NCBI GenBank assembly: GCA_976226885.1
Contig: OZ320317.1
Location: 50,034,001 to 50,098,000 of the forward strand
DNA: 64,000 nucleotides
Reading direction: 5' to 3'
Source of the DNA: Iphione sp. A-MEVVRFRX5
Taxonomy: Eukaryota
Part shown: in pieces, positions 1 through 64,000 of the stretch
How positions within the stretch are numbered: the stretch's first letter is position 1
How the letters are laid out: each line of letters begins with the position of its first letter
Notes under the pieces: model-generated
The model's input: only the letters and a program-made list of their open reading frames with translations
Told to the model about the DNA's origin: nothing
The model's database searches: none
Position numbers and translations under genes: made by a program

Positions 1-132
1 ATATGTATCATTAGGATATATCATTACTATCACTATTTTATTTGAATTGTGATTTCCTCAGTTTAACACATATTGGCCTGGAATTGAGGAATAATGGTAG
101 TTCTTGTAATTAATATTCCTTTTTTTTGACAG

Positions 133-1471
133 CATACATACCCTGACAGTAACAAACAGTACTTTGCCAAGCCATCACTTGGGATTATCAACTATGCTGT
201 TGGTAAGATTGAGCTGACAGTCACAGCTGACAGTCATACACCAGTGTTGATGGACTTTATGGCTGAGTTCTGTGAAGAGATAATAACAACAGCTACAACA
301 ACAACTACATCTGGAGTGATGACAACAGCATCACCCGGCCCTACAACAACAGGTATGAGGAGGTGTATCAAAGATACACTGCTGACCATTTATGAGCATC
401 TACATTTAAATAATAATAACATTTGTATCTAGATATTCAGACTGAATATTCCCCCTTTGAGTATGAAGTATCTGAATTTTGTGGAATAAATTATAAATTA
501 GAGGGGGTGTATATAACATGTAGAGTGAATGAGGTGGTCTTATTTTGCTAATAATCATCACCACTGCAAGAGGCACTACCTTATGCAATGACGTTTTTAA
601 TTCAGCAAATTGAATTATATTCCTTTTATCCTGAATGCATATAACAGGCACAATGGAATGTTTTTCCTGATATGATTAGTTATATAAGTGGTCCTGTTTA
701 AATAGTTCATTTGTTTTGTGTTTAGACTATTGGATTATGATATTGAATCTACTTAAGATGCTACAACTATAGTAATCCTTGTTTTGTAGGTCCTTGTGCT
801 AATGGCATTAGATTGTGGGACTATGACCATACTGTGGGCTTGACTGTCAAGACTGACTGTGGCCAGGATGCCACTGATATACTAAAGGGTTCTGGAACAA
901 CATTCAGTCCACCTGTAGATAACAATAATCAAGTAAAGATCATCTTTGAGACCACTTTCCTTGGAGGAATCACAGGCCTTTTGGACTTTAGCCTTATAGT
1001 GCAAGGTGGCATTACTGTTGTCTTTGAAGTATATGGAGCAAATGGTTTCAAGTACTTCTGGAGTCAGGTAAAGTCTATAGCACAAAATCATATTTTTCAT
1101 GGTTGTCTTGCTAATATTTGGAAATAAAGAAATCTTATATAAATATATTGTTACTATTGTTAGTTCATTTTTTTATGATTACAAAACCTTAAAACATAGT
1201 TATCTGGAATAATAGTCATTCTTTATATTTAACATTCTTTCATTTTTACAGCATACATACCCTGACAGTAACAAACAGTACTTTGCCAAGCCACCAATTG
1301 GATCTGTCAACTATGCTGTTGGTAAGATTGAGCTGACAGTCACAGCTGACAGTCATACACCAGTATTGATGGACTTTATGGCTGAGTTCTGTGAGGAGAT
1401 AACAACAACACCTACAACAGCAACTACATCTGGAGTGATGACAACAGCATCACCTGGTACTACAACAACAG
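133..1471 (+). CDS. Subfamily A repeat domains: C-half of one copy plus one full copy (PCANGIRLWD...PVLMDFMAEFCEE)
   Basis: Exons 133-352, 790-1067, 1252-1471. Exons 133-352 and 1252-1471 are near-identical, including the intron start gtatgaggaggtgtat. Confidence 0.85.
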
Positions 1472-4400
1472 GTATGAGGAGGTGTATGAAAGATGCAGTT
1501 ATGAGCATTGATGTGCAATTATATTTGAACACTATATACTATGAATAGATATTCAAACTGAATATTAAACCTTAATGGATGTATTATTTAAACGTTATTG
1601 TAACAATGCTGAATTAGAGAAGGCTTTATAATCTCATTACTCATTTAAACTATTTTTCAGTCAATGGCACCACTGGTACAAGTACAACACCGGGCATAAC
1701 ATCATCTCATGGAATCACAACTTCAACAGGTGCAACAGGCACAACCACACCTGGTGTTACAGGTGCAACAACGACTGGTACAACTGTAACCGGAACAACC
1801 ACAACCCCAGGGGTGACTAGTACAACAACCAGTGTAACAACTACAACAGTATCTCCCAGCACCTCTTCCACAACAGCAACTACCACAGGTCATTTCTCTG
1901 TTATGTATATAGATATATATATACATGTATGTATCTAAGCTTAATGATTAAAATACTAGCCTTTCCGCTTTCACAGCCAAAGAAAGAACTTTGGTAGATC
2001 ATATCTTTCAAACGTCTGTCTAATATAAAAGGTTTTAAATTCTCCCCTGCTCTTCTGGTTTAGCCTTCCCATGTGCCCATGAGGAGCAAATCTACAACTA
2101 CACCCAGTCGACAGGCATCACTGTTACTGATAGTGGAGGTGATAATGCCACCGAGGCATTGAAAGGTTCTCCCAGTGGTTCATATACCCCAAGCACTGCT
2201 GGAACAACAACGATAGTAATCACCGTTGACCAGCCTGGCGAGAACACCCTGATGGAGGTTCCACCTTTCACAGTTACTAATGCATGTACAGTCAAGTTCA
2301 CCATCACAAGTCCAAACGGCGATGTATATACAACAACAGTGAGTAAATTGAAATTATTAAATGAAAGTCAACATATTTATTATAGTATACGAAATAATAT
2401 TTTGTCATATTACAAACCTTGATGAAAGCACTAACATGATCCATCGGCTTGCTAAGAAAGAGTATCTTGAAATTCAGGTGATTGTTCTAAGGTCGTGATT
2501 GGTTCCTGGAAGGGATGGATTGGGACATAGAGTTATTGAGGACTTGTATTTTATCCATCATCATCTTTTTCTCATTTGACAGGTTACTACTGGCTCAATC
2601 AATGAGACGGACGTTGTTTATATTACACCGGTAATCCCGTTAAACATGGAAATGGAGACAATTCAGATCCTTGTTCAACCTCTGAATCCCAACAACTCAG
2701 TATCCATAGGAGACGTGGTGATTAAGGTGTGCTCCAAGCCTCCAGGTAAGAATATGCCGCATTGTGTCATGACCGTGGGTCGTCCACGAGGCCTTCCAAT
2801 AAGGAAAAGGATCGAAGCTTTCTAATGGATGCATTCGATATCAAGTTGTTGCGTTACCTTTGGTGTAGATAATTTAATGTATGTATTGATATAACGACTG
2901 ACATATTTATGAAATATCGGAACACGCAGCTAGAGTTTGTGACCCAAGCGTGAACTTAAGTGACTCTCTATAGAAAACCATATTTATGAAATACGTCCCT
3001 TACAAAGTGCTGTTTACATTTCCTAGTTACAACCACTATTACGACGCCAGGAACAACGACAACAGTGACAACAACAACAACAGCTGGTACAACAACGACG
3101 CCAGCTATAACTTCAACTACAGCAGCTAGTTCTACTGCAACAACCACTACTGTTCCAACTACAACTACAACTATGGCCACCACCACAACAGGTACAGTGG
3201 AGTGCCTCCATAGGGACGTGCCTCTAATAGGAATGTGCCTCTTATTGGGACACTTGAGCATAGAACCGAAATATTTCCTATAATATCATGTTTAAGGGAG
3301 AGGCTCTAATAGGGCCAGGCTATAGGGGTGGAGCTCCTCCATAGGGACAGTGCAAAGGCAGGTTTATACTGTGAATCAGTGGGCTTATGGCATGAATCGG
3401 CAGGTTCTTACCCGGAATCGGGCGTCAATTGGCGGCGGGAGCTGCCAGGAGCACAATGCCCAGAGGTGTGAGATATAGGCACAACCTGGATGGGTAGAGG
3501 GCTTACAGGAGCACAATACCCACAGGTTTGAGATATAGGCACAACCTGGAGAAATACAGGGCTGACAGGAGCACAACACCCAGAGGTGGGAGCTTGGCAC
3601 GACCTGCATTAGTAGAGTGCTGTCAGGAGCACAAAACCCAGAGGTCTGGGATAGAGGTGCGACCCGGAGGGCAGAAGACCGCTAGAGCAGTTCTGCATGA
3701 TGACTTGTACAGAGTGGCCTCAGGCCACAATGTCTCTAATAGGGTTTCGCCTCAATCAGGGACAGTTTGATGAAGAACAGAGGGTGTCCCTATGAGGTTC
3801 TCTGCTGTATAAACCTTTTTTCCCACCGACAAATATAATTGATACGTAACAAATTGGAGCTACTGTAATTCGGGATTATTCATATACATTGTATTATGTC
3901 CTTGGCTCAAGGCCATTTCAATACAGGACAGGATGCCTCACGAGAAAACCGTATTTATGCTTTGAGCACTTCACACCATGACTAACTCATGTCGTAATAC
4001 TTGAGAGAATAGCTCGGATAACCAAGATATCTTGTTATAACATCAGGCCTGTAGCCCGGAAGTTTTGTGGGGGATGGGGTATCAGATGATACTCCAAATA
4101 CCCCAAAGGTGGAACAATTGTTTTTCATCTCTATGAGGGCCTATAGGCATTAATGTTTGTGGGGGGTATCGGATGATACCGTAATAACCCCCTTGGCTAC
4201 GGACATAAACATTCCTTTTTATAGTCATGCCCTGACTTACTATTTTCTTTCACTTCAGTCTTGCCTTGCGCTCATGACGAGCAGATATTCGACTTCCACA
4301 ACCAGAACGGTTTGGAAGTAGAAGATGGCGGCGGCCAGAATGCCTCTGACGTGCTCAAGGGCTCTTCGTCGGGCGCCTACACGTCAACTTCCGGTCCAAC

Positions 4401-7400
4401 ACTCGAACTGACCTTCACAGAGACACAGCCTGGTGAAAACACCCTGATGGAGATCGCGCCTTTCAAGGTCACCAACGTGGACACCATAAAGATCATCGTA
4501 GAGGCTTCCAATGGCGATGTCTACACGACGACCGTAAGCAAAATGACCATTACTTTAATCTTTCCTATGTGAAATATATCGATTGCGTTAATTCTTAACC
4601 GTAAGGTATATCTGCGCTTCTGAACGAGCTGATTCTTCCACTGGTTTCACATGATAAAGTAATGCTTTTTGCTATTTCTTGGAGTTATCTCTCCTCTTTG
4701 GTATCAATAACATGCATACTGAAAAACACCAAAATGTTGTGGAATCAATATATCTTATATTGATGTAAATTGATATTGATATGTCTGATATATGCTGTAT
4801 CTATTTATATAGAGTATAATGTATATCATTAGCTGCTGCCATGGCGATGTATGTAACCATAGAGATGTTGCTAGGTTATTCCATATTCCACCTTCCATAT
4901 GACGCTCTCTACATTCCACGTTCAGCTTTCACTTGTATATTATCGTATTTATTATCGTGTAAATCTGGGTGATCACTAAACTATGTGGCTAACATTCTTT
5001 CATAAAGTAAGCTTGTTGTTGCCTGCAGATCGACTCTGGTGTAACAGACGACCAGCAGCTAGTCACCATCACCCCACAAATCCCGGTCGACATGGAGATG
5101 AACACGGTGACATTCGTCATCGAGCCCATCAATGATGCCAAACCTATCACCATTAGTGACGTCGTCATCAAGATCTGCTACGTGCCACCAGGTGAGGGCT
5201 TATATGAAAGGTTGCACCGTATAGACATCTTTATTCCAGACATAGTCCCAAAGACCTTGATCTCTGTGAGTATGTTTTACTTAGAGACATTTGTTTTGTT
5301 CACAAAAGGGCACTTGCTTGTATTTACGCATATATACATTGTGGCTTATAAGAACTCAGTAGCATACGGTGTTCTAACCACTGTATGATTCAATTTTATT
5401 TTGAAGTGACAACCACCACCCCAGTAACCATAACAACTACCACAACTACCACTGCCGGAACCACAACTATTCCATCAACGACAAGTAAGATATGAAAATA
5501 TTACATACATAACGAGACCCCCAACTCTAATACATAATATTTTAATTCAATTAGTTTACTTTCATGCAGTTCTGAAATCGCTCTTCCATTCTAAAGAGTG
5601 CAATAATTTGTGGAAGGTCTAACAGGCGTATTTTTTAAATTTCTGATGCAACAGCAACGACTACTGTCCCGACTAGCTCGACCACAACAACAGCTCCTTC
5701 AACTACGACCACAGTCTCAACGCCAACGACAGGTTTGCATGAATAAAGCATTCGAATACATTTCAGTTATACCTAAACCATTCAAGTTACCGAATCGATA
5801 ATCTAGCTTAAGTGTTTTGCCAGCTTTTTGTACTCTTACCGTTCACAAACTGATGCTTGACTTCCAGTTGTGCCCTGCGCACACAATGAGCAAGTATTTG
5901 ACTACAGCAGTCAGACTGGCATCACGATCACTGACGGAAATGGTAATGATGCCTCTGAGGCCCTCAGTGGATCTCCCTCTGGTTCGATCAGCCTGACCCC
6001 ATCTCCAACATCCTCCATCGTCATTGTTGATGATCAGCCGGGTGAGAACACCCTCATGGAGATAAGCGCCTTCACGGTCACCAATGTTCAGACAGTGGAG
6101 GTCGTCATTGAATCACCAAGTGGAGACATCTACACTACCAATGTATGTGGCTGTGCAGTAGCTCTGTGATTGTAGAAACATATTATATCCTTTACCGAAA
6201 TCACACGACGATTTTGATTTGAAGAAGAGGGAAGAGAGAATGGTCATAACTGTAGTATTACCATATTTAAAATTTAAACCAACCCTGTTTTCTATTTAAT
6301 CTATAGTGGCAGTAATGGGACGTTATCTCTCGTGCCCGCCGACCAGAATACTGAAAAATGTATTGTACCTTCCCCATTTCCTACCGGAGTTCTAAGAAAA
6401 GCACTCTTTGTCTTGTAACTTTCAGATCAACACTGGAGCCGTAGATGCTGCTGATGTGAAGACAGTTTCCCCAACTATTCCCACCGACATGGAGATGGAG
6501 AGTCTTACATTCCAGCTGACCCCTCTCGAGCCTACCAACAATGTGACCATCGGTGACGTCGTCATCAAGGTCTGCGCAATCCCGCCAGGTGTGTATTTGC
6601 ATGAGTAATTCGGAGGCTTGTCACTTTATGTTGTACCTGTAAATTGATACCGGTTAAAGAGACATTTTGTATCAGTGTTCTGCGTTAGGCTAATTATGCT
6701 ATATTTTCGCACCAGTTGTTCCGTATGCATCGGTAATGACTTTCGAACAGAGACAGGCCGGTTGAAATTAGTGCTTGTGTGTCGTTCCATCTGCTAATAC
6801 ATGTTATAGTTTTGTAGCGAAAAATACATTCGGATTCATATATACTACAGGTTCAACAACAACACCAGGTAGCACAACATCAACCATCACCTCCACAACC
6901 ACAGGCACCACAGCAACGCCGCCAACTAGCACCAGCACCACAACACCTGGTACAACAACCATTACCACTGGTACTACCACTGGATCTACCACAACAACCA
7001 CCACTACTGGTATATCACTTACATTGTATTATTCCTTTCGTGATGCACAAATATGAATGCACAATATTACAAGGCATTCATACTATTACTGATATGTATA
7101 TCATGCATTCTATATAATGAGCAAACATGTATTTTGTTTTCAAAGGAGTGAGCACAACCACAACTCCCGCCGTGGTATCAACGACCACAACAGTTGTAGG
7201 AACAACGACTACAGGTACTCAACCGTCTCAGTATTATATTTCTCAAGTATTCTTGGTCACCGATATTTGTGTTATTAAACCAACGTTAGAAGATTGTCTA
7301 AGCCTTGTTATACCTGACTGAACTTGGGTGCTGGTATAACATGAGCTGTAGTGTTTTTATGCTACTGCATAGTAATAAGATCCCTGTGTAAACTGACAAT

Positions 7401-10400
7401 GTTCGTAAAACATATAAATGCGTCTACATAACAGCAGCATGTTCATACATAGGATTGGTCTTAATTCCTCTTAAGAGGTGGACTTAAGAGATCGAGTAAT
7501 AAATGAAACAACGCTGATGGATCCCCCTCGGGATTATCAGTAGCATCTTTAAGAAACGAACTCACCACTGTTTGGTTCCTCCAGTTCAAGTATGTACCGG
7601 CACCGAGCAGCTGTTTGATGCCAACACGCCCTCCGGTATCACCGTCTCCGACAACTCTGGCAACGACGCGTCGAGCGCTCTATCAGGATCCCCCGACAGC
7701 CCCTACACGGCGCCGGCCGGGACCACGGCATCCGTGGTGATTGAGTACACGCAGCTCTCAAACAACACCCTCATGGAGATCCCGCCCTTCCAGGTCACCA
7801 ATGCCCGGATAGTGACGGTGAAGGTGTATGACGAAGATGGCCAGATCTACAACATCACGGTAAGATTTCCTCGTGGAGAGTAGCTGTAATAATATTTCCA
7901 GGGGCCTCTGTCATGGAAGGTCGCACTCTTCAGAATCAGTAGCTTTCTCATGGACTACCACTGCTCAGTCTTTACATGGGTATCTGAGTCGGTCTGAACA
8001 CAGATTCATGAGTTTATTGACTTTATCGAGACGGACTGGCGGACTTGGTAGACTACATTCTTTCTAATACTTCGGTTCCGCGCAGGTTGATGCTTCCGCC
8101 CTTAACGATAGCACGATCGTCGTCGATGTTCCGACGGGGCTGACACTGGGCAAGATCGAGATCACCGTCTGCCCGGCCAGTCAGGGGCTTCCGGTGACTA
8201 TCGCCAATGTTACCATCAAGGTGTGCACCCACCCACCAGGTGAGTTCTCGGCTGTCGTCGGAGGATGGGGTGCATAAAGTCAGAGGTCTCAGGAATTGTA
8301 CTCTCAACGTATGAACCTGTCAGCAATATACATTTTTTTTATAAATATAAACATGTACATATATACAATTTATATTCCTTGATGTTGAACTCACATGTTT
8401 GCTTCATCTATTAGAGTCAGCATTGGAGTGCTGGTTCAGGTTCAGAGAAATGCGTCATGTGATAACAATGATCATTGCATCCTCTTCAAAATCAGGGACC
8501 GGATATGAATTTGAAATATCCTCTTTTGTGATTAAAGGAACAACAACGCCAACGACCAGCACAGTGCCCACAACAGTAAATGGTACAACCACAACCGGTA
8601 CAACCATTACTGGTGTAACATCCACAGTTACTGGCACTACAACAACACCATCACTCACCTCATCACCTACAACCACTACAGCTACAACTGTCCCTACATC
8701 TACAACTGTGAGCACAACGTCAACACCATCAACTACTCCTCCAGTTACTACTACAACAGGTAAGATTATCCACACTTAAGCTTTCATTAAGTATTTCTAG
8801 TGAGCCTGCCATCGAAGACAAAGTACACGTTTTTAAGGTACTGTATACACTTTAACTTGGAATGTAACTCGCACAGTAGAATAAAACATGTACCTATAAC
8901 CACTTTACATACTACTTCTTTTTATCATGGGGCATGCATACTCATCATACAGTGCATCTAAAAGGGTAATTTGTAATACGCCCATCGACTAAAAACAAAT
9001 TAGGCCTGTAATACAGGAAGTTTGGTCAAAAAGATTCCAAGTGTATTATGACTGTAAAGGATGCTTCAGTATGTTATCACCAAGAACACGTCTCCGTGGT
9101 TTTTTTTTTTCTAGTACCCTATTGCGTCCAGAACGAGCAGGTGTTCAACTACAACAACTCTGCTGGCATCATCGTGGAAGACAGCAATGGCTCTGACGCC
9201 ACGTCGGCCCTGTCCGGCTCGGGAACGAGCTACACGTCCAGTCCGCAGCCAAGTGTGACGGTTGTGGTCACGGATGACCAGCCAGGGCAAAACATCCTCA
9301 TGGATGTACCTCCCTTCACTGTAACGAACGCTATCACCGTCAAGGTGCGGGTGGTGAGCCCGAATGGAGACACCTATCTGACAACGGTGAGTGTCTGGCG
9401 TGATGTCGTGTTTGGGAGTCCCAGCAGTAAGCCCCTACCTCATCACAATGTGTAATTTAGTTCATGTACTATGAAATATATTATTTACATTGGGTTGGAG
9501 AGCTCAACCATAGACATCTACCGTAGCACAATGCGTGTTTAGTTTTCCTAAGTATATCATTCTGGATTAGACTCTTACACCCTTGTGGTAATCATTTACA
9601 AGATTTTGATATTTAGTTGATGAAAGTAATAAACAAACAAACGTGAACTTTTGAAAGGAGTTTACATATGAAACTGGCACATTAGCAACGCCTTCTACAA
9701 AAATTCCTACTTGTGAAAATATCATGGTCTGTAAATCACACCTGAGTGTCGCTCCTTCCTAGGTAGACTTTTCTCTGGGATTATTACTCTCATCTTGTGA
9801 GCGTAGATTGTACAACCTCCCACTGATAACATCGATCATTTTCATATCACTCGCGTCACAGATCAACACTGGTGAGACCTCACCGGGTGCACCGGCCACC
9901 ATCACAGCAGTGGTGCCCTCTAACATCGAGCTGAACAAACTGCAGATCGTCATTATCCCAATCGACGACTCACTGCCGGTCACCATCAGCGACCTGACCA
10001 TCAAGGTCTGCGCTCACCCGCCGGGTATGTATTGACCTCTGAAACACCAAGGTCAACCCTGACCCTGTGTCATTCTTATTTGGGGCTTCTGCTAATTTCT
10101 ACTCTGTGGAATTTGTATAAATTCTGTGTAGCCAGTTTTGTGTTTCCCTGCCTATCCGGAAAATATATTACTGTTCGATAAGACGAATTCTGAGATCATT
10201 GATTCGCTTAATTTCAGTAACAACAACCACCACCTCAACAACATCCACAACAACTGTTCCTACAACGACTGCAACCACTACAACAAGTAAGCAGAAATAC
10301 TCTGTTAGATTATTGTGTACCTGTAAATCATTTGTTTCAGTGAAATCACGCTACATTCCCCTGGCTCCTCTTAACCTTCCGATTGTATTTTCTTTCATAT

Positions 10401-13400
10401 AGCTGCTCCCACAACTACCACTACTGCACCGACCACAACAACGGTTCCAACAACAACCACAACCCCTTCAACGACAACCACAACAATGTTGACAACAAGT
10501 ATGTATCCGGAAAATGTTGCTTGGCGAAGTCTCCAGTATCTGTTTCCTTGTTGGTGAAGTTTATATCTACCATAGTTCCTGCCGTTTCACTGTTTAGACT
10601 AAATTACACATACAGTATATTTGAAAAAAATAGTTTTAAACAGTATCATCACTTGTGAATTGTAAAAAGTAATTTCTCTTCTCTTTCTTTTTTCTCTCTC
10701 GCATTGTCTTTCTCTCTCCGAATGAGCAGCACGTGTCTGTGCCGAGAACGAGCAGACGTTCGACTGGTACAACCCACCTGGCATCTTCGTCGACGAGTCT
10801 GGTGCCAACGCAGTCGACGCCCTGACGTCATCGGGAACGTCGTACGTGTCAGCGCCGGGTGCCACCACCTCGCTCATCGCCGAGGACACTCTGGCTGAAG
10901 AGGTTATACTCATGGATATCCCTGAGTTCTACGTCACTAATGTCAAGAAGGTGACGCTCACTGTCATCGAACCCAACGGCAACGAATTCATCTCCACGGT
11001 AAGGACCTCAGAGCTCTGTGCATTTTCCCAGTAGCTGTCTACATGTTTAGCCACTGTACATCACTTGGCTAAATCTTGATTTGTTAGATAACCAATTGTA
11101 CTTTTTCAGTTTAACCCTTTTGTGCACACCTTGTATATATATGCACGATACATAGATGTGCGAAGTAATCGATGAATTGAGAGAAAAGAACCACAATCTC
11201 TTGGAGAGAAATTGAGTTTTATTTTCTCATGGGTGGTGTCAATGCAAGCTTTCGGCCCTACACTGGGCCTTCTTCAGGCAAGAGTGTTGGCATGCAGAAA
11301 GGCTCTCCATTTTAAGGGCAGCTAATCACAGTCTCATACTATCTTAGAAGACAAATTATTGGTGGATTTAAATATTTTGAATGTCAGTTAACAAGTCCAA
11401 TAAACATCACACACATCTCGATTGTGCTGCAAAAAATCACATGGATCACAGTAATAATTAACAACAACAACATAGGTTATAGTCTTAATATGAGAAACAG
11501 TCCAATAGCTGGAATAAAAGCAGAACAACTGTCTAGGTCACATTAATAAGTCAGTAGTCTGAAAACACGAAAACCCATAGGGGTGTAAATCCCAGAAATC
11601 TATTAAGGCACTGGAAGGTGCACTATGGCTGGAGAGTCTCATTAATGAAAAAAGGTAATCGATGGTAATAGCGACCAGATGATGAACGCACGCACACACA
11701 CACACACATACATGCTTATCACAAAAATTTCCGCGTCTAATTCGAAAAACATATGGACCAAATTAATGTGTGGTATGCTATGAAGTGTATAATGATGAGG
11801 TTTGAACCTGGTGTATGCCATGCAGGTGACGGTAGAGACGCCTAGCGACGGCTCCCAGCCCACAGTCAAGGTTCACGTGCCTTACGACATGGAACTGGGC
11901 CGTGTCATGTTCGTGTTCATCCCCAACAACACCAGCGAGCCCATCACAGTGAGCGGGATCACCATCCTTGTTTGCGCACACCCAGGTAGGTACTGTCAAG
12001 GTGTGAGAAAGCCTTAGACATCCATAACACTGTTTTAGCGGCATTGATCGGACAGTACATGTATTAAAGTGTGCCTCGGGTCAAGCTGTACCAGGAGTCA
12101 AACTGTAGTACAGATCAGAACACTATTAATAGCATCCATCAACCAACATGCAACTTTATTTGAAGCCAGAATGTCAAAGACATTGGATATGGACATTTGT
12201 TTCCTTGTCAATGGGGAGATAAATATATTTACTTGTTATGTTTATTCGTCCATTTATTCATTGGTGCACTCACAGAGGTATTGATTCTTTGTTCCATTCC
12301 TTTAGTTACTACTACCATAACAACAACGCCAACAGCGCCAACAACAACAACTGCGCCATCGACAACACCAACCGTAAGCACAACAACTCATATTGGAACA
12401 ACTGCTACATCATCTGTTACTGGAACTACAACCACAACCACAGCAAGTATGTAATTCATGGACATGTAGTTTGGTTCTATTAATCAGTAGCACCAGTATG
12501 TATGGAAGTCATCGGAATGAATGCTCGCTTGAACAAGTGTTGATGCAGTCTCCCGTGTAATGAATGTGGTGGGGGTGTAGGATTCGTACTCTCTGACCTT
12601 CCGACCTTTTCACAAGCTATTCCGTTCAAATTGCTCTTGCCACAGTTATGGCCGGTATGGTGGAGAATCTCAGCGAAGAATTTATCGTACACAATCAGTA
12701 AAAGCATACTTTTTGATGATTAAGTGTATAACTCTTGACTTTGTGTACAAGTTATTACTAATTAAAGTCCTACTTCTATCTAACTTGGATCTTAACCCTG
12801 AATACGCACCTTTCTATTTGCGTCTCCCACACAGCACCGACAACTAGCACCACCACTGCAACAACGACCACTAGTGGAACTCAATCAACAACGGGCACCA
12901 CTACAACTGTTTCACCGACGACGACAACCAGTAAGTATCGTCGTAAAGATGGAGACAGATGGCTATCTATGTCTGCGCATATATTTTTTCGCAGTGTTGA
13001 AGAGTTGGAATATATATCAGCAGGGGTTTCGAAAGAAATACATGTAGTTTAGTTATACAGGAATCTGGATCAGTTTCTGTGATATATATAGAGAGAGAGA
13101 GATATTATGTCACCCTATGAATTAATATATATACCACATCCATGTACGTGCGATAGACAAACTGTCTTTTCCATCCTTAGCAACGATATGCACCGGAAAT
13201 GAGGAAGTGTTCACGTATGCCGAACAGGAAGACATCGTCGTTACCGACGAGAGCGGTACCGACGCTACGGAAGCTCTGAGCGGCTCACCGAGCGGCAACT
13301 ACACCTTCCATGTGTGTGCCATGCCATCGATAACCGTGGAAGAAACCAAGGCGGAACAAAGCATCCTGATGGAGGTGCCTCCTTTCACAGTGACTAACGC

Positions 13401-16400
13401 CGACCAAGTCATAGTCAAGGTGGAGACACCCTCGGGCAGCCAGTTCACTACCACGGTACGTTCTATGAGGAAATTGGTATCTTCCAATTCAAAGGAACCA
13501 ACCGTTCGCCGAACCATCAAACGTTCGTCATCAGTCATGACATTGAAACCAACATTACTAGTCTGTCTATTAGCATTGCCTCAGTGGTGTAGGTCAATCC
13601 GTTGTACATTTCCAAACTGCAGTATGTCTTTTGGCTGCGCAGCGATGAGTGATGGAGATTGGAAGTTGTGAGATAGTAGATGTACTTGTGATGGTTTATG
13701 CGACAGTCTTAATATTTATGTGAAGGTGTTTCTTGTCCATAGCAATCCCGTCTCACTGTGGATGAAGAAACGTCAACATCAGTGTGCGTAGGGGAATACG
13801 CCATGATTAGGGCTAAGATCCATAAAACTAGAAAAAGTGACACATCAAAATTGCAAGTGTCTCTCTTTTTTTTTTAGAAATAACCTTTTATATTTAACAT
13901 GTCGAATTTAGTTGTAGAACGAACACTTTATCAAGGGTGCAAGTTTGATCGATTCGGAGCAAATCAGCTATTCATAATATTTACCAAATTGCCATTCTTT
14001 CCAAGGTGGATGTTGACGAGAACCAACCATCTCAAACTGTCGATGTTAGCATTCCCGACGGCTTGGAGCTGGGCAAGATTACGATTACCATTATTCCAAA
14101 TAATGTCACAGAACCTGTCACCATCAGTGACGTTACTATCAAAGTCTGCGCACACCCTGGTAAGAGCCATCTATTCTCAAATTATTCTCGTCGATTTACT
14201 CATGCACCAGCCAGTCATGGAATGAATACGTTTATGCGAACAAAAAACCTTATTTCGAAAAATAAATCAATGCTTTAGCTTAAAATTAAACGAAGTATAG
14301 AAATATCAAATGATCATATAAAAATAAGATAAAATTTGTACATTTGAAGATTACGGCAATTCATATTTCAGTAACAACTACATTGTCAACAGTGGTGCCA
14401 ACAACGACAACAACACCAGGAACCACACCATCGACTACCACTGCAGTAACTGGCACGACAACAACTGCCATAACTGAAACAACAGGTGGGACTGCAACAA
14501 CAACTACTGGTATAACAGCTACAACTACCACTGCATCAGGAACAACAACAACCCCAGGTATCTCATCAAGTACAACTGGCACAACAAGTACCCAAACAGT
14601 TGTATTAGAAACTACACAGCCTCCAACAACAACAACTAGTCTAGGAACTATTTCATACACAACAACTCAATTGACTGGCACAACCACGACTGGTGTGACA
14701 GGCACATCTACCACTGGTGTGACAGGAACTACCACAACACCAGGTGTGCATGTGACAACATCAACACCCACTATGGGAACAACCACAACACCAGGAGTAT
14801 ACAGTACAACTACAACAGGTACAACTGGAACCACAAGTGTCACAGGTACTACTGGAGGAACTAGCACCACGACCACTGGTGTGACAGGTACCACTACCAC
14901 TAGTGTGACTGGAACTACCACAACACCAGGTGTACATGTGACAACATCAACACCAACTGTTGGAACAACAACAACACCAGGACTGTACAGTACAACTACC
15001 ACAGGTACAACTGGAACCACAAGTGTGACAGGTACTACTGGAGGAACTAGCACCACGACCACTGGTGTGACAGGTACCACTACTACTGGGGTGACTGGAA
15101 CTACCACAACACCAGGTGTACATGTGACAACATCAACACCCACTGTTGGAACGACCACAACACCAGGAGTATATAGTACAACAACAGGTACAACTAGAAC
15201 CACAAGTGTGACAGGTACTACTGGAGGAACTAGCACCACCAGTACTGGTGTGACAGGTACCACTACCACTAGTGTGACTGGAACTACCACAACACCAGGT
15301 GTGCATGTGACAACATCAACACCCACTGTTGGAACAACCACAACACCAGGAGTGTACAGTACAACTACAACAGGTACAACTGGAACCACAAGTGTGACAG
15401 TTTCTACTGGAGGAACTAGCACCACCAGTACTGGTGTGACAGGTACAACCACCACTGTTGTGACTGGAACTACCACAACACCAGGTGTGCATGTGACAAC
15501 ATCAACACCGACTGCTGGAACAACCACAACACCAGGAGTATATAGTACAACAACAGGTACAACTGGAACCACAAGTGTGACAGGTACTACTGGAGGAACT
15601 AGCACCACCACCACTGGTGTGACAGGTACCACTACTACTGGGGTGACTGGAACTACCACAACACCTGGTGTGCATGTGACAACATCAACACCCACTGTTG
15701 GAACAACAACAACACCAGGACTGTACAGTACAACTACAACAGGTACAACTGGAACCACAAGTGTGACAGGTACTACTGGAGGAACTAGCACCACGACCAC
15801 TGGTGTGATAGGTACCACTACTACTGGGGTGACTGGAACTACCACAACACCTGGTGTGCATGTGACAACATCAACACCCACTGTTGGAACAACCACAACA
15901 CCAGGACTGTACAGTACAACTACGACAGGTACAACTGGAACCACAAGTGTGACAGGTACTACTGGAGTAACTAGCACTACGACCACTGGTGTGACAGGTA
16001 CCACTACCACTGGTGTGTCTGGAACTACCACAACACCAGGTGTACATGTGACAACATCAACACCGACTGTTGGAACAACCACAACACCAGGAGTGTACAG
16101 TACAACTACAACAGGTACAACTGGAACCACAAGTGTGACAGGTACTACTGGAGTAACTAGCACTACGACCACTGGTGTGACAGGTACCACTACCACTGGT
16201 GTGTCTGGAACTACCACAACACCAGGTGTACATGTGACAACATCAACACCGACTGTTGGAACAACCACAACACCAGGAGTGTACAGTACAACTACAACAG
16301 GTACAACTGGAACCACAAGTGTGACAGGTACTACAGGTGTGACTGGAACTACCACTACTAGTGTCACAGGCACTACTGTCATTACAAGCTCAACAACTTC

Positions 16401-19400
16401 ATCACAATTCACAACTGCTGTGCCAGTAACAACAACAAGTAAGTTATGTTGTAACATTTTTGTTACCTCTATATGGACATGCCCCTTGAACTATATGATT
16501 GGTATGTAAAATTAGTACCAGAAAATTGTTTTGTTTGTTTTAGATGTTTCAAATTAATATTCTGGCACAGGAATGATTTGAAATAATTTATGAACCAGTC
16601 TGTATAGTATCAGTAAGAAATGTATTCATCTTCTTTAGCTGTAAATTATTGGAAATATACAAGTTTAAATATGGTGTTTGAAAGTGGTTTTTTTATTCTC
16701 TTTCCTATATGTTTATATATGCCACATTACAAACTGATTTTTGATTACTAAATGATTATATGTACATAGGATGTCTTTAGTCTATGTACGTGTACATGTT
16801 TATTCTATGACAAGGCAATAACAGTGTGTATGTAATTTGGAAAGGGTATGTTTTAAGTAAAAGAGTCAAGGTATGGATATTGCTTCAACTACAGACACTT
16901 GTTTGAGTATGTGTATAATGACAAAATATATATAGAGTAGTGTAGCCTGTAATTTTGTGCTGTATATGGTCTTTTTATATATTGTTTCAGCACCTTGTGC
17001 AAATGGCATCAGACTCTGGGATGCCATCAATAATATTGGCTTTACTGCTCAAAGTGGAACAGGACAGAATGCAACAGATATTCTGAAGGGTTCTGGGACT
17101 TCTTATATACCTGTTGTGGATGCCAATAATCAAACAAAGGTCATTTTTGAAACTACTTTCCCTGGAGGAATCACTGGCCTGCTGGACTTTAGTTTTGTAG
17201 CTCAAGGTGGAATAAAAGTTGTGATGGAAATTTATGGTGCAAATGGATTCAAGTACTTCTGGAATCAGGTAAAATCGGAGAAAAAACTTTAAACCTCTTA
17301 TCTCAAAATTGTGTTGATTTATTCAAGTATGTTGATAAAAACTAAACATTAATAAATACTTTGCAGTAGACATAGGTTCTATTGTAACCAAAAGTTCCAA
17401 ACTGAAAGTTATCCTTCCTTAGAGATTATGATTAAAGAAAACATGTAAAATTATATACATTCATAATATAACTATTAATGTACAATGTAGTTTACTTTTT
17501 GTCTTGTGCTAAGTTTTTCATGAGAAATGTAATTCATTTATATACATTCCCATTTCCAGTTGACCTTCCCTGATAGCAACAAGGAATACTATGCCAAGCC
17601 AACCATTGGAACTGTAAACTATGCAGTTGGACGGATTGAGCTGACAATCACTGCTCAGACCAATCAACCAATTCTAAAGGACTTCATGGCAGAATTCTGT
17701 GAGGAAGTTACAACTACAGCAACAACCACTACAACCGCTGGTGTGGTCACAACTGCAACTCCTCCAACCCCAACAACAAGTATGTCACTGTATACCCTAT
17801 ATGCTCTCTTCATGAATCATATCTGATCAGGTTACAAAGCTTGTCCCAGAAAAATTTTCAATTTCTTTTAGATAGTTTATTTAATCTGTGAGTACTGACA
17901 TGAATTAGAAAAGAATTTATCAATCAATTTGAATAATATGTGCAAAAATTCTGTTCACCTTCCATGCCAATAAACTATTCTAAATATGTAAGTCTAAAGA
18001 TGAAGTCTGAAAATTATATGTATATTAGTCTTTCCTATACACATGGTAAATTATAAACTGGTATCATTACTGAATAACTAATCACAAAATAAGATATCTC
18101 TTATTTTAGGTATATATTTTATATTATTTGTCACTGTTTTGACTATTATATATCATACATCAATGAATCAACCCACTCATCTTATTCTTGATATTTTTAA
18201 CCTTCAAGCTCCATGTGCCAATGGAATCCATCTTTGGGACAGTAGTCATACACTTGGATTTACTGTTGAAAGTGAGACAGGACAAGATGCATCTGATATC
18301 TTAAAGGGATCAGGAACATCTTACAGTCCAGTGCCAGATGCTAACAACCAGACAAAGGTCATCTTTGAAGTAACTACTCCTGGAGGAATTACAGGACTTC
18401 TCGATTTTGATTTTATTGTGCAAGGTGGAATATCTGTGATAATAGAAATTTATGGCACAAATGGCTTCAAATATTTCTGGCATCAGGTAAGTAATTTCAT
18501 CAATTTGTATCAAGTGTTTCATTGCTTAGTACCTCTATGCCATATATTGAATCAGCTTTCTCACAAAATTGATATATACAGTGTTTCTGAGACTAATTCC
18601 AAACATAACATGGGTATATAGATAATTTATGTAATGTAGCTTACTAGACTATTGTATCTTTCCAATTCATTTGAAAATTACCATCAATACCTAAATAATG
18701 TGAAATTAGCTGAATATTTATTGTTGTAATTATCAAATATTACAAAATATCCACTATTCCAGGATGACACCTAGCTGATTTGCCCTTATCTGTCATTAAT
18801 CTTAATTTGGTTATGCATTAAAAGGATCTGAAAAAACTGGGGCATCTTTTACATAGCTTGGCAGTCCTATTTGTATGTATCTTATTATCAATAAACACAA
18901 GGAATGTATGTGTTTATGTATGAAGTGTTTCCAGCTAGATGAATTAAAAAAAGTGAGACTAATAAGACATGTAGTTATATTTGTATTTAAAATAAATACT
19001 TAAACAAAGGTTGACATAGAAATCTTATTTGATATTTTCCAGATGAACTTCCCTGACAGTAACCAGGAATACTTTTCTAATCCATCTCTTGGAACAATCA
19101 CCTATGCAGTGGATAGAATTGAATTGATAGTCATCTCCCAAAATTATCAGCCTGTACTGAAGGACTTTATGGCTGAATTCTGTGAAGAAGTAACAACAAC
19201 AGAAACTACAACAACAACATCAGGGGAAATGACAACTGCTACACCTCCAACAACTTCTGTATCAAGTACTACTAGTATACCTGGAACCACCACCAGTGTA
19301 ACAGGTACCACAGGTGTGACTGGAACATCAACCACAGAAATGACTGGAACAACCACAACAACAGGAGTGACTAGTACTACTGGTGTGACTGGCACCACAA

Positions 19401-22400
19401 CTACTGGTGTAACGGGTACCACTACCACTGGTGTGACTGGAACTACCACAACACCAGGTGTGCATGTGACAACATCAACACCCACTGTGGAAACAACCAC
19501 AACACCAGGAGTGTACAGTACAACTACAACAGGTACAACTGGAACCACAAGTATCACAGGTACTACTGGAGGAACTAGCACCACCAGTACTGGTGTGACA
19601 GGTACCACTACCACTGGTGTGACTGGAACTACCACAACACCAGGTGTACATGTGACAACATCAACTCCCACTGTTGGAACAACCACAACACCAGGAGTGT
19701 ACAGTACAACTACAACAGGTACAACTGGAACCACAAGTGTAACAGGTACTACTGGAGGAACTAGCACCACCACCACCGGTGTGACAGGTACCACTACCAC
19801 TGGTGTGACTGGAACCACCACAACACCTGGTGTGCATGTGACAACATCAACACCCACTGTTGGAACAACCACAACACCAGGAGTGTACAGTACAACTACA
19901 ACAGGTACAACTGGAACCACAAGTGTGACAGGTACTACTGGAGGAACTAGCACCACCACTACTGGTGTGACAGGTACCACTACCACTAGTGTGACTGGAA
20001 CTACCACAACACCAGGTGTACATGTGACAACATCAACCCCCACTGTTGGAACAACCACAACACCAGGAGTGTACAGTACAACTACGACAGGTACAACTGG
20101 AACCACAAGTGTGACAGGTACTACTGGAGGAACTAGCACCACCACCACCGGTGTGACAGGTACCACTACGACTGGTGTGACTGCAACAACCACAACACCT
20201 GGTGTGCATGTGACAACATCAACACCCACTGTTGGAACAACCACAACACCAGGAGTGTACAGTACAACTACAACAGGTACAACTGGAACCACAAGTGTGA
20301 CAGGTACTACTGGAGGAACTAGCACCACCACTACTGGTGTGACAGGTACCACTACCACTGGTGTGACTGGAACTACCACAACACCAGGTGTACATGTGAC
20401 AACATCAACACCGACTGTTGGAACAACCACAACACCAGGAGTGTACAGTACAACTACGACAGGTACAACTGGAACCACAAGTGTGACAGGTGCTACTGGA
20501 GGAACTAGCACCACCACCACCGGTGTGACAGGTACCACTACGACTGGTGTGACTGCAACAACCACAACACCTGGTGTGCATGTGACAACATCAACACCCA
20601 CTGTTGGAACAACCACAACACCAGGAGTGTACAGTACAACTACAACAGGTACAACTGGAACCACAAGTGTGACAGGTACTACTGGAGGAACTAGCACCAC
20701 CAGTACTGGTGTGACAGGTACCACTACCACTGGTGTGACTGGAACTACCACAACACCTGGTGTGCATGTGACAACATCAACACCGACTGTTGGAACAACC
20801 ACAACACCAGGAGTATACAGTACAACTACAACAGGTACAACTGGAACCACAAGTGTGACAGGTACTACAGGTGTGACTGGAACAACCACCACAGGAGTGA
20901 CTGGAACAACCACAACAACAGGAGTAACTGGAACAACAACATCTCCATCATCCAGTTCCATAAGTACATCAACAATGCCTGGTGAGCTTTTGATTCAAAG
21001 ATAATTATTGTCTGAGTGGTTATACTTCAAACATTCTTTTGATGTCTGTATGTTGCTAACATTTTACCTTCCATTAAATTACAAGTGCCTGTTAACCTGG
21101 AAATACTTTTGATTGGTTGATAATTGAAATACGTGCGTGTAAGGACGTAGGAAGTACGGTATCAGAAGTAAACAGAATCATCCTGTTGATTTTTGTAGTT
21201 TGTTGGAAATGTTATTTTTGTAATGTTTAAATATAATTTTAGCTACAACAACATCTGGTCTGACAATAACAACAACAAAGGCCACAACTACCACTGGCAC
21301 AACTACTGGCACAACCTCAACTGGTACTTCTACATCAGGCACCACAACTACAGGACCCACCAGTACTGGTACTACCACACCAGGTACCGTAACTACAGGT
21401 ACCAGCACAAGTGGTACCACTACACCTGGCACTGCAACTACTACAGGTACCACAACAGCCACAACAGTTGGCACTACAACTGGAGCAACATCGACAACAA
21501 CAACAACACCAGGAACTACCACTACATGTGTCCCGACTACAACAACAACTGGGGTAACAACTACAAGTAAGGAAGTCTCTATGCATAGTTATTTTTATCT
21601 TATGTCTTGCTGCTTCTTCGCCCATCACAGTGCTTGGCCTGATCTCGTTCCGCAACTTTATTGCCCACTTTGCACCGTTTTTCTCCCGGTGAAACGTGTC
21701 ATAAATAGAATGCTAATACCCGGTACTTACATGTATGCTCACTGAAGTAAATTTGCCAGGAGGAAACGGGTCAATACTTGGGTCTGATTTAGGCATGGGA
21801 ATCTAAGGGCAAAACTTATACCATGATAATTGCGCTGCCTGTCGACGCTACCATGCTTTTGGTATGATTTTGTTTCCTCCCCTTTTTCTTATAGCGGCCC
21901 TGTGCCAGGAGGAGCTAGTGGACTACCATTTTGACAACCAAGTCGGATTCGTCATCCTCGACATGTCTGGCGCTGACGCTTCCGACGCCCTGCTCGGCTC
22001 CAACACCTCGTTTCCCGTACCGCCCGACACCAACTCGCAGTCTCTAGTTATGATTTACAACACGCTGCCTGAGCGCAAGCCCATCTTGCTCCAGCTCACC
22101 TTCTCCCTGAAGGGCTCTGAACGCGTGCAGATCGACATCTACAACAACAATGGCGTCAAGACTTATCAGAAATGGGTAGGTGTGGCAAGCAGTGCATAAT
22201 TGTATGTATACTTGAAAAATTAATCATATCATCCCCTTACTTGAAGCTCTTGTCTGCTTTTGACGAACAGTAGATAACGGGATGCATTTGATATCTTCTA
22301 AGTTTGGAGGCACTCAGAAACTACTTTATTTCAAAAGGCAGGGCCAAGACATGTTACACGGACCGTGTGATCTGAACTGTGCAGCCTTTGCCACATTGAA

Positions 22401-25400
22401 TAATTCTGCCCTGTGTCACCTACTCATCGGGTACGTTCCATGGTTCTTCCGTGGGTTCTTTTGATATCACCCATGAGACGATTCATCATCCGCTTTATGA
22501 CCATTTCTGCAGATGAATATCTTCGACCCTAGTGTATATCAGGGTATCGCGCCCGATGTTCTCGGTCAAAACATTGAGGTGGGCAGGATCGAGATCCATC
22601 TGACTGCCATCCCCGCTGCCATGCCGCATCTCAAGCAGTTGACAGCCACCTTCTGTATCGAGTCAGGTAATTAGTATGTTTCTCATTTTCTACCGGTGCT
22701 CAAATCAGTGTATTAAAGGTGTGTAGTATTTGAAATGACAAGACAGTCCAAGAGTGTAAGAATAATCCAACAAGGTAGCGTTACCCTTGTCCTTAATATT
22801 TCAACATAGAAAGTTACTGGTCGCTGGTATTCATACAATATGTAATTCTATAGATATATGTAGGACACGGAATGTGATCATGGTCAGTAAATGTATGTGA
22901 AACGAAATAATTTATTGGTTAACCTTTAGGTACAACCACCAGCACCGTAACACCGACTACACAAGTGACAGGCACCACAACAGCAGGTTAGTTTAAAAAA
23001 AGGCGTAATCGTTATTTCTAAAAGGTAAAATTACAATTTTCACATGAATTAATATCTACAGTTTGTTAGAGAAAAATTGTAATAGTGTAATTTTTGCCGA
23101 GAATTGATATGGGAAAATGAAATAAAAATGGTTTCTTCCCGCAGTGACAGCCACAACAACTGTGACCACACCACCTACAACAACAACGACTGCACGTGAG
23201 TTTCTCTCGTATTCCTTGACTGTCAGTCTGAAACGAAAGAAAAACCGGTTTGTTTTAAATCTCACTGCTAAATTCACCATGATTGTGACAGTATTGTTCT
23301 GAAAATAACCTGCGATGACTTGTGCTTGACCATGATTAAGAATATTTGTTGCTACGATGGCAATTTAGACCAGTCTCACCTTCCTTCCAGCACTCTGTGT
23401 TCATGACCATCAAACACTAACTGCCGTCCAGAACACTGACTTCAGCGTGCAGAGCCCCAATGGAGGTGACGCCTCTGCTGCCCTGTTATACTCGGGCGCC
23501 AACTACACTTCAGTGCCCGACGTCAGTGGCGAAGATAAGGTTGTCATCGCACCCTTGTCGACAGATGGCACCACTGAGCTGCTCACAATCAGCTTTAGTA
23601 CGCTCGGAGCCACCCAGATCAAGCTCGAAGTCTATGGCACTCAAGGTTTCAAGCTCTTCTGGCAGGTGGTAGGTATCTTTCTGGCCTTAATGGATGAGGA
23701 TGATGTTTACGTTAGTACCTAACACTAAAGATCAGATAAAGTAAGATGAAGCCGAACGAGTTTATTTTAAGCTTGAATTATCGAAGTGTGTTTGTTTGTT
23801 TGTTTGTTTGTGTGCTTCGGTGAGGAACCGGGTGGAATGTCATGGTTGTATTTTGTTACGTTCTTGCGGTGTAAGAGTGTGCGATGATTTGATTTTAATT
23901 AAACTCTGACAATCTAGGTCTGGATTGTAATTTGTTGCAGTATAATGTACCCAACAATGGACTTCCGTTTGCTGTCACCCCTCAATTACCCAGCTGGGAA
24001 GTGATGATTGGTCGCGTTGAGATCACTCTTGTTGGAGCTTCTGTCACTATCGAGGACCTGACAGCCGAATTCTGTCACACACCATCAGGTGAAAACCAAC
24101 TTCAGCTTTACGCCGCAGCTCACTTAAGCTATCGGGACACTATAGACAATGCAATGAGCAAATTTAAATTTAAAGCGTAATTCCATTTGTTTCCATTTAC
24201 GGTTAAGTGTAGCACTATGGACGGACATCAGTGCACGTAGGCCAATCGAAAAACAAATCGGCACAATGTTTGCGTCAGTGTGTGAATGTCAGTTTACATT
24301 TATGGCGTGAAATGCCATGTGCATTTATTGAATAATGTAAATCGGGTAAGAGACTGGCTATCTGTATAAAAGGCCTGTGCATCACATGCATATGGCAACC
24401 TCTCATATAGGAGAATAGAGAGAAAATGTTTATTTCTCACTCTCAGTTTGTATTGAAGACATTGTCATCAAAGCAGTATGTTCCATTATAAAAAGTAATC
24501 TTTCAATATTGACATGCCATGTATCATATAATAACATCAGTATTTAATACAGAAACAACCACAACAACTTCGGCAACTACAACAACAACAGTCCCAACCA
24601 CTACAACTCTTCCAACCACAACAACAGTTCTTACAACAACAACACCTGGCACAACCACTACACCAATTGTGACCACAACCACAACAGGAACTACAGCTAC
24701 AACTACTACAGGTGGTACAACTACACCAACCAGTGCTACCACAACAAGTGGAGTTTCAACCTCAACAACTACACCAGGAGTCACAAGCACAACTACAGGA
24801 ACTACAACCAGCCCAACCACAGCTACCACTAGTCCAGTATCAGTAACAACAACAACACCTGGCACAACCACCACACCAAGTGTGACCACAACCACAACAG
24901 GAACTACAGCTACAACTACTACAGGTAGTTCAACTACAACAACCAGTGCTACCACAACAAGTGGAGTTTCAAGCACAACAACTACACCGGGAGTCACAAG
25001 CACAACTACAGGAACTACAACCAGCCCAACCACAGCTACCACTAGTCCAGTATCAATAACAACAACAACACCTGGCACAACCACTACACCAAGTGTGACC
25101 ACAACCACAACAGGAACTACAGCTACAACTACTACAGGTAGTTCAACTACATCAACCAGTGGGACCACAACAAGTGGAGTCTCAAGCACAACAACTACAC
25201 CAGGAGTCACAAGCACAACTACAGGAACCAGCCCAACCACAGCTACCACTAGTCCGGTATCAATAACAACAACAACAACACCTGTGCTTTCTACAACAAG
25301 CACTCAAACTACAACTTCTATTAGCACAACAAGTGTGACGACTATATCCACAACCACTGGAGGTATAGTAGTATATGTACTTTGTCTTGCGTTGTCCATT

Positions 25401-28400
25401 TTTCAGATTTCATTATTTGAATGCGTTATTATTCGTCACCCTGTACCTTGATCTTTGGATGAAAATCTTAACTTTTCATGAATTTTCCATCCTCAGCAGA
25501 ACAATGCTCTTTCGAAGTAATCTAACTCTTCACCATCATTTTCATGAGTCAATTAGTGCGTTTCTCTTGACCCGTGTCTCTATGAAATATCCAACAGTTG
25601 CCGTCTGCTCTGAAAACATCACCGACTTTGCCATTCTGGATGGCAGCGGCCTCGATGCCAGCACTATTGTGTCGGGCGGCATCTTCGCGCCCACTGTTAA
25701 TAGTGCCAACAAGGCCGTCTTGAACATAACTAGCCTGATGGAGCCTGACCTAGCGTCGCTTGACCTTGTTGAGCTGGAGGTCACCGGCGTACAGCAGGTC
25801 AAGGTCACGGTCTACAATGGTGACGGATTCATGACCTTCCTGCAATTCGTGAGTGGTTTTGTCTCCTTTGTCCTACAAAAAAATCATATTTTTAAACTGA
25901 AACCATGAGAAGCAATGAACATATTATTGTGAACTTAGTGCCATCTTTGCAAAAAATAATAGCAGAACAACTGGTTTTTTTTTTATTATTCAGATCAACG
26001 TTGCTGACACCTTGACGTGGACCAATGTGGTTCCCAACCTGATAAACTCAGACCTCACTCTGGGTAGCATTGTCCTCTATATGACACCCGCTTCAACTCC
26101 CGGCAACGTACTTCAGATCCGCAGGCTCAACATGAAGTGGTGCACTGAAGTTGGTAGGTAGACACCGTCAAATCAAGAAACTGATCGTCAAAATTGCTTA
26201 TTGCTCAACATGTATACAAACCAGTGCCTACTATGTACTACTACGTGATGTGTTTGTTCCATATCTGGTTGGAATATTTGCCATTTGTAGTGTATAATGT
26301 ATTGAAATCTGCGGTTTGTATAAGTTTGTATAAGTTGAAAAGTTTTGAAAAGTTGAATAATGAACACTTTGTTCAAGTGGATATAACAGTTTCCTATCTG
26401 CTCTGTAGTCACTACCACGGTTGTACCAACGTCGACAACAACTACCACGATGACGACTACGCCGGGCGGTACCACAACAACGACACTTGGTAGCACAACA
26501 ACCACTGCCATCACAACAACAGGTACGTGCCGTAACCTCATCAACAAAGTGAAGACCGAGAGTTTAAAATCTTAAAGTTATAAGCAATCGTTTTGCAAGA
26601 AGAGATCTGTAACCTAACTTCATCGAGATCTTAGGACCAACCTTTCTGTTAAATGCTGATAGGGTACTGCGCTGACGATGTGGTCGACTTCTACTATGGC
26701 CTGAGCTCGTTCGGTGTTTACCTGGACAACGGCACCCAGATCAGCTCACTCCTGCTGGGCTCGGGTAGCATGTTTGACGACTCGGCCGCCGTGTCTACCC
26801 TTTATTTTACACCTAGCGCCACCACCGCCACACAGATGCATCTCACCTTGGTCTTCAAAGTGAAGGGTGTCGACAAGGTCACCTTCCAGGTATCCGCCGA
26901 CGGCGTGACCACTAGTCAACCGCCAGTCGAGGTGAGTTGAAGTTTCTGAGTTATTTTGTCCTTACGGGGTTTAAGTGCTTCTTACTTTTCATGTCGTGTG
27001 CTTAGTCTTCTCATTCAATCAATGGTGTAATCCAGCTGGACAGAAGCAAATTACTATCTCGTTGTGTGAGCACAACTCACGACACCTAAGTGTATTTTTA
27101 GGGATTGACGGACTCATGAATCCTCTTCATCATATCCGTTACCGTGTATTATTCATACCTGGTACAACTTTTAAAAATAAAACGTCGTCATCTTTAATAT
27201 GTTTAACAGGAGATACCCTCAGATTGCTCTACGTGGGAGGAGGTCAGTCTGCTGGTAGGCCCACCTAGTGTTCAGGTGACCAGCATCACTATCGAACTGG
27301 AGAAGGCTCCTGCGGCCCCTTCAGCCCTCGTCAAGGACCTGTTCGCCAAGGCCTGTATAGAGAATGGTAGGTCCATTGTTATATAGCCGTCAGAAATTGA
27401 AGAACGTAATTGATAATATTCGCGGTTAGTGGATGGGCGTTAGTGACATTTTATAATCATACTCACATTCATATCTCTGACGATGTCGCCATTATTACAG
27501 CCTTAATCATGCACCTCCTTTCCCTCTGGCAGTCTTTATTCTTCAATCATTTTCTTCATTTCAGTTACGACTACTACCCCAGCAATTACCTCAACCACAA
27601 CAACAGGTAAGAAAACTCCCATTGCAGGGCAGTTCATATTCATGCCTGTCTACTAGATCATGAAACCAACATTCATTTATGACGATATGATAAGGGATAT
27701 TACTTCAGATGTGCTTCTTAGGTAGCTTTAGTAATATATCTACCTTGGCCAAGCCAACCAAGAGATGCCCGCATAAGACTACCATTTTCTACACTGGGTT
27801 TCTTCTTCTCCTATGCCTTCAGCTGGGGTGTGTGTGGACTTGGACTTTGCTGAGATTGGTAGCCAACTGGTCGTCTCCGCGTCATCGTCCTCATCCACAG
27901 CGGAGCAGGCGGCTGCTGGTTCTGGCGCAGTGTGGATGCCGCTTGCTAGCGATCTTACAGATAATGAAGTTTGGTACGAAGTATCGCTCAATGCGGATGG
28001 TTCTATTTACCACGTATCATTCGAGGTGCTCGGTGCCAGCTCGGTGCAATTGCTCGTCGGCACCCTGGGATCAGTCACGCTGCAACTGGATCAAGAGGTG
28101 CGTCTGGTACAAGTCTATATGCAGGCTGTTTGTGTGTGTAAGTGACAGAAAGGCAGACAGACACTCAGAAAGACATGACAGAAGAGTCATAAACAAAAAG
28201 AGGTAGAGACACGAAAATTACACCCATAGATATATCAATGAAGAAGGATTTACTTTTAAAACGAAAGAAAGAGATAAAAATACAATTGAGTATTAAAAAT
28301 GACAGGTGTAATGAGCAAATAATGCAACAAACAAATACATGTAGTGGTCTATGTGAGCCTACTAGTCCTTGTACACAGGCTAATTCTTTACTAAAAGCGT

Positions 28401-31400
28401 TATCTCACACCGGCTGTCACGGAAGAGATCAATATCGGTCTGACGTGCCTGTTAGCTAGTACGTTTGATTTTAGATTGTCAGATTCACTTTTATCTTTAT
28501 GGAAACAGGTGGTTCTAACTCCCATACTATGAACATCTATATTGCTTAGGAATGCCCTCTGTCTACTTCCATGGGCTCATCTGCTATTTATGTAATCCTG
28601 TCGTCAGTATAACTTTCTTAGCACCATTCTTTATTTTCAGGTCTATCCAACAGGTCTCGGGTACTGGTACTCTGGTGTGTTAGACATTGGTCAGCTACCA
28701 TTTACACCAGTAGATGTTATGCGATTTGTGATTATACCATCTGATGTTGTCGCACTGCGAAACCTCACTGTTGAAGTTTGTAATCTGGGTAAGTAAAGAG
28801 TTATATGTTTAGTGGAATAAATCCTAATAAGATTCCAATAATGTTCGAGTGCAAAATGCTGCACATTAATGACAAAATTTCAGTATTAAAAATAACTATA
28901 CTAAAATCTGTAATCATTCCTCCAGGAACAACATCAACACATGGAAGTACAACAGTAACAGGGACAACAACAACAGAAATAACTGGAACAACAACAACAG
29001 CAGTGACTGGCACTACTAGTGTGACTGGCACCACTACCACTGGGGTGACAGGTACTACTTCAACTGGGGTGACTGCAACTACCACAACACCTGGTGTGCA
29101 TGTGACAACATCAACACCCACTGTGGGAACAACCACAACACCAGGAGTGTTCAGTACAACTACGACAGGTACAACTGGCACCACAAGTGTGACAGGTACT
29201 ACTGGTGTGACTGGAACAACCACAACTGGTGTAACAGGTACCACCAGCACTGGTGTGACTGGAACTACCACAACACCGGGTGTGCATGTGACAACATCAA
29301 CACCCACTATTGGAACAACCACAACACCAGGAGTGTACAGTACAACTACGACAGGTACAACTGGAACCACAAGTGTAACAGGTACTACTGGAGGAACTAG
29401 CACCACCACCACCGGTGTGACAGGTACCACTACCACTGGTGTGACTGGAACTACCACAACACCAGGTGTGCATGTGACAACATCAACACCCACTGTTGGA
29501 ACAACCACAACACCAGGAGTGTACAGTACAACTACAACAGGTACAACTGGAACCACAAGTGTGACAGGTACTACCGGAGGAACTAGCACCACCACCACCG
29601 GTGTGACAGGTACCACTACCACTGGTGTGACTGGAACTACCACAACACCGGGTGTGCATCTGACAACATCAACACCCACTGTGGGAACAACCACAACACC
29701 AGGAGTGTACAGTACAACTACAACAGGTACAACTGGAACCACAAGTGTGACAGGTACTACAGGTGTGACTGGAACAACCACCAGCAGAGTGACTGGAACG
29801 ACCACCACAACAGTAGTGACTGGCACTACTGGAGGAACTAGCACCACAACAACTGGTGTGACAGGTACCACTACCACTAGTGTGACTGGAACTACCACAA
29901 CACCAGGTGTGCATGTGACAACATCAACACCCACTATTGGAACAACCACAACACCAGGAGTGTACAGTACAACTACGACAGGTACAACTGGAACCACAAG
30001 TGTGACAGGTACTACTGGAGGAACTAGCACCACAACCACTGGTGTGACAGGTACAACTACCACTGGTGTAACTGCAACTACCACAACACCAGGTGTACAT
30101 GTGACAACATCAACACCCACTGTTGGAACAACCACAACACCAGGAGTGTACAGTACAACTACAACAGGTACAACTGGAACCACAAGTGTGACAGGTACTA
30201 CCAGAGGAACTAGCACCACCAGTACTGGTGTGACAGGTACCACTACCACTGGCGTGACTGGAACTACCACATCACCAGGTGTGCATGTGACAACCACAAC
30301 ACCCACTGTTGGAACAACCACAACACCAGAAGTGTACAGTACAACTACAACAGGTACAACTGGAACCACAAGTGTGACAAGTACTACTGGAGGAACTATA
30401 ACCACTACTGGTGTGACTGGCACCACTACCACTGGTGTGACTGGAACTACCACAACACCAGGTGTGCATGTGACAACATCAACACCCACTGTGGGAACAA
30501 CCACAACACCTGGAGGGTACAGTACAACTACAACAGGTACAACTGGAACCACAAGTGTGACAGGTACTACAGGTGTGACTGGAACAACCACCAGCAGAGT
30601 GACTGGAACGACCACCACAACAGGAGTGACTGGCACTACTGGAGGAACTAGCACCACAACAACTGGTGTGACAGGTACCACTACCACTAGTGTGACTGGA
30701 ACTACCACAACACCAGGTGTGCATGTGACAACATCAACACCCACTATTGGAACAACCACAACACCAGGAGTGTACAGTACAACTACGACAGGTACAACTG
30801 GAACCACAAGTGTGACAGGTACTACTGGAGGAACTAGCACCACAACCACTGGTGTGACAGGTACAACTACCACTGGTGTGACTGCAACTACCACAACACC
30901 AGGTGTACATGTGACAACATCAACACCAACTGTTGGAACAACCACAACACCAGGAGTGTACAGTACCACTACAACAGGTACAACTGGAACCACAAGTGTG
31001 ACAGGTACTACTGGAGGAACTAGCACCACCACCACTGGTGTGACAGGCACCACTACCACTGGTGTGACTGGAACTACCACAACACCAGGGGTGCATGTGA
31101 CAACATCAACACCAACAGTTGGAACAACCACAACACCAGGAGTATACAGTACAACTACGACAGGTACAACTGGAACCACAAGTGTGACAGGTACTACAGG
31201 TGTGACTGGAACAACCACCAGTGGTGTGACAGGTACCACCACCACTGGTGTGACTGGAACTACCACTACACCAGGGGTGCATGTGACAACATCAACACCA
31301 ACAGTTGGAACAACCACAACACCAGGAGTATACAGTACAACTACGACAGGTACACCTGGAACCACAAGTGTGACAGGTACTACTGGAGGAACTAGCACCA

Positions 31401-34400
31401 CCACTACTGGTGTGACAGGTACCACCACCACTGGTGTGACTGGAACTACCACAACACCAGGTGTGCATGTGACAACATCAACACCAACTGTTGGAACAAC
31501 CACAACACCAGGAGGGTACAGTACAACTACGACAGGTACAACTGGAACTACAAGTGTGACAGGTACTACAGGTGTGACTGGAACAACCACCAGAAGAGTG
31601 ACTGGAACGACCACCACAACAGGAGTGACTGGCACTACTCGAGGAACTAGCACCACGACCACTACTGGTGTGACAGGTACAACCACCACTGGTGTGACTG
31701 GAACTACCACAACACCGGGTGTGCATGTGACAACATCAACACCCACTGTTGGATCAACCACAACACCAGGCGTGTACAGTACAACAACCACAGGTACAAC
31801 TGGAACCACAAGTGTAACAGGTACTACACGAGGAACTAGCACCACCAGTACTGGTGTGACAGGTACCACAACCACTGGTGTGACTGGAACTACCACAACA
31901 CCAGCTGTGCATGTGACAACATCAACACCAACTGTTGGAACAACCACAACACCAGGAGTGTACAGTACAACTACGACAGGTACAACTGGAACCACAAGTG
32001 TGACAGGTACTACTGGAGGAACTAGCACCACCACTACTGGTGTGACAGGTACCACCAGCACTGGTGTGACTGGAACTACCACAACACCAGGTGTGCATGT
32101 GACAACATCAACACCCACTGTTGGAACAACCACAACACCAGGAGTGTACAGTACAACTACGACAGGTACAACTGGAACCACAAGTGTGACAGGTACTACT
32201 GGAGGAACTAGCACCACCACCATCGGTGTGACAGGTACCACTACAACTGGTGTGACTGCAACTACCACAACACCAGGTGTGCATGTGACAACATCAACAC
32301 CCACTGTTGGAACAACCACAACACCAGGACTCTACACTACAACAACAACAGGTACAACTGGAACCACAAGTGTGACAGGTACTACAGGTGTGACTGGAAC
32401 AACCACCATAGGAGTGACTGGAACAACCACAACAACAGGAGTCACTGGTACTATTGGTGTGACTAGCACCACCACTGGTATGACAGGTACCACACCGACT
32501 GTATCAGGGACAACAACAACCCCAGGCATCTCTGTGAGTACAACAACTGGAACCACAAGCACACAAACTGTCATCTTAGAAACTACTCAGCCCCCAACAA
32601 CAACAACTAGTCTAGGAACAATTTCATACACAACAACTCAACCAACTGGCACAACCACCACTGGTGTTACAGGAACTATGACTACTGGAGTAACTGCTAC
32701 CACTAGCACTAGTGTGACAGGAACCACTGCTGTGACAGGTACAACTAGTACAGAAGTGACAGGCACCCCAACTACTGGTGTAACGGGTAGCACTACCACT
32801 TTGTCTGGAACAACAACAACACCAGGTGTGCATGTAACAACAACAACACCCACCGTTGGAACAACCACAACACCAGCACTGTCCAGCACAACCAGAACAA
32901 CACAAGTAACTCCTTCCACAACAACTTCTTCTGTTGGAACAACGACCCCAGTGATTGGGTCCTCCACCACAGCCATTACAACTGGAACTACAGGTAGGAT
33001 TTAATTGATTTTAAAGTTTTTCTGTTTCCTTGAAAAAGAAACATTTGATGATTGTTCTCGTGTTCCGGATATACTGAAATTGAAATTTCGAGTACTGTAA
33101 TGTAAATTGTTTCAATCATCTCTTTATTCAGGCACACAGCCTACTACACCAGAAGTGTCTACAACAGCGATCTCAACGAGCACACGTAAGATACTTTGGT
33201 TTGCTTGTAGTATACATAGTAATATGCATATTCAAATATTTCGGTTTATTACAGGGATTTCGTTTTTAATATTGCTTTTTTTTAAAAGAGTTCTCTGTGT
33301 ATAGTCATATCGGATTCTTGAGACATATCTGAAAGAAACCAATATATATCCTGTGGGAAAACTTCATGTCAAACAAATAAGACATGGCCCTGAAAATGTT
33401 ACTGATTTGCTTTTGATCGTAGGATAACTTATCATTAGTAGATTCAGAATGCAAAGTATAGAAAAAAGAGGGGACATGTGTGTATAACCAGCCTAGATCC
33501 CAGAAGTGTTAATGTAGACAAATCAGCCACCTTTTTTAATTGGTTTAGAGAGGTCATTATCATTCCTTTTCGAAATTCAGTCATCTTCACTAGTATTGGA
33601 CTACCTTGCAGATACTGGCGTTTCCTCGCCTACAACACCAACTGTAACAGGGGGAACAACAAGTGTCACTGAGACAACAACATCAACCACTGCTACCACG
33701 CCACACGTCACAACTCCATTTGGTAAAAATATCTTGTAATCTTGTACAGAACATTTGAACGGTTACCTTCTGATAAAGAGCTCCTAGTGATATTATCATT
33801 ATTTCATATCTGAAAATAGTGAAGAATCATAACCAAATTACCTATGTGAGTGTATCATTGACGCTATATAAATGTAGTTGAAGTTACCTTATGCATATAA
33901 AGTATTCAACGATATGTTAAAATACATCGAGATAAATTGGTTGTAGTTTTTAAATGAGTAATAATGGAATACTGTAAATTTACGTTCTAAACTGAACACA
34001 CGAATAGCATTATTTCAAGCATTCATATTTTTCAGAAACCTCTACTACCACCACGCCACCACTCACCTCTTCCTCTACTGCGAGTAAGTGTCGTTTCTAT
34101 TTACAGCTACTAGAATCTAAACAATAGAACTTCTCATGGTGAACGCTTGAAGAACTAGTCGGATGGCCTGCTATGTAGGAATGGTCGTTGCGGAGAGAAT
34201 GACGTTGTATAAATTAAACACCAATATTGGCATAATAGTTCAGATTATATTCACTAGGGGAGTACTATGAGATACCTAAAGAGAATAATACCTGAAGATC
34301 ATACTTCAGTGTATGAACTTGTAACTTAAGGTTTCTTCCAAATTCTGCTCGCACTTTTACAGTCTGTCGGTTCCCTCCCCCATTCTCAAAGGTGATACTT

Positions 34401-37400
34401 TGTAATCTACTACATGCTAATTGTTCCGGGCTCATTTACTCAAAGACACTGACTTTTTTAGTCAAAGCCACTTGAATTTAACTGTATCCTGTTCTGTAGA
34501 CTTTAAAATATTTCAATTTCACAGGTATTACAACATCCACTGGTACCACCGTGGAAACAACCACGACCACATCAGGGCAGTTTACCACTGCAGTTCCAGT
34601 CACAACAACAAGTAAGTCATGATTTATTAAGTTGTTACTCGAACATGTGGTTCGTACAACCACACACTGAATCGTTTTGTCTGTTTCTCTTGTTCAAATT
34701 TATTTCACGATGTAGCTACTCTGTGCCATGTTACAATATGTTTCACTACTCTTTGGTTTTTGTGTACATACAAGTACATGGTCACAATTTGATCAACGAA
34801 TACTCAGTGTCCGACGAAATATATTCTAGATAGAAATATTTTTCTAACGTTTTATTTCCACTGGAAGGCACTTATACAATTAGTATATATTCCAGTAACA
34901 TCTTGTGCATTGCTAACAAAAATTGGAACCCTTAGTCACCGTGTTGTACCTCTGGCTGATAAACACATATCCGTAAACCTTACTCATGGTTAACTAACGC
35001 TCAGTATCCAAGCAAACTCTTTTCCTGCAAAAAATGTTATACAGTGAAGCTCATTCAGATACCGAGTCATGACTGGACATAATTTTGTATTGATAATATG
35101 TAGTCTCATCTGCTGAAAATTCAGTTTTGATGTAAATATTTAATTATACCATTTGAAAATGATATGTATTTTTCCCTCTAATATATCTATGGTGCATTTT
35201 AGAGCTGATTAAATACCTAAATAAAAGATTCCAAACACATTCTGTTTTAGTCTATACACAAATATACAACTTTAGTTAGTTTTTGCATGATAATAAAAAA
35301 ATTAAAAGTATGGAGGAGCCATTAACATTGTATTAGCCATGCTATTTACTAGTGTCTCTTTATATTTTGTTTCAGCTCCTTGTGCAAATGGAATCAGACT
35401 CTGGGATGCCATCAATAATATTGGTTTTACTGCTAAAAGTGGAACAGGAGATGATGCATCTGATATTCTTAAGGGTTCTGGAACTTCCTATATACCTGTT
35501 ATGGATGCCAATAATCAAACACAGGTCATATTTGAAACAACTTTCCCTGGAGGAATCACTGGCTTGTTGGACTTCAGTTTTGTTACTCGGGGTGGAGTAG
35601 AAGTTGTGATGGAAATTTATGGAGCAAATGGATTCAAGTACTTCTGGAATCAGGTATAGCCTAGAGTAAAGTGATTGAGCCTTTGAAGCTTAAACTGTGT
35701 TGCTTGATGTAATTTAGCATGTTAACAAGAATTGAATCTTAATTACTGATGTATAGTGAAAGTAAGTTATATTGTAATACAAAGTTTCACAAAAAAAGTT
35801 GTTTTTCCTTAGGGGCTATGATAAAAGTGTACATATGACCATATATTTATTCATTATAAGATAATTCCTGTGGTTTAGCTTTTGTGATCTTGTATGAAAT
35901 TTGTCATTAAAATGGTATTGAAACTTTATTTCTTTTTCCAGTTGACATTCCCTGATAGCAACCAGGAATACTATACTAAACCTACCATTGGAACAGTAAA
36001 CTATGCAGTTGGACATATTGATTTGATAATCACTGCTCAGAGCAACGAACCAGTCCTCAAAGACTTTATGGCTGAATTCTGTGAGGAGGTTACAACTACA
36101 GCAACAACCACTACTACAGCTGCTGTGGTAACAACTGCAACTCCTCCAACCCCAACAACAAGTATGTGGCTGTACACCCTGTTTACTCTCTTACTGAATC
36201 ATACCAGAATGGCTTACAAACTTGAACCATGACTTTTCTAGTTTATTTTGGATAGTTTAATGTGATCTACAAGTACTGATATGATTTGAAAATAATTCAT
36301 TAATCAATGTGGATAATATCAGCAAAAGATATGCTAATGTTCTTTACCTGGAAACTGTGATAAATATATAAGTCTGAGAATAAAGTTAAAACGTGATATG
36401 TATGTTTGTTTTTCCTACATATATGTCAAATTACAATCTGATTGAATGACTAAATAAAGATATTTTAGTCTATGTTTATACATGTTTCATTCCTTTACTA
36501 TCATATACAGGAGAAACTCACTTTGCGACCTCCTCACTTTGCGACCAAATCGACTATTGCGACCATTTTGGGTCGGAACGGAATTATTTTCAGTACATTT
36601 TCTATATGAGAGGAACTCACTTTGCGACCATATTGCTTTGCGACCAAATTCACCCTGCGACCACTCATCTTAGGGTCATTTTCTGTATATTTTAATATCA
36701 CTTTGCGACCGCCCAGCGTCAACGGGGACTTCTTTGATGGTCTCTCACCCTGGAGGGGGTCGGGTTGTTTTTAGTACATTTTAATATGGGCCAATTGGCG
36801 AAGGTGCTAATTGGCTGTCATTGCCAGCGCGACAGACCATTACACTGGCCGCTCGGCCACAGTCGCTTGCAGTGAGACCCTAGAGAGGGTCTGCCGAGAG
36901 TGAACGGGGGTGTCGGGGGTGACCTCTCTGATGTTCTCTCACCCTGGAGAGGGTCTGCCGAGAGTGGTAGGGGGTGTTGGGGGCGACCTCTCTGATGTTC
37001 TCTCACCTCTTTGAGTCACTTATAGTCATCAAATTCAGCACTTTTTGGACTTGAAGTCATCAAATTCAGCACTTTTTGGACTTTTAGTCATCAAATTCAG
37101 CACTTTTTGGACCTAAAGTCATCAAATTCAGCACTTTTTGGACGTTTCATATGTTAATAAAGAGAGAGGGAGAAAGGGATATGATTTCAAGCCCAGACCC
37201 CCTCCACAATCACTTTGCGACCATATTCAGAATTACGACCATTTTGGGCCGACCCAAGTGATGGTCGCAAAGTGAGGTTCTCCTGTATTGTACTTTTTAA
37301 GAATAATTCCATTCACCTCATTTTTAATAATATTCTTAACTTTCAAGCTCCATGTGCCAATGGAATCCACCTTTGGGATAACAGTAATACACTTGGATTT

Positions 37401-40400
37401 ACTGTTGAAAGTGAGACAGGACAAGATGCATCTGATATCTTAAAGGGATCAGGAACATCTTACAGTCCGGTGCCAGATGCTAACAACCAGACAAAGGTCA
37501 TCTTTGAAGTAACTACTCCTGGAGGAATTACAGGACTTCTTGACTTTGATTTTATTGTACAAGGTGGAATATCTGTGATAATAGAAATCTATGGCCCAAA
37601 TGGTTTCAAATATTTCTGGCATCAGGTAAGTAATTTCATTAAATTGATGCAAGTATTTTGTAGATTTGTACTCCTATGGCATACATTTGACCACCTTTCT
37701 AGAAGACTAGGTATAAAATGAAACAGAAAAACAGTAACAGCAAATACATTAAACAGAAGTGATCGATATATATGAAGCTTTTATCATGTAGATAGAAACA
37801 AATGTTAGCATATTTTATAGAAAGTTTTTAAGTTATTTATGTGTATTGATATAACATGCAAGTTGACATTGAAGTTTATTTAATATTTTACAGCTCAGCT
37901 ACCCTGACAGTAACCAGGAATACTTTTCTAATCCATCTCTTGGAACAATCACCTATCCAGTTGGTAAAATTGAGTTGACAATTACATCCCAAAATTATCA
38001 GCCTGTACTTAAGGACTTTATGGCTGAATTCTGTGAAGAAGTAACAACAACAGAAACTACAACAACTACATCAGGAGAAATGACCACCGCTACACCTCCC
38101 ACAACATCAGTTACAAGTACTACTAGTGTACCTGGAACAACATCTACTGTAGGAGCAACATCAACAGGAGTGACAGGATCAAGCACAACTGGAGTGACTG
38201 GCACTACTACTACTGGTGTAACTGGGACCACTAGTGTCACTGGTACTACAACAACAACTGGTGTGACTGGAACAACAACTGGTTTAACTGGATCAACAGG
38301 AGTGACTGGTACAACCACTACTGGAGTGACAGGCACCACTACTACGGTGTCTGGATCTACCACAACACCAGGTGTACATGTGACAACAACAACACTCACT
38401 GTGGGAACAACCACAACACCAGGAGTGTACAGTACAACTACCACAGGTACAACTGGAACCACAAGTGTGACAGGTACTACTGGAGGAACTAGCACCACAA
38501 GCACTGGTGTCACAGGTACAACCACCACTAGTGTGACTGGAACTACCACAACACCAGGTGTACATGTGACAACATCAACACCCACTGTGGGAACAACCAC
38601 AACAACAGGAGTATACAGTACAACTACAACAGGTACAACTGGAACCACAAGTGTGGCAGGTACTACTGGAGGAACTAGCACCACGACCACTGGTGTCACA
38701 GGTACAACCACCACTAGTTTGACTGGAACTACCACAACACCAGGTGTACATGTGACAACATCAACACCCACTGTGGGAACAACCACAACACCAGGAGGGT
38801 ACAGTACAACTACAACAGGTACAACTGGAACCACAAGTGTGACAGGTACTACTGGAGGAACTAGCACCACGACCACTGGTGTCACAGGTACAACCACCAC
38901 TAGTGTGACTGGAACTACCACAACACCAGGTGTACATGTGACAACATCAACACCCACTGTGGGAACAACCACAACACCAGGAGTATACAGTACAACTACA
39001 ACAGGTACAACTGGAACCACAAGTGTAACAGGTACTACTGGAGGAACTAGCACCACAAGCACTGGTGTCACAGGTACAACCACCACTAGTGTGACTGGAA
39101 CTACCACAACACCAGGTGTACATGTGACAACATCAACACCCACTGTGGGAACAACCACAACACCAGGAGGGTACAGTACAACTACAACAGGTACAACTGG
39201 AACCACAAGTGTGACAGGTACTACTGGAGGAACTAGCACCACAAGCACTGGTGTCACAGGTACAAGCACCACTAGTGTGACTGGAACTACCACAACACCA
39301 GGTGTACATGTGACAACATCAACACCCACTGTGGGAACAACCACAACACCAGGAGTATACAGTACAACTACAACAGGTACAACTGGAACCACAAGTGTGA
39401 CAGGTACTACTGGAGGAACTAGCACTACCACCACTGGTGTGACAGGTACCACTACCACTGGTGTGACTGGAACTACCACAACACCAAGTGTACATGTGAC
39501 AACATCACCCTCTATTGGAACAACAAGCACCACACCAGGAGTGGGCACTACAACAACCACAGGAGTGACAGGCACAACCACAACCGGTGTCACTGGAACT
39601 ACCACTACTGTATCCAGCACAACCACAACTCCAGGTGTACATGTGACATCATCTCCCTCTGTTGGAACCACCACTACACCAGGAGTAAGTACGACAACCA
39701 CCACAGGAGTGACTGGCACAACAACCACAGGAGTGACAGGCACTACTAGTGTAACAGGCACTACTGTCATTACAGGCTCAACAACTACATCAGGACAATT
39801 CACAACAGCAGTTCCAGTCACAACAACAAGTAAGCTGTTATAATATTTGTAATACTGTCTCTGCAAAAGTACGTTCCTTTTGCCTTAGATATATCTGAAT
39901 GAACTAAATCCAATTAGCTCATAAAGCTTGAAGCAGGAATTTTCAAGTTTTTCTGAGAAATTTAGAAGAAAATTGTAAATATTGACATTACTTGAAGATG
40001 ATATATTAATCTGTTTTGATAATATCAGCAAAGAAACTTTTCATCTTTGTTGCCTATTAAACTGTTAGGACTATGCAAGTCTAACATAAACTTGTAAGAT
40101 AATATGGTTATTGCCCTCTCTTTTATTTGCTGTATATTATACTGATTCAATTTCTGAACTTTAGTTGTAAATATGATGTTTTTTAATCTGTGTGTACTTA
40201 CATCCCATTATCAATCAATAAGACTATGTGTTCAGTATGAAAAGGATTTGGTTTAATTATTGCAGTCAAGGCATAGATATTGTTTCCAGAAAAGATACAA
40301 TTTTTAGTTTTTGCATGATCATAAAACATTGAAAGTATAGTGTAGTCTTTAACATTGTACCCTACATGCTGTTTACTCATGTCCTTTTATATATTATTTC

Positions 40401-43400
40401 AGCTCCTTGTGCAAATGGAATCAGACTCTGGGATGCCATTAATAATATTGGTTTTACTGCTAAAAGTGGAACAGGAGATGATGCATCCGATATTCTTAAG
40501 GGTTCTGGAACTTCCTATATACCTGTTATGGATGCCAATAATCAAACAAAGGTCATATTTGAAACAACTTTCCCTGGAGGAATCACTGGCTTGTTGGACT
40601 TCAGTTTTGTTACTCGGGGTGGAGTAGAAGTTGTGATGGAAATTTATGGAGCAAATGGATTCAAGTACTTCTGGAATCAGGTATAGCCTAGAGTAAATTG
40701 ATTGAGACTGTGTTGCTTGATGTAATTTAGCATGTTAACAAGAATTGAACCTTAATTACTGATGTATAGTGAAAGTAAGTTATATTGTAATACAAAGTTT
40801 CACAAAAAAAGTTGTTTTTCCTTAGGGGCTATGATAAAAGTGTACATATGACCATATATTTATTCATTATAAGATAATTCCTGTAGTTTAGCTTTTGTGA
40901 TCTTGTATGAAATTTGTCATTAAAATGGTATTGAAACTTTATTTCTTTTTCCAGTTGACATTCCCTGATAGCAACCAGGAATACTATACTAAACCTACCA
41001 TTGGAACAGTAAACTATGCAGTTGGACATATTGATTTGATAATCACTGCTCAGAGCAACGAACCAGTCCTCAAAGACTTTATGGCTGAATTCTGTGAGGA
41101 GGTTACAACTACAGCAACAACCACTACCACAGCTGCTGTGGTAACAACTGCAACTCCTCCAACCCCAACAACAAGTATGTGGCTGTACACCCTGTTTACT
41201 CTCTTACTGAATCATATCAGAATGGCTCACAAACTTGAACCATGACTTTTCTAGTTTATTTTGGATAGTTTAATGTGATCTACAAGTACTGATATGATTT
41301 GAAAATAATTCCTTAATCAATGTGGATAATATCAGCAAAAGATATGCTAATGTTCTTTACCTGGAAACTGTGATAAATATATAAGTCTAAGAATGAAGTT
41401 AAAATGTGATATGTATGTTTGTTTTTCCTACATATATGTCAAATTACAATCTGATTGAATGACTAAATAAAGATATTTTAGTCTATGTTTATACATGTTT
41501 CATTCCTTTACTTATCATATATTGTATTTTTTAAGAATAATTCCATTCACCTCATTTTTAATAATATTTTTAACTTTCAAGCTCCATGTGCTAATGGAAT
41601 CCACCTTTGGGATAGCAGTAATACACTTGGATTTACTGTTGAAAGTGAGACAGGACAAGATGCATCTGATATCTTAAAGGGATCAGGAACATCTTACAGT
41701 CCAGTGCCAGATGCTAACAACCAGACAAAGGTCATCTTTGAAGTAACTACTCCTGGAGGAATTACAGGACTTCTTGACTTTGATTTTATTGTACAAGGTG
41801 GAATATCTGTGATAATAGAAATCTATGGCCCAAATGGTTTCAAATATTTCTGGCATCAGGTAAGTAATTTCATTAAATTGATGCAAGTATTTTGTAGATT
41901 TGTACTCCTATGGCATACATTTGACCACCTTTCTAGAAGACTAGGTATAATATGAAACAGAAAAACAGTAACAGCAAATACATTAAACAGAAGTGATCGA
42001 TATATATGAAGCTTTTATCATGTAGATAGATAGAAACAAATGTTAGCATATTTTATAGAAAGTTTTTAAGTTATTTATGTGTATTAATATAACATGCAAG
42101 TTGACATTGAAGTTTATTTAATATTTTACAGCTCAGCTACCCTGACAGTAACCAGGAATACTTTTCTAATCCATCTCTTGGAACAATCACCTATCCAGTT
42201 GGTAAAATTGAGTTGACAATTACATCCCAAAATTATCAGCCTGTACTAAAGGACTTTATGGCTGAATTCTGTGAAGAAGTAACAACAACAGAAACTACAA
42301 CAACTACATCAGGAGAAATGACCACTGCTACACCTCCCACAATATCAGTTACAAGTACTACTAGTGTACCTGGAACAACATCTACTGTAGGAACAACATC
42401 AACAGGAGTGACAGGATCAAGCACAACTGGAGTGACTGGCACTACTACTACTGGTGTAACTGGGACCACTAGTGTCACTGGCACTACAACAACAACTGGT
42501 GTGACTGGAACAACAACTGGTTTAACTGGATCAACAGGAGTGACTGGTACAACCACTACTGGTGTGACAGGCACCACTACTACGGTGTCTGGAACTACCA
42601 CAACACCAGGTGTACATGTGACAACAACAACATCCTCTGTAGGAACAACATCAACAGGAGTGACAGGTTCAAGCACAACTGGAGTGACTGGCCATACCCC
42701 AATCACAACTACAACAACAGGTGTCACAGGAACAACATCAACACTTACAATTCCCACAACTACTACAGGTTTACTAAGTTCGACAACAACTGGAATAACT
42801 GGAAGTACTATCTTCACAACAACACCCACTACAATCACATTCTTCTCAACAGAATCGACAACGATGTCAACTCAGAATGTAACAACTGTCACAGGTGTGT
42901 GTACTGAATAATATTTCGTCAAGTTGAATGTATTTGATATGAGGTGACAACGAAAATATCGTGAGCTTCTTTGATTCAATTGTGTGAGCCAGTAAACAAT
43001 TATAACATTCTCCTGTAATCGTTTAAACAGTTCCCGTGAGTACCACGACGATGCCGACCACCACCACGACGATTGTGTCAACGACCACCTTCCTAAACGC
43101 CACTACGTCGCCATCCGTTTGTGTTTTCGACGCCGCCGCCTATGAGGCAATCTTTGGTCACCCCCCTAGTGAAAATGGTCCGATGGCATGGATCGAGAAA
43201 GACAATATCGTTGGTTACAGCTCGACGGCCGAGCAGCTGCACTTGGGTGACCTGCTGCAGGTCGGCGTACAGATGCATACCGATTGTCGTGTATGGTAAG
43301 TTTGGCCAGCTTTACAGCTACGCAGACGCGTGCTCATTTTGACGGGGATATAAACTTTTTCCTAAGCAACATATGTCAATGAGATAGACACGCAGATCAT

Positions 43401-46400
43401 AGACGCATTACGCATATTTGTATGGGTTAGGGTGACCCAAAAACCGGGCCCCAAAAACATTTCATGTGCCAATTAAGTGGCGATTTACCGGTTTATTTGA
43501 GAGCTTTATTTACAGACATTAAGAAAAGTGACAACTTACGTTTTGTTTTGTCCGTTTCAGCGAGTGTGACGAGAACCAGCAGATCATATGCGGCAACAGC
43601 GAATGTCTTGGTAAGTTTCAGATTTGATCACTTGTAAAATGATTTCATAGAACTAAAGGTGTTAACGTTGATGGTTAGTAGAAGTTCGGGTAAATTTACA
43701 GTGTTCATGCTAGTGCAGATTTATACTTACCTTCGTTGACTCTTGTGAGTGTGTTCATTTGTGTAAATGAATGTTGGAGTTTCACGTTGCAAAGTTCAAA
43801 ACCTATGGCCCTTTTCCTTCTTACCGCCCTATCAGATTGTGAATGGTACGAATGGAGCCCTTGGTCGGACTGTTCGGCTGAGTGTGGACAGGGCATGCGC
43901 AACCGGACACGTGGATTCCGGCCGGCAGAACCTGGAGGCATGCCATGCAGTCCTAACCCTGGAAGCACCCAGGTTGAGATTTGTAACATCAATCCGTGCG
44001 GCGGTAAGTAGCAAATTCAGTCTGGAACGTTAAGTAGGAGCTACGCGCTTTATAAAGCGTAACAAACAATACCTTTGCTATTTCACCTTTGGTTAGACGC
44101 AAAGATATTTTTAGTGAAAACTTGACTGTAATAACTATCATATTTCACTACCACTTAACCACATCCCGATCCCTCCTAATCTTCTCGCCCATCACGCTCT
44201 GGAGTGAACAACTAGCCCTCTTGCTGTTCCATGCCTTACCGAGTCAACTGTTCCATTCTCCTCTTCTTAGGAATCTCTTGCTGACCTGTCGTTGTAACAT
44301 TTTTTGTAGGATGTGAATGGACGTCTTGGACCAGTTGGAGCAACTGCTCCGTCGATTGTGGCGGCACCCGTATCCGTCATCGCTCCAAAGACTTCAGCGT
44401 CAATAATGGCGAGGAATGCACAGGCTGCGACACGGAGACGGAGAGCTGCGAGGTGCCTACCAGTTGTAACGATACAGGTAAAATGGACTCTCTGGTTCAC
44501 TGCAGTTGTACTGCCCGAGATTCTAAAACTCAATACATGTATCGAGGATTCTTTGAGGATCGTTGTCATCTGGCACACATGTTAAAAAGTACCACATGCC
44601 CTTTAGATAACAATATGCATTGTACACAGCAAAGCATCAGATCCAACGTAAATACAACAAGCAAACCTTCTGAGGCTTTGTCATGCCACATTATCCTCAC
44701 TTATATTTCACGGTTGAAATAACGGCTCATTGTCACCACTAGCTAAGTAGCACGGACTGTCTAAAGACTGCTAATGAATTGCTTACGAACTTCTCACTGG
44801 CCATCAACTGATCACCAACTATTAATCTCTCCTCGACTGCCCAATCACAACGCGTTGACCCTTCACTGCACTGCGTTCCTGTGTGTTTAGTGTGTGTCTG
44901 GCCCCGGGTGTGGACGGGCTGTGAGAACTACACGCACTGCCCGGCTAGCTGCGCCGACTACCGCGAGGAGACGAACTGTGTGGAGCCTGAGGCATGCGAG
45001 CCCGCCTGCCGCTGTCCACTGGGAACCGTAAGTTCACTCCCGTCATCACTTATCCAGGTTACCTACATCCCTCCCCGTTCAAGAAGCTCGTAGATCCTAC
45101 AGTAATCTCCTCTTATTCGAATATCCATAAATGTTCGCTTCCCTGTCTCTTGATGGAATTTATGTTGTCGTGGGGTTCTTTTGCATTGCTTTAAAGCGAA
45201 AAAAAGGTTTATTACCATTGGCACAGAAGGTAGTTTTTTAAAGTCTCGGTGCTGAATCTTCAGTGGAGTTCTGTTAAATAAATGTGGTGTGTTGGTTAAA
45301 AGCCTTGTAAAACGAACGTGCAGAGTTCTATTATGTGCTTCGAAAACCTGCCAATGCACGCACTAACGCCTGACCACTAGATTGTACTATAATGGTCCTG
45401 GTTGTACGTTATTCCAGGTTGAGAACGGATATGGGGACTGTGTCCACGTGACCGAGTGTCCGTGCATCGACTCTTTTGGAAATGTCTTCTCTCCTGGCTT
45501 CAGGAACGAATCAGAGTGTGAAATCTGGTCAGTGAACAAAGTTTGATGTACCGAGACTAAATGATGTATCGTTTTCATGAATTTTATCCGAGTGATGTTA
45601 TCAGACACTGGGCTTTTTCTTTAATTTATAATCAAATAGATCTGGCTGTTCACACCTTTGTTGTGGTTTCATTGCAGTGAGTGCCACATGGGAACTTACA
45701 ACTGTACACCCAAAGATTGCGACGGTAAGACAAGTTCACTTGTAATTCTTATATCAGCATCATATCACATTTTGAAAATCAGTGGTAGGACTTTCCATTC
45801 CACCTCTACTTTGATGCTCGTCTATTTATACTGACTTGGAGGTGGTGTTCTCTGTTTATAGTTGACTGTGGCTACACGGAGTGGGCGGAGTGGAGCGACT
45901 GTTCATCCAACTGTGGTGGCGTCCAATTCAGGACAAGGTAAGTTCATGCCATATTAACGGCCTATAAGCTTTGTTTATTTAGACACATCTGATAGAGGAT
46001 ACGGTGACACATACTACTCAAGGTGCTGTGCAAGTACATGTACATACCAGTAGATGTGTGTATGTACATGTACTCACATGTGTGTTTAATTGAAGCTACA
46101 GTTATTTCTTTTGAGGCAGGAAAAGGACATAAGGACACATTATGCCCGTACACATCCACCTTTATTGAGTTATGAAAGAGAACAAAATTGTTAGCTTACA
46201 GTTCTTAAGCACAAAAATAGTGATCTAGATCTTTCTTTACGTGTGGTAATCTGCGGTGCTGCCCTCTGCAGAAAGATACAGGCAACCAATGAAAATACCC
46301 GCAACTTGGCTAATAAAGACCAGAAAAGCGGTTATTTGTATAACGTCAATGCCCGCGGACATGTTCATTTGTTAAAGGAGATACCGAAAGGTCTCCTTCC

Positions 46401-49400
46401 AGTGGTAGTGCTGTGCCTTCCTCTCGTAGTCTGTTAATGTTGATCCCAGAAACTTTCTTTTATTCCCTCCTATACATGTACTCATTAACCATGTTTAGCC
46501 CCCCTCCCCACCCGCAAGTTTCTCTTCTCTTTCAACCAATATCAATAATATTTCCACAGGAGAAATGATACACTGCGATATGTCTTGTACTGTAGACAAT
46601 TACTGATATGTCTGTTTGATTGGATTTCATCACTCATTTGTGACTTCCATATCGACAGGTCTGACAATCACCCTCCAGCTCAAGGCAATGGCACGCTATG
46701 CGAGGACCCTGAGTCAGAGTCGCGACCATGCAATGTGAATCCTGATGGATGTTTCTGTACTGATGCGCATGGCAACACTTACGATATATATGAGACTATC
46801 AACTGTACTGAGTGTAGCATCTGGTAAGAAATCTCACCGCATGTTAGCTCTGAGCACATGGAGTGCCCATCGAAATTTTCCTTGCTGTTTAAATTGAATT
46901 TTTATACATTGGTATTTATGAATAATGATCAAGCAATTTTTATAACTTATTATTTTACCGAATTCTAGTAAATCTAGTAATTTTGCGAAATTGAAACTTC
47001 GTTAGTCCCACAATTTATCGACATGACAATAGCTTGGAAAAAAATGAATGTAGCACATCGACGGTGTACATATAGATACTTCGATCTATGTATACCTCTA
47101 GTTGCCCTTGAGAAACGTTTTTTTATGAACCCATTTGATTTTACAGCTACTGTGACCAAAATCTTGACATAGTGTGCGAAGTGCCGCCTGATCGTGTTGG
47201 TGAGTAGACAATTCAGTCGCATATAAAGATGTGTTATTTCGAAGTGAGCTCAATCTGTCCGAAATGTAACTGATATTACATACAGTGGTCAGTATCGAAT
47301 CTGATTTTCCGCCTGTTAACATCGTTGTAATCCCTTGACTCATAATAACCCTAATCAGCATATCTGCAAATGACTGTTGCAAATGACTCTGTCTCAGACA
47401 CAAAACGCATCGTAATGGCAGACATCGGAACCCCAAACACACAGAGCAGTGGTTTTTTGGTCAAAATGTTCCTTGTCCGGTTAATTTTAATTACGAGACT
47501 TAATAACGCCACGGTTGATTCAGCAACATTTTTTACCCGTTTAATGCAAACAAATTCAATCTTTTTTTGCTACCATGGCCCATAAAGTGTATTAGGGGCT
47601 GGTATATCCTCAGGACTTTAAAAGCCGACAGCATCAATATCAACGGCTGGGGATAGAATAATGGATGACTTTACAGGTCTCTAGTGTGGAAAACCCTCAC
47701 GGGCTGTCGCCGCAGTCAGTGGGCGCGCTCTTAAATTGTTATTATGAAGCGACCGCGGGGAATGCTACCAGTCTTTCAACTTAGTCTACATTTTCTTTGC
47801 TTAAAGTGAACGGGAACTATTCAGAGTGGAGTGAGTGGAGCACTTGTAGCGCCACCTGTGGCGATCATGGAGTCCGCTTCCGTACACGTCTGTGTAACAG
47901 CCCGTCACCCAAATGTGGAGGGAACGCCTGTGACGGACCATCCTTCGAGCATGAGCCGTGTAACAACGTAACGTGCTCTACAACGACGACGGCCACTACT
48001 TCCAGTGCTACCACCACTACGACCGCTCTGCCTCCCTCTACCACTAATGGCACTCAACCAACTACCACATCACAAGGTAATACCATGAGTTTCCATCTGA
48101 CCATGTTTAGTGGATATACATGTACATCAAGAGGTGATATTACTAGCAATCGTGGTAATAGAAAGAAAGGTGCATATGTACATTAGTAAGAAAAGAGTGA
48201 AAGTATTTTTGGAAATTATATACGAGCCAAATAGATTCAGTAAAGGGAATTTCATCTTGAAAATGCGTTCGATTCGTTGGACAGTATGCGGGGAGAATGA
48301 GCACTGGGTGGACGTACACTGTGAGCAGACGTGTGAACATCCGGGCCTCGTCAACTACACCGAGTGCCAGACACAGGTCCTCTACCAGGACTGCGCATGC
48401 GTACCTGGCTTCTTCCGACATGGTAATGGCACCTGCGTGCCTATTGAAGAGTGTGTCGTCTGCATGATCGACGGCGAGGTAAATATATAGCGTTCGATTG
48501 ATGTTGCATATTTGATAATTGGTGATTGAATTTATTTCATAGAAGATTGCTACGGGCGCCTTTTGCCAATATATTCGACTCTGAGAGTCATCACTTGCAA
48601 TCAATTGAGTGATTACTAATATAAATCCGAGACGAATAACTTGTTACATTGCTTAATATAAAACTTATTTAATTGTTTGTCTAACAAAGTATATTATATA
48701 AAACCTTTGCTTAAAAGGGTACTTGTCTATCATATTTACTATTCACATTTTGTATTTGCAATTTGAATTCGGTATCAACAACTTTATTCGCTTAAAATTT
48801 CGCTTAAACACATAAATAATACCATGAAGTCATGATTTTGGGGTCCTGGCTCAAGACGGGTACAATGATTTCGAAACGGTGTTACTCATACCTCTTCTCA
48901 TTTCTTTCTCATAGGAGAAGACTGGCACTTGGCAGAACGAGACTGACCCTTGCTTATACCACGAGTGTTTATATGGAGAGGTGCAGACCACCAACATTAC
49001 CGGTACCTGCTCTTGTCCCGAGGTAAGATCATCTAACGTACGGTAACGATACTCATCAGACCGACCACAGTCGTTTCAGAAATAATCTTATCTAAATAGT
49101 TATTCACTTCAAGAGGACTACGAAAATTTTATGCGATCTTCATTCATTTAAAGGCCCGCGTCAAATAGAAACTATTTTTGTCTCGTTTTAATTAATTTCT
49201 CCCATGATGCATTGATTATAAATTTGATATGCAGAAAGTTGTCAAGTAAGTTCATTTCTCTGTGCAAGTTTATTCTTTTCATAATGCTGTACTAAGTGAA
49301 CTCATTTGATTTTCCTGCTGTGTGCACTATTGTAGAACTACACGTTGGCACCACCGACTGCCGACCAGTGCTGTAACTGCAAGCCCATCGAAGGTAAGAA

Positions 49401-50152
49401 ATCTAAGTAGAATATTCGGCTTGCTGAGAAAATTGTTTCAAGATTTTCTCTTTTAAATGTGAATTATGAGTGACAGATGGAAAGATAATACGTAAAGATT
49501 GTACATAGATACATATCGAGTTACTAAACAAGGCTAGATATTTGACTAACTAAACCTTTGAAGCCAAACCGGATATATACTGGAATTTATCTAATACTGC
49601 CGATCAGATATATCTACAAGATACCTATGCATATCTGTCTGTAATTCATTCCGATACATGAATAACTCGACAAAACTGAGATGAGATCCTCCCGCTAAGC
49701 TAGATTTGTTTCTGTCATTTAAATTTTTTTCCTGATTGCAGTTGTGACTAAGTGCACGACGAAGGTGTCGACACGCTACATCAACGTGACCGACGAAGGC
49801 GGCCAGGTGTGCCTGTCCCCGGCTCCGGTCAACATCTCCTACTGCTCCGGCTACTGCCCATCAATGGATGCCAGTACCATTCGCTTCAAGGACACCTCCT
49901 ACGAGGTAAGCCTTTCTTATCTATACCTTAGATCAGACCACTGTTCCTTCCCACCGACTGCACCTATTGCCCTTGCACCACCAGTCTAATTTGTTTTCGT
50001 TCATAACAAGGACCAGCCTTTCAAATGTTGGTATATCTGTATCCTATCTGTTTCTGTGCTAGCTGTGAAGACGACTACCCACCTCTTTGCCCCTGTCCGG
50101 GTGTAGATCTGTCTGTCTGATTTTCGGTCTGTCTGTCTTTTTGTCTGTCTGG

Positions 50153-50226
<74 letters not shown>

Positions 50227-50540
50227 ACGATATTTGTATTGATACATTGCAGTAGTATGCATAAACATATGCTTGTTAATATTCGCATAGATTAGTCAAC
50301 TATTGCACTCTTTTTTGCCGTCTCGCTCTTGCTCTTAGGACTGCGTTAGAATCCGTCAAACCAGATTCTGTATCTCTTATTCTTTCTCCCATCAAGGCTG
50401 GACACAAGCTGGACTGTAATTGTTGCGAAGGTGATGGTGAGTATATCACTCATAGCGTCACCTGCTGGCCCTCGGGTATCGTCAGAGACGTTGAAGTCCT
50501 CCACTTCACTAACTGTGGCTGTACTTACCAAGAGCCTTGA
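133..50540 (+). CDS. Giant secreted mucin-like glycoprotein, 5'-partial (PTS tracts, about 20 discoidin-like repeats, TSP1/TIL/VWC-like modules, C-terminal cystine knot); 78 coding exons, 8,083 aa in window
   Basis: Manually spliced GT-AG exons: 133-352, 790-1067, 1252-1471, 1661-1888, 2064-2338, 2583-2745, 3027-3191, 4259-4533, 5029-5191, 5407-5484, 5655-5732, 5868-6142, 6426-6588, 6851-7009, 7146-7214, 7585-7859, 8086-8239, 8538-8759, 9115-9386, 9862-10024, 10218-10286, 10403-10498, 10730-10998, 11826-11985, 12306-12446, 12835-12930, 13181-13455, 14006-14159, 14372-16438, 16991-17268, 17560-17779, 18209-18486, 19043-20981, 21243-21566, 21895-22175, 22513-22666, 22930-22986, 23145-23195, 23391-23668, 23941-24088, 24553-25362, 25598-25848, 25994-26153, 26409-26522, 26663-26931, 27210-27366, 27565-27606, 27823-28097, 28641-28788, 28926-32993, 33132-33185, 33612-33722, 34036-34083, 34525-34611, 35376-35653, 35942-36161, 37348-37625, 37894-39829, 40403-40680, 40955-41174, 41582-41859, 42132-42894, 43031-43295, 43561-43610, 43836-44003, 44310-44477, 44891-45027, 45418-45527, 45678-45724, 45862-45937, 46659-46823, 47147-47199, 47807-48076, 48285-48478, 48915-49022, 49336-49393, 49742-49905, 50397-50540. 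Every junction phase matches its neighbour, the total is 24,252 nt (divisible by 3), and the frame ends in TGA at 50538-50540. Mucin/CTCK class assigned from established domain patterns. Confidence 0.9.
2064..14159 (+). CDS. Seven subfamily B repeat domains (C-A-H-x-E-Q...LME(V/I)PPF-x-VTN...TI-x-DV-x-IKVC-x-x-P), separated by short Thr-rich exons
   Basis: Exon pairs 2064-2338/2583-2745, 4259-4533/5029-5191, 5868-6142/6426-6588, 7585-7859/8086-8239, 9115-9386/9862-10024, 10730-10998/11826-11985, 13181-13455/14006-14159. The translations align with each other; all pairs are phase 1-0-1. Confidence 0.85.
3195..3807. mobile_element. 613-bp non-autonomous DNA transposon (MITE, Tc1/mariner-pogo-like) inserted in the TA of a splice donor
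   Basis: TA at 3193-3194 and 3808-3809. TIRs CAGTGGAGTGCCTCCATAGGGAC and (reverse complement) CAGCAGAGAACCTC-ATAGGGAC match at 18/23. Four internal ~60-bp tandem copies at about 3445-3680. No transposase ORF. Confidence 0.7.
4044..4206. mobile_element. Possible small degenerate hAT-type MITE
   Basis: Ends CAGGCCTGTAGCC and GGCTACGGACATA form an imperfect inverted pair; internal direct repeat tgtggggg..ggtatc.gatgatac occurs twice. A target-site duplication is only approximate. Confidence 0.35.
11150..11640 (-). mobile_element. Penelope-like element 3' end / pseudo-LTR remnant, antisense in an intron
   Basis: On the minus strand, a decayed LIDFWDLHPYG stretch (resembles the L-x-P-x-G-L-N end of PLE GIY-YIG endonucleases) is followed by a hammerhead core and then AATAAA (plus-strand tttatt, 11218-11223). 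This order is typical of PLE pLTRs. Boundaries are approximate. Confidence 0.5.
11243..11280 (-). ncRNA. Minimal type I hammerhead ribozyme motif
   Basis: Minus strand reads UGC-CUGAAGA-A-GGCCC-AGUGUA-GGGCC-GAAA-GCU-U-GCA: conserved core, 5-bp stem II, 3-bp stem I (UGC/GCA), and a palindromic AAGCUU in place of a stem III hairpin. Confidence 0.7.
14372..16438 (+). repeat. Large PTS exon (2,067 nt) with 9 copies of a 186-bp / 62-aa coding repeat
   Basis: Unit PGVHVTTSTPTVGTTTTPGVYSTTTTGTTGTTSVTGTTGGTSTTTTGVTGTTTTGVTGTTTT; phase 1-1 exon inside ORF 14344-16509. Confidence 0.9.
16991..19189 (+). CDS. Tandem pair of subfamily A repeat domains (older copy of the duplicated cassette)
   Basis: Exons 16991-17268, 17560-17779, 18209-18486 and the 5' part of 19043-20981; motifs APCANGI(R/H)LWD...GFKYFW(N/H)Q and PDSN...KDFMAEFCEE. 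Confidence 0.85.
19450..20940 (+). repeat. 8 copies of the 186-bp / 62-aa PTS repeat in exon 19043-20981
   Basis: The Pro codon of PGVHV is at 19454, 19640 and so on to 20756, a 186-bp period. Confidence 0.9.
21895..28788 (+). CDS. Five divergent (subfamily C) repeat domains; the last is the most recognisably F5/8 type C (discoidin)-like
   Basis: Exon pairs 21895-22175/22513-22666, 23391-23668/23941-24088, 25598-25848/25994-26153, 26663-26931/27210-27366, 27823-28097/28641-28788. The last reads C...VSASSSSS...GAVWMPLASD...VWYEVSL...PVDVMRFVIIP...ALRNLTVEVC, close to the discoidin pattern (ASS...W-x-P...W-x-x-V-x-L...R-x-x-x-x-P...LR-x-E-x-x-GC). Confidence 0.75.
24645..25290 (+). repeat. 3 copies of a 213-bp / 71-aa Thr/Ser-rich coding repeat in exon 24553-25362
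   Basis: cctggcacaacc recurs at 24645, 24858 and 25071; the unit differs from the 62-aa repeat (no His or Tyr). Confidence 0.85.
28926..32993 (+). repeat. Largest PTS exon (4,068 nt, 1,356 codons) with about 17-18 copies of the 62-aa repeat
   Basis: Inside ORF 28805-33004; acceptor ccag at 28922-28925 and donor gtagga at 32994. Confidence 0.9.
35376..38040 (+). CDS. Tandem pair of subfamily A domains, recent copy 1
   Basis: Exons 35376-35653, 35942-36161, 37348-37625 and the 5' part of 37894-39829. Confidence 0.85.
36508..37285. mobile_element. 778-bp MITE (Tc1/mariner-pogo-like, TA target duplication)
   Basis: 23-bp TIRs CAGGAGAAACTCACTTTGCGACC / GGTCGCAAAGTGAGGTTCTCCTG (1 mismatch); TA at 36506-36507 and 37286-37287; many subterminal TTGCGACC motifs; empty paralogous site near 41520. 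Confidence 0.9.
37024..37143. repeat. 4 x 31-bp tandem repeat inside the MITE
   Basis: agtcatcaaattcagcactttttggac starts at 37024, 37055, 37086 and 37117. Confidence 0.9.
38370..39500 (+). repeat. About 6-7 copies of the 62-aa PTS repeat in exon 37894-39829
   Basis: PGVHVTTSTPTVG units in ORF 37975-39843. Confidence 0.85.
40403..42278 (+). CDS. Tandem pair of subfamily A domains, recent copy 2
   Basis: Exons 40403-40680, 40955-41174, 41582-41859 and the 5' part of 42132-42894; exons and introns are nearly identical to 35376-38040. Confidence 0.85.
43836..44477 (+). CDS. Two thrombospondin type 1 repeats
   Basis: [26 protein letters not shown]...C and GCEWTSWTSWSNCSVDCGGTRIRHR...C show the W-x-x-W-x-x-W, CSxxCG and R-x-R motifs (exons 43836-44003, 44310-44477). 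Confidence 0.9.
44891..45724 (+). CDS. TIL domain followed by a short VWC-like (TILa) module
   Basis: CVWPRVWTGCENYTHCPASCAD...C...CEPACRCPLGT-VENGYGDCVHVTECPC...CEICECHMGTYNCTPKDC (exons 44891-45027, 45418-45527, 45678-45724). Confidence 0.85.
45862..48076 (+). CDS. TSP1 repeats 3 and 4 with an intervening VWC-like module and a short Thr tract
   Basis: DCGYTEWAEWSDCSSNCGGVQFRTR...C (45862-45937 plus 46659-46823), CSICYC...C (47147-47199), and [43 protein letters not shown] (47807-48076). Confidence 0.9.
48285..49393 (+). CDS. Second TIL domain plus VWC-like module
   Basis: CGENEHW...CEQTC...C...CACVPGFFRHGNGTCVPIEEC, then W...DPC...C...CSC...CCNC (exons 48285-48478, 48915-49022, 49336-49393). 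Confidence 0.8.
49742..50540 (+). CDS. C-terminal cystine knot (CTCK) domain
   Basis: KC...VC...YCSGYC...DCNCC...TC...NCGC pattern over exons 49742-49905 and 50397-50540, as in VWF and gel-forming mucin CTCK domains. Confidence 0.9.
50156..50225. repeat. (TC)35 microsatellite preceded by degenerate (GTCT)n
   Basis: Direct reading of the intron 49906-50396. Confidence 0.95.
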
Positions 50541-50580
50541 GAAGCTCCAGGAGAGGCTCTGCTACACTGACCCTTGAATG

Positions 50581-50867
50581 GTAGGTACATCACTCACTTA
50601 GATCCCGAAGCCTCGTGTACTGGTAGTCTTAATTTCCATCAAAACATTTAGTAAAATAGATAGTTTTTAAGATATACATAATGATTTGAAATGGTAATGA
50701 AGTAGTTCGAAAACATTTCCAAATCACACTAGATTCTCTACGTAGCGCGCAGGTTATCATTAGTGACATATAAGTTGTCACGGTTCTATGCATATTACAG
50801 TATACTATTATACACCCTCTGGTAATATCTTTGTAGTAATGCGCATGTGTTTCTTTCCTTTTCACAG
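50581..50867 (+). other. Probable intron in the 3' UTR
   Basis: Donor atg|gtaggt (the same gtaggt donor is used by several coding exons of this gene) and acceptor gtttctttccttttcacag| ending at 50867. Confidence 0.55.
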
Positions 50868-50982
50868 ACGTTGACCAGTGAGATACAGTCGTCTTCGGCG
50901 CACAGCTAACTTCACAGATAAATGACATCTACAATGCAACGACACTTAAAGGACAAATCTATTCACTGATATCGAAAAATAT

Positions 50983-51087
50983 AATAAAGCTTTAAAATAG
51001 CATGCATACACATGATAGATTCTGCGTCGTTTGTTCTTATTTCTTATTACTGGCAATGTAAAATACAGTAGATTAGGAGTAAATAAA
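50983..51087 (+). terminator. Candidate polyadenylation signals of the mucin gene
   Basis: AATAAA at 50983-50988 and 51082-51087; which one is used cannot be determined from sequence. Confidence 0.4.
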
Positions 51088-53499
51088 ACATATCTGTGTA
51101 CAATGATTTAAGACTAAGGGCATGTGAAGGAAAAGCTTAAAATATACTGTAATCGAATACTGTTGAACATAAAAACATTTTTTAAAACTCACTGCAGTAG
51201 ATAAGTTAGCTTTAATTGTTTTGATGACTTTGGTCAAGGAATCTAGAAATTCATCTGTCCAACCACGTGAATTTTGGACTGTCCGAGACTACTAAACGTT
51301 AACCTCTCAAATTTACACACGGATCACTTGACCCTTTAAAAGCAATGCGAGATATGAACAAAGAAAATATACCGACAAATCTTTCTTTAAGACTACTGAG
51401 TCATAACAGACAACCTGTGGTAAATCAAATCAACCAATTACTGAGATGTCGACCAGACAGACAGAGTGCAGCGCCTTTTGCCTTTTGCGGCGTCATGATT
51501 GACTCAATCGATAAAAATGCTTAGTTGGAAACTACGTAAATATCGCATTGTAATGTACTATCAAATTCTCGGCCATATAACAACAAGAACGCTTACAGTG
51601 CTTGTGCTTATTTCATGAAAATTGCCCTCTTCAGAGCTGATGTGATAATAATTTTTCTCACCCCCAGATAGAATTTTAAAACAAAGTACTGAGGATTACA
51701 TTGTGTTTGCTATATATAGATTACTTCACATAATTATCTATTAGGAATGGCCGACAGGATATAGGATAATTTATCCCCGTCCTTCAGGTGTTAAAATTGA
51801 AGTTCTTCTCTCTTAATATATGTATAATACTAACACATCAATCTGGATTATTCATTACTTACCATGAGTAAGTACGTACCCACGTTGGCTCTGCTAATAT
51901 ATAAATAGAACCATTGCAAGAAGGGAAATATATGTACATATACACCACGAAGCACCAAGCGCCATTATTAGTACTTTAAACTTTATTACAAACAGTAGTA
52001 CATTGGTAGTAAAACGGCCAGGAAAGAGTTCAGCAATGGACATAGCTCAGCAAAGAGCGAGATGAGAGTGTGACCTTGAATTGACCTTGACGGAAGGATA
52101 ATTCCCAGCCGGGAGTACGAGAAGCCTGGAAAGCAAGTACACTGGCAAGATGCTTCGTCACATAAATAACAGAGGTTATATTAAATAATGTTCCTTGAAC
52201 TAAGCTTTATAAATATTACTCTAACTATGACCACATTAATGGGAAAAAAGCTCCATTTTTGAGCAGAACAAAATCTAAATGGTTCTCACAAGAGCCACAT
52301 TAAAAGTCTTCCTCAATTTGACACATACATGCAACTATTTATATCAACTACTTCCACCAATCTTATTATAAATTTGCATGAAACATCTTCAACGAATGGT
52401 TGTTGCACAAACAATGGCATTCTAGGCTTCAGGGAATATACAACGTCATATGATGTTAAAGGCATACAAGGTATTTCATAAGAAAAGCGTGGCTCTTCCC
52501 CATTTTCGCCACTGGCATATATATATATCTTGCTGGGGGAATACCTACTGGCGTCCATCAATATACAGTTATAAGTGAATACAAATAGCCCAACAACTAC
52601 ATAGACGTTTGGCTAGACGCTTTAAAAAAACTGAAATGCCGGGGATACAACAATATAAAGCTATTGACAGGACCGACAGGAGCCAACTTCGGGGAAATGA
52701 GGTCAAGTGAGCAAGACGGTCCGGCCTGAGCCAGCCTTTCGCACTGACTGGAAGAGGCGTAGGCTGTTGGCTAAAAACCAGGGACCACTGTATATCTCTC
52801 CTTCTAGTTTTTCTCTTCGCTTTGGACCACTGTGCCAAAGCATCGAGCGGTCTCGTCACTGGCCTTGAATGCTTCGGTCACAACACAGCGCAATGATGAG
52901 AAGGATGTATAACCGTTATCATGCCTTGATGACCACTACTACATCGATGGACAACACACGACGGAGACCAACGGAACGTGCCGTCATGATATTTACGGGA
53001 CCCCTCTGATAATTACAGGCAACCCTACGCATTAAGGTTTCTATACATATTACATGCATATATGTACGCAACTGCGAGGGACATGTCTTTTTGCCATATC
53101 CTCAAATCGTTTAGCTACACTGAGTTACATTAGTTTGGTACTGATATTGTCACATACAAAAGTTAAAAGTCACAAATCCATTGCCTCTAGACAAAATATA
53201 ACTGGCCATTTACGTACATCAGATCACCTTAGTAGAGATACATACTGAGGAAGGGCATTGACAATGAAACACAAGTAATACAGATTTCTATATAAGGTCC
53301 GGATTAAAAAGAAATTGGAGCAATATACACTTTCAAACAATCTAAGAATCTCTTTTCGCTGCACATTGCCTAAATTGTGTCTTGATACGCAAACCGTAAA
53401 TGGCAAGTGCTGAAATATAAAAGTGTACTTTTGGATTATGTACTTCAGCAATACACTTTCTATATCATGTTGGCCCGGTTAACGTTATACGATGCCGCT

Positions 53500-54850
53500 T
53501 TTAAGCATACAGCAAAACAGTAAGGTACTTAATTGTAATACATGTATTCATTTATGACAACACTTAGAAGAATCAAATACATGGAGTCCCTCGTACGCTT
53601 GGGACAATTCGAATGAAATAATTCCCCAATGTCGAGATATGCATGGAGTTGGTATTGTTTTCCGCATGGGAAACCTGCTTAAATACATTCCTCTTGAATA
53701 ACTTGTAATGCTCAGATTAATTTTCACTTTAGATACTACATACATAGTTATCCTCAGGCATGTGCTTATCATGTTACATTGCTTAACGCAACGTTAGTTT
53801 ATACATTTTAACTCCGAGCGACAATTAAAGCAATCCAGTGTTCTGGCATCTGGATCCCACAATTAGATATCTAGAAAGTCACCTGGGCGTCCATTTTCAA
53901 GGACGAATCCTAGGCACGTTTATTTCCTTCTGTGCTCTTTGCGCATCTTAGCAAGCTCTTCTATTCAGGGATCGCTTGGTGTCTCTGAAGGACACATTTT
54001 CTACTGTTATTGCAACATGCTTTGTAAATACGCAAACACGCTGTTTCTTGTATATAAACCAGCTGGTGATTGAACCCTTTTTAAAAATCTCTAATACTAA
54101 ACATAGGGTCCCTTATATAGTCTCTCTTCTTCACACCATGAAGGGTTACTTGTGTATCCATTTAAGTTATGTTTACTCGTCAAATACATCCCAAGATCCA
54201 TTTCGCTCTTCCATAATAACTTCCCTTCAATTATCTTTTTTACTTTATGTAGATAACTTAGACATTGCCATCAGTTGGCGTGGTCCAAATAATAAGAATC
54301 AATATCTTACTCATCTTTATTTTCCTACTTCGCATGTAATCAAAAGGCGAGTCATGCCTTCTCCAGTTGAGTTCCAGTCCCAAACCTATCAATCGTTCCT
54401 AAGGGAGTCCGTCAGTTGTACTTAACCAAGCCATCTGTCCTTCAGTCTTCCCCGTTCTGCATGCTGGCGTCAACGGAAGGCCAAATTGTGTTACGCTGAT
54501 TCATGAATGACCAACTTCTTCCATTAAGGAAGGACTTGTATAGATTAACAGATCCTGGAAACTGTTGCTTTAATCCATGTCTGAATGTACTAATTAAATT
54601 AGATGTTACTTCAACGATGAAACTTACTGGAGACATGCTATCTGTCAGTGGGCATTTGATTTGGTCTTCCGTCTTCTATCTTTTTTCCATGTTAATCTCT
54701 TCCAGTTTAGGCATGGTTTCATGACCATGTGCCAGTGATGGTTTACCATTAAATATTATTTTATACTTGTACGGAGGGCATCTTTTATGTCTTTGCTCAT
54801 GTGATTTCCTCCAGTCGACAAGTTCCGTATTCTTGCCTTAATGTCCATTG
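53500..54850 (-). mobile_element. Possible heavily decayed non-LTR (LINE) ORF2 C-terminal remnant
   Basis: Frameshifted minus-strand fragments such as KIIFNG, LYKSF...IW, SWC and DIGELFHSNCP resemble the order of LINE RT-thumb and CCHC tail motifs. Resemblance by eye only. Confidence 0.3.
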
Positions 54851-54967
54851 TGATATAGCCGTAGCTGCTATATGTATATTTACATACAAATAGATGTATA
54901 AACAGATGAATTAAGCCTTTCTGTGTCAGTTGTCACCGCGCTATATTTCCCAAGAAGTAATTTGCAT

Positions 54968-55055
54968 GTCACAACGATGGAGTGAGTGGTTAAGGCTAAA
55001 GTCCCTTCGCATGTGAGGGAGCCTCCCGATATGCTCGATTTTGCCACCAGACGGC
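54968..55055 (+). mobile_element. Possible tRNA-derived SINE head (degenerate)
   Basis: gtcac...tggagtgagtggttaaggc resembles an A box and tRNA-Ser/Leu 5' end; gctcgattttgcc is a weak B box. It does not fold into an intact tRNA. Confidence 0.25.
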
Positions 55056-56366
55056 TTCAGCGCTGGGCGTTCCCCACTGAGGCTCCAGATTGTCTGTGTA
55101 CTGCAGCATACAGTCAAGGGAAGGACACTTTGTAATACAGGATGCGTAGAGGGGAACATAACATGAGCGCCCGCCACTGTCCTTTACTGGCTGAAACAGT
55201 TTGTAATTACAAAAAACTGAAGCGTAGCCTCTCGACGCTTTCATCTTTACTGGTTTAGAGAAGTGGCATAAACCCGCACCGGAGCAGGGAAAGATCCCCA
55301 CCAGGAGTCTCTGCCATTAAGTGCTCGGCCGTAGGTATCTCAGTATTATCCACAGAAGGCTAAGCGAAAACAGAAGAGTCGTTCCGGAAGTGCTTAGTGC
55401 ATTGGCGCCGGCTATGACGTTGCGCTTGCGCAAGAGAGTCATCTTGGTCGCTGAGACTGGCGGATTTTCCAGGGTATGCCGCATCAGGGTACCACCTGCC
55501 AAAAGAAAGAGAGAACTTTCACCAGGAACCGCGCCCATAACTTCAAATTCCTGTTACTAACCAGGAGAAGCAAATTAAGTGGCAATCCTAAAGTAATGAC
55601 ATGCTTCCTTATGCTTCCAATTTTCTTTCCGATCAGATGTCTTCAAGAGACAGTTCATAACACAAGCAATGTTAGTTCCATTTTTCGATCGAAAACGGAA
55701 CATCACAAATGGAGACCCATACATTGTATCTAACACACAAAAAAGCTAAAGACATATCTGTGTTTTTAAGTTTTAAAACCAACTTATAACTTCGTAAGCA
55801 CCATAACACAAACCATTTGACTGTCCATATCTCCCACACTAAGTGCCTGGTAAGACTACCCGTCGAAACCATGTTATAGTGGACAGAAATACTGCCAAAC
55901 TACTACTAAACCAAAATAGGTTAGGGAGACCTTAAGGTCACCTATGAAAACACTAAAGGCTATATGAAGAGGCAAGAGCTTAGCATTCGTCCAAGTGTAT
56001 CAAACACGGTGGCACAAATTTAGCCAACTACTCTGTCTTCTACTGATAATCACTGACTTCAGGTGGTCTCTTCTCTATGAAAAATATTTAACCACTTCCT
56101 GACCATCTATAGGCTTATCAGCCCAATGCCGCTGATGATCCTACAGATAGATATAAAGAGAAATACATGAAATTTGGGAATTAATTCTCCAATAAATGAA
56201 TTAATTAAGTATTAAAGGGTGTAAGCTATATAACTAGCTCTGAATTTGTTTTGTAATATGCAGAATTATGAAGATGGTCACATGACTTTGCCATAAATTA
56301 GGTGATTAACATTTTGGCTAGTAATCACCTATTCTGACTTTTAAGAATTCTCTATAGCAAACATAT

Positions 56367-56635
56367 TGTGGTGCTGTGGAGTGCGGCATCAGGAGGCAAC
56401 CCCCGGTGCTGAGTGCTGCATGCGGAGTGCGGCACCAGGACGCGCCGGGGAATGCGGAGTGCTGCACTCCCCACCCTCCCCCTGCCCCCTGGGGTGGGTA
56501 TATAAGGGGCTACTGAGGGATGAGGGGGCCAGTTGGAGCTGAGCCACTGTGTTAGTCACATCTCTTGTCTGTTGGAATAAACCCCATTGTCTTAAACCTT
56601 AGTCATGTCTTTATTACGTAACGGCAAACGCTACA
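56367..56635 (+). repeat. 5' LTR (269 bp, TG...CA)
   Basis: Starts TGTGG after ATAT (candidate 4-bp TSD at 56363-56366), ends CTACA one base before the PBS, and contains TATATAA (56499-56505) and AATAAA (56576-56581). The 5' boundary cannot be confirmed without the 3' LTR. Confidence 0.75.
56499..56505 (+). promoter_or_regulatory. LTR TATA box
   Basis: gggTATATAAgggg, 77 bp upstream of the LTR AATAAA; usual U3-R-U5 layout. Confidence 0.6.
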
Positions 56636-56636
56636 T

Positions 56637-56654
56637 TGGTGGCAGCGGTGGGAT
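56637..56654 (+). promoter_or_regulatory. Primer binding site complementary to tRNA-Leu
   Basis: TGGTGGCAGCGGTGGGAT is the reverse complement of ATCCCACCGCTGCCACCA, the 3' end of eukaryotic tRNA-Leu (IAG/UAG type) including CCA. Confidence 0.9.
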
Positions 56655-56803
56655 TTTGCCCACCGCGGGACATGGCCGAGGTCAGTCATTGGGGCGAGGA
56701 TGCCGACGGTGGCCGGTTGGGGCGCCGGAAGTATCAGGGGATTCGGACCAGTGGGATAGCGATGGGACATCGAGCTCGGATGACGAAGTCCAGCTGGGCC
56801 GCA

Positions 56804-56983
56804 GGCCGCACAGCCGCACGCCGCACAGCCGCACGCCGCAACACCACTGACCACACAACAAGAAGCCGCAATGCCGCAGGCCGCAACGCCTCAGGCCGCA
56901 CAACCACAGGCCGCGACGCCGCAGGCCACGACGCCGCAGGCCGCACAGTAGAGGGCCGCAGCGCCGCAGGTCGCACAGCAAGG
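56804..56983 (+). repeat. 12 x 15-bp GC-rich tandem repeat between the PBS and the gag core
   Basis: (g/c)gccgca-type units start every 15 bp from 56804 to 56969. Confidence 0.85.
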
Positions 56984-57156
56984 AGCCACCTTGTCACCGG
57001 GTGCGCAGCCGCAGAGTGCCCCTGAGGGTGCCGCCCAGTCACCCACCACGACGCCCCTCCGTCCAGGCGGGCCCGTAGCGGGGTCAGAGCCTGCCGGCAG
57101 CGCTGACAGTAGCTGACAGGTCTGCCACGACGCTCCCTGGCTCTACGCGGACAGAA

Positions 57157-58102
57157 ATGGAGGACGACCGTGGACAGCTGGTGTGGGGTTTGGTCTCGGG
57201 CCTTCAGGAGGCTTGGCAGGCGACCCCCTCAGTCATCACTCCGGCGCGGAGGTTTCATGTGAAACCAGAAACGTTCGATGGATCAGTTCCCCTAGCCGAG
57301 TACTTGCACCACTTTGGACTAGTAGCCCGGGCTAACTGCTGGGATCGGGCGGAGCAGGCTCTTCAATTGAGCGTCTGCCTGCGCGTCGGCGCATTCGGCC
57401 CTGCAGACGGCGGGGGTTGACGTGGCGGCCGAGGGTGCGTTCGACCAGATCGTCGAGGCATTGAAGAACCGTTTCCAGTCGGCCGACCGGGCCACCTTCT
57501 ATGAGCAGGAGCTCAAACAGAGACGACAGGGAAAGGACGAGGATGCTCAGAAGCTTGCAGAGGATATTGAGCGGTTGGTACGGCAAGCGTACCCAGAAGC
57601 GGAGGGGCCTTGGCTGGACCGCATGTGCCGGGACGCCTTTGTGTCGGCTCTGAGGGAGGAACGAAGCCGTCGCTGGGTGGTCCAGGCCAAGGCCCGCTCG
57701 TTCCAATCCGCTGTGTCAGAGGCGTTGTTGGCTGAGTCTTTCCATTGCGCTGAGAAGGAGCATTCGGGGACGGCGTCAGCCACACGGGTCCACGCCGTGC
57801 GTGCGGAAGAAGGGGAGTCCGTGGCCGCCAGTCGCTCCGCACCGGCGCCGGCCCCGCCCGCATGGGAGCGCGTGGAACAGTTGCTCCTCAAGTTAGTAGA
57901 GCGGCCCCCGGCCACCGCCGGTCGCCGGAATCACCGCCGAGCCCTGGAAGGAGCCTGCTTCTACTGTCACGATCTGGGACATTTCAAGCGGGAGTGCCCG
58001 GCCCAGCTGGCGGCGGAGGCTGGTGCTGCATCCCCTAGCGCCACTTCGGCCACCACCCCCATCGTAGAGTCGGGAAACGGGGGACTGCCCGCCCGAGCCT
58101 AG
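57157..58102 (+). pseudogene. gag: Gag (capsid-like region plus CCHC zinc knuckle), one frameshift near 57385
   Basis: KPETFDGSVPLAEYLHHFGLVARANCW...CLR joins, by a 1-nt shift, to SAHSALQ...ALKNRF...LVRQAYP...CFYCHDLGHFKREC (C-x2-C-x4-H-x4-C), ending at TAG 58100-58102. Confidence 0.85.
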
Positions 58103-58110
58103 AGGGGCAG
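58072..58110 (+). promoter_or_regulatory. Programmed -1 ribosomal frameshift signal (gag to pol)
   Basis: Slippery heptamer G GGA AAC at 58072-58078 in the gag frame, a 6-nt spacer, then stem CTGCCC (58085-58090) / GGGCAG (58105-58110). The -1 frame is open from the heptamer into pol. Confidence 0.75.
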
Positions 58111-61100
58111 GCGGTAGAGTCACCAAGAGCAGAGGCCCCAGCCCGCAGCGATTCGCCCCCGCCCGAACACCTGCGAGCACTAGCGGGAGCCACCACGGGC
58201 GGAGTGGTCCTTCAAGGACGCCGACGTCAGGGGTGCAGTGGGCTGCTACTGTCCGGAAGAATGGGAGGCTCCACCTTCGACTGGCTGGTGGACAAGGGGG
58301 CATCAGCCTCACTACTCTCAAGCCGAGTCTCCGACAATTTGCAGGGTGTGGCCTTGGGCCCGATGGATGCCCGGGTGTTCGGCGTGGATGGGGCCCCACT
58401 ATTCGTGAGAGGGACGGTCGCCAGCCAGGTACACTTCGGAGATACAAGGGTACCCGTCAGGGCCCGAGTGGTCGACATGGAGGTACCAGCGATCCTGGGA
58501 CTCGACTGGCTGGACGCCTGGGATGCGGCAGTGGATACCGTGCGGGCGCAGGTAACTCTGGGCGCCCCTGTGGGGGACGGCGCCATGCTGCTGGCGGCCA
58601 GAGGAGACCATCGCATTGCCGCGGGACAGTTAGGCTGGGTGACGGCCACCTGGGCGCCGACACTCGGGGAACCCGCGGGGGTGCTGACCGAGGGTAACCA
58701 GCGGTTCGAGGAACGCTCGGGACTCCGGGTAGCACAGGCCGTGGTGTGTCCCGCAGAGCGGAAGTTGCTGGTGCCAGTATGGAACCCGGGTTCACAGAAG
58801 GCGTACATTCACGGCGGGACCCACGTGGGGCGGGCCCATCCGGTGGAAGAGGTGGATCCCATTCAAGTCGGAGCCAGCTCAACGGTTGAGGGTGAGCAGT
58901 CAGAGGCAGTGGGACAACTTCTGGAGAGCCTTCCAGAGGACCTCTCAACAGAGGAACGGCGGATGGTTCACGCTTTACTGGAGGAGTACAAGGGGGTGTT
59001 CCAGACCCCCAGTGGGCCCCTCGGGTGCACTCCTGATGTGCAACACCAGATAGACACTCAGGGGCATCCTCCCATCCGTCAGCGGGTGCGGAGCCTCCCC
59101 CCACAGAAGAGGGCAGAGCTCGAACGGGAAGTGGATTCCATGGTAGAGCGCGGAGTCCTGGAATCCTCTACCAGCCTGTGGGCCTCACCCCTGGTCCTGG
59201 TGAGGAAGAAGGATGGTGGGACCCGGTTCTGCGTGGATTACAGGTGCTTAAACGCGGTAACTAAGAAAGACGCTTATCCTATCCCCAGGATCGACGACAC
59301 CTTAGACGCCCTTCAAGGAAGCCGGTTCTTCTCAGCTTTAGATCTGGCCAGTGGATATTGGCAGGTGCGCATGGATCCACATGATGCAGAGAAAACTGCG
59401 GTGTGCACGCCCAGAGGACTTTACCAATTCAAGGTTATGCCTTTTGGATTTTGCAATGCCCCCTCCACGTTCAAAAGACTGATGGAGTCGGTGTTGCGGG
59501 GGCTTATCGGCGTGGAGTGTCTTCTCTATCTCGACGATGTTATCGTGCTAGGAAACTCGGTGCAGCAGATGTGCCAGCGCCTGGGAATGGTGTTCCAGCA
59601 GCTCCGGCAAGCCGGTTTGCATGTGAAAGCTTCGAAGTGCCAGCTGTTCCGGCGGGAGGTGGCCTACCTTGGGCACCGGGTGTCCGCTGCGGGGGTCGGA
59701 GTGGATCCAGCTAAGATAGCAGCGGTAGCGGAATGGGCTGTGCCTCGTTGCCAGGAGGAGCTACGCGGGTTCCTGGGCCTCTGTTCTTATTACCGGAATT
59801 TTGTCGAAGGTTTCGCAAAGATAGCAGCACCACTACACGCATTGGCCGATCGGCACGCCGAGTTTGCGTGGTCAGAACAGTGCCAGTTGGCATTTGAGGA
59901 GCTGAAGGAGCGGCTGGTGACGGCACCCATCCTTGGGTTCCCGAAACCGGAAGGACGACTCCTGCTCGACACGGATGCTTCGGATACGGGTATCGGCGCG
60001 GTGCTTTCCCAGGAACAAGAGGGGCAGGAAAAGGTATTAGCGTATGCCAGCAGGACCCTCACGCGACCCGAAAAAAACTATTGTGTCACTTGTCGGGAAT
60101 TGCTAGCAGTGGTGTTTGCATTACAGAAGTTCCGCTGTTACGTGGGAGGACGCACCATGGAGATACGCACTGATCACGACTCTCTGCGCTGGCTGTGCAA
60201 TTTCCGTGAGCCTCAAGGGCAACTGGCGCGATGGCTAGAAGAAATATTCTGCCACGACCTGCTGATCGTTCACCGGCCTGGAAAGAAGCATGGCAATGCG
60301 GATGGGCTATCTCGCCAGCGCTGCAAGCAGTGCCACCGCAACGAGGAGAGGGAGGAGCCAGTGCAGGAGCTCGCGGCAGTGGTGACCTTGAACCCAACTG
60401 GAGACCAACCGCAGCTACGGGACGCCCAACGGGAGGAGGAACCAGTAGCCGCCATTATGGACGCCCTCGAGGAAGGTAGAGAACTCCCAGGACTCGAACC
60501 GGGGTTGTCATGGGAAGAGCGCCAACTGCGCGCGGAGGCAAGACGGTTAAGTCTCCGGCGGGGGGTGTTAATGCGGTGTTGGCAAGAAGAGCCCTCGCGA
60601 CTGGTGTACCAGGCATACGTGCCGAGGAGCCTTCGGAAGCAGGTTTGGCAAGAGGCCCATGAGGGAGTGTTGAGTGGCCATTTGGGAGCGGAGAAGACAG
60701 GAGCCGCTCTTAGGACCAAGTGGTTCTGGCCTGGACTTCAGCGGGACGTCCTGCGCTGGACACAAGCGTGTCAGGCTTGCCAGCGCCGGAAAGGACCGTA
60801 CCGCAACAAGAGGGCGCCGCTACAGTACCGGAAAGTCAGCGAGCCATGGGAGCTAGTAGCAGCCGATGTCCTAGGGCCACTCCCACGGACCGAGCGGGGA
60901 CACCGTTACATTCTAGTAGTGGCAGACCACTTTTCCAAATGGACTGAGGCTTTCCCACTAGCGGAAGTCACGGCTCGGGCAACCGCCGAGGTGATTGTCA
61001 AGGAGATAGTGTGCCGCTTTGGATCTCCTAGAGCCTTGCATTCTGACCAAGGGTGGAATTTCGAAGCCGAGCTCTTCACAGAGGTGTTACGACTACTGGG

Positions 61101-61344
61101 GATCGAGAAGTCCAGGACCACACCATACCACCCCCAAGCCGACAGGGTGGTAGAGCATTTCAACAGGACACTCGCCAGCATGCTAGCTGCCCTGGGGGAG
61201 GAGAGGCAGGCCGATTGGGACTTGGCCCTTCCCTTCGTCATGGCCGCATATAGGGCCACCCCCCACAGCACCACGGGCGTCTCCCCTAATTGGTTGATCT
61301 TGCATTGGGAGGTTGCCACCCCGGCAGAGCTCCGCTACGGGTAA
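58072..61344 (+). CDS. pol: Pol polyprotein: aspartic protease, reverse transcriptase, RNase H, integrase core; damaged
   Basis: Protease LVDKGA (D-T/S-G altered to D-K-G), RT MPFG...YLDDVIV, RH TDAS...ELLAVV...TDH...NADGLSR, IN H-x6-H...C-x2-C, DVLGPLP, SDQG, VVEHFNRTL. Premature TAA at 61342-61344. Confidence 0.95.
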   Translation, partial: GKRGTARPSLEGQAVESPRAEAPARSDSPPPEHLRALAGATTGGVVLQGRRRQGCSGLLLSGRMGGSTFDWLVDKGASASLLSSRVSDNLQGVALGPMDARVFGVDGAPLFVRGTVASQVHFGDTRVPVRARVVDMEVPAILGLDWLDAWDAAVDTVRAQVTLGAPVGDGAMLLAARGDHRIAAGQLGWVTATWAPTLGEPAGVLTEGNQRFEERSGLRVAQAVVCPAERKLLVPVWNPGSQKAYIHGGTHVGRAHPVEEVDPIQVGASSTVEGEQSEAVGQLLESLPEDLSTEERRMVHALLEEYKGVFQTPSGPLGCTPDVQHQIDTQGHPPIRQRVRSLPPQKRAELEREVDSMVERGVLESSTSLWASPLVLVRKKDGGTRFCVDYRCLNAVTKKDAYPIPRIDDTLDALQGSRFFSALDLASGYWQVRMDPHDAEKTAVCTPRGLYQFKVMPFGFCNAPSTFKRLMESVLRGLIGVECLLYLDDVIVLGNSVQQMCQRLGMVFQQLRQAGLHVKASKCQLFRREVAYLGHRVSAAGVGVDPAKIAAVAEWAVPRCQEELRGFLGLCSYYRNFVEGFAKIAAPLHALADRHAEFAWSEQCQLAFEELKERLVTAPILGFPKPEGRLLLDTDASDTGIGAVLSQEQEGQEKVLAYASRTLTRPEKNYCVTCRELLAVVFALQKFRCYVGGRTMEIRTDHDSLRWLCNFREPQGQLARWLEEIFCHDLLIVHRPGKKHGNADGLSRQRCKQCHRNEEREEPVQELAAVVTLNPTGDQPQLRDAQREEEPVAAIMDALEEGRELPGLEPGLSWEERQLRAEARRLSLRRGVLMRCWQEEPSRLVYQAYVPRSLRKQVWQEAHEGVLSGHLGAEKTGAALRTKWFWPGLQRDVLRWTQACQACQRRKGPYRNKRAPLQYRKVSEPWELVAADVLGPLPRTERGHRYILVVADHFSKWTEAFPLAEVTARATAEVIVKEIVCRFGSPRALHSDQGWNFEAELFTEVLRLLGIEKSRTTPYHPQADRVVEHFNRTLASMLAALGEERQADWDLALPFVMAAYRATPHSTTGVSPNWLILHWEVATPAELRYG

Positions 61345-62216
61345 CCGGAAAGGCCGGTGGTAGAAAGAGGAGAGTACGCGCAGCAGGTGGAGGAAGAAGT
61401 CCGAGAGGCCCATCAGCGGGTCGCTTGCAAGCTGAACAAGGCAGCTGAGTTGCGGCAGGACTGGTATAACCAGAAAGTGAGGCCCCAGGAGTACGTAGTG
61501 GGGCAGAAAGTGTGGCTTTTCACCCCACTAAGTTCCAGAGCTGGTGGGAAGGGCCGTGGCGGATAGAGGACAAGTTGTCTGCAGTTGTCTACCGGATAGG
61601 AAGAGGGGCGCGGCGGAGAGTCGTGCATGCGGATCGCCTCAAGCCGGCAGTGACCGAGGACGTCGCGGCGGTTGCTGCGGAGTATGCGGAGTATGAAAGG
61701 GCCGCTGCGGATCACGGGGAGGTTGCAACTGTCGCCGCCGTGGAACCTGGACTCCGCAACACGTGCAGCCACGCGGCTCACACGAACGCCGCACTCACGA
61801 TAGGGGGCGCCGCCGTCGACTCGGACGCTCTCCCCAGCGTCCCTGACAACCCGTGGAGTGCACATCACGAGACGTCTGCTGCAGTACACCGACCAAAACA
61901 CATTGTTAATTCCATCTCGCACGAATCTTGGGTAGTCAAAGCAACGGGACTAGACACCACGCCACACATCCATATTGGAGAAAGTGATACAGCAGAGGTA
62001 AGGCACTGTTGTACCCCTAGCCAGTCATGGCGCCCGGGCGATAATCGGGGGTCGCACGCCGCAGCAGAAAGTAAACATCAGCGGCAGAGTTCTAGTGATA
62101 ATTTGCCGCACGGCTCAGTAAACGATAAAAGGGTGCAGCGGCACAATAAGCTAAGTAAACGGCCGCAATTTACCGAGAGGCCGCAGCGGCGCCACTTCGA
62201 GGCCGCAGCGGTGTAG
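61345..62216 (+). pseudogene. Integrase C-terminal region (GPY/F module) plus a ~190-aa extension
   Basis: After the stop the frame reads ...YVVGQKVWLFTP, shifts near 61525 to TKFQSWWEGPWRI...VYRI...VVHADRLKP, and stays open to TAG 62214-62216. Confidence 0.75.
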
Positions 62217-62240
62217 TACACGCCGCTGCGGCCTCGAAGT
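62194..62240. repeat. Perfect 18-bp inverted repeat (hairpin) between pol and ORF3
   Basis: ACTTCGAGGCCGCAGCGG (62194-62211), an 11-nt spacer, then CCGCTGCGGCCTCGAAGT (62223-62240). Confidence 0.9.
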
Positions 62241-62284
62241 TCAATTGTTGACGCCGCGCCTGCAACGTGCAAGACCTTGACTTA

Positions 62285-62310
62285 TACTGTTGCTTGTTTG
62301 TTCCCTGCAG
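62285..62310 (+). promoter_or_regulatory. Putative splice acceptor upstream of ORF3
   Basis: tactgttgcttgtttgttccctgcag: a pyrimidine tract plus CAG in otherwise GC/purine-rich element DNA, 2 nt before ATG 62313. Confidence 0.55.
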
Positions 62311-62312
62311 TG

Positions 62313-64000
62313 ATGACAGACCAGACCCCCACTACCTCTGGGGAGGTACCCTATGCCACGGCTCCATTTTCCTGCCACCTCTGCGACACAGGATTTCAGC
62401 AACAGCAGAACTTACGCCGCCACATGGAACAAGTGCACAGCCCAAAGGGTTTCGGCTGGATTTGCCCCGTCCAGACCTGCAAGAACACCGCCTTTCGACG
62501 ATGAACGGACTGGAAGCGGCACCTTCTGGTGGTACACCGGTCCCTCCAGATGACGCAGACAGTGGATATCTGTTATGTCCGGTTTTCGGGGTTCAACCCC
62601 ACCCGCGGGGTCGCCATCGACTGCCCCGCGGACAAGCAGATGGAGCTGGCCCGGTGGCGCTGTCGCAAAGCTACCGCAAGGACCAAGGATTTCCGGGCAG
62701 AGGTCATAGAGTCCTCGGACGATGAAGAAGAGTCGGGAGAGGAAGCCCCCCTCGACCACCGCGCCCACCTGCCCGCCGGGCGCGTCGTCGACTTGGCACC
62801 GACCGCTCCGCCCCGGCGACCCCCAGCAGCTCCGCAGGCAGCAGGGGACCGCCCACTTCTGCTTCGGCCGGGTCTGCGGATTCCCAGTCCGAGACACCGG
62901 CGCAGGGGTCGACCTCCGAGGCGGGACCGTCGCCGGGCAGCCGGGCCGGAACCAGTGGAGGGTCCGCGTCACCGCCGGAGAGGATGCGACCGCGTACTTA
63001 CGCCAGGGCCCCAAAGGAGTGTCCGGCGAAGCCGACCACGTGCGCCCGGACCCTCCCCCTGGTCCCGACCCCGAAGGGGATCAACCTGCCGGGGAGCCAG
63101 GATTCCAGAGGACGGCGGCTGTTCACCGCCCCCCAGTCGGGATCCGAGGACGACAGGGAGGGTCAAGTAACCTACCCAGCCAGGCCCACTCCGACGCGCT
63201 CCTCCCCCGGACCGATGGCCCAACCCCCCTATGCCTTACATTCACCGGGCAGAGGGCGAGCGGCGGCGCGCCATCAAGGCCGGGCCGGGGTGGGCAAGGG
63301 TAAAGGACCCACCACGGCGAAATCTCGGGGAAAGGGGAAGGGGAAGGCCCCCCCACCCAAGTCGACGCGACCAGGACAGCCGCCGCTCAAGATGGGTCGT
63401 GGGTCGGCTACCGACATGGAGGAGGAGTTAGACCGCCGCCTTGGGCCAGGTTGGTCCAAGGAGGCCTCGCCTTCCCAGCCGGTGGTCATCTCCGATTCAC
63501 CGGAAAACTCCCCCTCCCGGACTTGGAGGAGGAGGCCGCTGCTACCTTGGCAGGCCTCTCCCAGCACAGCGTGTCAGGACGGGCCGACGCATCCACCCCG
63601 CCGCATCGGGAGTCCCCGTTGGACCGGCCGCCCACTGCGCCGTCAGGTCGGGGCGGGACTTCCTCTGCATTGGTTCCACCGGGGGGGCGAAGCTGCGAGC
63701 TCCCGCCAATCGTGGAGGATGCAGAGCCTCCGGAGGCCCCCGGCGATGTGGAAGTGGGAGCTGGCGGGCCCTCGGCGGCCCATCAGGAGGAGGCCGTGCC
63801 AATGTCCTCTCCACGTGGCCCCCCCGCGACGTATCTGCCAGCGGCCCCGATGGGTCCTCCCCTAAGGGCTTCAGACGAGGAGGGAGTGGGAGCCGGGGGT
63901 TCTTCGTTGGCACCGTCGGAGGAGACTGCCCCGGCGGCCCCTCCACGCGCACCCTCCACGGCGGGTTCACCGACCACCGCCAGGATGCCAACGAGTGAGG
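62313..64000 (+). pseudogene. Accessory ORF3 of the Gypsy element: tandem C2H2 zinc-finger protein with acidic, basic and disordered regions; 3'-partial, interrupted
   Basis: ZF1 CHLCDTGFQQQQNLRRHMEQVH (62373-62438) and ZF2 CPVQTCKNTAFRR*TDWKRHLLVVH (62463-62537, TGA at 62502-62504). The frame continues through IESSDDEEESGEE; later segments need about 3 inferred frameshifts; the last frame is open from 63517 to the window end. Confidence 0.7.

What the first reader, a model, noticed from the sequence alone, without database searches (positions are those of the whole stretch)
790..42278. A repeated ~130-150 aa two-exon domain in three subfamilies, probably a cryptic F5/8 type C family
Seen: 19 complete copies and 1 partial (8 type A, 7 type B, 5 type C). 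All begin with a Cys, end in a hydrophobic beta-strand plus Cys (AEFC, IKVC, VEVC), share D-A-(S/T)-x-x-L-x-G-S near the start, and are split by a phase-0 intron at an equivalent point. Only the copy at 27823-28788 still shows clear discoidin motifs; types A and B would be hard to recognise alone. Established: FA58C domains are closed by an N-to-C disulfide and bind glycans, lipids or collagen. Inference: all copies are one fold that has diverged in binding surface, giving a multivalent array with several specificities.
Basis: partly seen in the sequence, partly recalled or inferred. Interest (0 to 1): 0.7.

Follow-up and report, generated by a model that had tools for sequence, protein, structure and literature searches.

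The report
Hidden discoidin-like domains in giant mucin
A giant invertebrate mucus-protein gene carries about 29 copies of a small two-exon domain that standard domain libraries miss; it most likely has the sugar-binding "discoidin/CBM32" jelly-roll shape, which makes it a diverged variant of a domain already known in invertebrate mucins.

Summary
The window has 19 complete copies and 1 partial copy of a ~140-aa domain. Each has two exons with canonical splice sites, an internal phase-0 intron, one Cys near the start and one in the last strand. Nine more copies lie upstream. All are in one ~78-kb gene and nowhere else in the 1.18-Gb genome.

The gene is a SCO-spondin-like gel-forming mucin: 3x VWD-C8-TIL, LDLRA, then domain/PTS units, then TSP1/TIL and a cystine knot.

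Pfam does not recognise the domain, exon by exon or in spliced homologues. PF00754 finds true F5/8-C exons elsewhere in the genome but none here.

An intronless homologue from a metatranscript gave a confident model (pLDDT 88). All 50 best PDB neighbours have the galactose-binding-domain-like fold (IFT25, DOC, CBM32, neuropilin b1/b2, factor VIII C; Z 10-14.6). The window's own exon-1 peptide, folded alone, recovers 38 of those 50 entries, but only at Z 5.6 or less.

So the fold reading is supported; membership of the F5/8-C sequence family and any binding function are not shown. "Type C" is five unrelated-looking singletons, and the "clear discoidin motifs" in copy C5 are not significant.

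The parts
130..279 (+). Copy A0, partial: exon 2 only. Its exon 1 lies upstream of the window.
   Evidence: upstream exon 1 at G000:C11:50033644-50033916
790..1398 (+). Copy A1: exon 1 790-1067, exon 2 1252-1398
2064..2738 (+). Copy B1: exon 1 2064-2338, exon 2 2583-2738
4259..5184 (+). Copy B2: exon 1 4259-4533, exon 2 5029-5184
5868..6581 (+). Copy B3: exon 1 5868-6142, exon 2 6426-6581
7591..8232 (+). Copy B4: exon 1 7591-7859, exon 2 8086-8232
9115..10017 (+). Copy B5: exon 1 9115-9386, exon 2 9862-10017
10730..11981 (+). Copy B6: exon 1 10730-10998, exon 2 11826-11981
13181..14155 (+). Copy B7: exon 1 13181-13455, exon 2 14006-14155
14314..16506 (+). Large Thr-rich PTS exon with a 186-nt (62-aa) tandem repeat, 9 copies
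16991..17706 (+). Copy A2: exon 1 16991-17268, exon 2 17560-17706
18209..19189 (+). Copy A3: exon 1 18209-18486, exon 2 19043-19189. Exon 2 runs on into a PTS tract up to about 21001 (186-nt repeat, 8 copies).
21895..22662 (+). Copy C1: exon 1 21895-22175, exon 2 22513-22662
23391..24081 (+). Copy C2: exon 1 23391-23665, exon 2 23941-24081
24513..25448 (+). PTS exon with a 213-nt tandem repeat
25598..26149 (+). Copy C3: exon 1 25598-25848, exon 2 25994-26149
26663..27362 (+). Copy C4: exon 1 26663-26931, exon 2 27210-27362
27823..28787 (+). Copy C5, the outlier: exon 1 27823-28097, exon 2 28641-28787. It has the same exon layout and terminal Cys, but only a weak profile link to the other copies.
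28793..33001 (+). Largest PTS exon (1403 codons) with 186-nt repeats
35376..36088 (+). Copy A4: exon 1 35376-35653, exon 2 35942-36088
   Evidence: exon 1 folded
37348..38040 (+). Copy A5: exon 1 37348-37625, exon 2 37894-38040. Exon 2 runs on into a PTS tract up to 39829.
40403..41101 (+). Copy A6: exon 1 40403-40680, exon 2 40955-41101. A recent duplicate of A4.
41582..42278 (+). Copy A7: exon 1 41582-41859, exon 2 42132-42278. A recent duplicate of A5; a PTS tail runs to about 42894.
43027..43296 (+). Cys-containing module that follows the last domain. The same module sits in the same place in the metatranscript homologue P0070.
43694..44719 (+). Two thrombospondin type 1 repeats
   Evidence: TSP_1 E 4.5e-10 and 6.3e-7
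44812..45090 (+). TIL-like Cys-rich exon (below the Pfam cut-off)
45789..48487 (+). Further TSP1 repeats (45789-45938, 47785-48183) and a TIL domain (48101-48487)
49723..50537 (+). C-terminal cystine-knot exons, taken as the end of the gene. The Pfam match is weak; the Cys pattern resembles the tail of P0070.

Best explanation
The repeats are real coding modules of one giant secreted glycoprotein gene, about 78 kb long. Its layout is 3x VWD-C8-TIL, TIL and 2 LDLRA, then about 29 units of [140-aa domain + Thr-rich PTS tract], then TSP1/TIL repeats and a C-terminal cystine knot. That is a SCO-spondin-like gel-forming mucin.

Each module is a phase 1-1 unit split by a conserved phase-0 intron. 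It most likely folds as a compact galactose-binding-domain-like jelly roll of the discoidin/CBM32 type, with its N- and C-terminal Cys placed to form the closing disulfide.

The family has diverged so far that Pfam's F5_F8_type_C model no longer detects it.

Inferred, not shown: the folded modules break up the O-glycosylated bottle-brush segments and act as binding nodes. They probably bind glycans, either those of the mucin itself or those of microbes and surfaces. Once the protein is polymerised through its VWD and cystine-knot ends, this would give a multivalent, cross-linkable mucus or adhesive gel.
For: Anatomy:
- Canonical splice sites and consistent phases in all 20 copies.
- Phase-1 donors follow every exon 2 or its PTS tail, except in A3 and C2, where the scan found none at its threshold.
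- No copy is broken.
- dN/dS is 0.07-0.21 among type A copies.

One family: exon-1 profiles A/B/C align at 97-99% probability. Exon-2 profiles link A and B through C.

Conservation across species: the same two-exon split is found in the nemertean Tubulanus polymorphus (XP_074658701) and in a Logan contig. A metatranscript (P0070/L013) has the same domains unspliced before the same tail. hhalign aligns them with the window's exon 1 in register (Prob 81%, E 1.2e-5) and with exon 2 (E 0.004).

Fold:
- The model of L013 domain 2 has pLDDT 87.9 and pTM 0.83.
- All 50 top rows from VIA-align are b.18-type domains: IFT25 Z 14.6, HERC2 DOC 12.9, CBM32 NanJ 12.7, and neuropilin b1/b2, factor VIII C, DDR2 DS and discoidin I at Z 10-11, covering 115-132 of 141 residues.
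- Foldseek returns the same families.
- The window's exon-1 peptide alone (pLDDT 80.7) shares 38 of its 50 top entries with that list. It always matches the N-terminal two thirds of the target.
- A weak sequence match of the exon-1 profile to the CBM32 chitosan-binding module 4zy9/2rv9 (E 0.36) aligns the conserved G-x-D/E-A-S...G-S...Y/W block and ends where the structural alignment ends.

Context:
- VWD, C8, TIL, LDLRA, TSP1 and cystine-knot matches and 186-nt PTS repeats.
- F5_F8 domains are described as typical of lophotrochozoan mucin-like proteins, which resemble SCO-spondin (PMC4948705).
- SCO-spondin has one FA5/8C domain (PMC8487547).
Against: - The confident model is of a homologue only about 15% identical.
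- The window's exon-1 model reaches only Z 5.6, below the level the tool calls meaningful, and Foldseek finds nothing for it.
- The alignment used for the homologue model contained the window's exon-1 rows, so the two models are not fully independent.
- There is no profile match to PF00754 or to two genuine F5/8-C domains of this genome.
- The CBM32 sequence hit disappears with a broader profile.
- The top structural neighbours, IFT25 and DOC, bind proteins rather than sugars.
- No RNA run was listed, so expression and splicing are unconfirmed here.
- There is no evidence at all on ligands.
Confidence: 0.7

Rival explanations
1. The fold is the same, but the domains are not lectins. They would act as folded spacers or protein-protein contact points that interrupt the PTS tracts, as CysD domains do in vertebrate MUC2/MUC5. 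They would not recognise sugars.
For: The best structural neighbours are the protein-binding IFT25 and DOC domains. The classical F5/8-C and CBM32 sequence signatures are not detectable. The placement between PTS tracts mirrors that of CysD (PMC4948705).
Against: Most of the top 50 neighbours are carbohydrate-binding modules or lectins. The one conserved sequence block lines up with the block conserved in a CBM32 module. Diversification into types under purifying selection fits varied ligands better than inert spacers.
Confidence: 0.3
2. The domain is an independent jelly-roll family inside, or merely resembling, the galactose-binding-like superfamily. It would not descend from the F5/8 type C / CBM32 family, so 'cryptic FA58C' would be the wrong label.
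For: No significant sequence or profile link to PF00754 was found. Z-scores do not separate F5/8-C from IFT25, DOC, F-lectin or allantoicase.
Against: The terminal Cys pair lies where neuropilin b2 and factor VIII C1 have theirs, judging by the aligned ranges (the disulfide positions are from my own knowledge). The gene has the architecture in which F5/8-C domains are known (PMC4948705, PMC8487547). There is a weak in-register match to a CBM32 module.
Confidence: 0.25
3. The window's domain has a different fold from the metatranscript homologue that was modelled, so the fold assignment does not carry over.
For: Identity is only about 15%. hhalign covers 48 columns of exon 1 at Prob 81% and exon 2 only weakly. 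The homologue has two extra Cys.
Against: Length, position in the protein, terminal Cys and downstream tail are all the same. The matches are in register. The window's exon-1 model independently ranks the same structures.
Confidence: 0.07
4. The copies are decaying or unexpressed exon-like repeats, not parts of a working gene.
For: No RNA run could be listed.
Against: All 39 exons are open with canonical splice sites and matching phases. dN/dS is 0.07-0.21. Spliced or transcript homologues exist in other species.
Confidence: 0.03

Closest known systems
F5/8 type C (discoidin) domain / CBM32 (Pfam PF00754)
   Same: Size of about 140-150 aa; distorted jelly-roll fold (Z 10-12.7); Cys near both ends; extracellular setting; occurs in invertebrate VWD-containing mucin-like proteins and once in SCO-spondin (PMC4948705, PMC8487547).
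   Different: No significant match to the family profile, although the profile detects genuine members exon by exon elsewhere in this genome. The canonical Trp-rich signature is largely replaced. About 29 copies are interleaved with PTS tracts, not one to three copies.
Invertebrate mucin-like proteins / hemolectin-hemocytin with F5_F8 domains (Lang et al. 2016, PMC4948705)
   Same: [quoted passage not shown] The paper reports them as most similar to SCO-spondin and as characteristic of Lophotrochozoa.
   Different: Here there are no C-terminal VWD units. The tail is TSP1/TIL/cystine knot. The domains are Pfam-invisible and amplified far more.
SCO-spondin (vertebrates)
   Same: 3 VWD + TIL, LDLRA, a discoidin-type domain, TSP1/TIL repeats and CTCK, in the same order (PMC8487547).
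   Different: SCO-spondin has one FA5/8C domain, 27 TSRs and no mucin core. This gene has about 29 jelly-roll domains, kilobases of PTS repeats and only a handful of TSRs. An EMI domain was not detected.
CysD domain of MUC2/MUC5 (Pfam Mucin2_WxxW)
   Same: A small globular disulfide-bonded domain repeated between PTS tracts of a polymerising mucin. It is the closest analogue in how the array probably works.
   Different: Unrelated fold and Cys pattern (CysD has many more Cys). No sequence similarity.
IFT25 and DOC/APC10 domains
   Same: Highest structural scores (Z 12.9-14.6, rmsd 2.3-2.6 A over 122-125 residues).
   Different: These are intracellular protein-binding domains without terminal disulfides. 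Identity is 5-12%, and the biological setting is entirely different.

Membership tests
F5/8 type C / discoidin / CBM32 (PF00754) | Significant match to the family's sequence profile | tested here: not met
   There was no hit exon by exon or in the spliced homologues P0017 and P0046. PF00754 finds 33 exon matches in this genome, none in this locus. hhalign against two genuine members of this genome gives Prob below 1%.
F5/8 type C / discoidin / CBM32 (PF00754) | About 150-aa distorted jelly-roll beta-barrel of the galactose-binding-domain-like type | tested here: met
   Met for the homologue domain L013:604-1026: pLDDT 87.9, Z 10-12.7 to CBM32, neuropilin b1/b2, FVIII C, DDR2 DS and discoidin I, and Foldseek E about 1e-4 to 1e-3. 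For the window itself the only test was exon 1 alone, which agrees but weakly (best Z 5.6).
F5/8 type C / discoidin / CBM32 (PF00754) | Disulfide joining the N- and C-terminal ends of the domain (animal F5/8-C) | tested here: inconclusive
   A Cys is present at both ends in all copies. In the homologue model the aligned ranges put Cys4 and Cys137/138 at the positions of the terminal Cys of neuropilin-1 b2 (428..586) and FVIII C1 (2018..2173). The disulfide positions come from my own knowledge. No coordinates were available to measure the distance.
F5/8 type C / discoidin / CBM32 (PF00754) | Ligand (glycan, lipid or collagen) binding through the loops at one end of the barrel | not testable with these tools
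   Needs recombinant protein and binding assays.
Galactose-binding-domain-like superfamily (SCOP b.18) | Shared jelly-roll topology with members of the superfamily over most of the domain | tested here: met
   All 50 top rows of the Foldseek-independent search belong to this fold, covering 111-132 of 141 residues at rmsd 2.3-4.2 A.
Gel-forming mucin / SCO-spondin-like protein | N-terminal VWD-C8-TIL units | tested here: met
   Three VWD starts, C8 and TIL in L017/L018 upstream of the window.
Gel-forming mucin / SCO-spondin-like protein | Long Pro/Thr/Ser-rich tandem-repeat (PTS) regions | tested here: met
   Open Thr-rich exons of up to 1403 codons with 186-nt repeats.
Gel-forming mucin / SCO-spondin-like protein | C-terminal cystine knot | tested here: inconclusive
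   Cys_knot E 0.006 and TGF_beta E 0.002, both below the Pfam cut-offs. The second exon has no hit. The Cys pattern resembles the tail of P0070.
Gel-forming mucin / SCO-spondin-like protein | LDLRA and TSP1 repeats (the SCO-spondin signature) | tested here: met
   Two LDLRA (E 5e-11 and 2e-13) and at least four TSP1.

The most novel reading that the evidence does not exclude
This may be a separate, so far unnamed domain family of lophotrochozoan worms, seen so far in a nemertean and in unidentified relatives. It would be a diverged discoidin-type jelly roll that became the repeating folded unit of the mucin core, serving as the invertebrate counterpart of CysD. It would also be the unassembled middle of the SCO-spondin-like proteins whose two ends (VWD+LDLRA; TSP1+CTCK) were found separately in limpet adhesive mucus (PMC7333891). 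Its subtypes would bind different glycans and set the cohesion or stickiness of the mucus.
Probability: 0.3. Interest if true: 0.6.

Novelty: new variant of a known kind. Interest (0 to 1): 0.45.

Why it matters
Mucus and temporary adhesives of marine invertebrates are built from giant proteins whose repetitive centres rarely assemble and are poorly annotated. This locus shows such a centre intact: about 29 folded modules that domain libraries miss, alternating with glycosylated tracts.

If the modules are lectin-like, they would explain how such gels cross-link or capture particles and microbes. A new profile built from them would improve annotation of "uncharacterized" mucin-like genes in worms and possibly molluscs.

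The result is an extension of a known theme (discoidin domains in invertebrate mucin-like proteins), not a new kind of system.

Tried and rejected
- Pfam on single exons and on spliced homologues found nothing relevant.
- Word-index protein searches with P0006 (exon-1 part) and with the homologue-domain alignment found only the query itself or nothing.
- The metagenome scan with the homologue alignment confirmed no relative.
- The ESM Atlas was busy once. The second try returned only unnamed bacterial clusters at 0.88-0.90, which is uninformative.
- PDB profile search: a CBM32 hit at E 0.36 with the 19-copy profile was lost with the 54-sequence profile. I treat it as a lead only.
- Long bacterial proteins with Ig-like repeats appeared in the big HMM search. 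I rejected them: each repeat matches only 35-40 residues of a Thr/Ser/Gly-rich stretch at an individual E of about 1e-3.
- Adding exon-2 rows to the folding alignment failed because MAFFT stacked them on exon 1, so they were left out.
- Reading a Tubulanus copy through its short intron failed because the intron has stops.
- No RNA run was listed.
- Foldseek on the exon-1 model found nothing.
- An EMI domain at the N-terminus was not confirmed.
Full report
**What is in the sequence**

Stop-to-stop frames on the + strand show a recurring pair of open frames separated by 150-800 bases, interleaved with long Thr-rich frames. I fixed the exon limits of every copy from splice sites and reading frame.

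- Exon 1 is 83-93 codons. It always starts after an AG in phase 1 and ends before a GT in phase 0.
- Exon 2 is 47-52 codons up to two residues past the last Cys. It always starts in phase 0.
- All 19 exon-1 and 20 exon-2 pieces are open.
- Type A has 7 complete copies plus the exon-2-only copy at 130-279.
- In the tool alignments the Cys at exon-1 position 2 and the Cys near the end of exon 2 are invariant. G24, A27 and S34 of the G-x-D-A-S/T-x-x-L-x-G-S block are at 90% or more.
- After the last Cys, a phase-1 donor follows within one to three codons (types B and C) or after a PTS extension (type A). My scan found no such donor at its threshold for A3 and C2. Each domain is therefore a symmetrical phase 1-1 module, and all copies fit one reading frame of one gene.

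**More than chance, and under selection**

- A profile of exon 1 finds 27 places in the 1.18-Gb genome. All lie between C11:50019560 and 50075856, which is this locus, so eight further copies lie just upstream of the window.
- Among 1.84 billion representative proteins only 68 score E 0.001 or better. About 45 of these are real, mostly single-exon fragments.
- Among type A copies dN/dS is 0.07-0.21, counted over both exons without joining them.

**One family or three?**

- Exon-1 profiles align A-B at 97.6%, A-C at 98.9% and B-C at 97.2% probability over 84-90 columns.
- Exon-2 profiles align A-C and B-C at 90-93%. A-B does not align directly.
- Type A (66-98% identical) and type B (35-58%) are true subfamilies. 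Type C is a set of five singletons, 18-26% identical to each other and to everything else.
Together with its orthologue-like fragment P0041 it reaches only Prob 21% and E 0.001, though in register over 70 columns. Its membership rests mainly on identical exon layout, size, terminal Cys and position.

**The gene around it**

- Downstream of the array are a conserved Cys module, TSP1, TSP1, TIL, TSP1, TSP1, TIL and two cystine-knot-like exons ending near 50540.
- Upstream (L017-L019) are three VWD starts with C8 and TIL, a further TIL and two LDLRA repeats. Then comes a very diverged first copy of the domain (hhalign E 1.5e-4 for exon 1 and 1.8e-4 for exon 2), followed by the eight extra copies.
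- Four large PTS exons carry a 186-nt repeat and one carries a 213-nt repeat.
- This is the SCO-spondin order of domains (PMC8487547) with a mucin core.
- Lang et al. report that invertebrate mucin-like proteins resemble SCO-spondin, and that F5_F8 domains after three VWD-C8-TIL units are characteristic of Lophotrochozoa (PMC4948705).
- Other notes of this scan call the genome an annelid-type worm. I did not test that.

**Relatives**

- The only named relative is an "uncharacterized protein" of the nemertean Tubulanus polymorphus. Its repeated 150-aa unit is split into exons of about 91 and 58 codons by a phase-0 intron at the equivalent place.
- In a Logan contig of another species the intra-domain intron is kept, while exon 2, PTS and the next exon 1 form one exon.
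- Nearly all fragment hits run on with Val (GTN) right after exon 1, which suggests the same donor.
- A JGI metatranscript (P0070, loci L013/L014) encodes three uninterrupted domains followed by the same Cys module, TSP1, TIL and cystine-knot tail.
- Its domains align in register with the window's exon 1 (columns 43-90 on 43-90, Prob 81%, E 1.2e-5) and exon 2 (E 0.004).

**Is it an F5/8 type C domain?**

By sequence, no test is positive.
- Pfam gives nothing for single exons or for the spliced homologues.
- PF00754, run over the whole genome exon by exon, finds 33 matches elsewhere and none here.
- hhalign against two full-length genuine members of this genome gives nothing.
- A PDB profile search gave a sub-threshold hit (E 0.36) to the CBM32 chitosan-binding modules 4zy9/2rv9/4zxe. 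It pairs the family's conserved block with the module's G-F-E-A-S-R-A-F-D-G-S...W block. The hit vanished with a broader profile.

By structure, the answer is clearer.
- The only complete domain available by reference was L013:604-1026. Folded with an alignment of its sister domains and exon-1 rows, it gave pLDDT 87.9 and pTM 0.83.
- Foldseek returned discoidin I/II, IFT25, neuropilin b1, factor VIII C2, CBM32 and CBM29 at E about 1e-4 to 1e-3.
- The Foldseek-independent search gave Z 14.6 (IFT25), 12.9 (HERC2 DOC) and 12.7 (CBM32 of NanJ). Neuropilin b1/b2, FVIII C, DDR2 DS, muskelin, discoidin I and fucolectins scored Z 10-11. All 50 rows are galactose-binding-domain-like folds covering 111-132 of 141 residues.
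- By the aligned ranges, the model's first and last Cys fall where neuropilin-1 b2 and FVIII C1 have their terminal disulfide. The disulfide positions are from my own knowledge, and I had no coordinates to measure.

For the window itself I could only fold exon 1 of copy A4 alone, with the 54-sequence alignment (pLDDT 80.7).
- Its best Z is 5.6, which by the tool's own note is not meaningful on its face, and Foldseek finds nothing.
- Even so, 38 of its 50 top entries are the same as for the homologue, and each aligns to the N-terminal two thirds of the target domain.
- For 4zxe the structural alignment ends at the residue where the weak sequence alignment ends.

That is the main gap.

**How it most likely works**

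Shown:
- It is a polymer-type secreted glycoprotein architecture.
- Folded Cys-bounded modules alternate with PTS tracts.
- The modules are under purifying selection.
- A close-in-architecture homologue has a galactose-binding-like fold.

Inferred:
- The window's domains share that fold and the closing disulfide.
- They serve as binding nodes, most plausibly for glycans.
- The A, B and C forms offer different surfaces.

The spacer or protein-contact alternative (CysD-like) cannot be excluded, since IFT25 and DOC top the list.

A lead I could not test: limpet pedal mucus contains one SCO-spondin-like fragment with VWD x3 + LDLRA and another with TSP1 x4 + cystine knot (PMC7333891). These look like the two ends of this architecture.

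**Verdict**

The fold reading is supported mainly through a homologue. F5/8-C family membership and function remain open. This is a diverged, Pfam-invisible variant of a known theme, of moderate interest.

Noticed in passing
window 56000-64000: GC content jumps from about 40% to 59-66%. There is a 1101-codon gag-pol-type open frame at 58039-61341, followed by a small C2H2-like frame at 62217-62501. This looks like an LTR retrotransposon just downstream of the mucin gene (compare note s1-349298).
   Followed up: no
G000 contigs C60, C64, C54, C58, C34 (e.g. L022:1471-1896, L024:1471-1869): Small unplaced contigs carry intronless open frames of 533-613 codons with a full-length F5_F8_type_C match. 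They could be contaminant or bacterial-like DNA, or an intronless gene family. I used two of them only as genuine F5/8-C comparators.
   Followed up: partly
L021 (Logan contig of run ERR14368248), 1-1035: In this relative, exon 2, the PTS linker and the next exon 1 are a single exon. Only the intra-domain phase-0 intron is kept, so the genomic repeat unit is circularly shifted relative to the protein domain.
   Followed up: partly
L018:4226-4531 and 4770-4910 (G000:C11, about 50018.2-50018.9 kb): The first jelly-roll-type domain, directly after the LDLRA repeats, is far more diverged than the others. It occupies the place where vertebrate SCO-spondin has its single FA5/8C domain, and it may be closest to the ancestral copy.
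   Followed up: partly
window 35306-42900: The A4-A5 unit and the A6-A7 unit are a very recent segmental duplicate of about 5 kb. Exons are 98% identical in protein, the intra-domain introns are about 99% identical, and dS is 0.02-0.03.
   Followed up: partly
window 3441-3657 and 50100-50230: There is a 118-nt tandem repeat inside an intron. A CT-type microsatellite, which reads as Leu-Ser repeats, lies in the intron between the two cystine-knot exons.
   Followed up: no

Follow-up and report, generated by a model that had tools for sequence, protein, structure and literature searches.

A Ty3/Gypsy retrotransposon family that encodes its own C2H2 zinc-finger protein in the env position

C2H2 zinc fingers are known as a host weapon against transposons. 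Among the systems described to date, the Ty3/Gypsy element Cer1 of C. elegans carries in its env slot the gene for CERV, a nuclear non-env protein that acts in Rev-like RNA export (PMC10309623). Foamy viruses have an accessory gene, tas, located between the env region and the 3′ LTR and served by an internal promoter; its product, Tas, binds DNA and acts on the internal promoter and on U3 (PMC3185757). The VANC proteins of Arabidopsis transposons are element-encoded anti-silencing factors whose tandem-repeat targets differ between related families (PMC5735166). No description of a C2H2 ORF in Gypsy elements was found in the literature, with Repbase, Dfam, GyDB, supplements and subscription papers, where such annotation is possible, lying outside the search. 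The main texts of mollusc, annelid, rotifer and env-bearing Gypsy surveys contain neither 'C2H2' nor 'zinc', and the accessible parts of PMC2774666, PMC12440569, PMC7998251, PMC7264820 and PMC2836005 hold no such description; 'zinc' is absent from the main text of PMC5408684 and PMC7264820, and 'C2H2' and 'finger' from that of PMC5408684.

Here, we analyse an element located at the end of a 64,000-nucleotide stretch of DNA from Iphione sp. A-MEVVRFRX5, referred to below as the window. The zinc-finger accessory gene of this element is real, selected and element-encoded. The original prediction, made from the letters of the window, was right in that the env slot of the element is occupied by a gene of its own for a C2H2 protein, which is conserved: the gene lies within the LTR pair, other copies carry it, and purifying selection on it is strong. 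Not foreseen were the fusion of its frame to Pol, an intron-like unit and a promoter-like leader in front of it, a C-terminal domain, and its spread to other genomes.

The element, its copies and the Pol–zinc-finger frame

At its 3′ end, the window breaks off within a Gypsy LTR retrotransposon of 8,859 bp, the remaining part of which is supplied by the neighbouring stretch. The target-site duplication ATAT (56363..56366) precedes a 5′ LTR of 269 bp with TG...CA ends (56367..56635, + strand), which is 97.8% identical (263 of 269 bases) to the 3′ LTR at L011:2957-3225, equivalent to window positions 64957-65225; as anticipated, the predicted PPT, the matching 3′ LTR and the second copy of ATAT behind it were all found beyond 64000. 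The U3 of the 5′ LTR contains repeated TGCGG and is accompanied by a TATA box (56499-56505) and an AATAAA signal near 56576. The primer-binding site (56637..56654, + strand) is presumably of the tRNA-Leu type. Gag (56605..58102, + strand) has a CCHC knuckle and is broken in the window copy; pol (58039..61643, + strand) overlaps gag in a different frame and is interrupted twice, at 61342 by a stop codon and near 61533 by a frameshift. The Pol domain order revealed by Pfam, protease-RT-RNase H-integrase followed by Integrase_p58_C, is that of Gypsy, and the hallmarks of Ty3/Gypsy (Metaviridae) elements, i.e. two TG...CA LTRs, a primer-binding site, a PPT and a target-site duplication, are present. 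Neither env-like ORF3 traits (a signal peptide and transmembrane anchor, judged by hydropathy, or an env Pfam match) nor a chromodomain after the integrase were detected, Integrase_p58_C being all that Pfam sees in the integrase end and linker. The element is thus a Ty3/Gypsy LTR retrotransposon that is neither env-bearing nor a chromovirus. The Gag ATG sits inside the LTR (U5), and its frame crosses the primer-binding site in all six lineages (window 56605-56660), which share the Gag N-terminus MS(L/Y/W/F)LR(N/S)G(K/R)RYIGGSGG. Upstream of the element, on the + strand, a host gene with Thr-rich, mucin-like long frames and repeated exon-like units occupies 14314-42908.

The window copy belongs to lineage A, represented by 40 copies: a same-genome DNA search scored 40 of 51 candidates, and 40/40 matched. 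LTR pairs were detected in 33 of the 40 ten-kb stretches that hold them. With the C-terminal domain as query, 150 of 2,066 and 150 of 1,511 candidates were scored, down to ~38% identity; the 34 copies that make up lineages B-F were chosen from these because their open frames are long, and counts are therefore unbiased for lineage A only. Copies are related to one another, and the true sample is six lineages. RT-RNase H identity between lineage A and lineages B, C and D is 76-82%, and eight copies form a single branch with a support of 100 in a tree built without named reference elements. LTR pairs are 95.8-100% identical, with 14 of 50 pairs identical throughout, so the family is young; overall, this is a large and recently active Gypsy family. 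Differences between paired LTRs fall on 48 of 1,293 CpG sites (3.7%, a rate inflated by defining CpG from either copy of a pair) as against 36 of 12,169 other sites (0.3%), an excess which means that the host likely methylates the family. Two elements, L041 and L033, are internally deleted (5,090 and 5,781 bp) and have lost gag and most of pol; L041 retains the integrase end, the linker and an open zinc-finger gene. L054 and L055 differ by a dS of 0.09 in RT-integrase and of ~1.8 in the zinc-finger gene, from which it follows that the 3′ module has been exchanged between sub-lineages. In lineage C (L063-L065), the linker starts with a duplicate of ~200 nt of the gag 5′ region, placed directly after the integrase (83-91% identity).

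The zinc-finger gene (62313..64000, + strand) begins with a Met codon at 62313 and continues past 64000, its stop codon lying at window-equivalent 64834-64836. The window copy is degenerate, with one premature stop and two frameshifts, near 62746 and near 63520, and its C-terminal folded domain lies beyond the window. A frame of at least 560 codons with a single stop had been proposed but is not present: the frame of the ATG has stops at 62502, 63168 and 63429. Nor is the gene a separate third frame, as had been assumed, since intact copies have it in pol's own open frame. In lineage A, eight of 40 copies have a single frame of ~2,400 codons that starts with the protease and takes in the whole zinc-finger gene, and the same continuous frame, of up to 2,740 codons, is found in lineages B-F. 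The linker between integrase and zinc-finger gene (61644..62312, + strand) ranges from 729 to 1,875 nt in length, and from integrase to finger 1 it gives an uninterrupted in-frame path in 58/66 copies, compared with 54/66 for an integrase stretch of equal length and 0/66 for each of the other two linker frames; for lineage A alone, the corresponding numbers are 28/35 for the linker and 27/35 for the integrase stretch. The zinc-finger gene is not a free ORF3; Pol continues in frame into it in all six lineages.

Selection was estimated as pairwise Nei-Gojobori dN/dS between natural copies, using nine lineage-A pairs and six pairs from lineages B, D, E and F. In lineage A, ratios are 0.03-0.10 for RT-RNase H, 0.04-0.08 for the C-terminal domain (nine pairs), 0-0.05 for the finger pair (the five of nine pairs that are unsaturated), 0.13-0.23 for the whole zinc-finger gene and 0.58-0.76 for the linker. 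The six pairs from the other lineages give 0.02-0.06 for the finger domain (one pair saturated), 0-0.09 for the C-terminal domain, 0.16-0.36 for the disordered part and 0.33-0.77 for the linker. Judged by these ratios, which are mostly <0.1, the finger and C-terminal domains are constrained as strongly as RT, and the linker appears near-neutral, held open with residue identity of little weight. A linker that is open yet near-neutral would also be expected if, in an alternative that concerns the fusion alone, its openness served not a fused protein but the passage of ribosomes to the 3′ end, shielding genomic RNA from nonsense-mediated decay, a decay process that readthrough inhibits in a distance-dependent manner (PMC5360307). 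We regard this reading as quite possible, though somewhat short of probable: linker dN/dS is <1 in 15/15 pairs (0.33-0.77), which constraint at the DNA level may explain, and many related Gypsy loci end Pol ahead of a separate zinc-finger ORF.

In intact natural copies, the gene comprises ~850-1,200 codons, and its product begins with a folded domain that contains two C2H2 fingers, continues with a long disordered stretch and ends in a C-terminal domain. Both fingers are where they had been predicted, finger 1 (C-x2-C-x3-F-x5-L-x2-H-x4-H) at 62373..62438 and finger 2 (C-x4-C-x4-F-x5-W-x2-H-x4-H) at 62463..62537, both on the + strand, the latter interrupted in the window copy by the stop at 62502-62504; the Pfam zf-C2H2 match of this copy has an E-value of 8.6e-5, slightly under the curated cut-off. 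All eight zinc ligands are invariant among 13 aligned copies, and the classical C2H2 pattern (C-x2,4-C...H-x3,5-H) goes together with a modelled strand-strand-helix fold. The two fingers are modelled with confidence (pLDDT 89.7) as one unit together with a pair of additional strands and a long basic helix, which follow finger 2. The eight-residue linker between the fingers, with G-W-x before the Cys, differs from the canonical TGEKP. The helix of finger 1 carries Gln-1, Asn+3 and Arg+6, of which Asn+3 and Arg+6 are kept in all lineages except B, and that of finger 2 carries Arg-1, Asp+3 and Arg+6 in every lineage, as judged from intact copies. A fold search with the finger domain returned nothing at Z>=5; by word index, the matches were limited to two arrays of generic fingers, and the ESM Atlas gave just unnamed or generic C2H2 clusters (<=0.90).

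The acidic patch and disordered tail that had been noted behind the fingers are present, and the claim that the protein has no transmembrane segment holds for an intact natural copy, with a top 19-residue Kyte-Doolittle mean of 0.64. The disordered middle (15% Pro, 31 S/T-P sites) retains short motifs in a fixed order, [RKH]TYx[RK], RRLF and LDxRLGxxW. In the window copy, the conserved [RKH]-T-Y-x-[RK] motif (62993..63007, + strand) resembles Pds5-binding motifs, and the conserved RRLF motif (63113..63124, + strand) is, we assume, cyclin-docking-like. A PVVISDS motif (63479..63499, + strand), matched by VVxSDS-like stretches in lineages A, B and D, is taken to be a putative SUMO-interaction-like sequence, and an EAAxxL-like motif is confined to lineage A.

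Confident folding is predicted for the final 120 residues (block pLDDT 76-93), which belong to no known family according to Pfam, PDB, profile and fold searches: there is no Pfam family, no PDB sequence match, nothing at E<=0.001 in Foldseek against PDB, and nothing significant in comparison with the C-termini of the relatives P0082 and P0124. Three candidate matches were set aside. A profile search of 1.84 billion proteins returned a single Ig-repeat protein, judged spurious; the best VIA match was a phage tail-completion fold (Z 8.0, rmsd 3.5, 101 aligned) of a range that the tool rates as common; and two matches in a viral library (E 9.6e-4) had TM <0.4.

A predicted expression unit within the linker

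Directly before the zinc-finger ATG, a branch-point, a pyrimidine tract and a YAG form a candidate splice acceptor that ranks first among ~630 AG in 45/57 copies with the branch-point filter off, and the strongest donor of the element is found ~150-600 nt 5′ of it. In the window copy, the donor ranks 1 of 344 GT and the acceptor 1 of 647 AG, and splice-signal scoring thus predicts an intron of 313 nt (61998..62310, + strand). A survey of 71 of the 74 copies, the other three being without detectable fingers, placed the linker donor first of ~300-400 GT in 61/71 and the linker acceptor first of ~600-700 AG in 51/71 copies; these are purpose-built scores, with generic donor weights and an acceptor score fixed after the site had been seen. 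The length of the predicted intron is 3n+1 in 67/71 copies, so splicing would change the reading frame and thereby terminate Pol; after predicted splicing, the Pol stop of lineage A lands on or beside the zinc-finger ATG. No donor by which Gag could be joined to the zinc-finger exon was found to be conserved between lineages in U5 or early gag, the search covering the initial 900 nt of gag. GCGATAA is conserved inside the predicted intron, at +40. Three copies (L013, L024 and L028) have a second strong acceptor ~18 nt before the linker donor, in a micro-exon-like arrangement.

The sequence 5′ of the donor has the appearance of a leader. A predicted non-coding first exon (61798..61997, + strand) is depleted of ATG on the + strand, and in all six lineages the 200 nt 5′ of the donor contain 0-2.5 ATG per kb, compared with 8-14 for integrase and 8-25 for the intron; between acceptor and Met, lineages B-F have <1 ATG per kb. 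A candidate internal-promoter region (61644..61811, + strand) contains GCGGA repeats. TATA-like boxes precede the donor in lineages C, D and F, and none is present in lineage A, the window's own lineage, which speaks against an internal promoter there. An upstream motif of the AGAGGGCGCC type occurs in lineages A, D and F and, inverted, in B; in the window, it is the A(G/T)AGGG(C/G)G(C/T)C-like motif at 61802-61811 (+ strand), within the predicted promoter region. We take this motif and its homologues to be putative CTCF-like sites. In lineages D and F, the motif lies ~30-40 nt 5′ of the TATA box. The pattern as a whole would fit a two-exon 5′ leader transcribed from an internal promoter, and predicts a dual expression design in which the zinc-finger gene yields two products, a Pol–zinc-finger fusion and a free zinc-finger protein from the internal promoter.

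An intron with strong predicted sites that genomic RNA must retain also raises the possibility of a Rev-like export factor, which would bind unspliced genomic RNA and export it despite these sites, much as CERV, encoded in the env slot and made from spliced RNA, performs RNA export for Cer1 (PMC10309623). The Arg-rich helix and stretches of the zinc-finger protein are compatible with such a role. However, the helix of finger 2 remains of the DNA type (Arg/Asp/Arg) throughout the six lineages, a CERV-like fold is absent among the matches of the fold searches (library searches only), and the ATG-poor leader just 5′ of the donor suggests a separate promoter rather than an LTR-derived exon; on this evidence, we consider RNA export unlikely.

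LTR repeats and the function of the zinc-finger protein

By the recognition code, which was applied only after U3 had been inspected, we predict that the finger pair reads GCG-GAN. In lineage A, U3 contains GCGGA two or three times where 0.1-0.3 are expected (7/7 copies), and the linker is enriched in GCGGA at p<=0.01 in 5/7 copies. As a predicted site across lineages, GCGGA was rejected, failing in the U3 of C, D and E, with A alone fitting. The core common to the lineages is TGCGG, which is repeated in the U3 of A, C and D (p 0.002-0.05), occurs twice in that of E (p 0.12-0.19) and several times, by eye, in that of F; continued past GCGG, the sequence is GCGGC-A in C, E and F and GCGGC-T in D. 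TGCGG is missing from the U3 of lineage B, whose finger 1 lacks Asn+3 and Arg+6, so the five lineages with TGCGG in U3 are the same five whose finger 1 retains these residues. The match between fingers and U3 is partial and post hoc; the correlation of code and repeats draws on six related lineages with one negative, and TGCGG could be the site of a host factor. Moreover, finger 2 is modelled as part of a larger fold and the inter-finger linker is not of the TGEKP type, so that the protein may bind DNA in a non-canonical way.

The reading that we prefer, and that we hold to be about evenly balanced between right and wrong, is that the protein is a Tas-like activator or anti-silencer of the element's own promoters. 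Its observed basis is the position within the LTR pair, the open frame, purifying selection and splice-like signals. An internal promoter of low strength, placed where pol ends, would start an RNA with a short non-coding exon, and removal of the 3n+1 intron would bring the zinc-finger ATG forward and close the Pol frame. Finger 2 (Arg-1/Asp+3/Arg+6) would then read GCG and finger 1 (Arg+6) the next G, together the TGCGG core, and by binding the TGCGG repeats in its own LTR and linker the protein would switch on or de-silence the element, with the disordered region drawing in host factors via its short motifs. Unspliced genomic RNA, on the other hand, would give rise to a Gag-Pol–zinc-finger product that carries the protein into the particle and to the new copy. 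Three functions had been offered in the original prediction, LTR transactivation, anti-silencing and integration targeting; of these, transactivation or anti-silencing would fit best, and sequence-directed integration targeting has been weakened by insertion flanks that show no excess of GCGG.

The latter point bears on a tether, in which the zinc-finger module remains attached to the integrase and guides it to chromatin, in the manner of the chromodomains of chromoviruses, with the free protein of secondary importance. The fusion frame is conserved as strictly as the integrase frame, outside relatives have chromo (P0027, P0040) or PHD (P0077) domains in Pol, and the Pds5-like motif could provide a link to cohesin. 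Yet all that the flanks display is an NTAT-like duplication of 4 bp and an A/T at position 7; GCGG/CCGC is present six times in 3,660 nt of flanks (60-nt flanks), which is the host background rate, and a dedicated leader and intron would be superfluous for tethering; a tether therefore seems distinctly unlikely. The short motifs might point instead to a modulator of the host cell that acts on cohesin or the cell cycle via the TY and RRLF motifs and opens a window for transposition, with the fingers just anchoring it to chromatin. In an otherwise divergent region, [RKH]TYx[RK] is found in 14/15 and RxLF in 13/15 copies (one copy is truncated), covering all six lineages. Pds5 binders share the consensus [R/K]-[S/T]-Y-[K/S/T/G/A]-[Q/R/K/A] (PMC12264150), which lineages A, E and F fit; B, C and D, however, have Glu at position 4 and fall outside it, short motifs arise readily by chance, and binding is putative. 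We regard such a modulator as improbable.

A self-repressor that binds the same repeats and dampens the LTR to limit copy number would share the binding evidence of the preferred reading, and the putative SUMO-interaction-like and EAAxxL-like motifs would suit it. The family is, however, abundant and young, as the identical LTR pairs (14/50) attest, and EAAxxL is restricted to lineage A; self-repression is accordingly very improbable in our view. If the protein does activate or de-silence the LTR, as the preferred reading has it, animal Metaviridae would have a DNA-binding regulator encoded by the element itself, and this would offer a testable case for the escape of LTR elements from methylation, with the six lineages, which differ in finger helices and U3 repeats, serving as a natural specificity panel.

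Relatives in other genomes and known systems

Integrase relatives were taken as the best 120 of 335 proteins of 1,345-4,283 residues, a length filter that favours long tails, and 18 of these 120 have fingers in frame after the integrase. P0082 matches the finger pair (E 2.7e-11), as does P0124, a cluster-mate of P0033, with a probability score of 92.6; 17 other finger-bearing relatives have a different finger pair and fall on one 20-row branch (support 97) apart from the A-F family. In a metagenome set of 80 Gypsy loci, 48 have a full integrase end and >=350 nt behind it, and 12 of these 48 have a Met-initiated finger ORF within 1.5 kb of the integrase, compared with none on the opposite strand and 0.2 in shuffled sequences. 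Most of these ORFs are separate from Pol, some with an acceptor directly before the ATG (L102, L132). Loose-pattern matches in L082, L099 and L112 were lost under a stricter pattern and judged to be chance; the stricter pattern also dropped L100 and L134. Two metagenome Gypsy loci, L104:5809-7785 and L107:7501-9000, have an ORF3 that combines a zinc finger with a TatD DNase (Pfam E 1e-33 and 1.9e-38). A second, small type of ORF3 (L102, L105, L089, L121, L132) has one N-terminal finger and an RRQLF-like motif, a Cys-rich C-terminus in the three long ones, and in most a splice acceptor just 5′ of the ATG. In the related Gypsy P0060, a signal-peptide env-like protein follows the integrase in frame in the same slot (by eye). 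Relatives thus carry env, zinc-finger or zinc-finger-TatD genes at this one place, which makes it an exchangeable position for accessory genes.

It is conceivable, though our judgement leans against it, that these elements represent a widespread and so far undescribed class of 'complex' Gypsy in invertebrates, with a foamy-like two-promoter switch run by their own C2H2 factor, which is packaged as a Pol fusion and whose finger helices co-evolve with the U3 repeats. Here, the transposon itself encodes C2H2 fingers, under selection as strong as that on reverse transcriptase, and a predicted dedicated expression unit is built inside a coding linker. If the two-promoter reading were true, transposons would turn the host's silencing protein family against the host.

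Among known systems, Tas appears closest in logic, and to our knowledge it has no C2H2 fingers. The likeness lies in DNA-binding action on an internal promoter and U3, which is predicted for the zinc-finger protein; the difference is that Tas belongs to Retroviridae and is not fused to Pol (PMC3185757). With VANC, the element would share a transposon-encoded factor, tandem repeats that differ between lineages and a methylating host, but VANC comes from plant DNA transposons, and demethylation is a feature of VANC to which the zinc-finger protein is likened by analogy (PMC5735166). The non-env ORF3s of bdelloid LTR elements (PMC5408684) and the additional ORFs of plant elements, such as Grande gene23, which is nuclear and has its own promoter (PMC7264820), are likewise family-specific extra genes between pol and the 3′ LTR; as far as these papers describe them, they are GDSL, DEDDy, TM or antisense ORFs. 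Chromoviruses and Ginger1 also have an extra domain in frame at the integrase C-terminus, but these are modest chromo, PHD, OTU or Ulp1 domains (PMC12440569, PMC2836005), whereas the zinc-finger protein has 850-1,200 residues, its own ATG and splice signals. In architecture, CERV appears to be the closest system. It differs in being spliced with gag exons, in its possible C4 finger and in exporting RNA (PMC10309623), the zinc-finger gene having two C2H2 fingers, a predicted internal promoter and a non-coding first exon, and no sequence or fold match to CERV appeared among the matches of the library searches. It resembles the zinc-finger gene in occupying the env slot, in lying partly in the polyprotein frame, in its expression from spliced RNA, which is predicted here, and in a phosphorylated site that has a parallel in the many S/T-P sites of the zinc-finger protein (PMC10309623).
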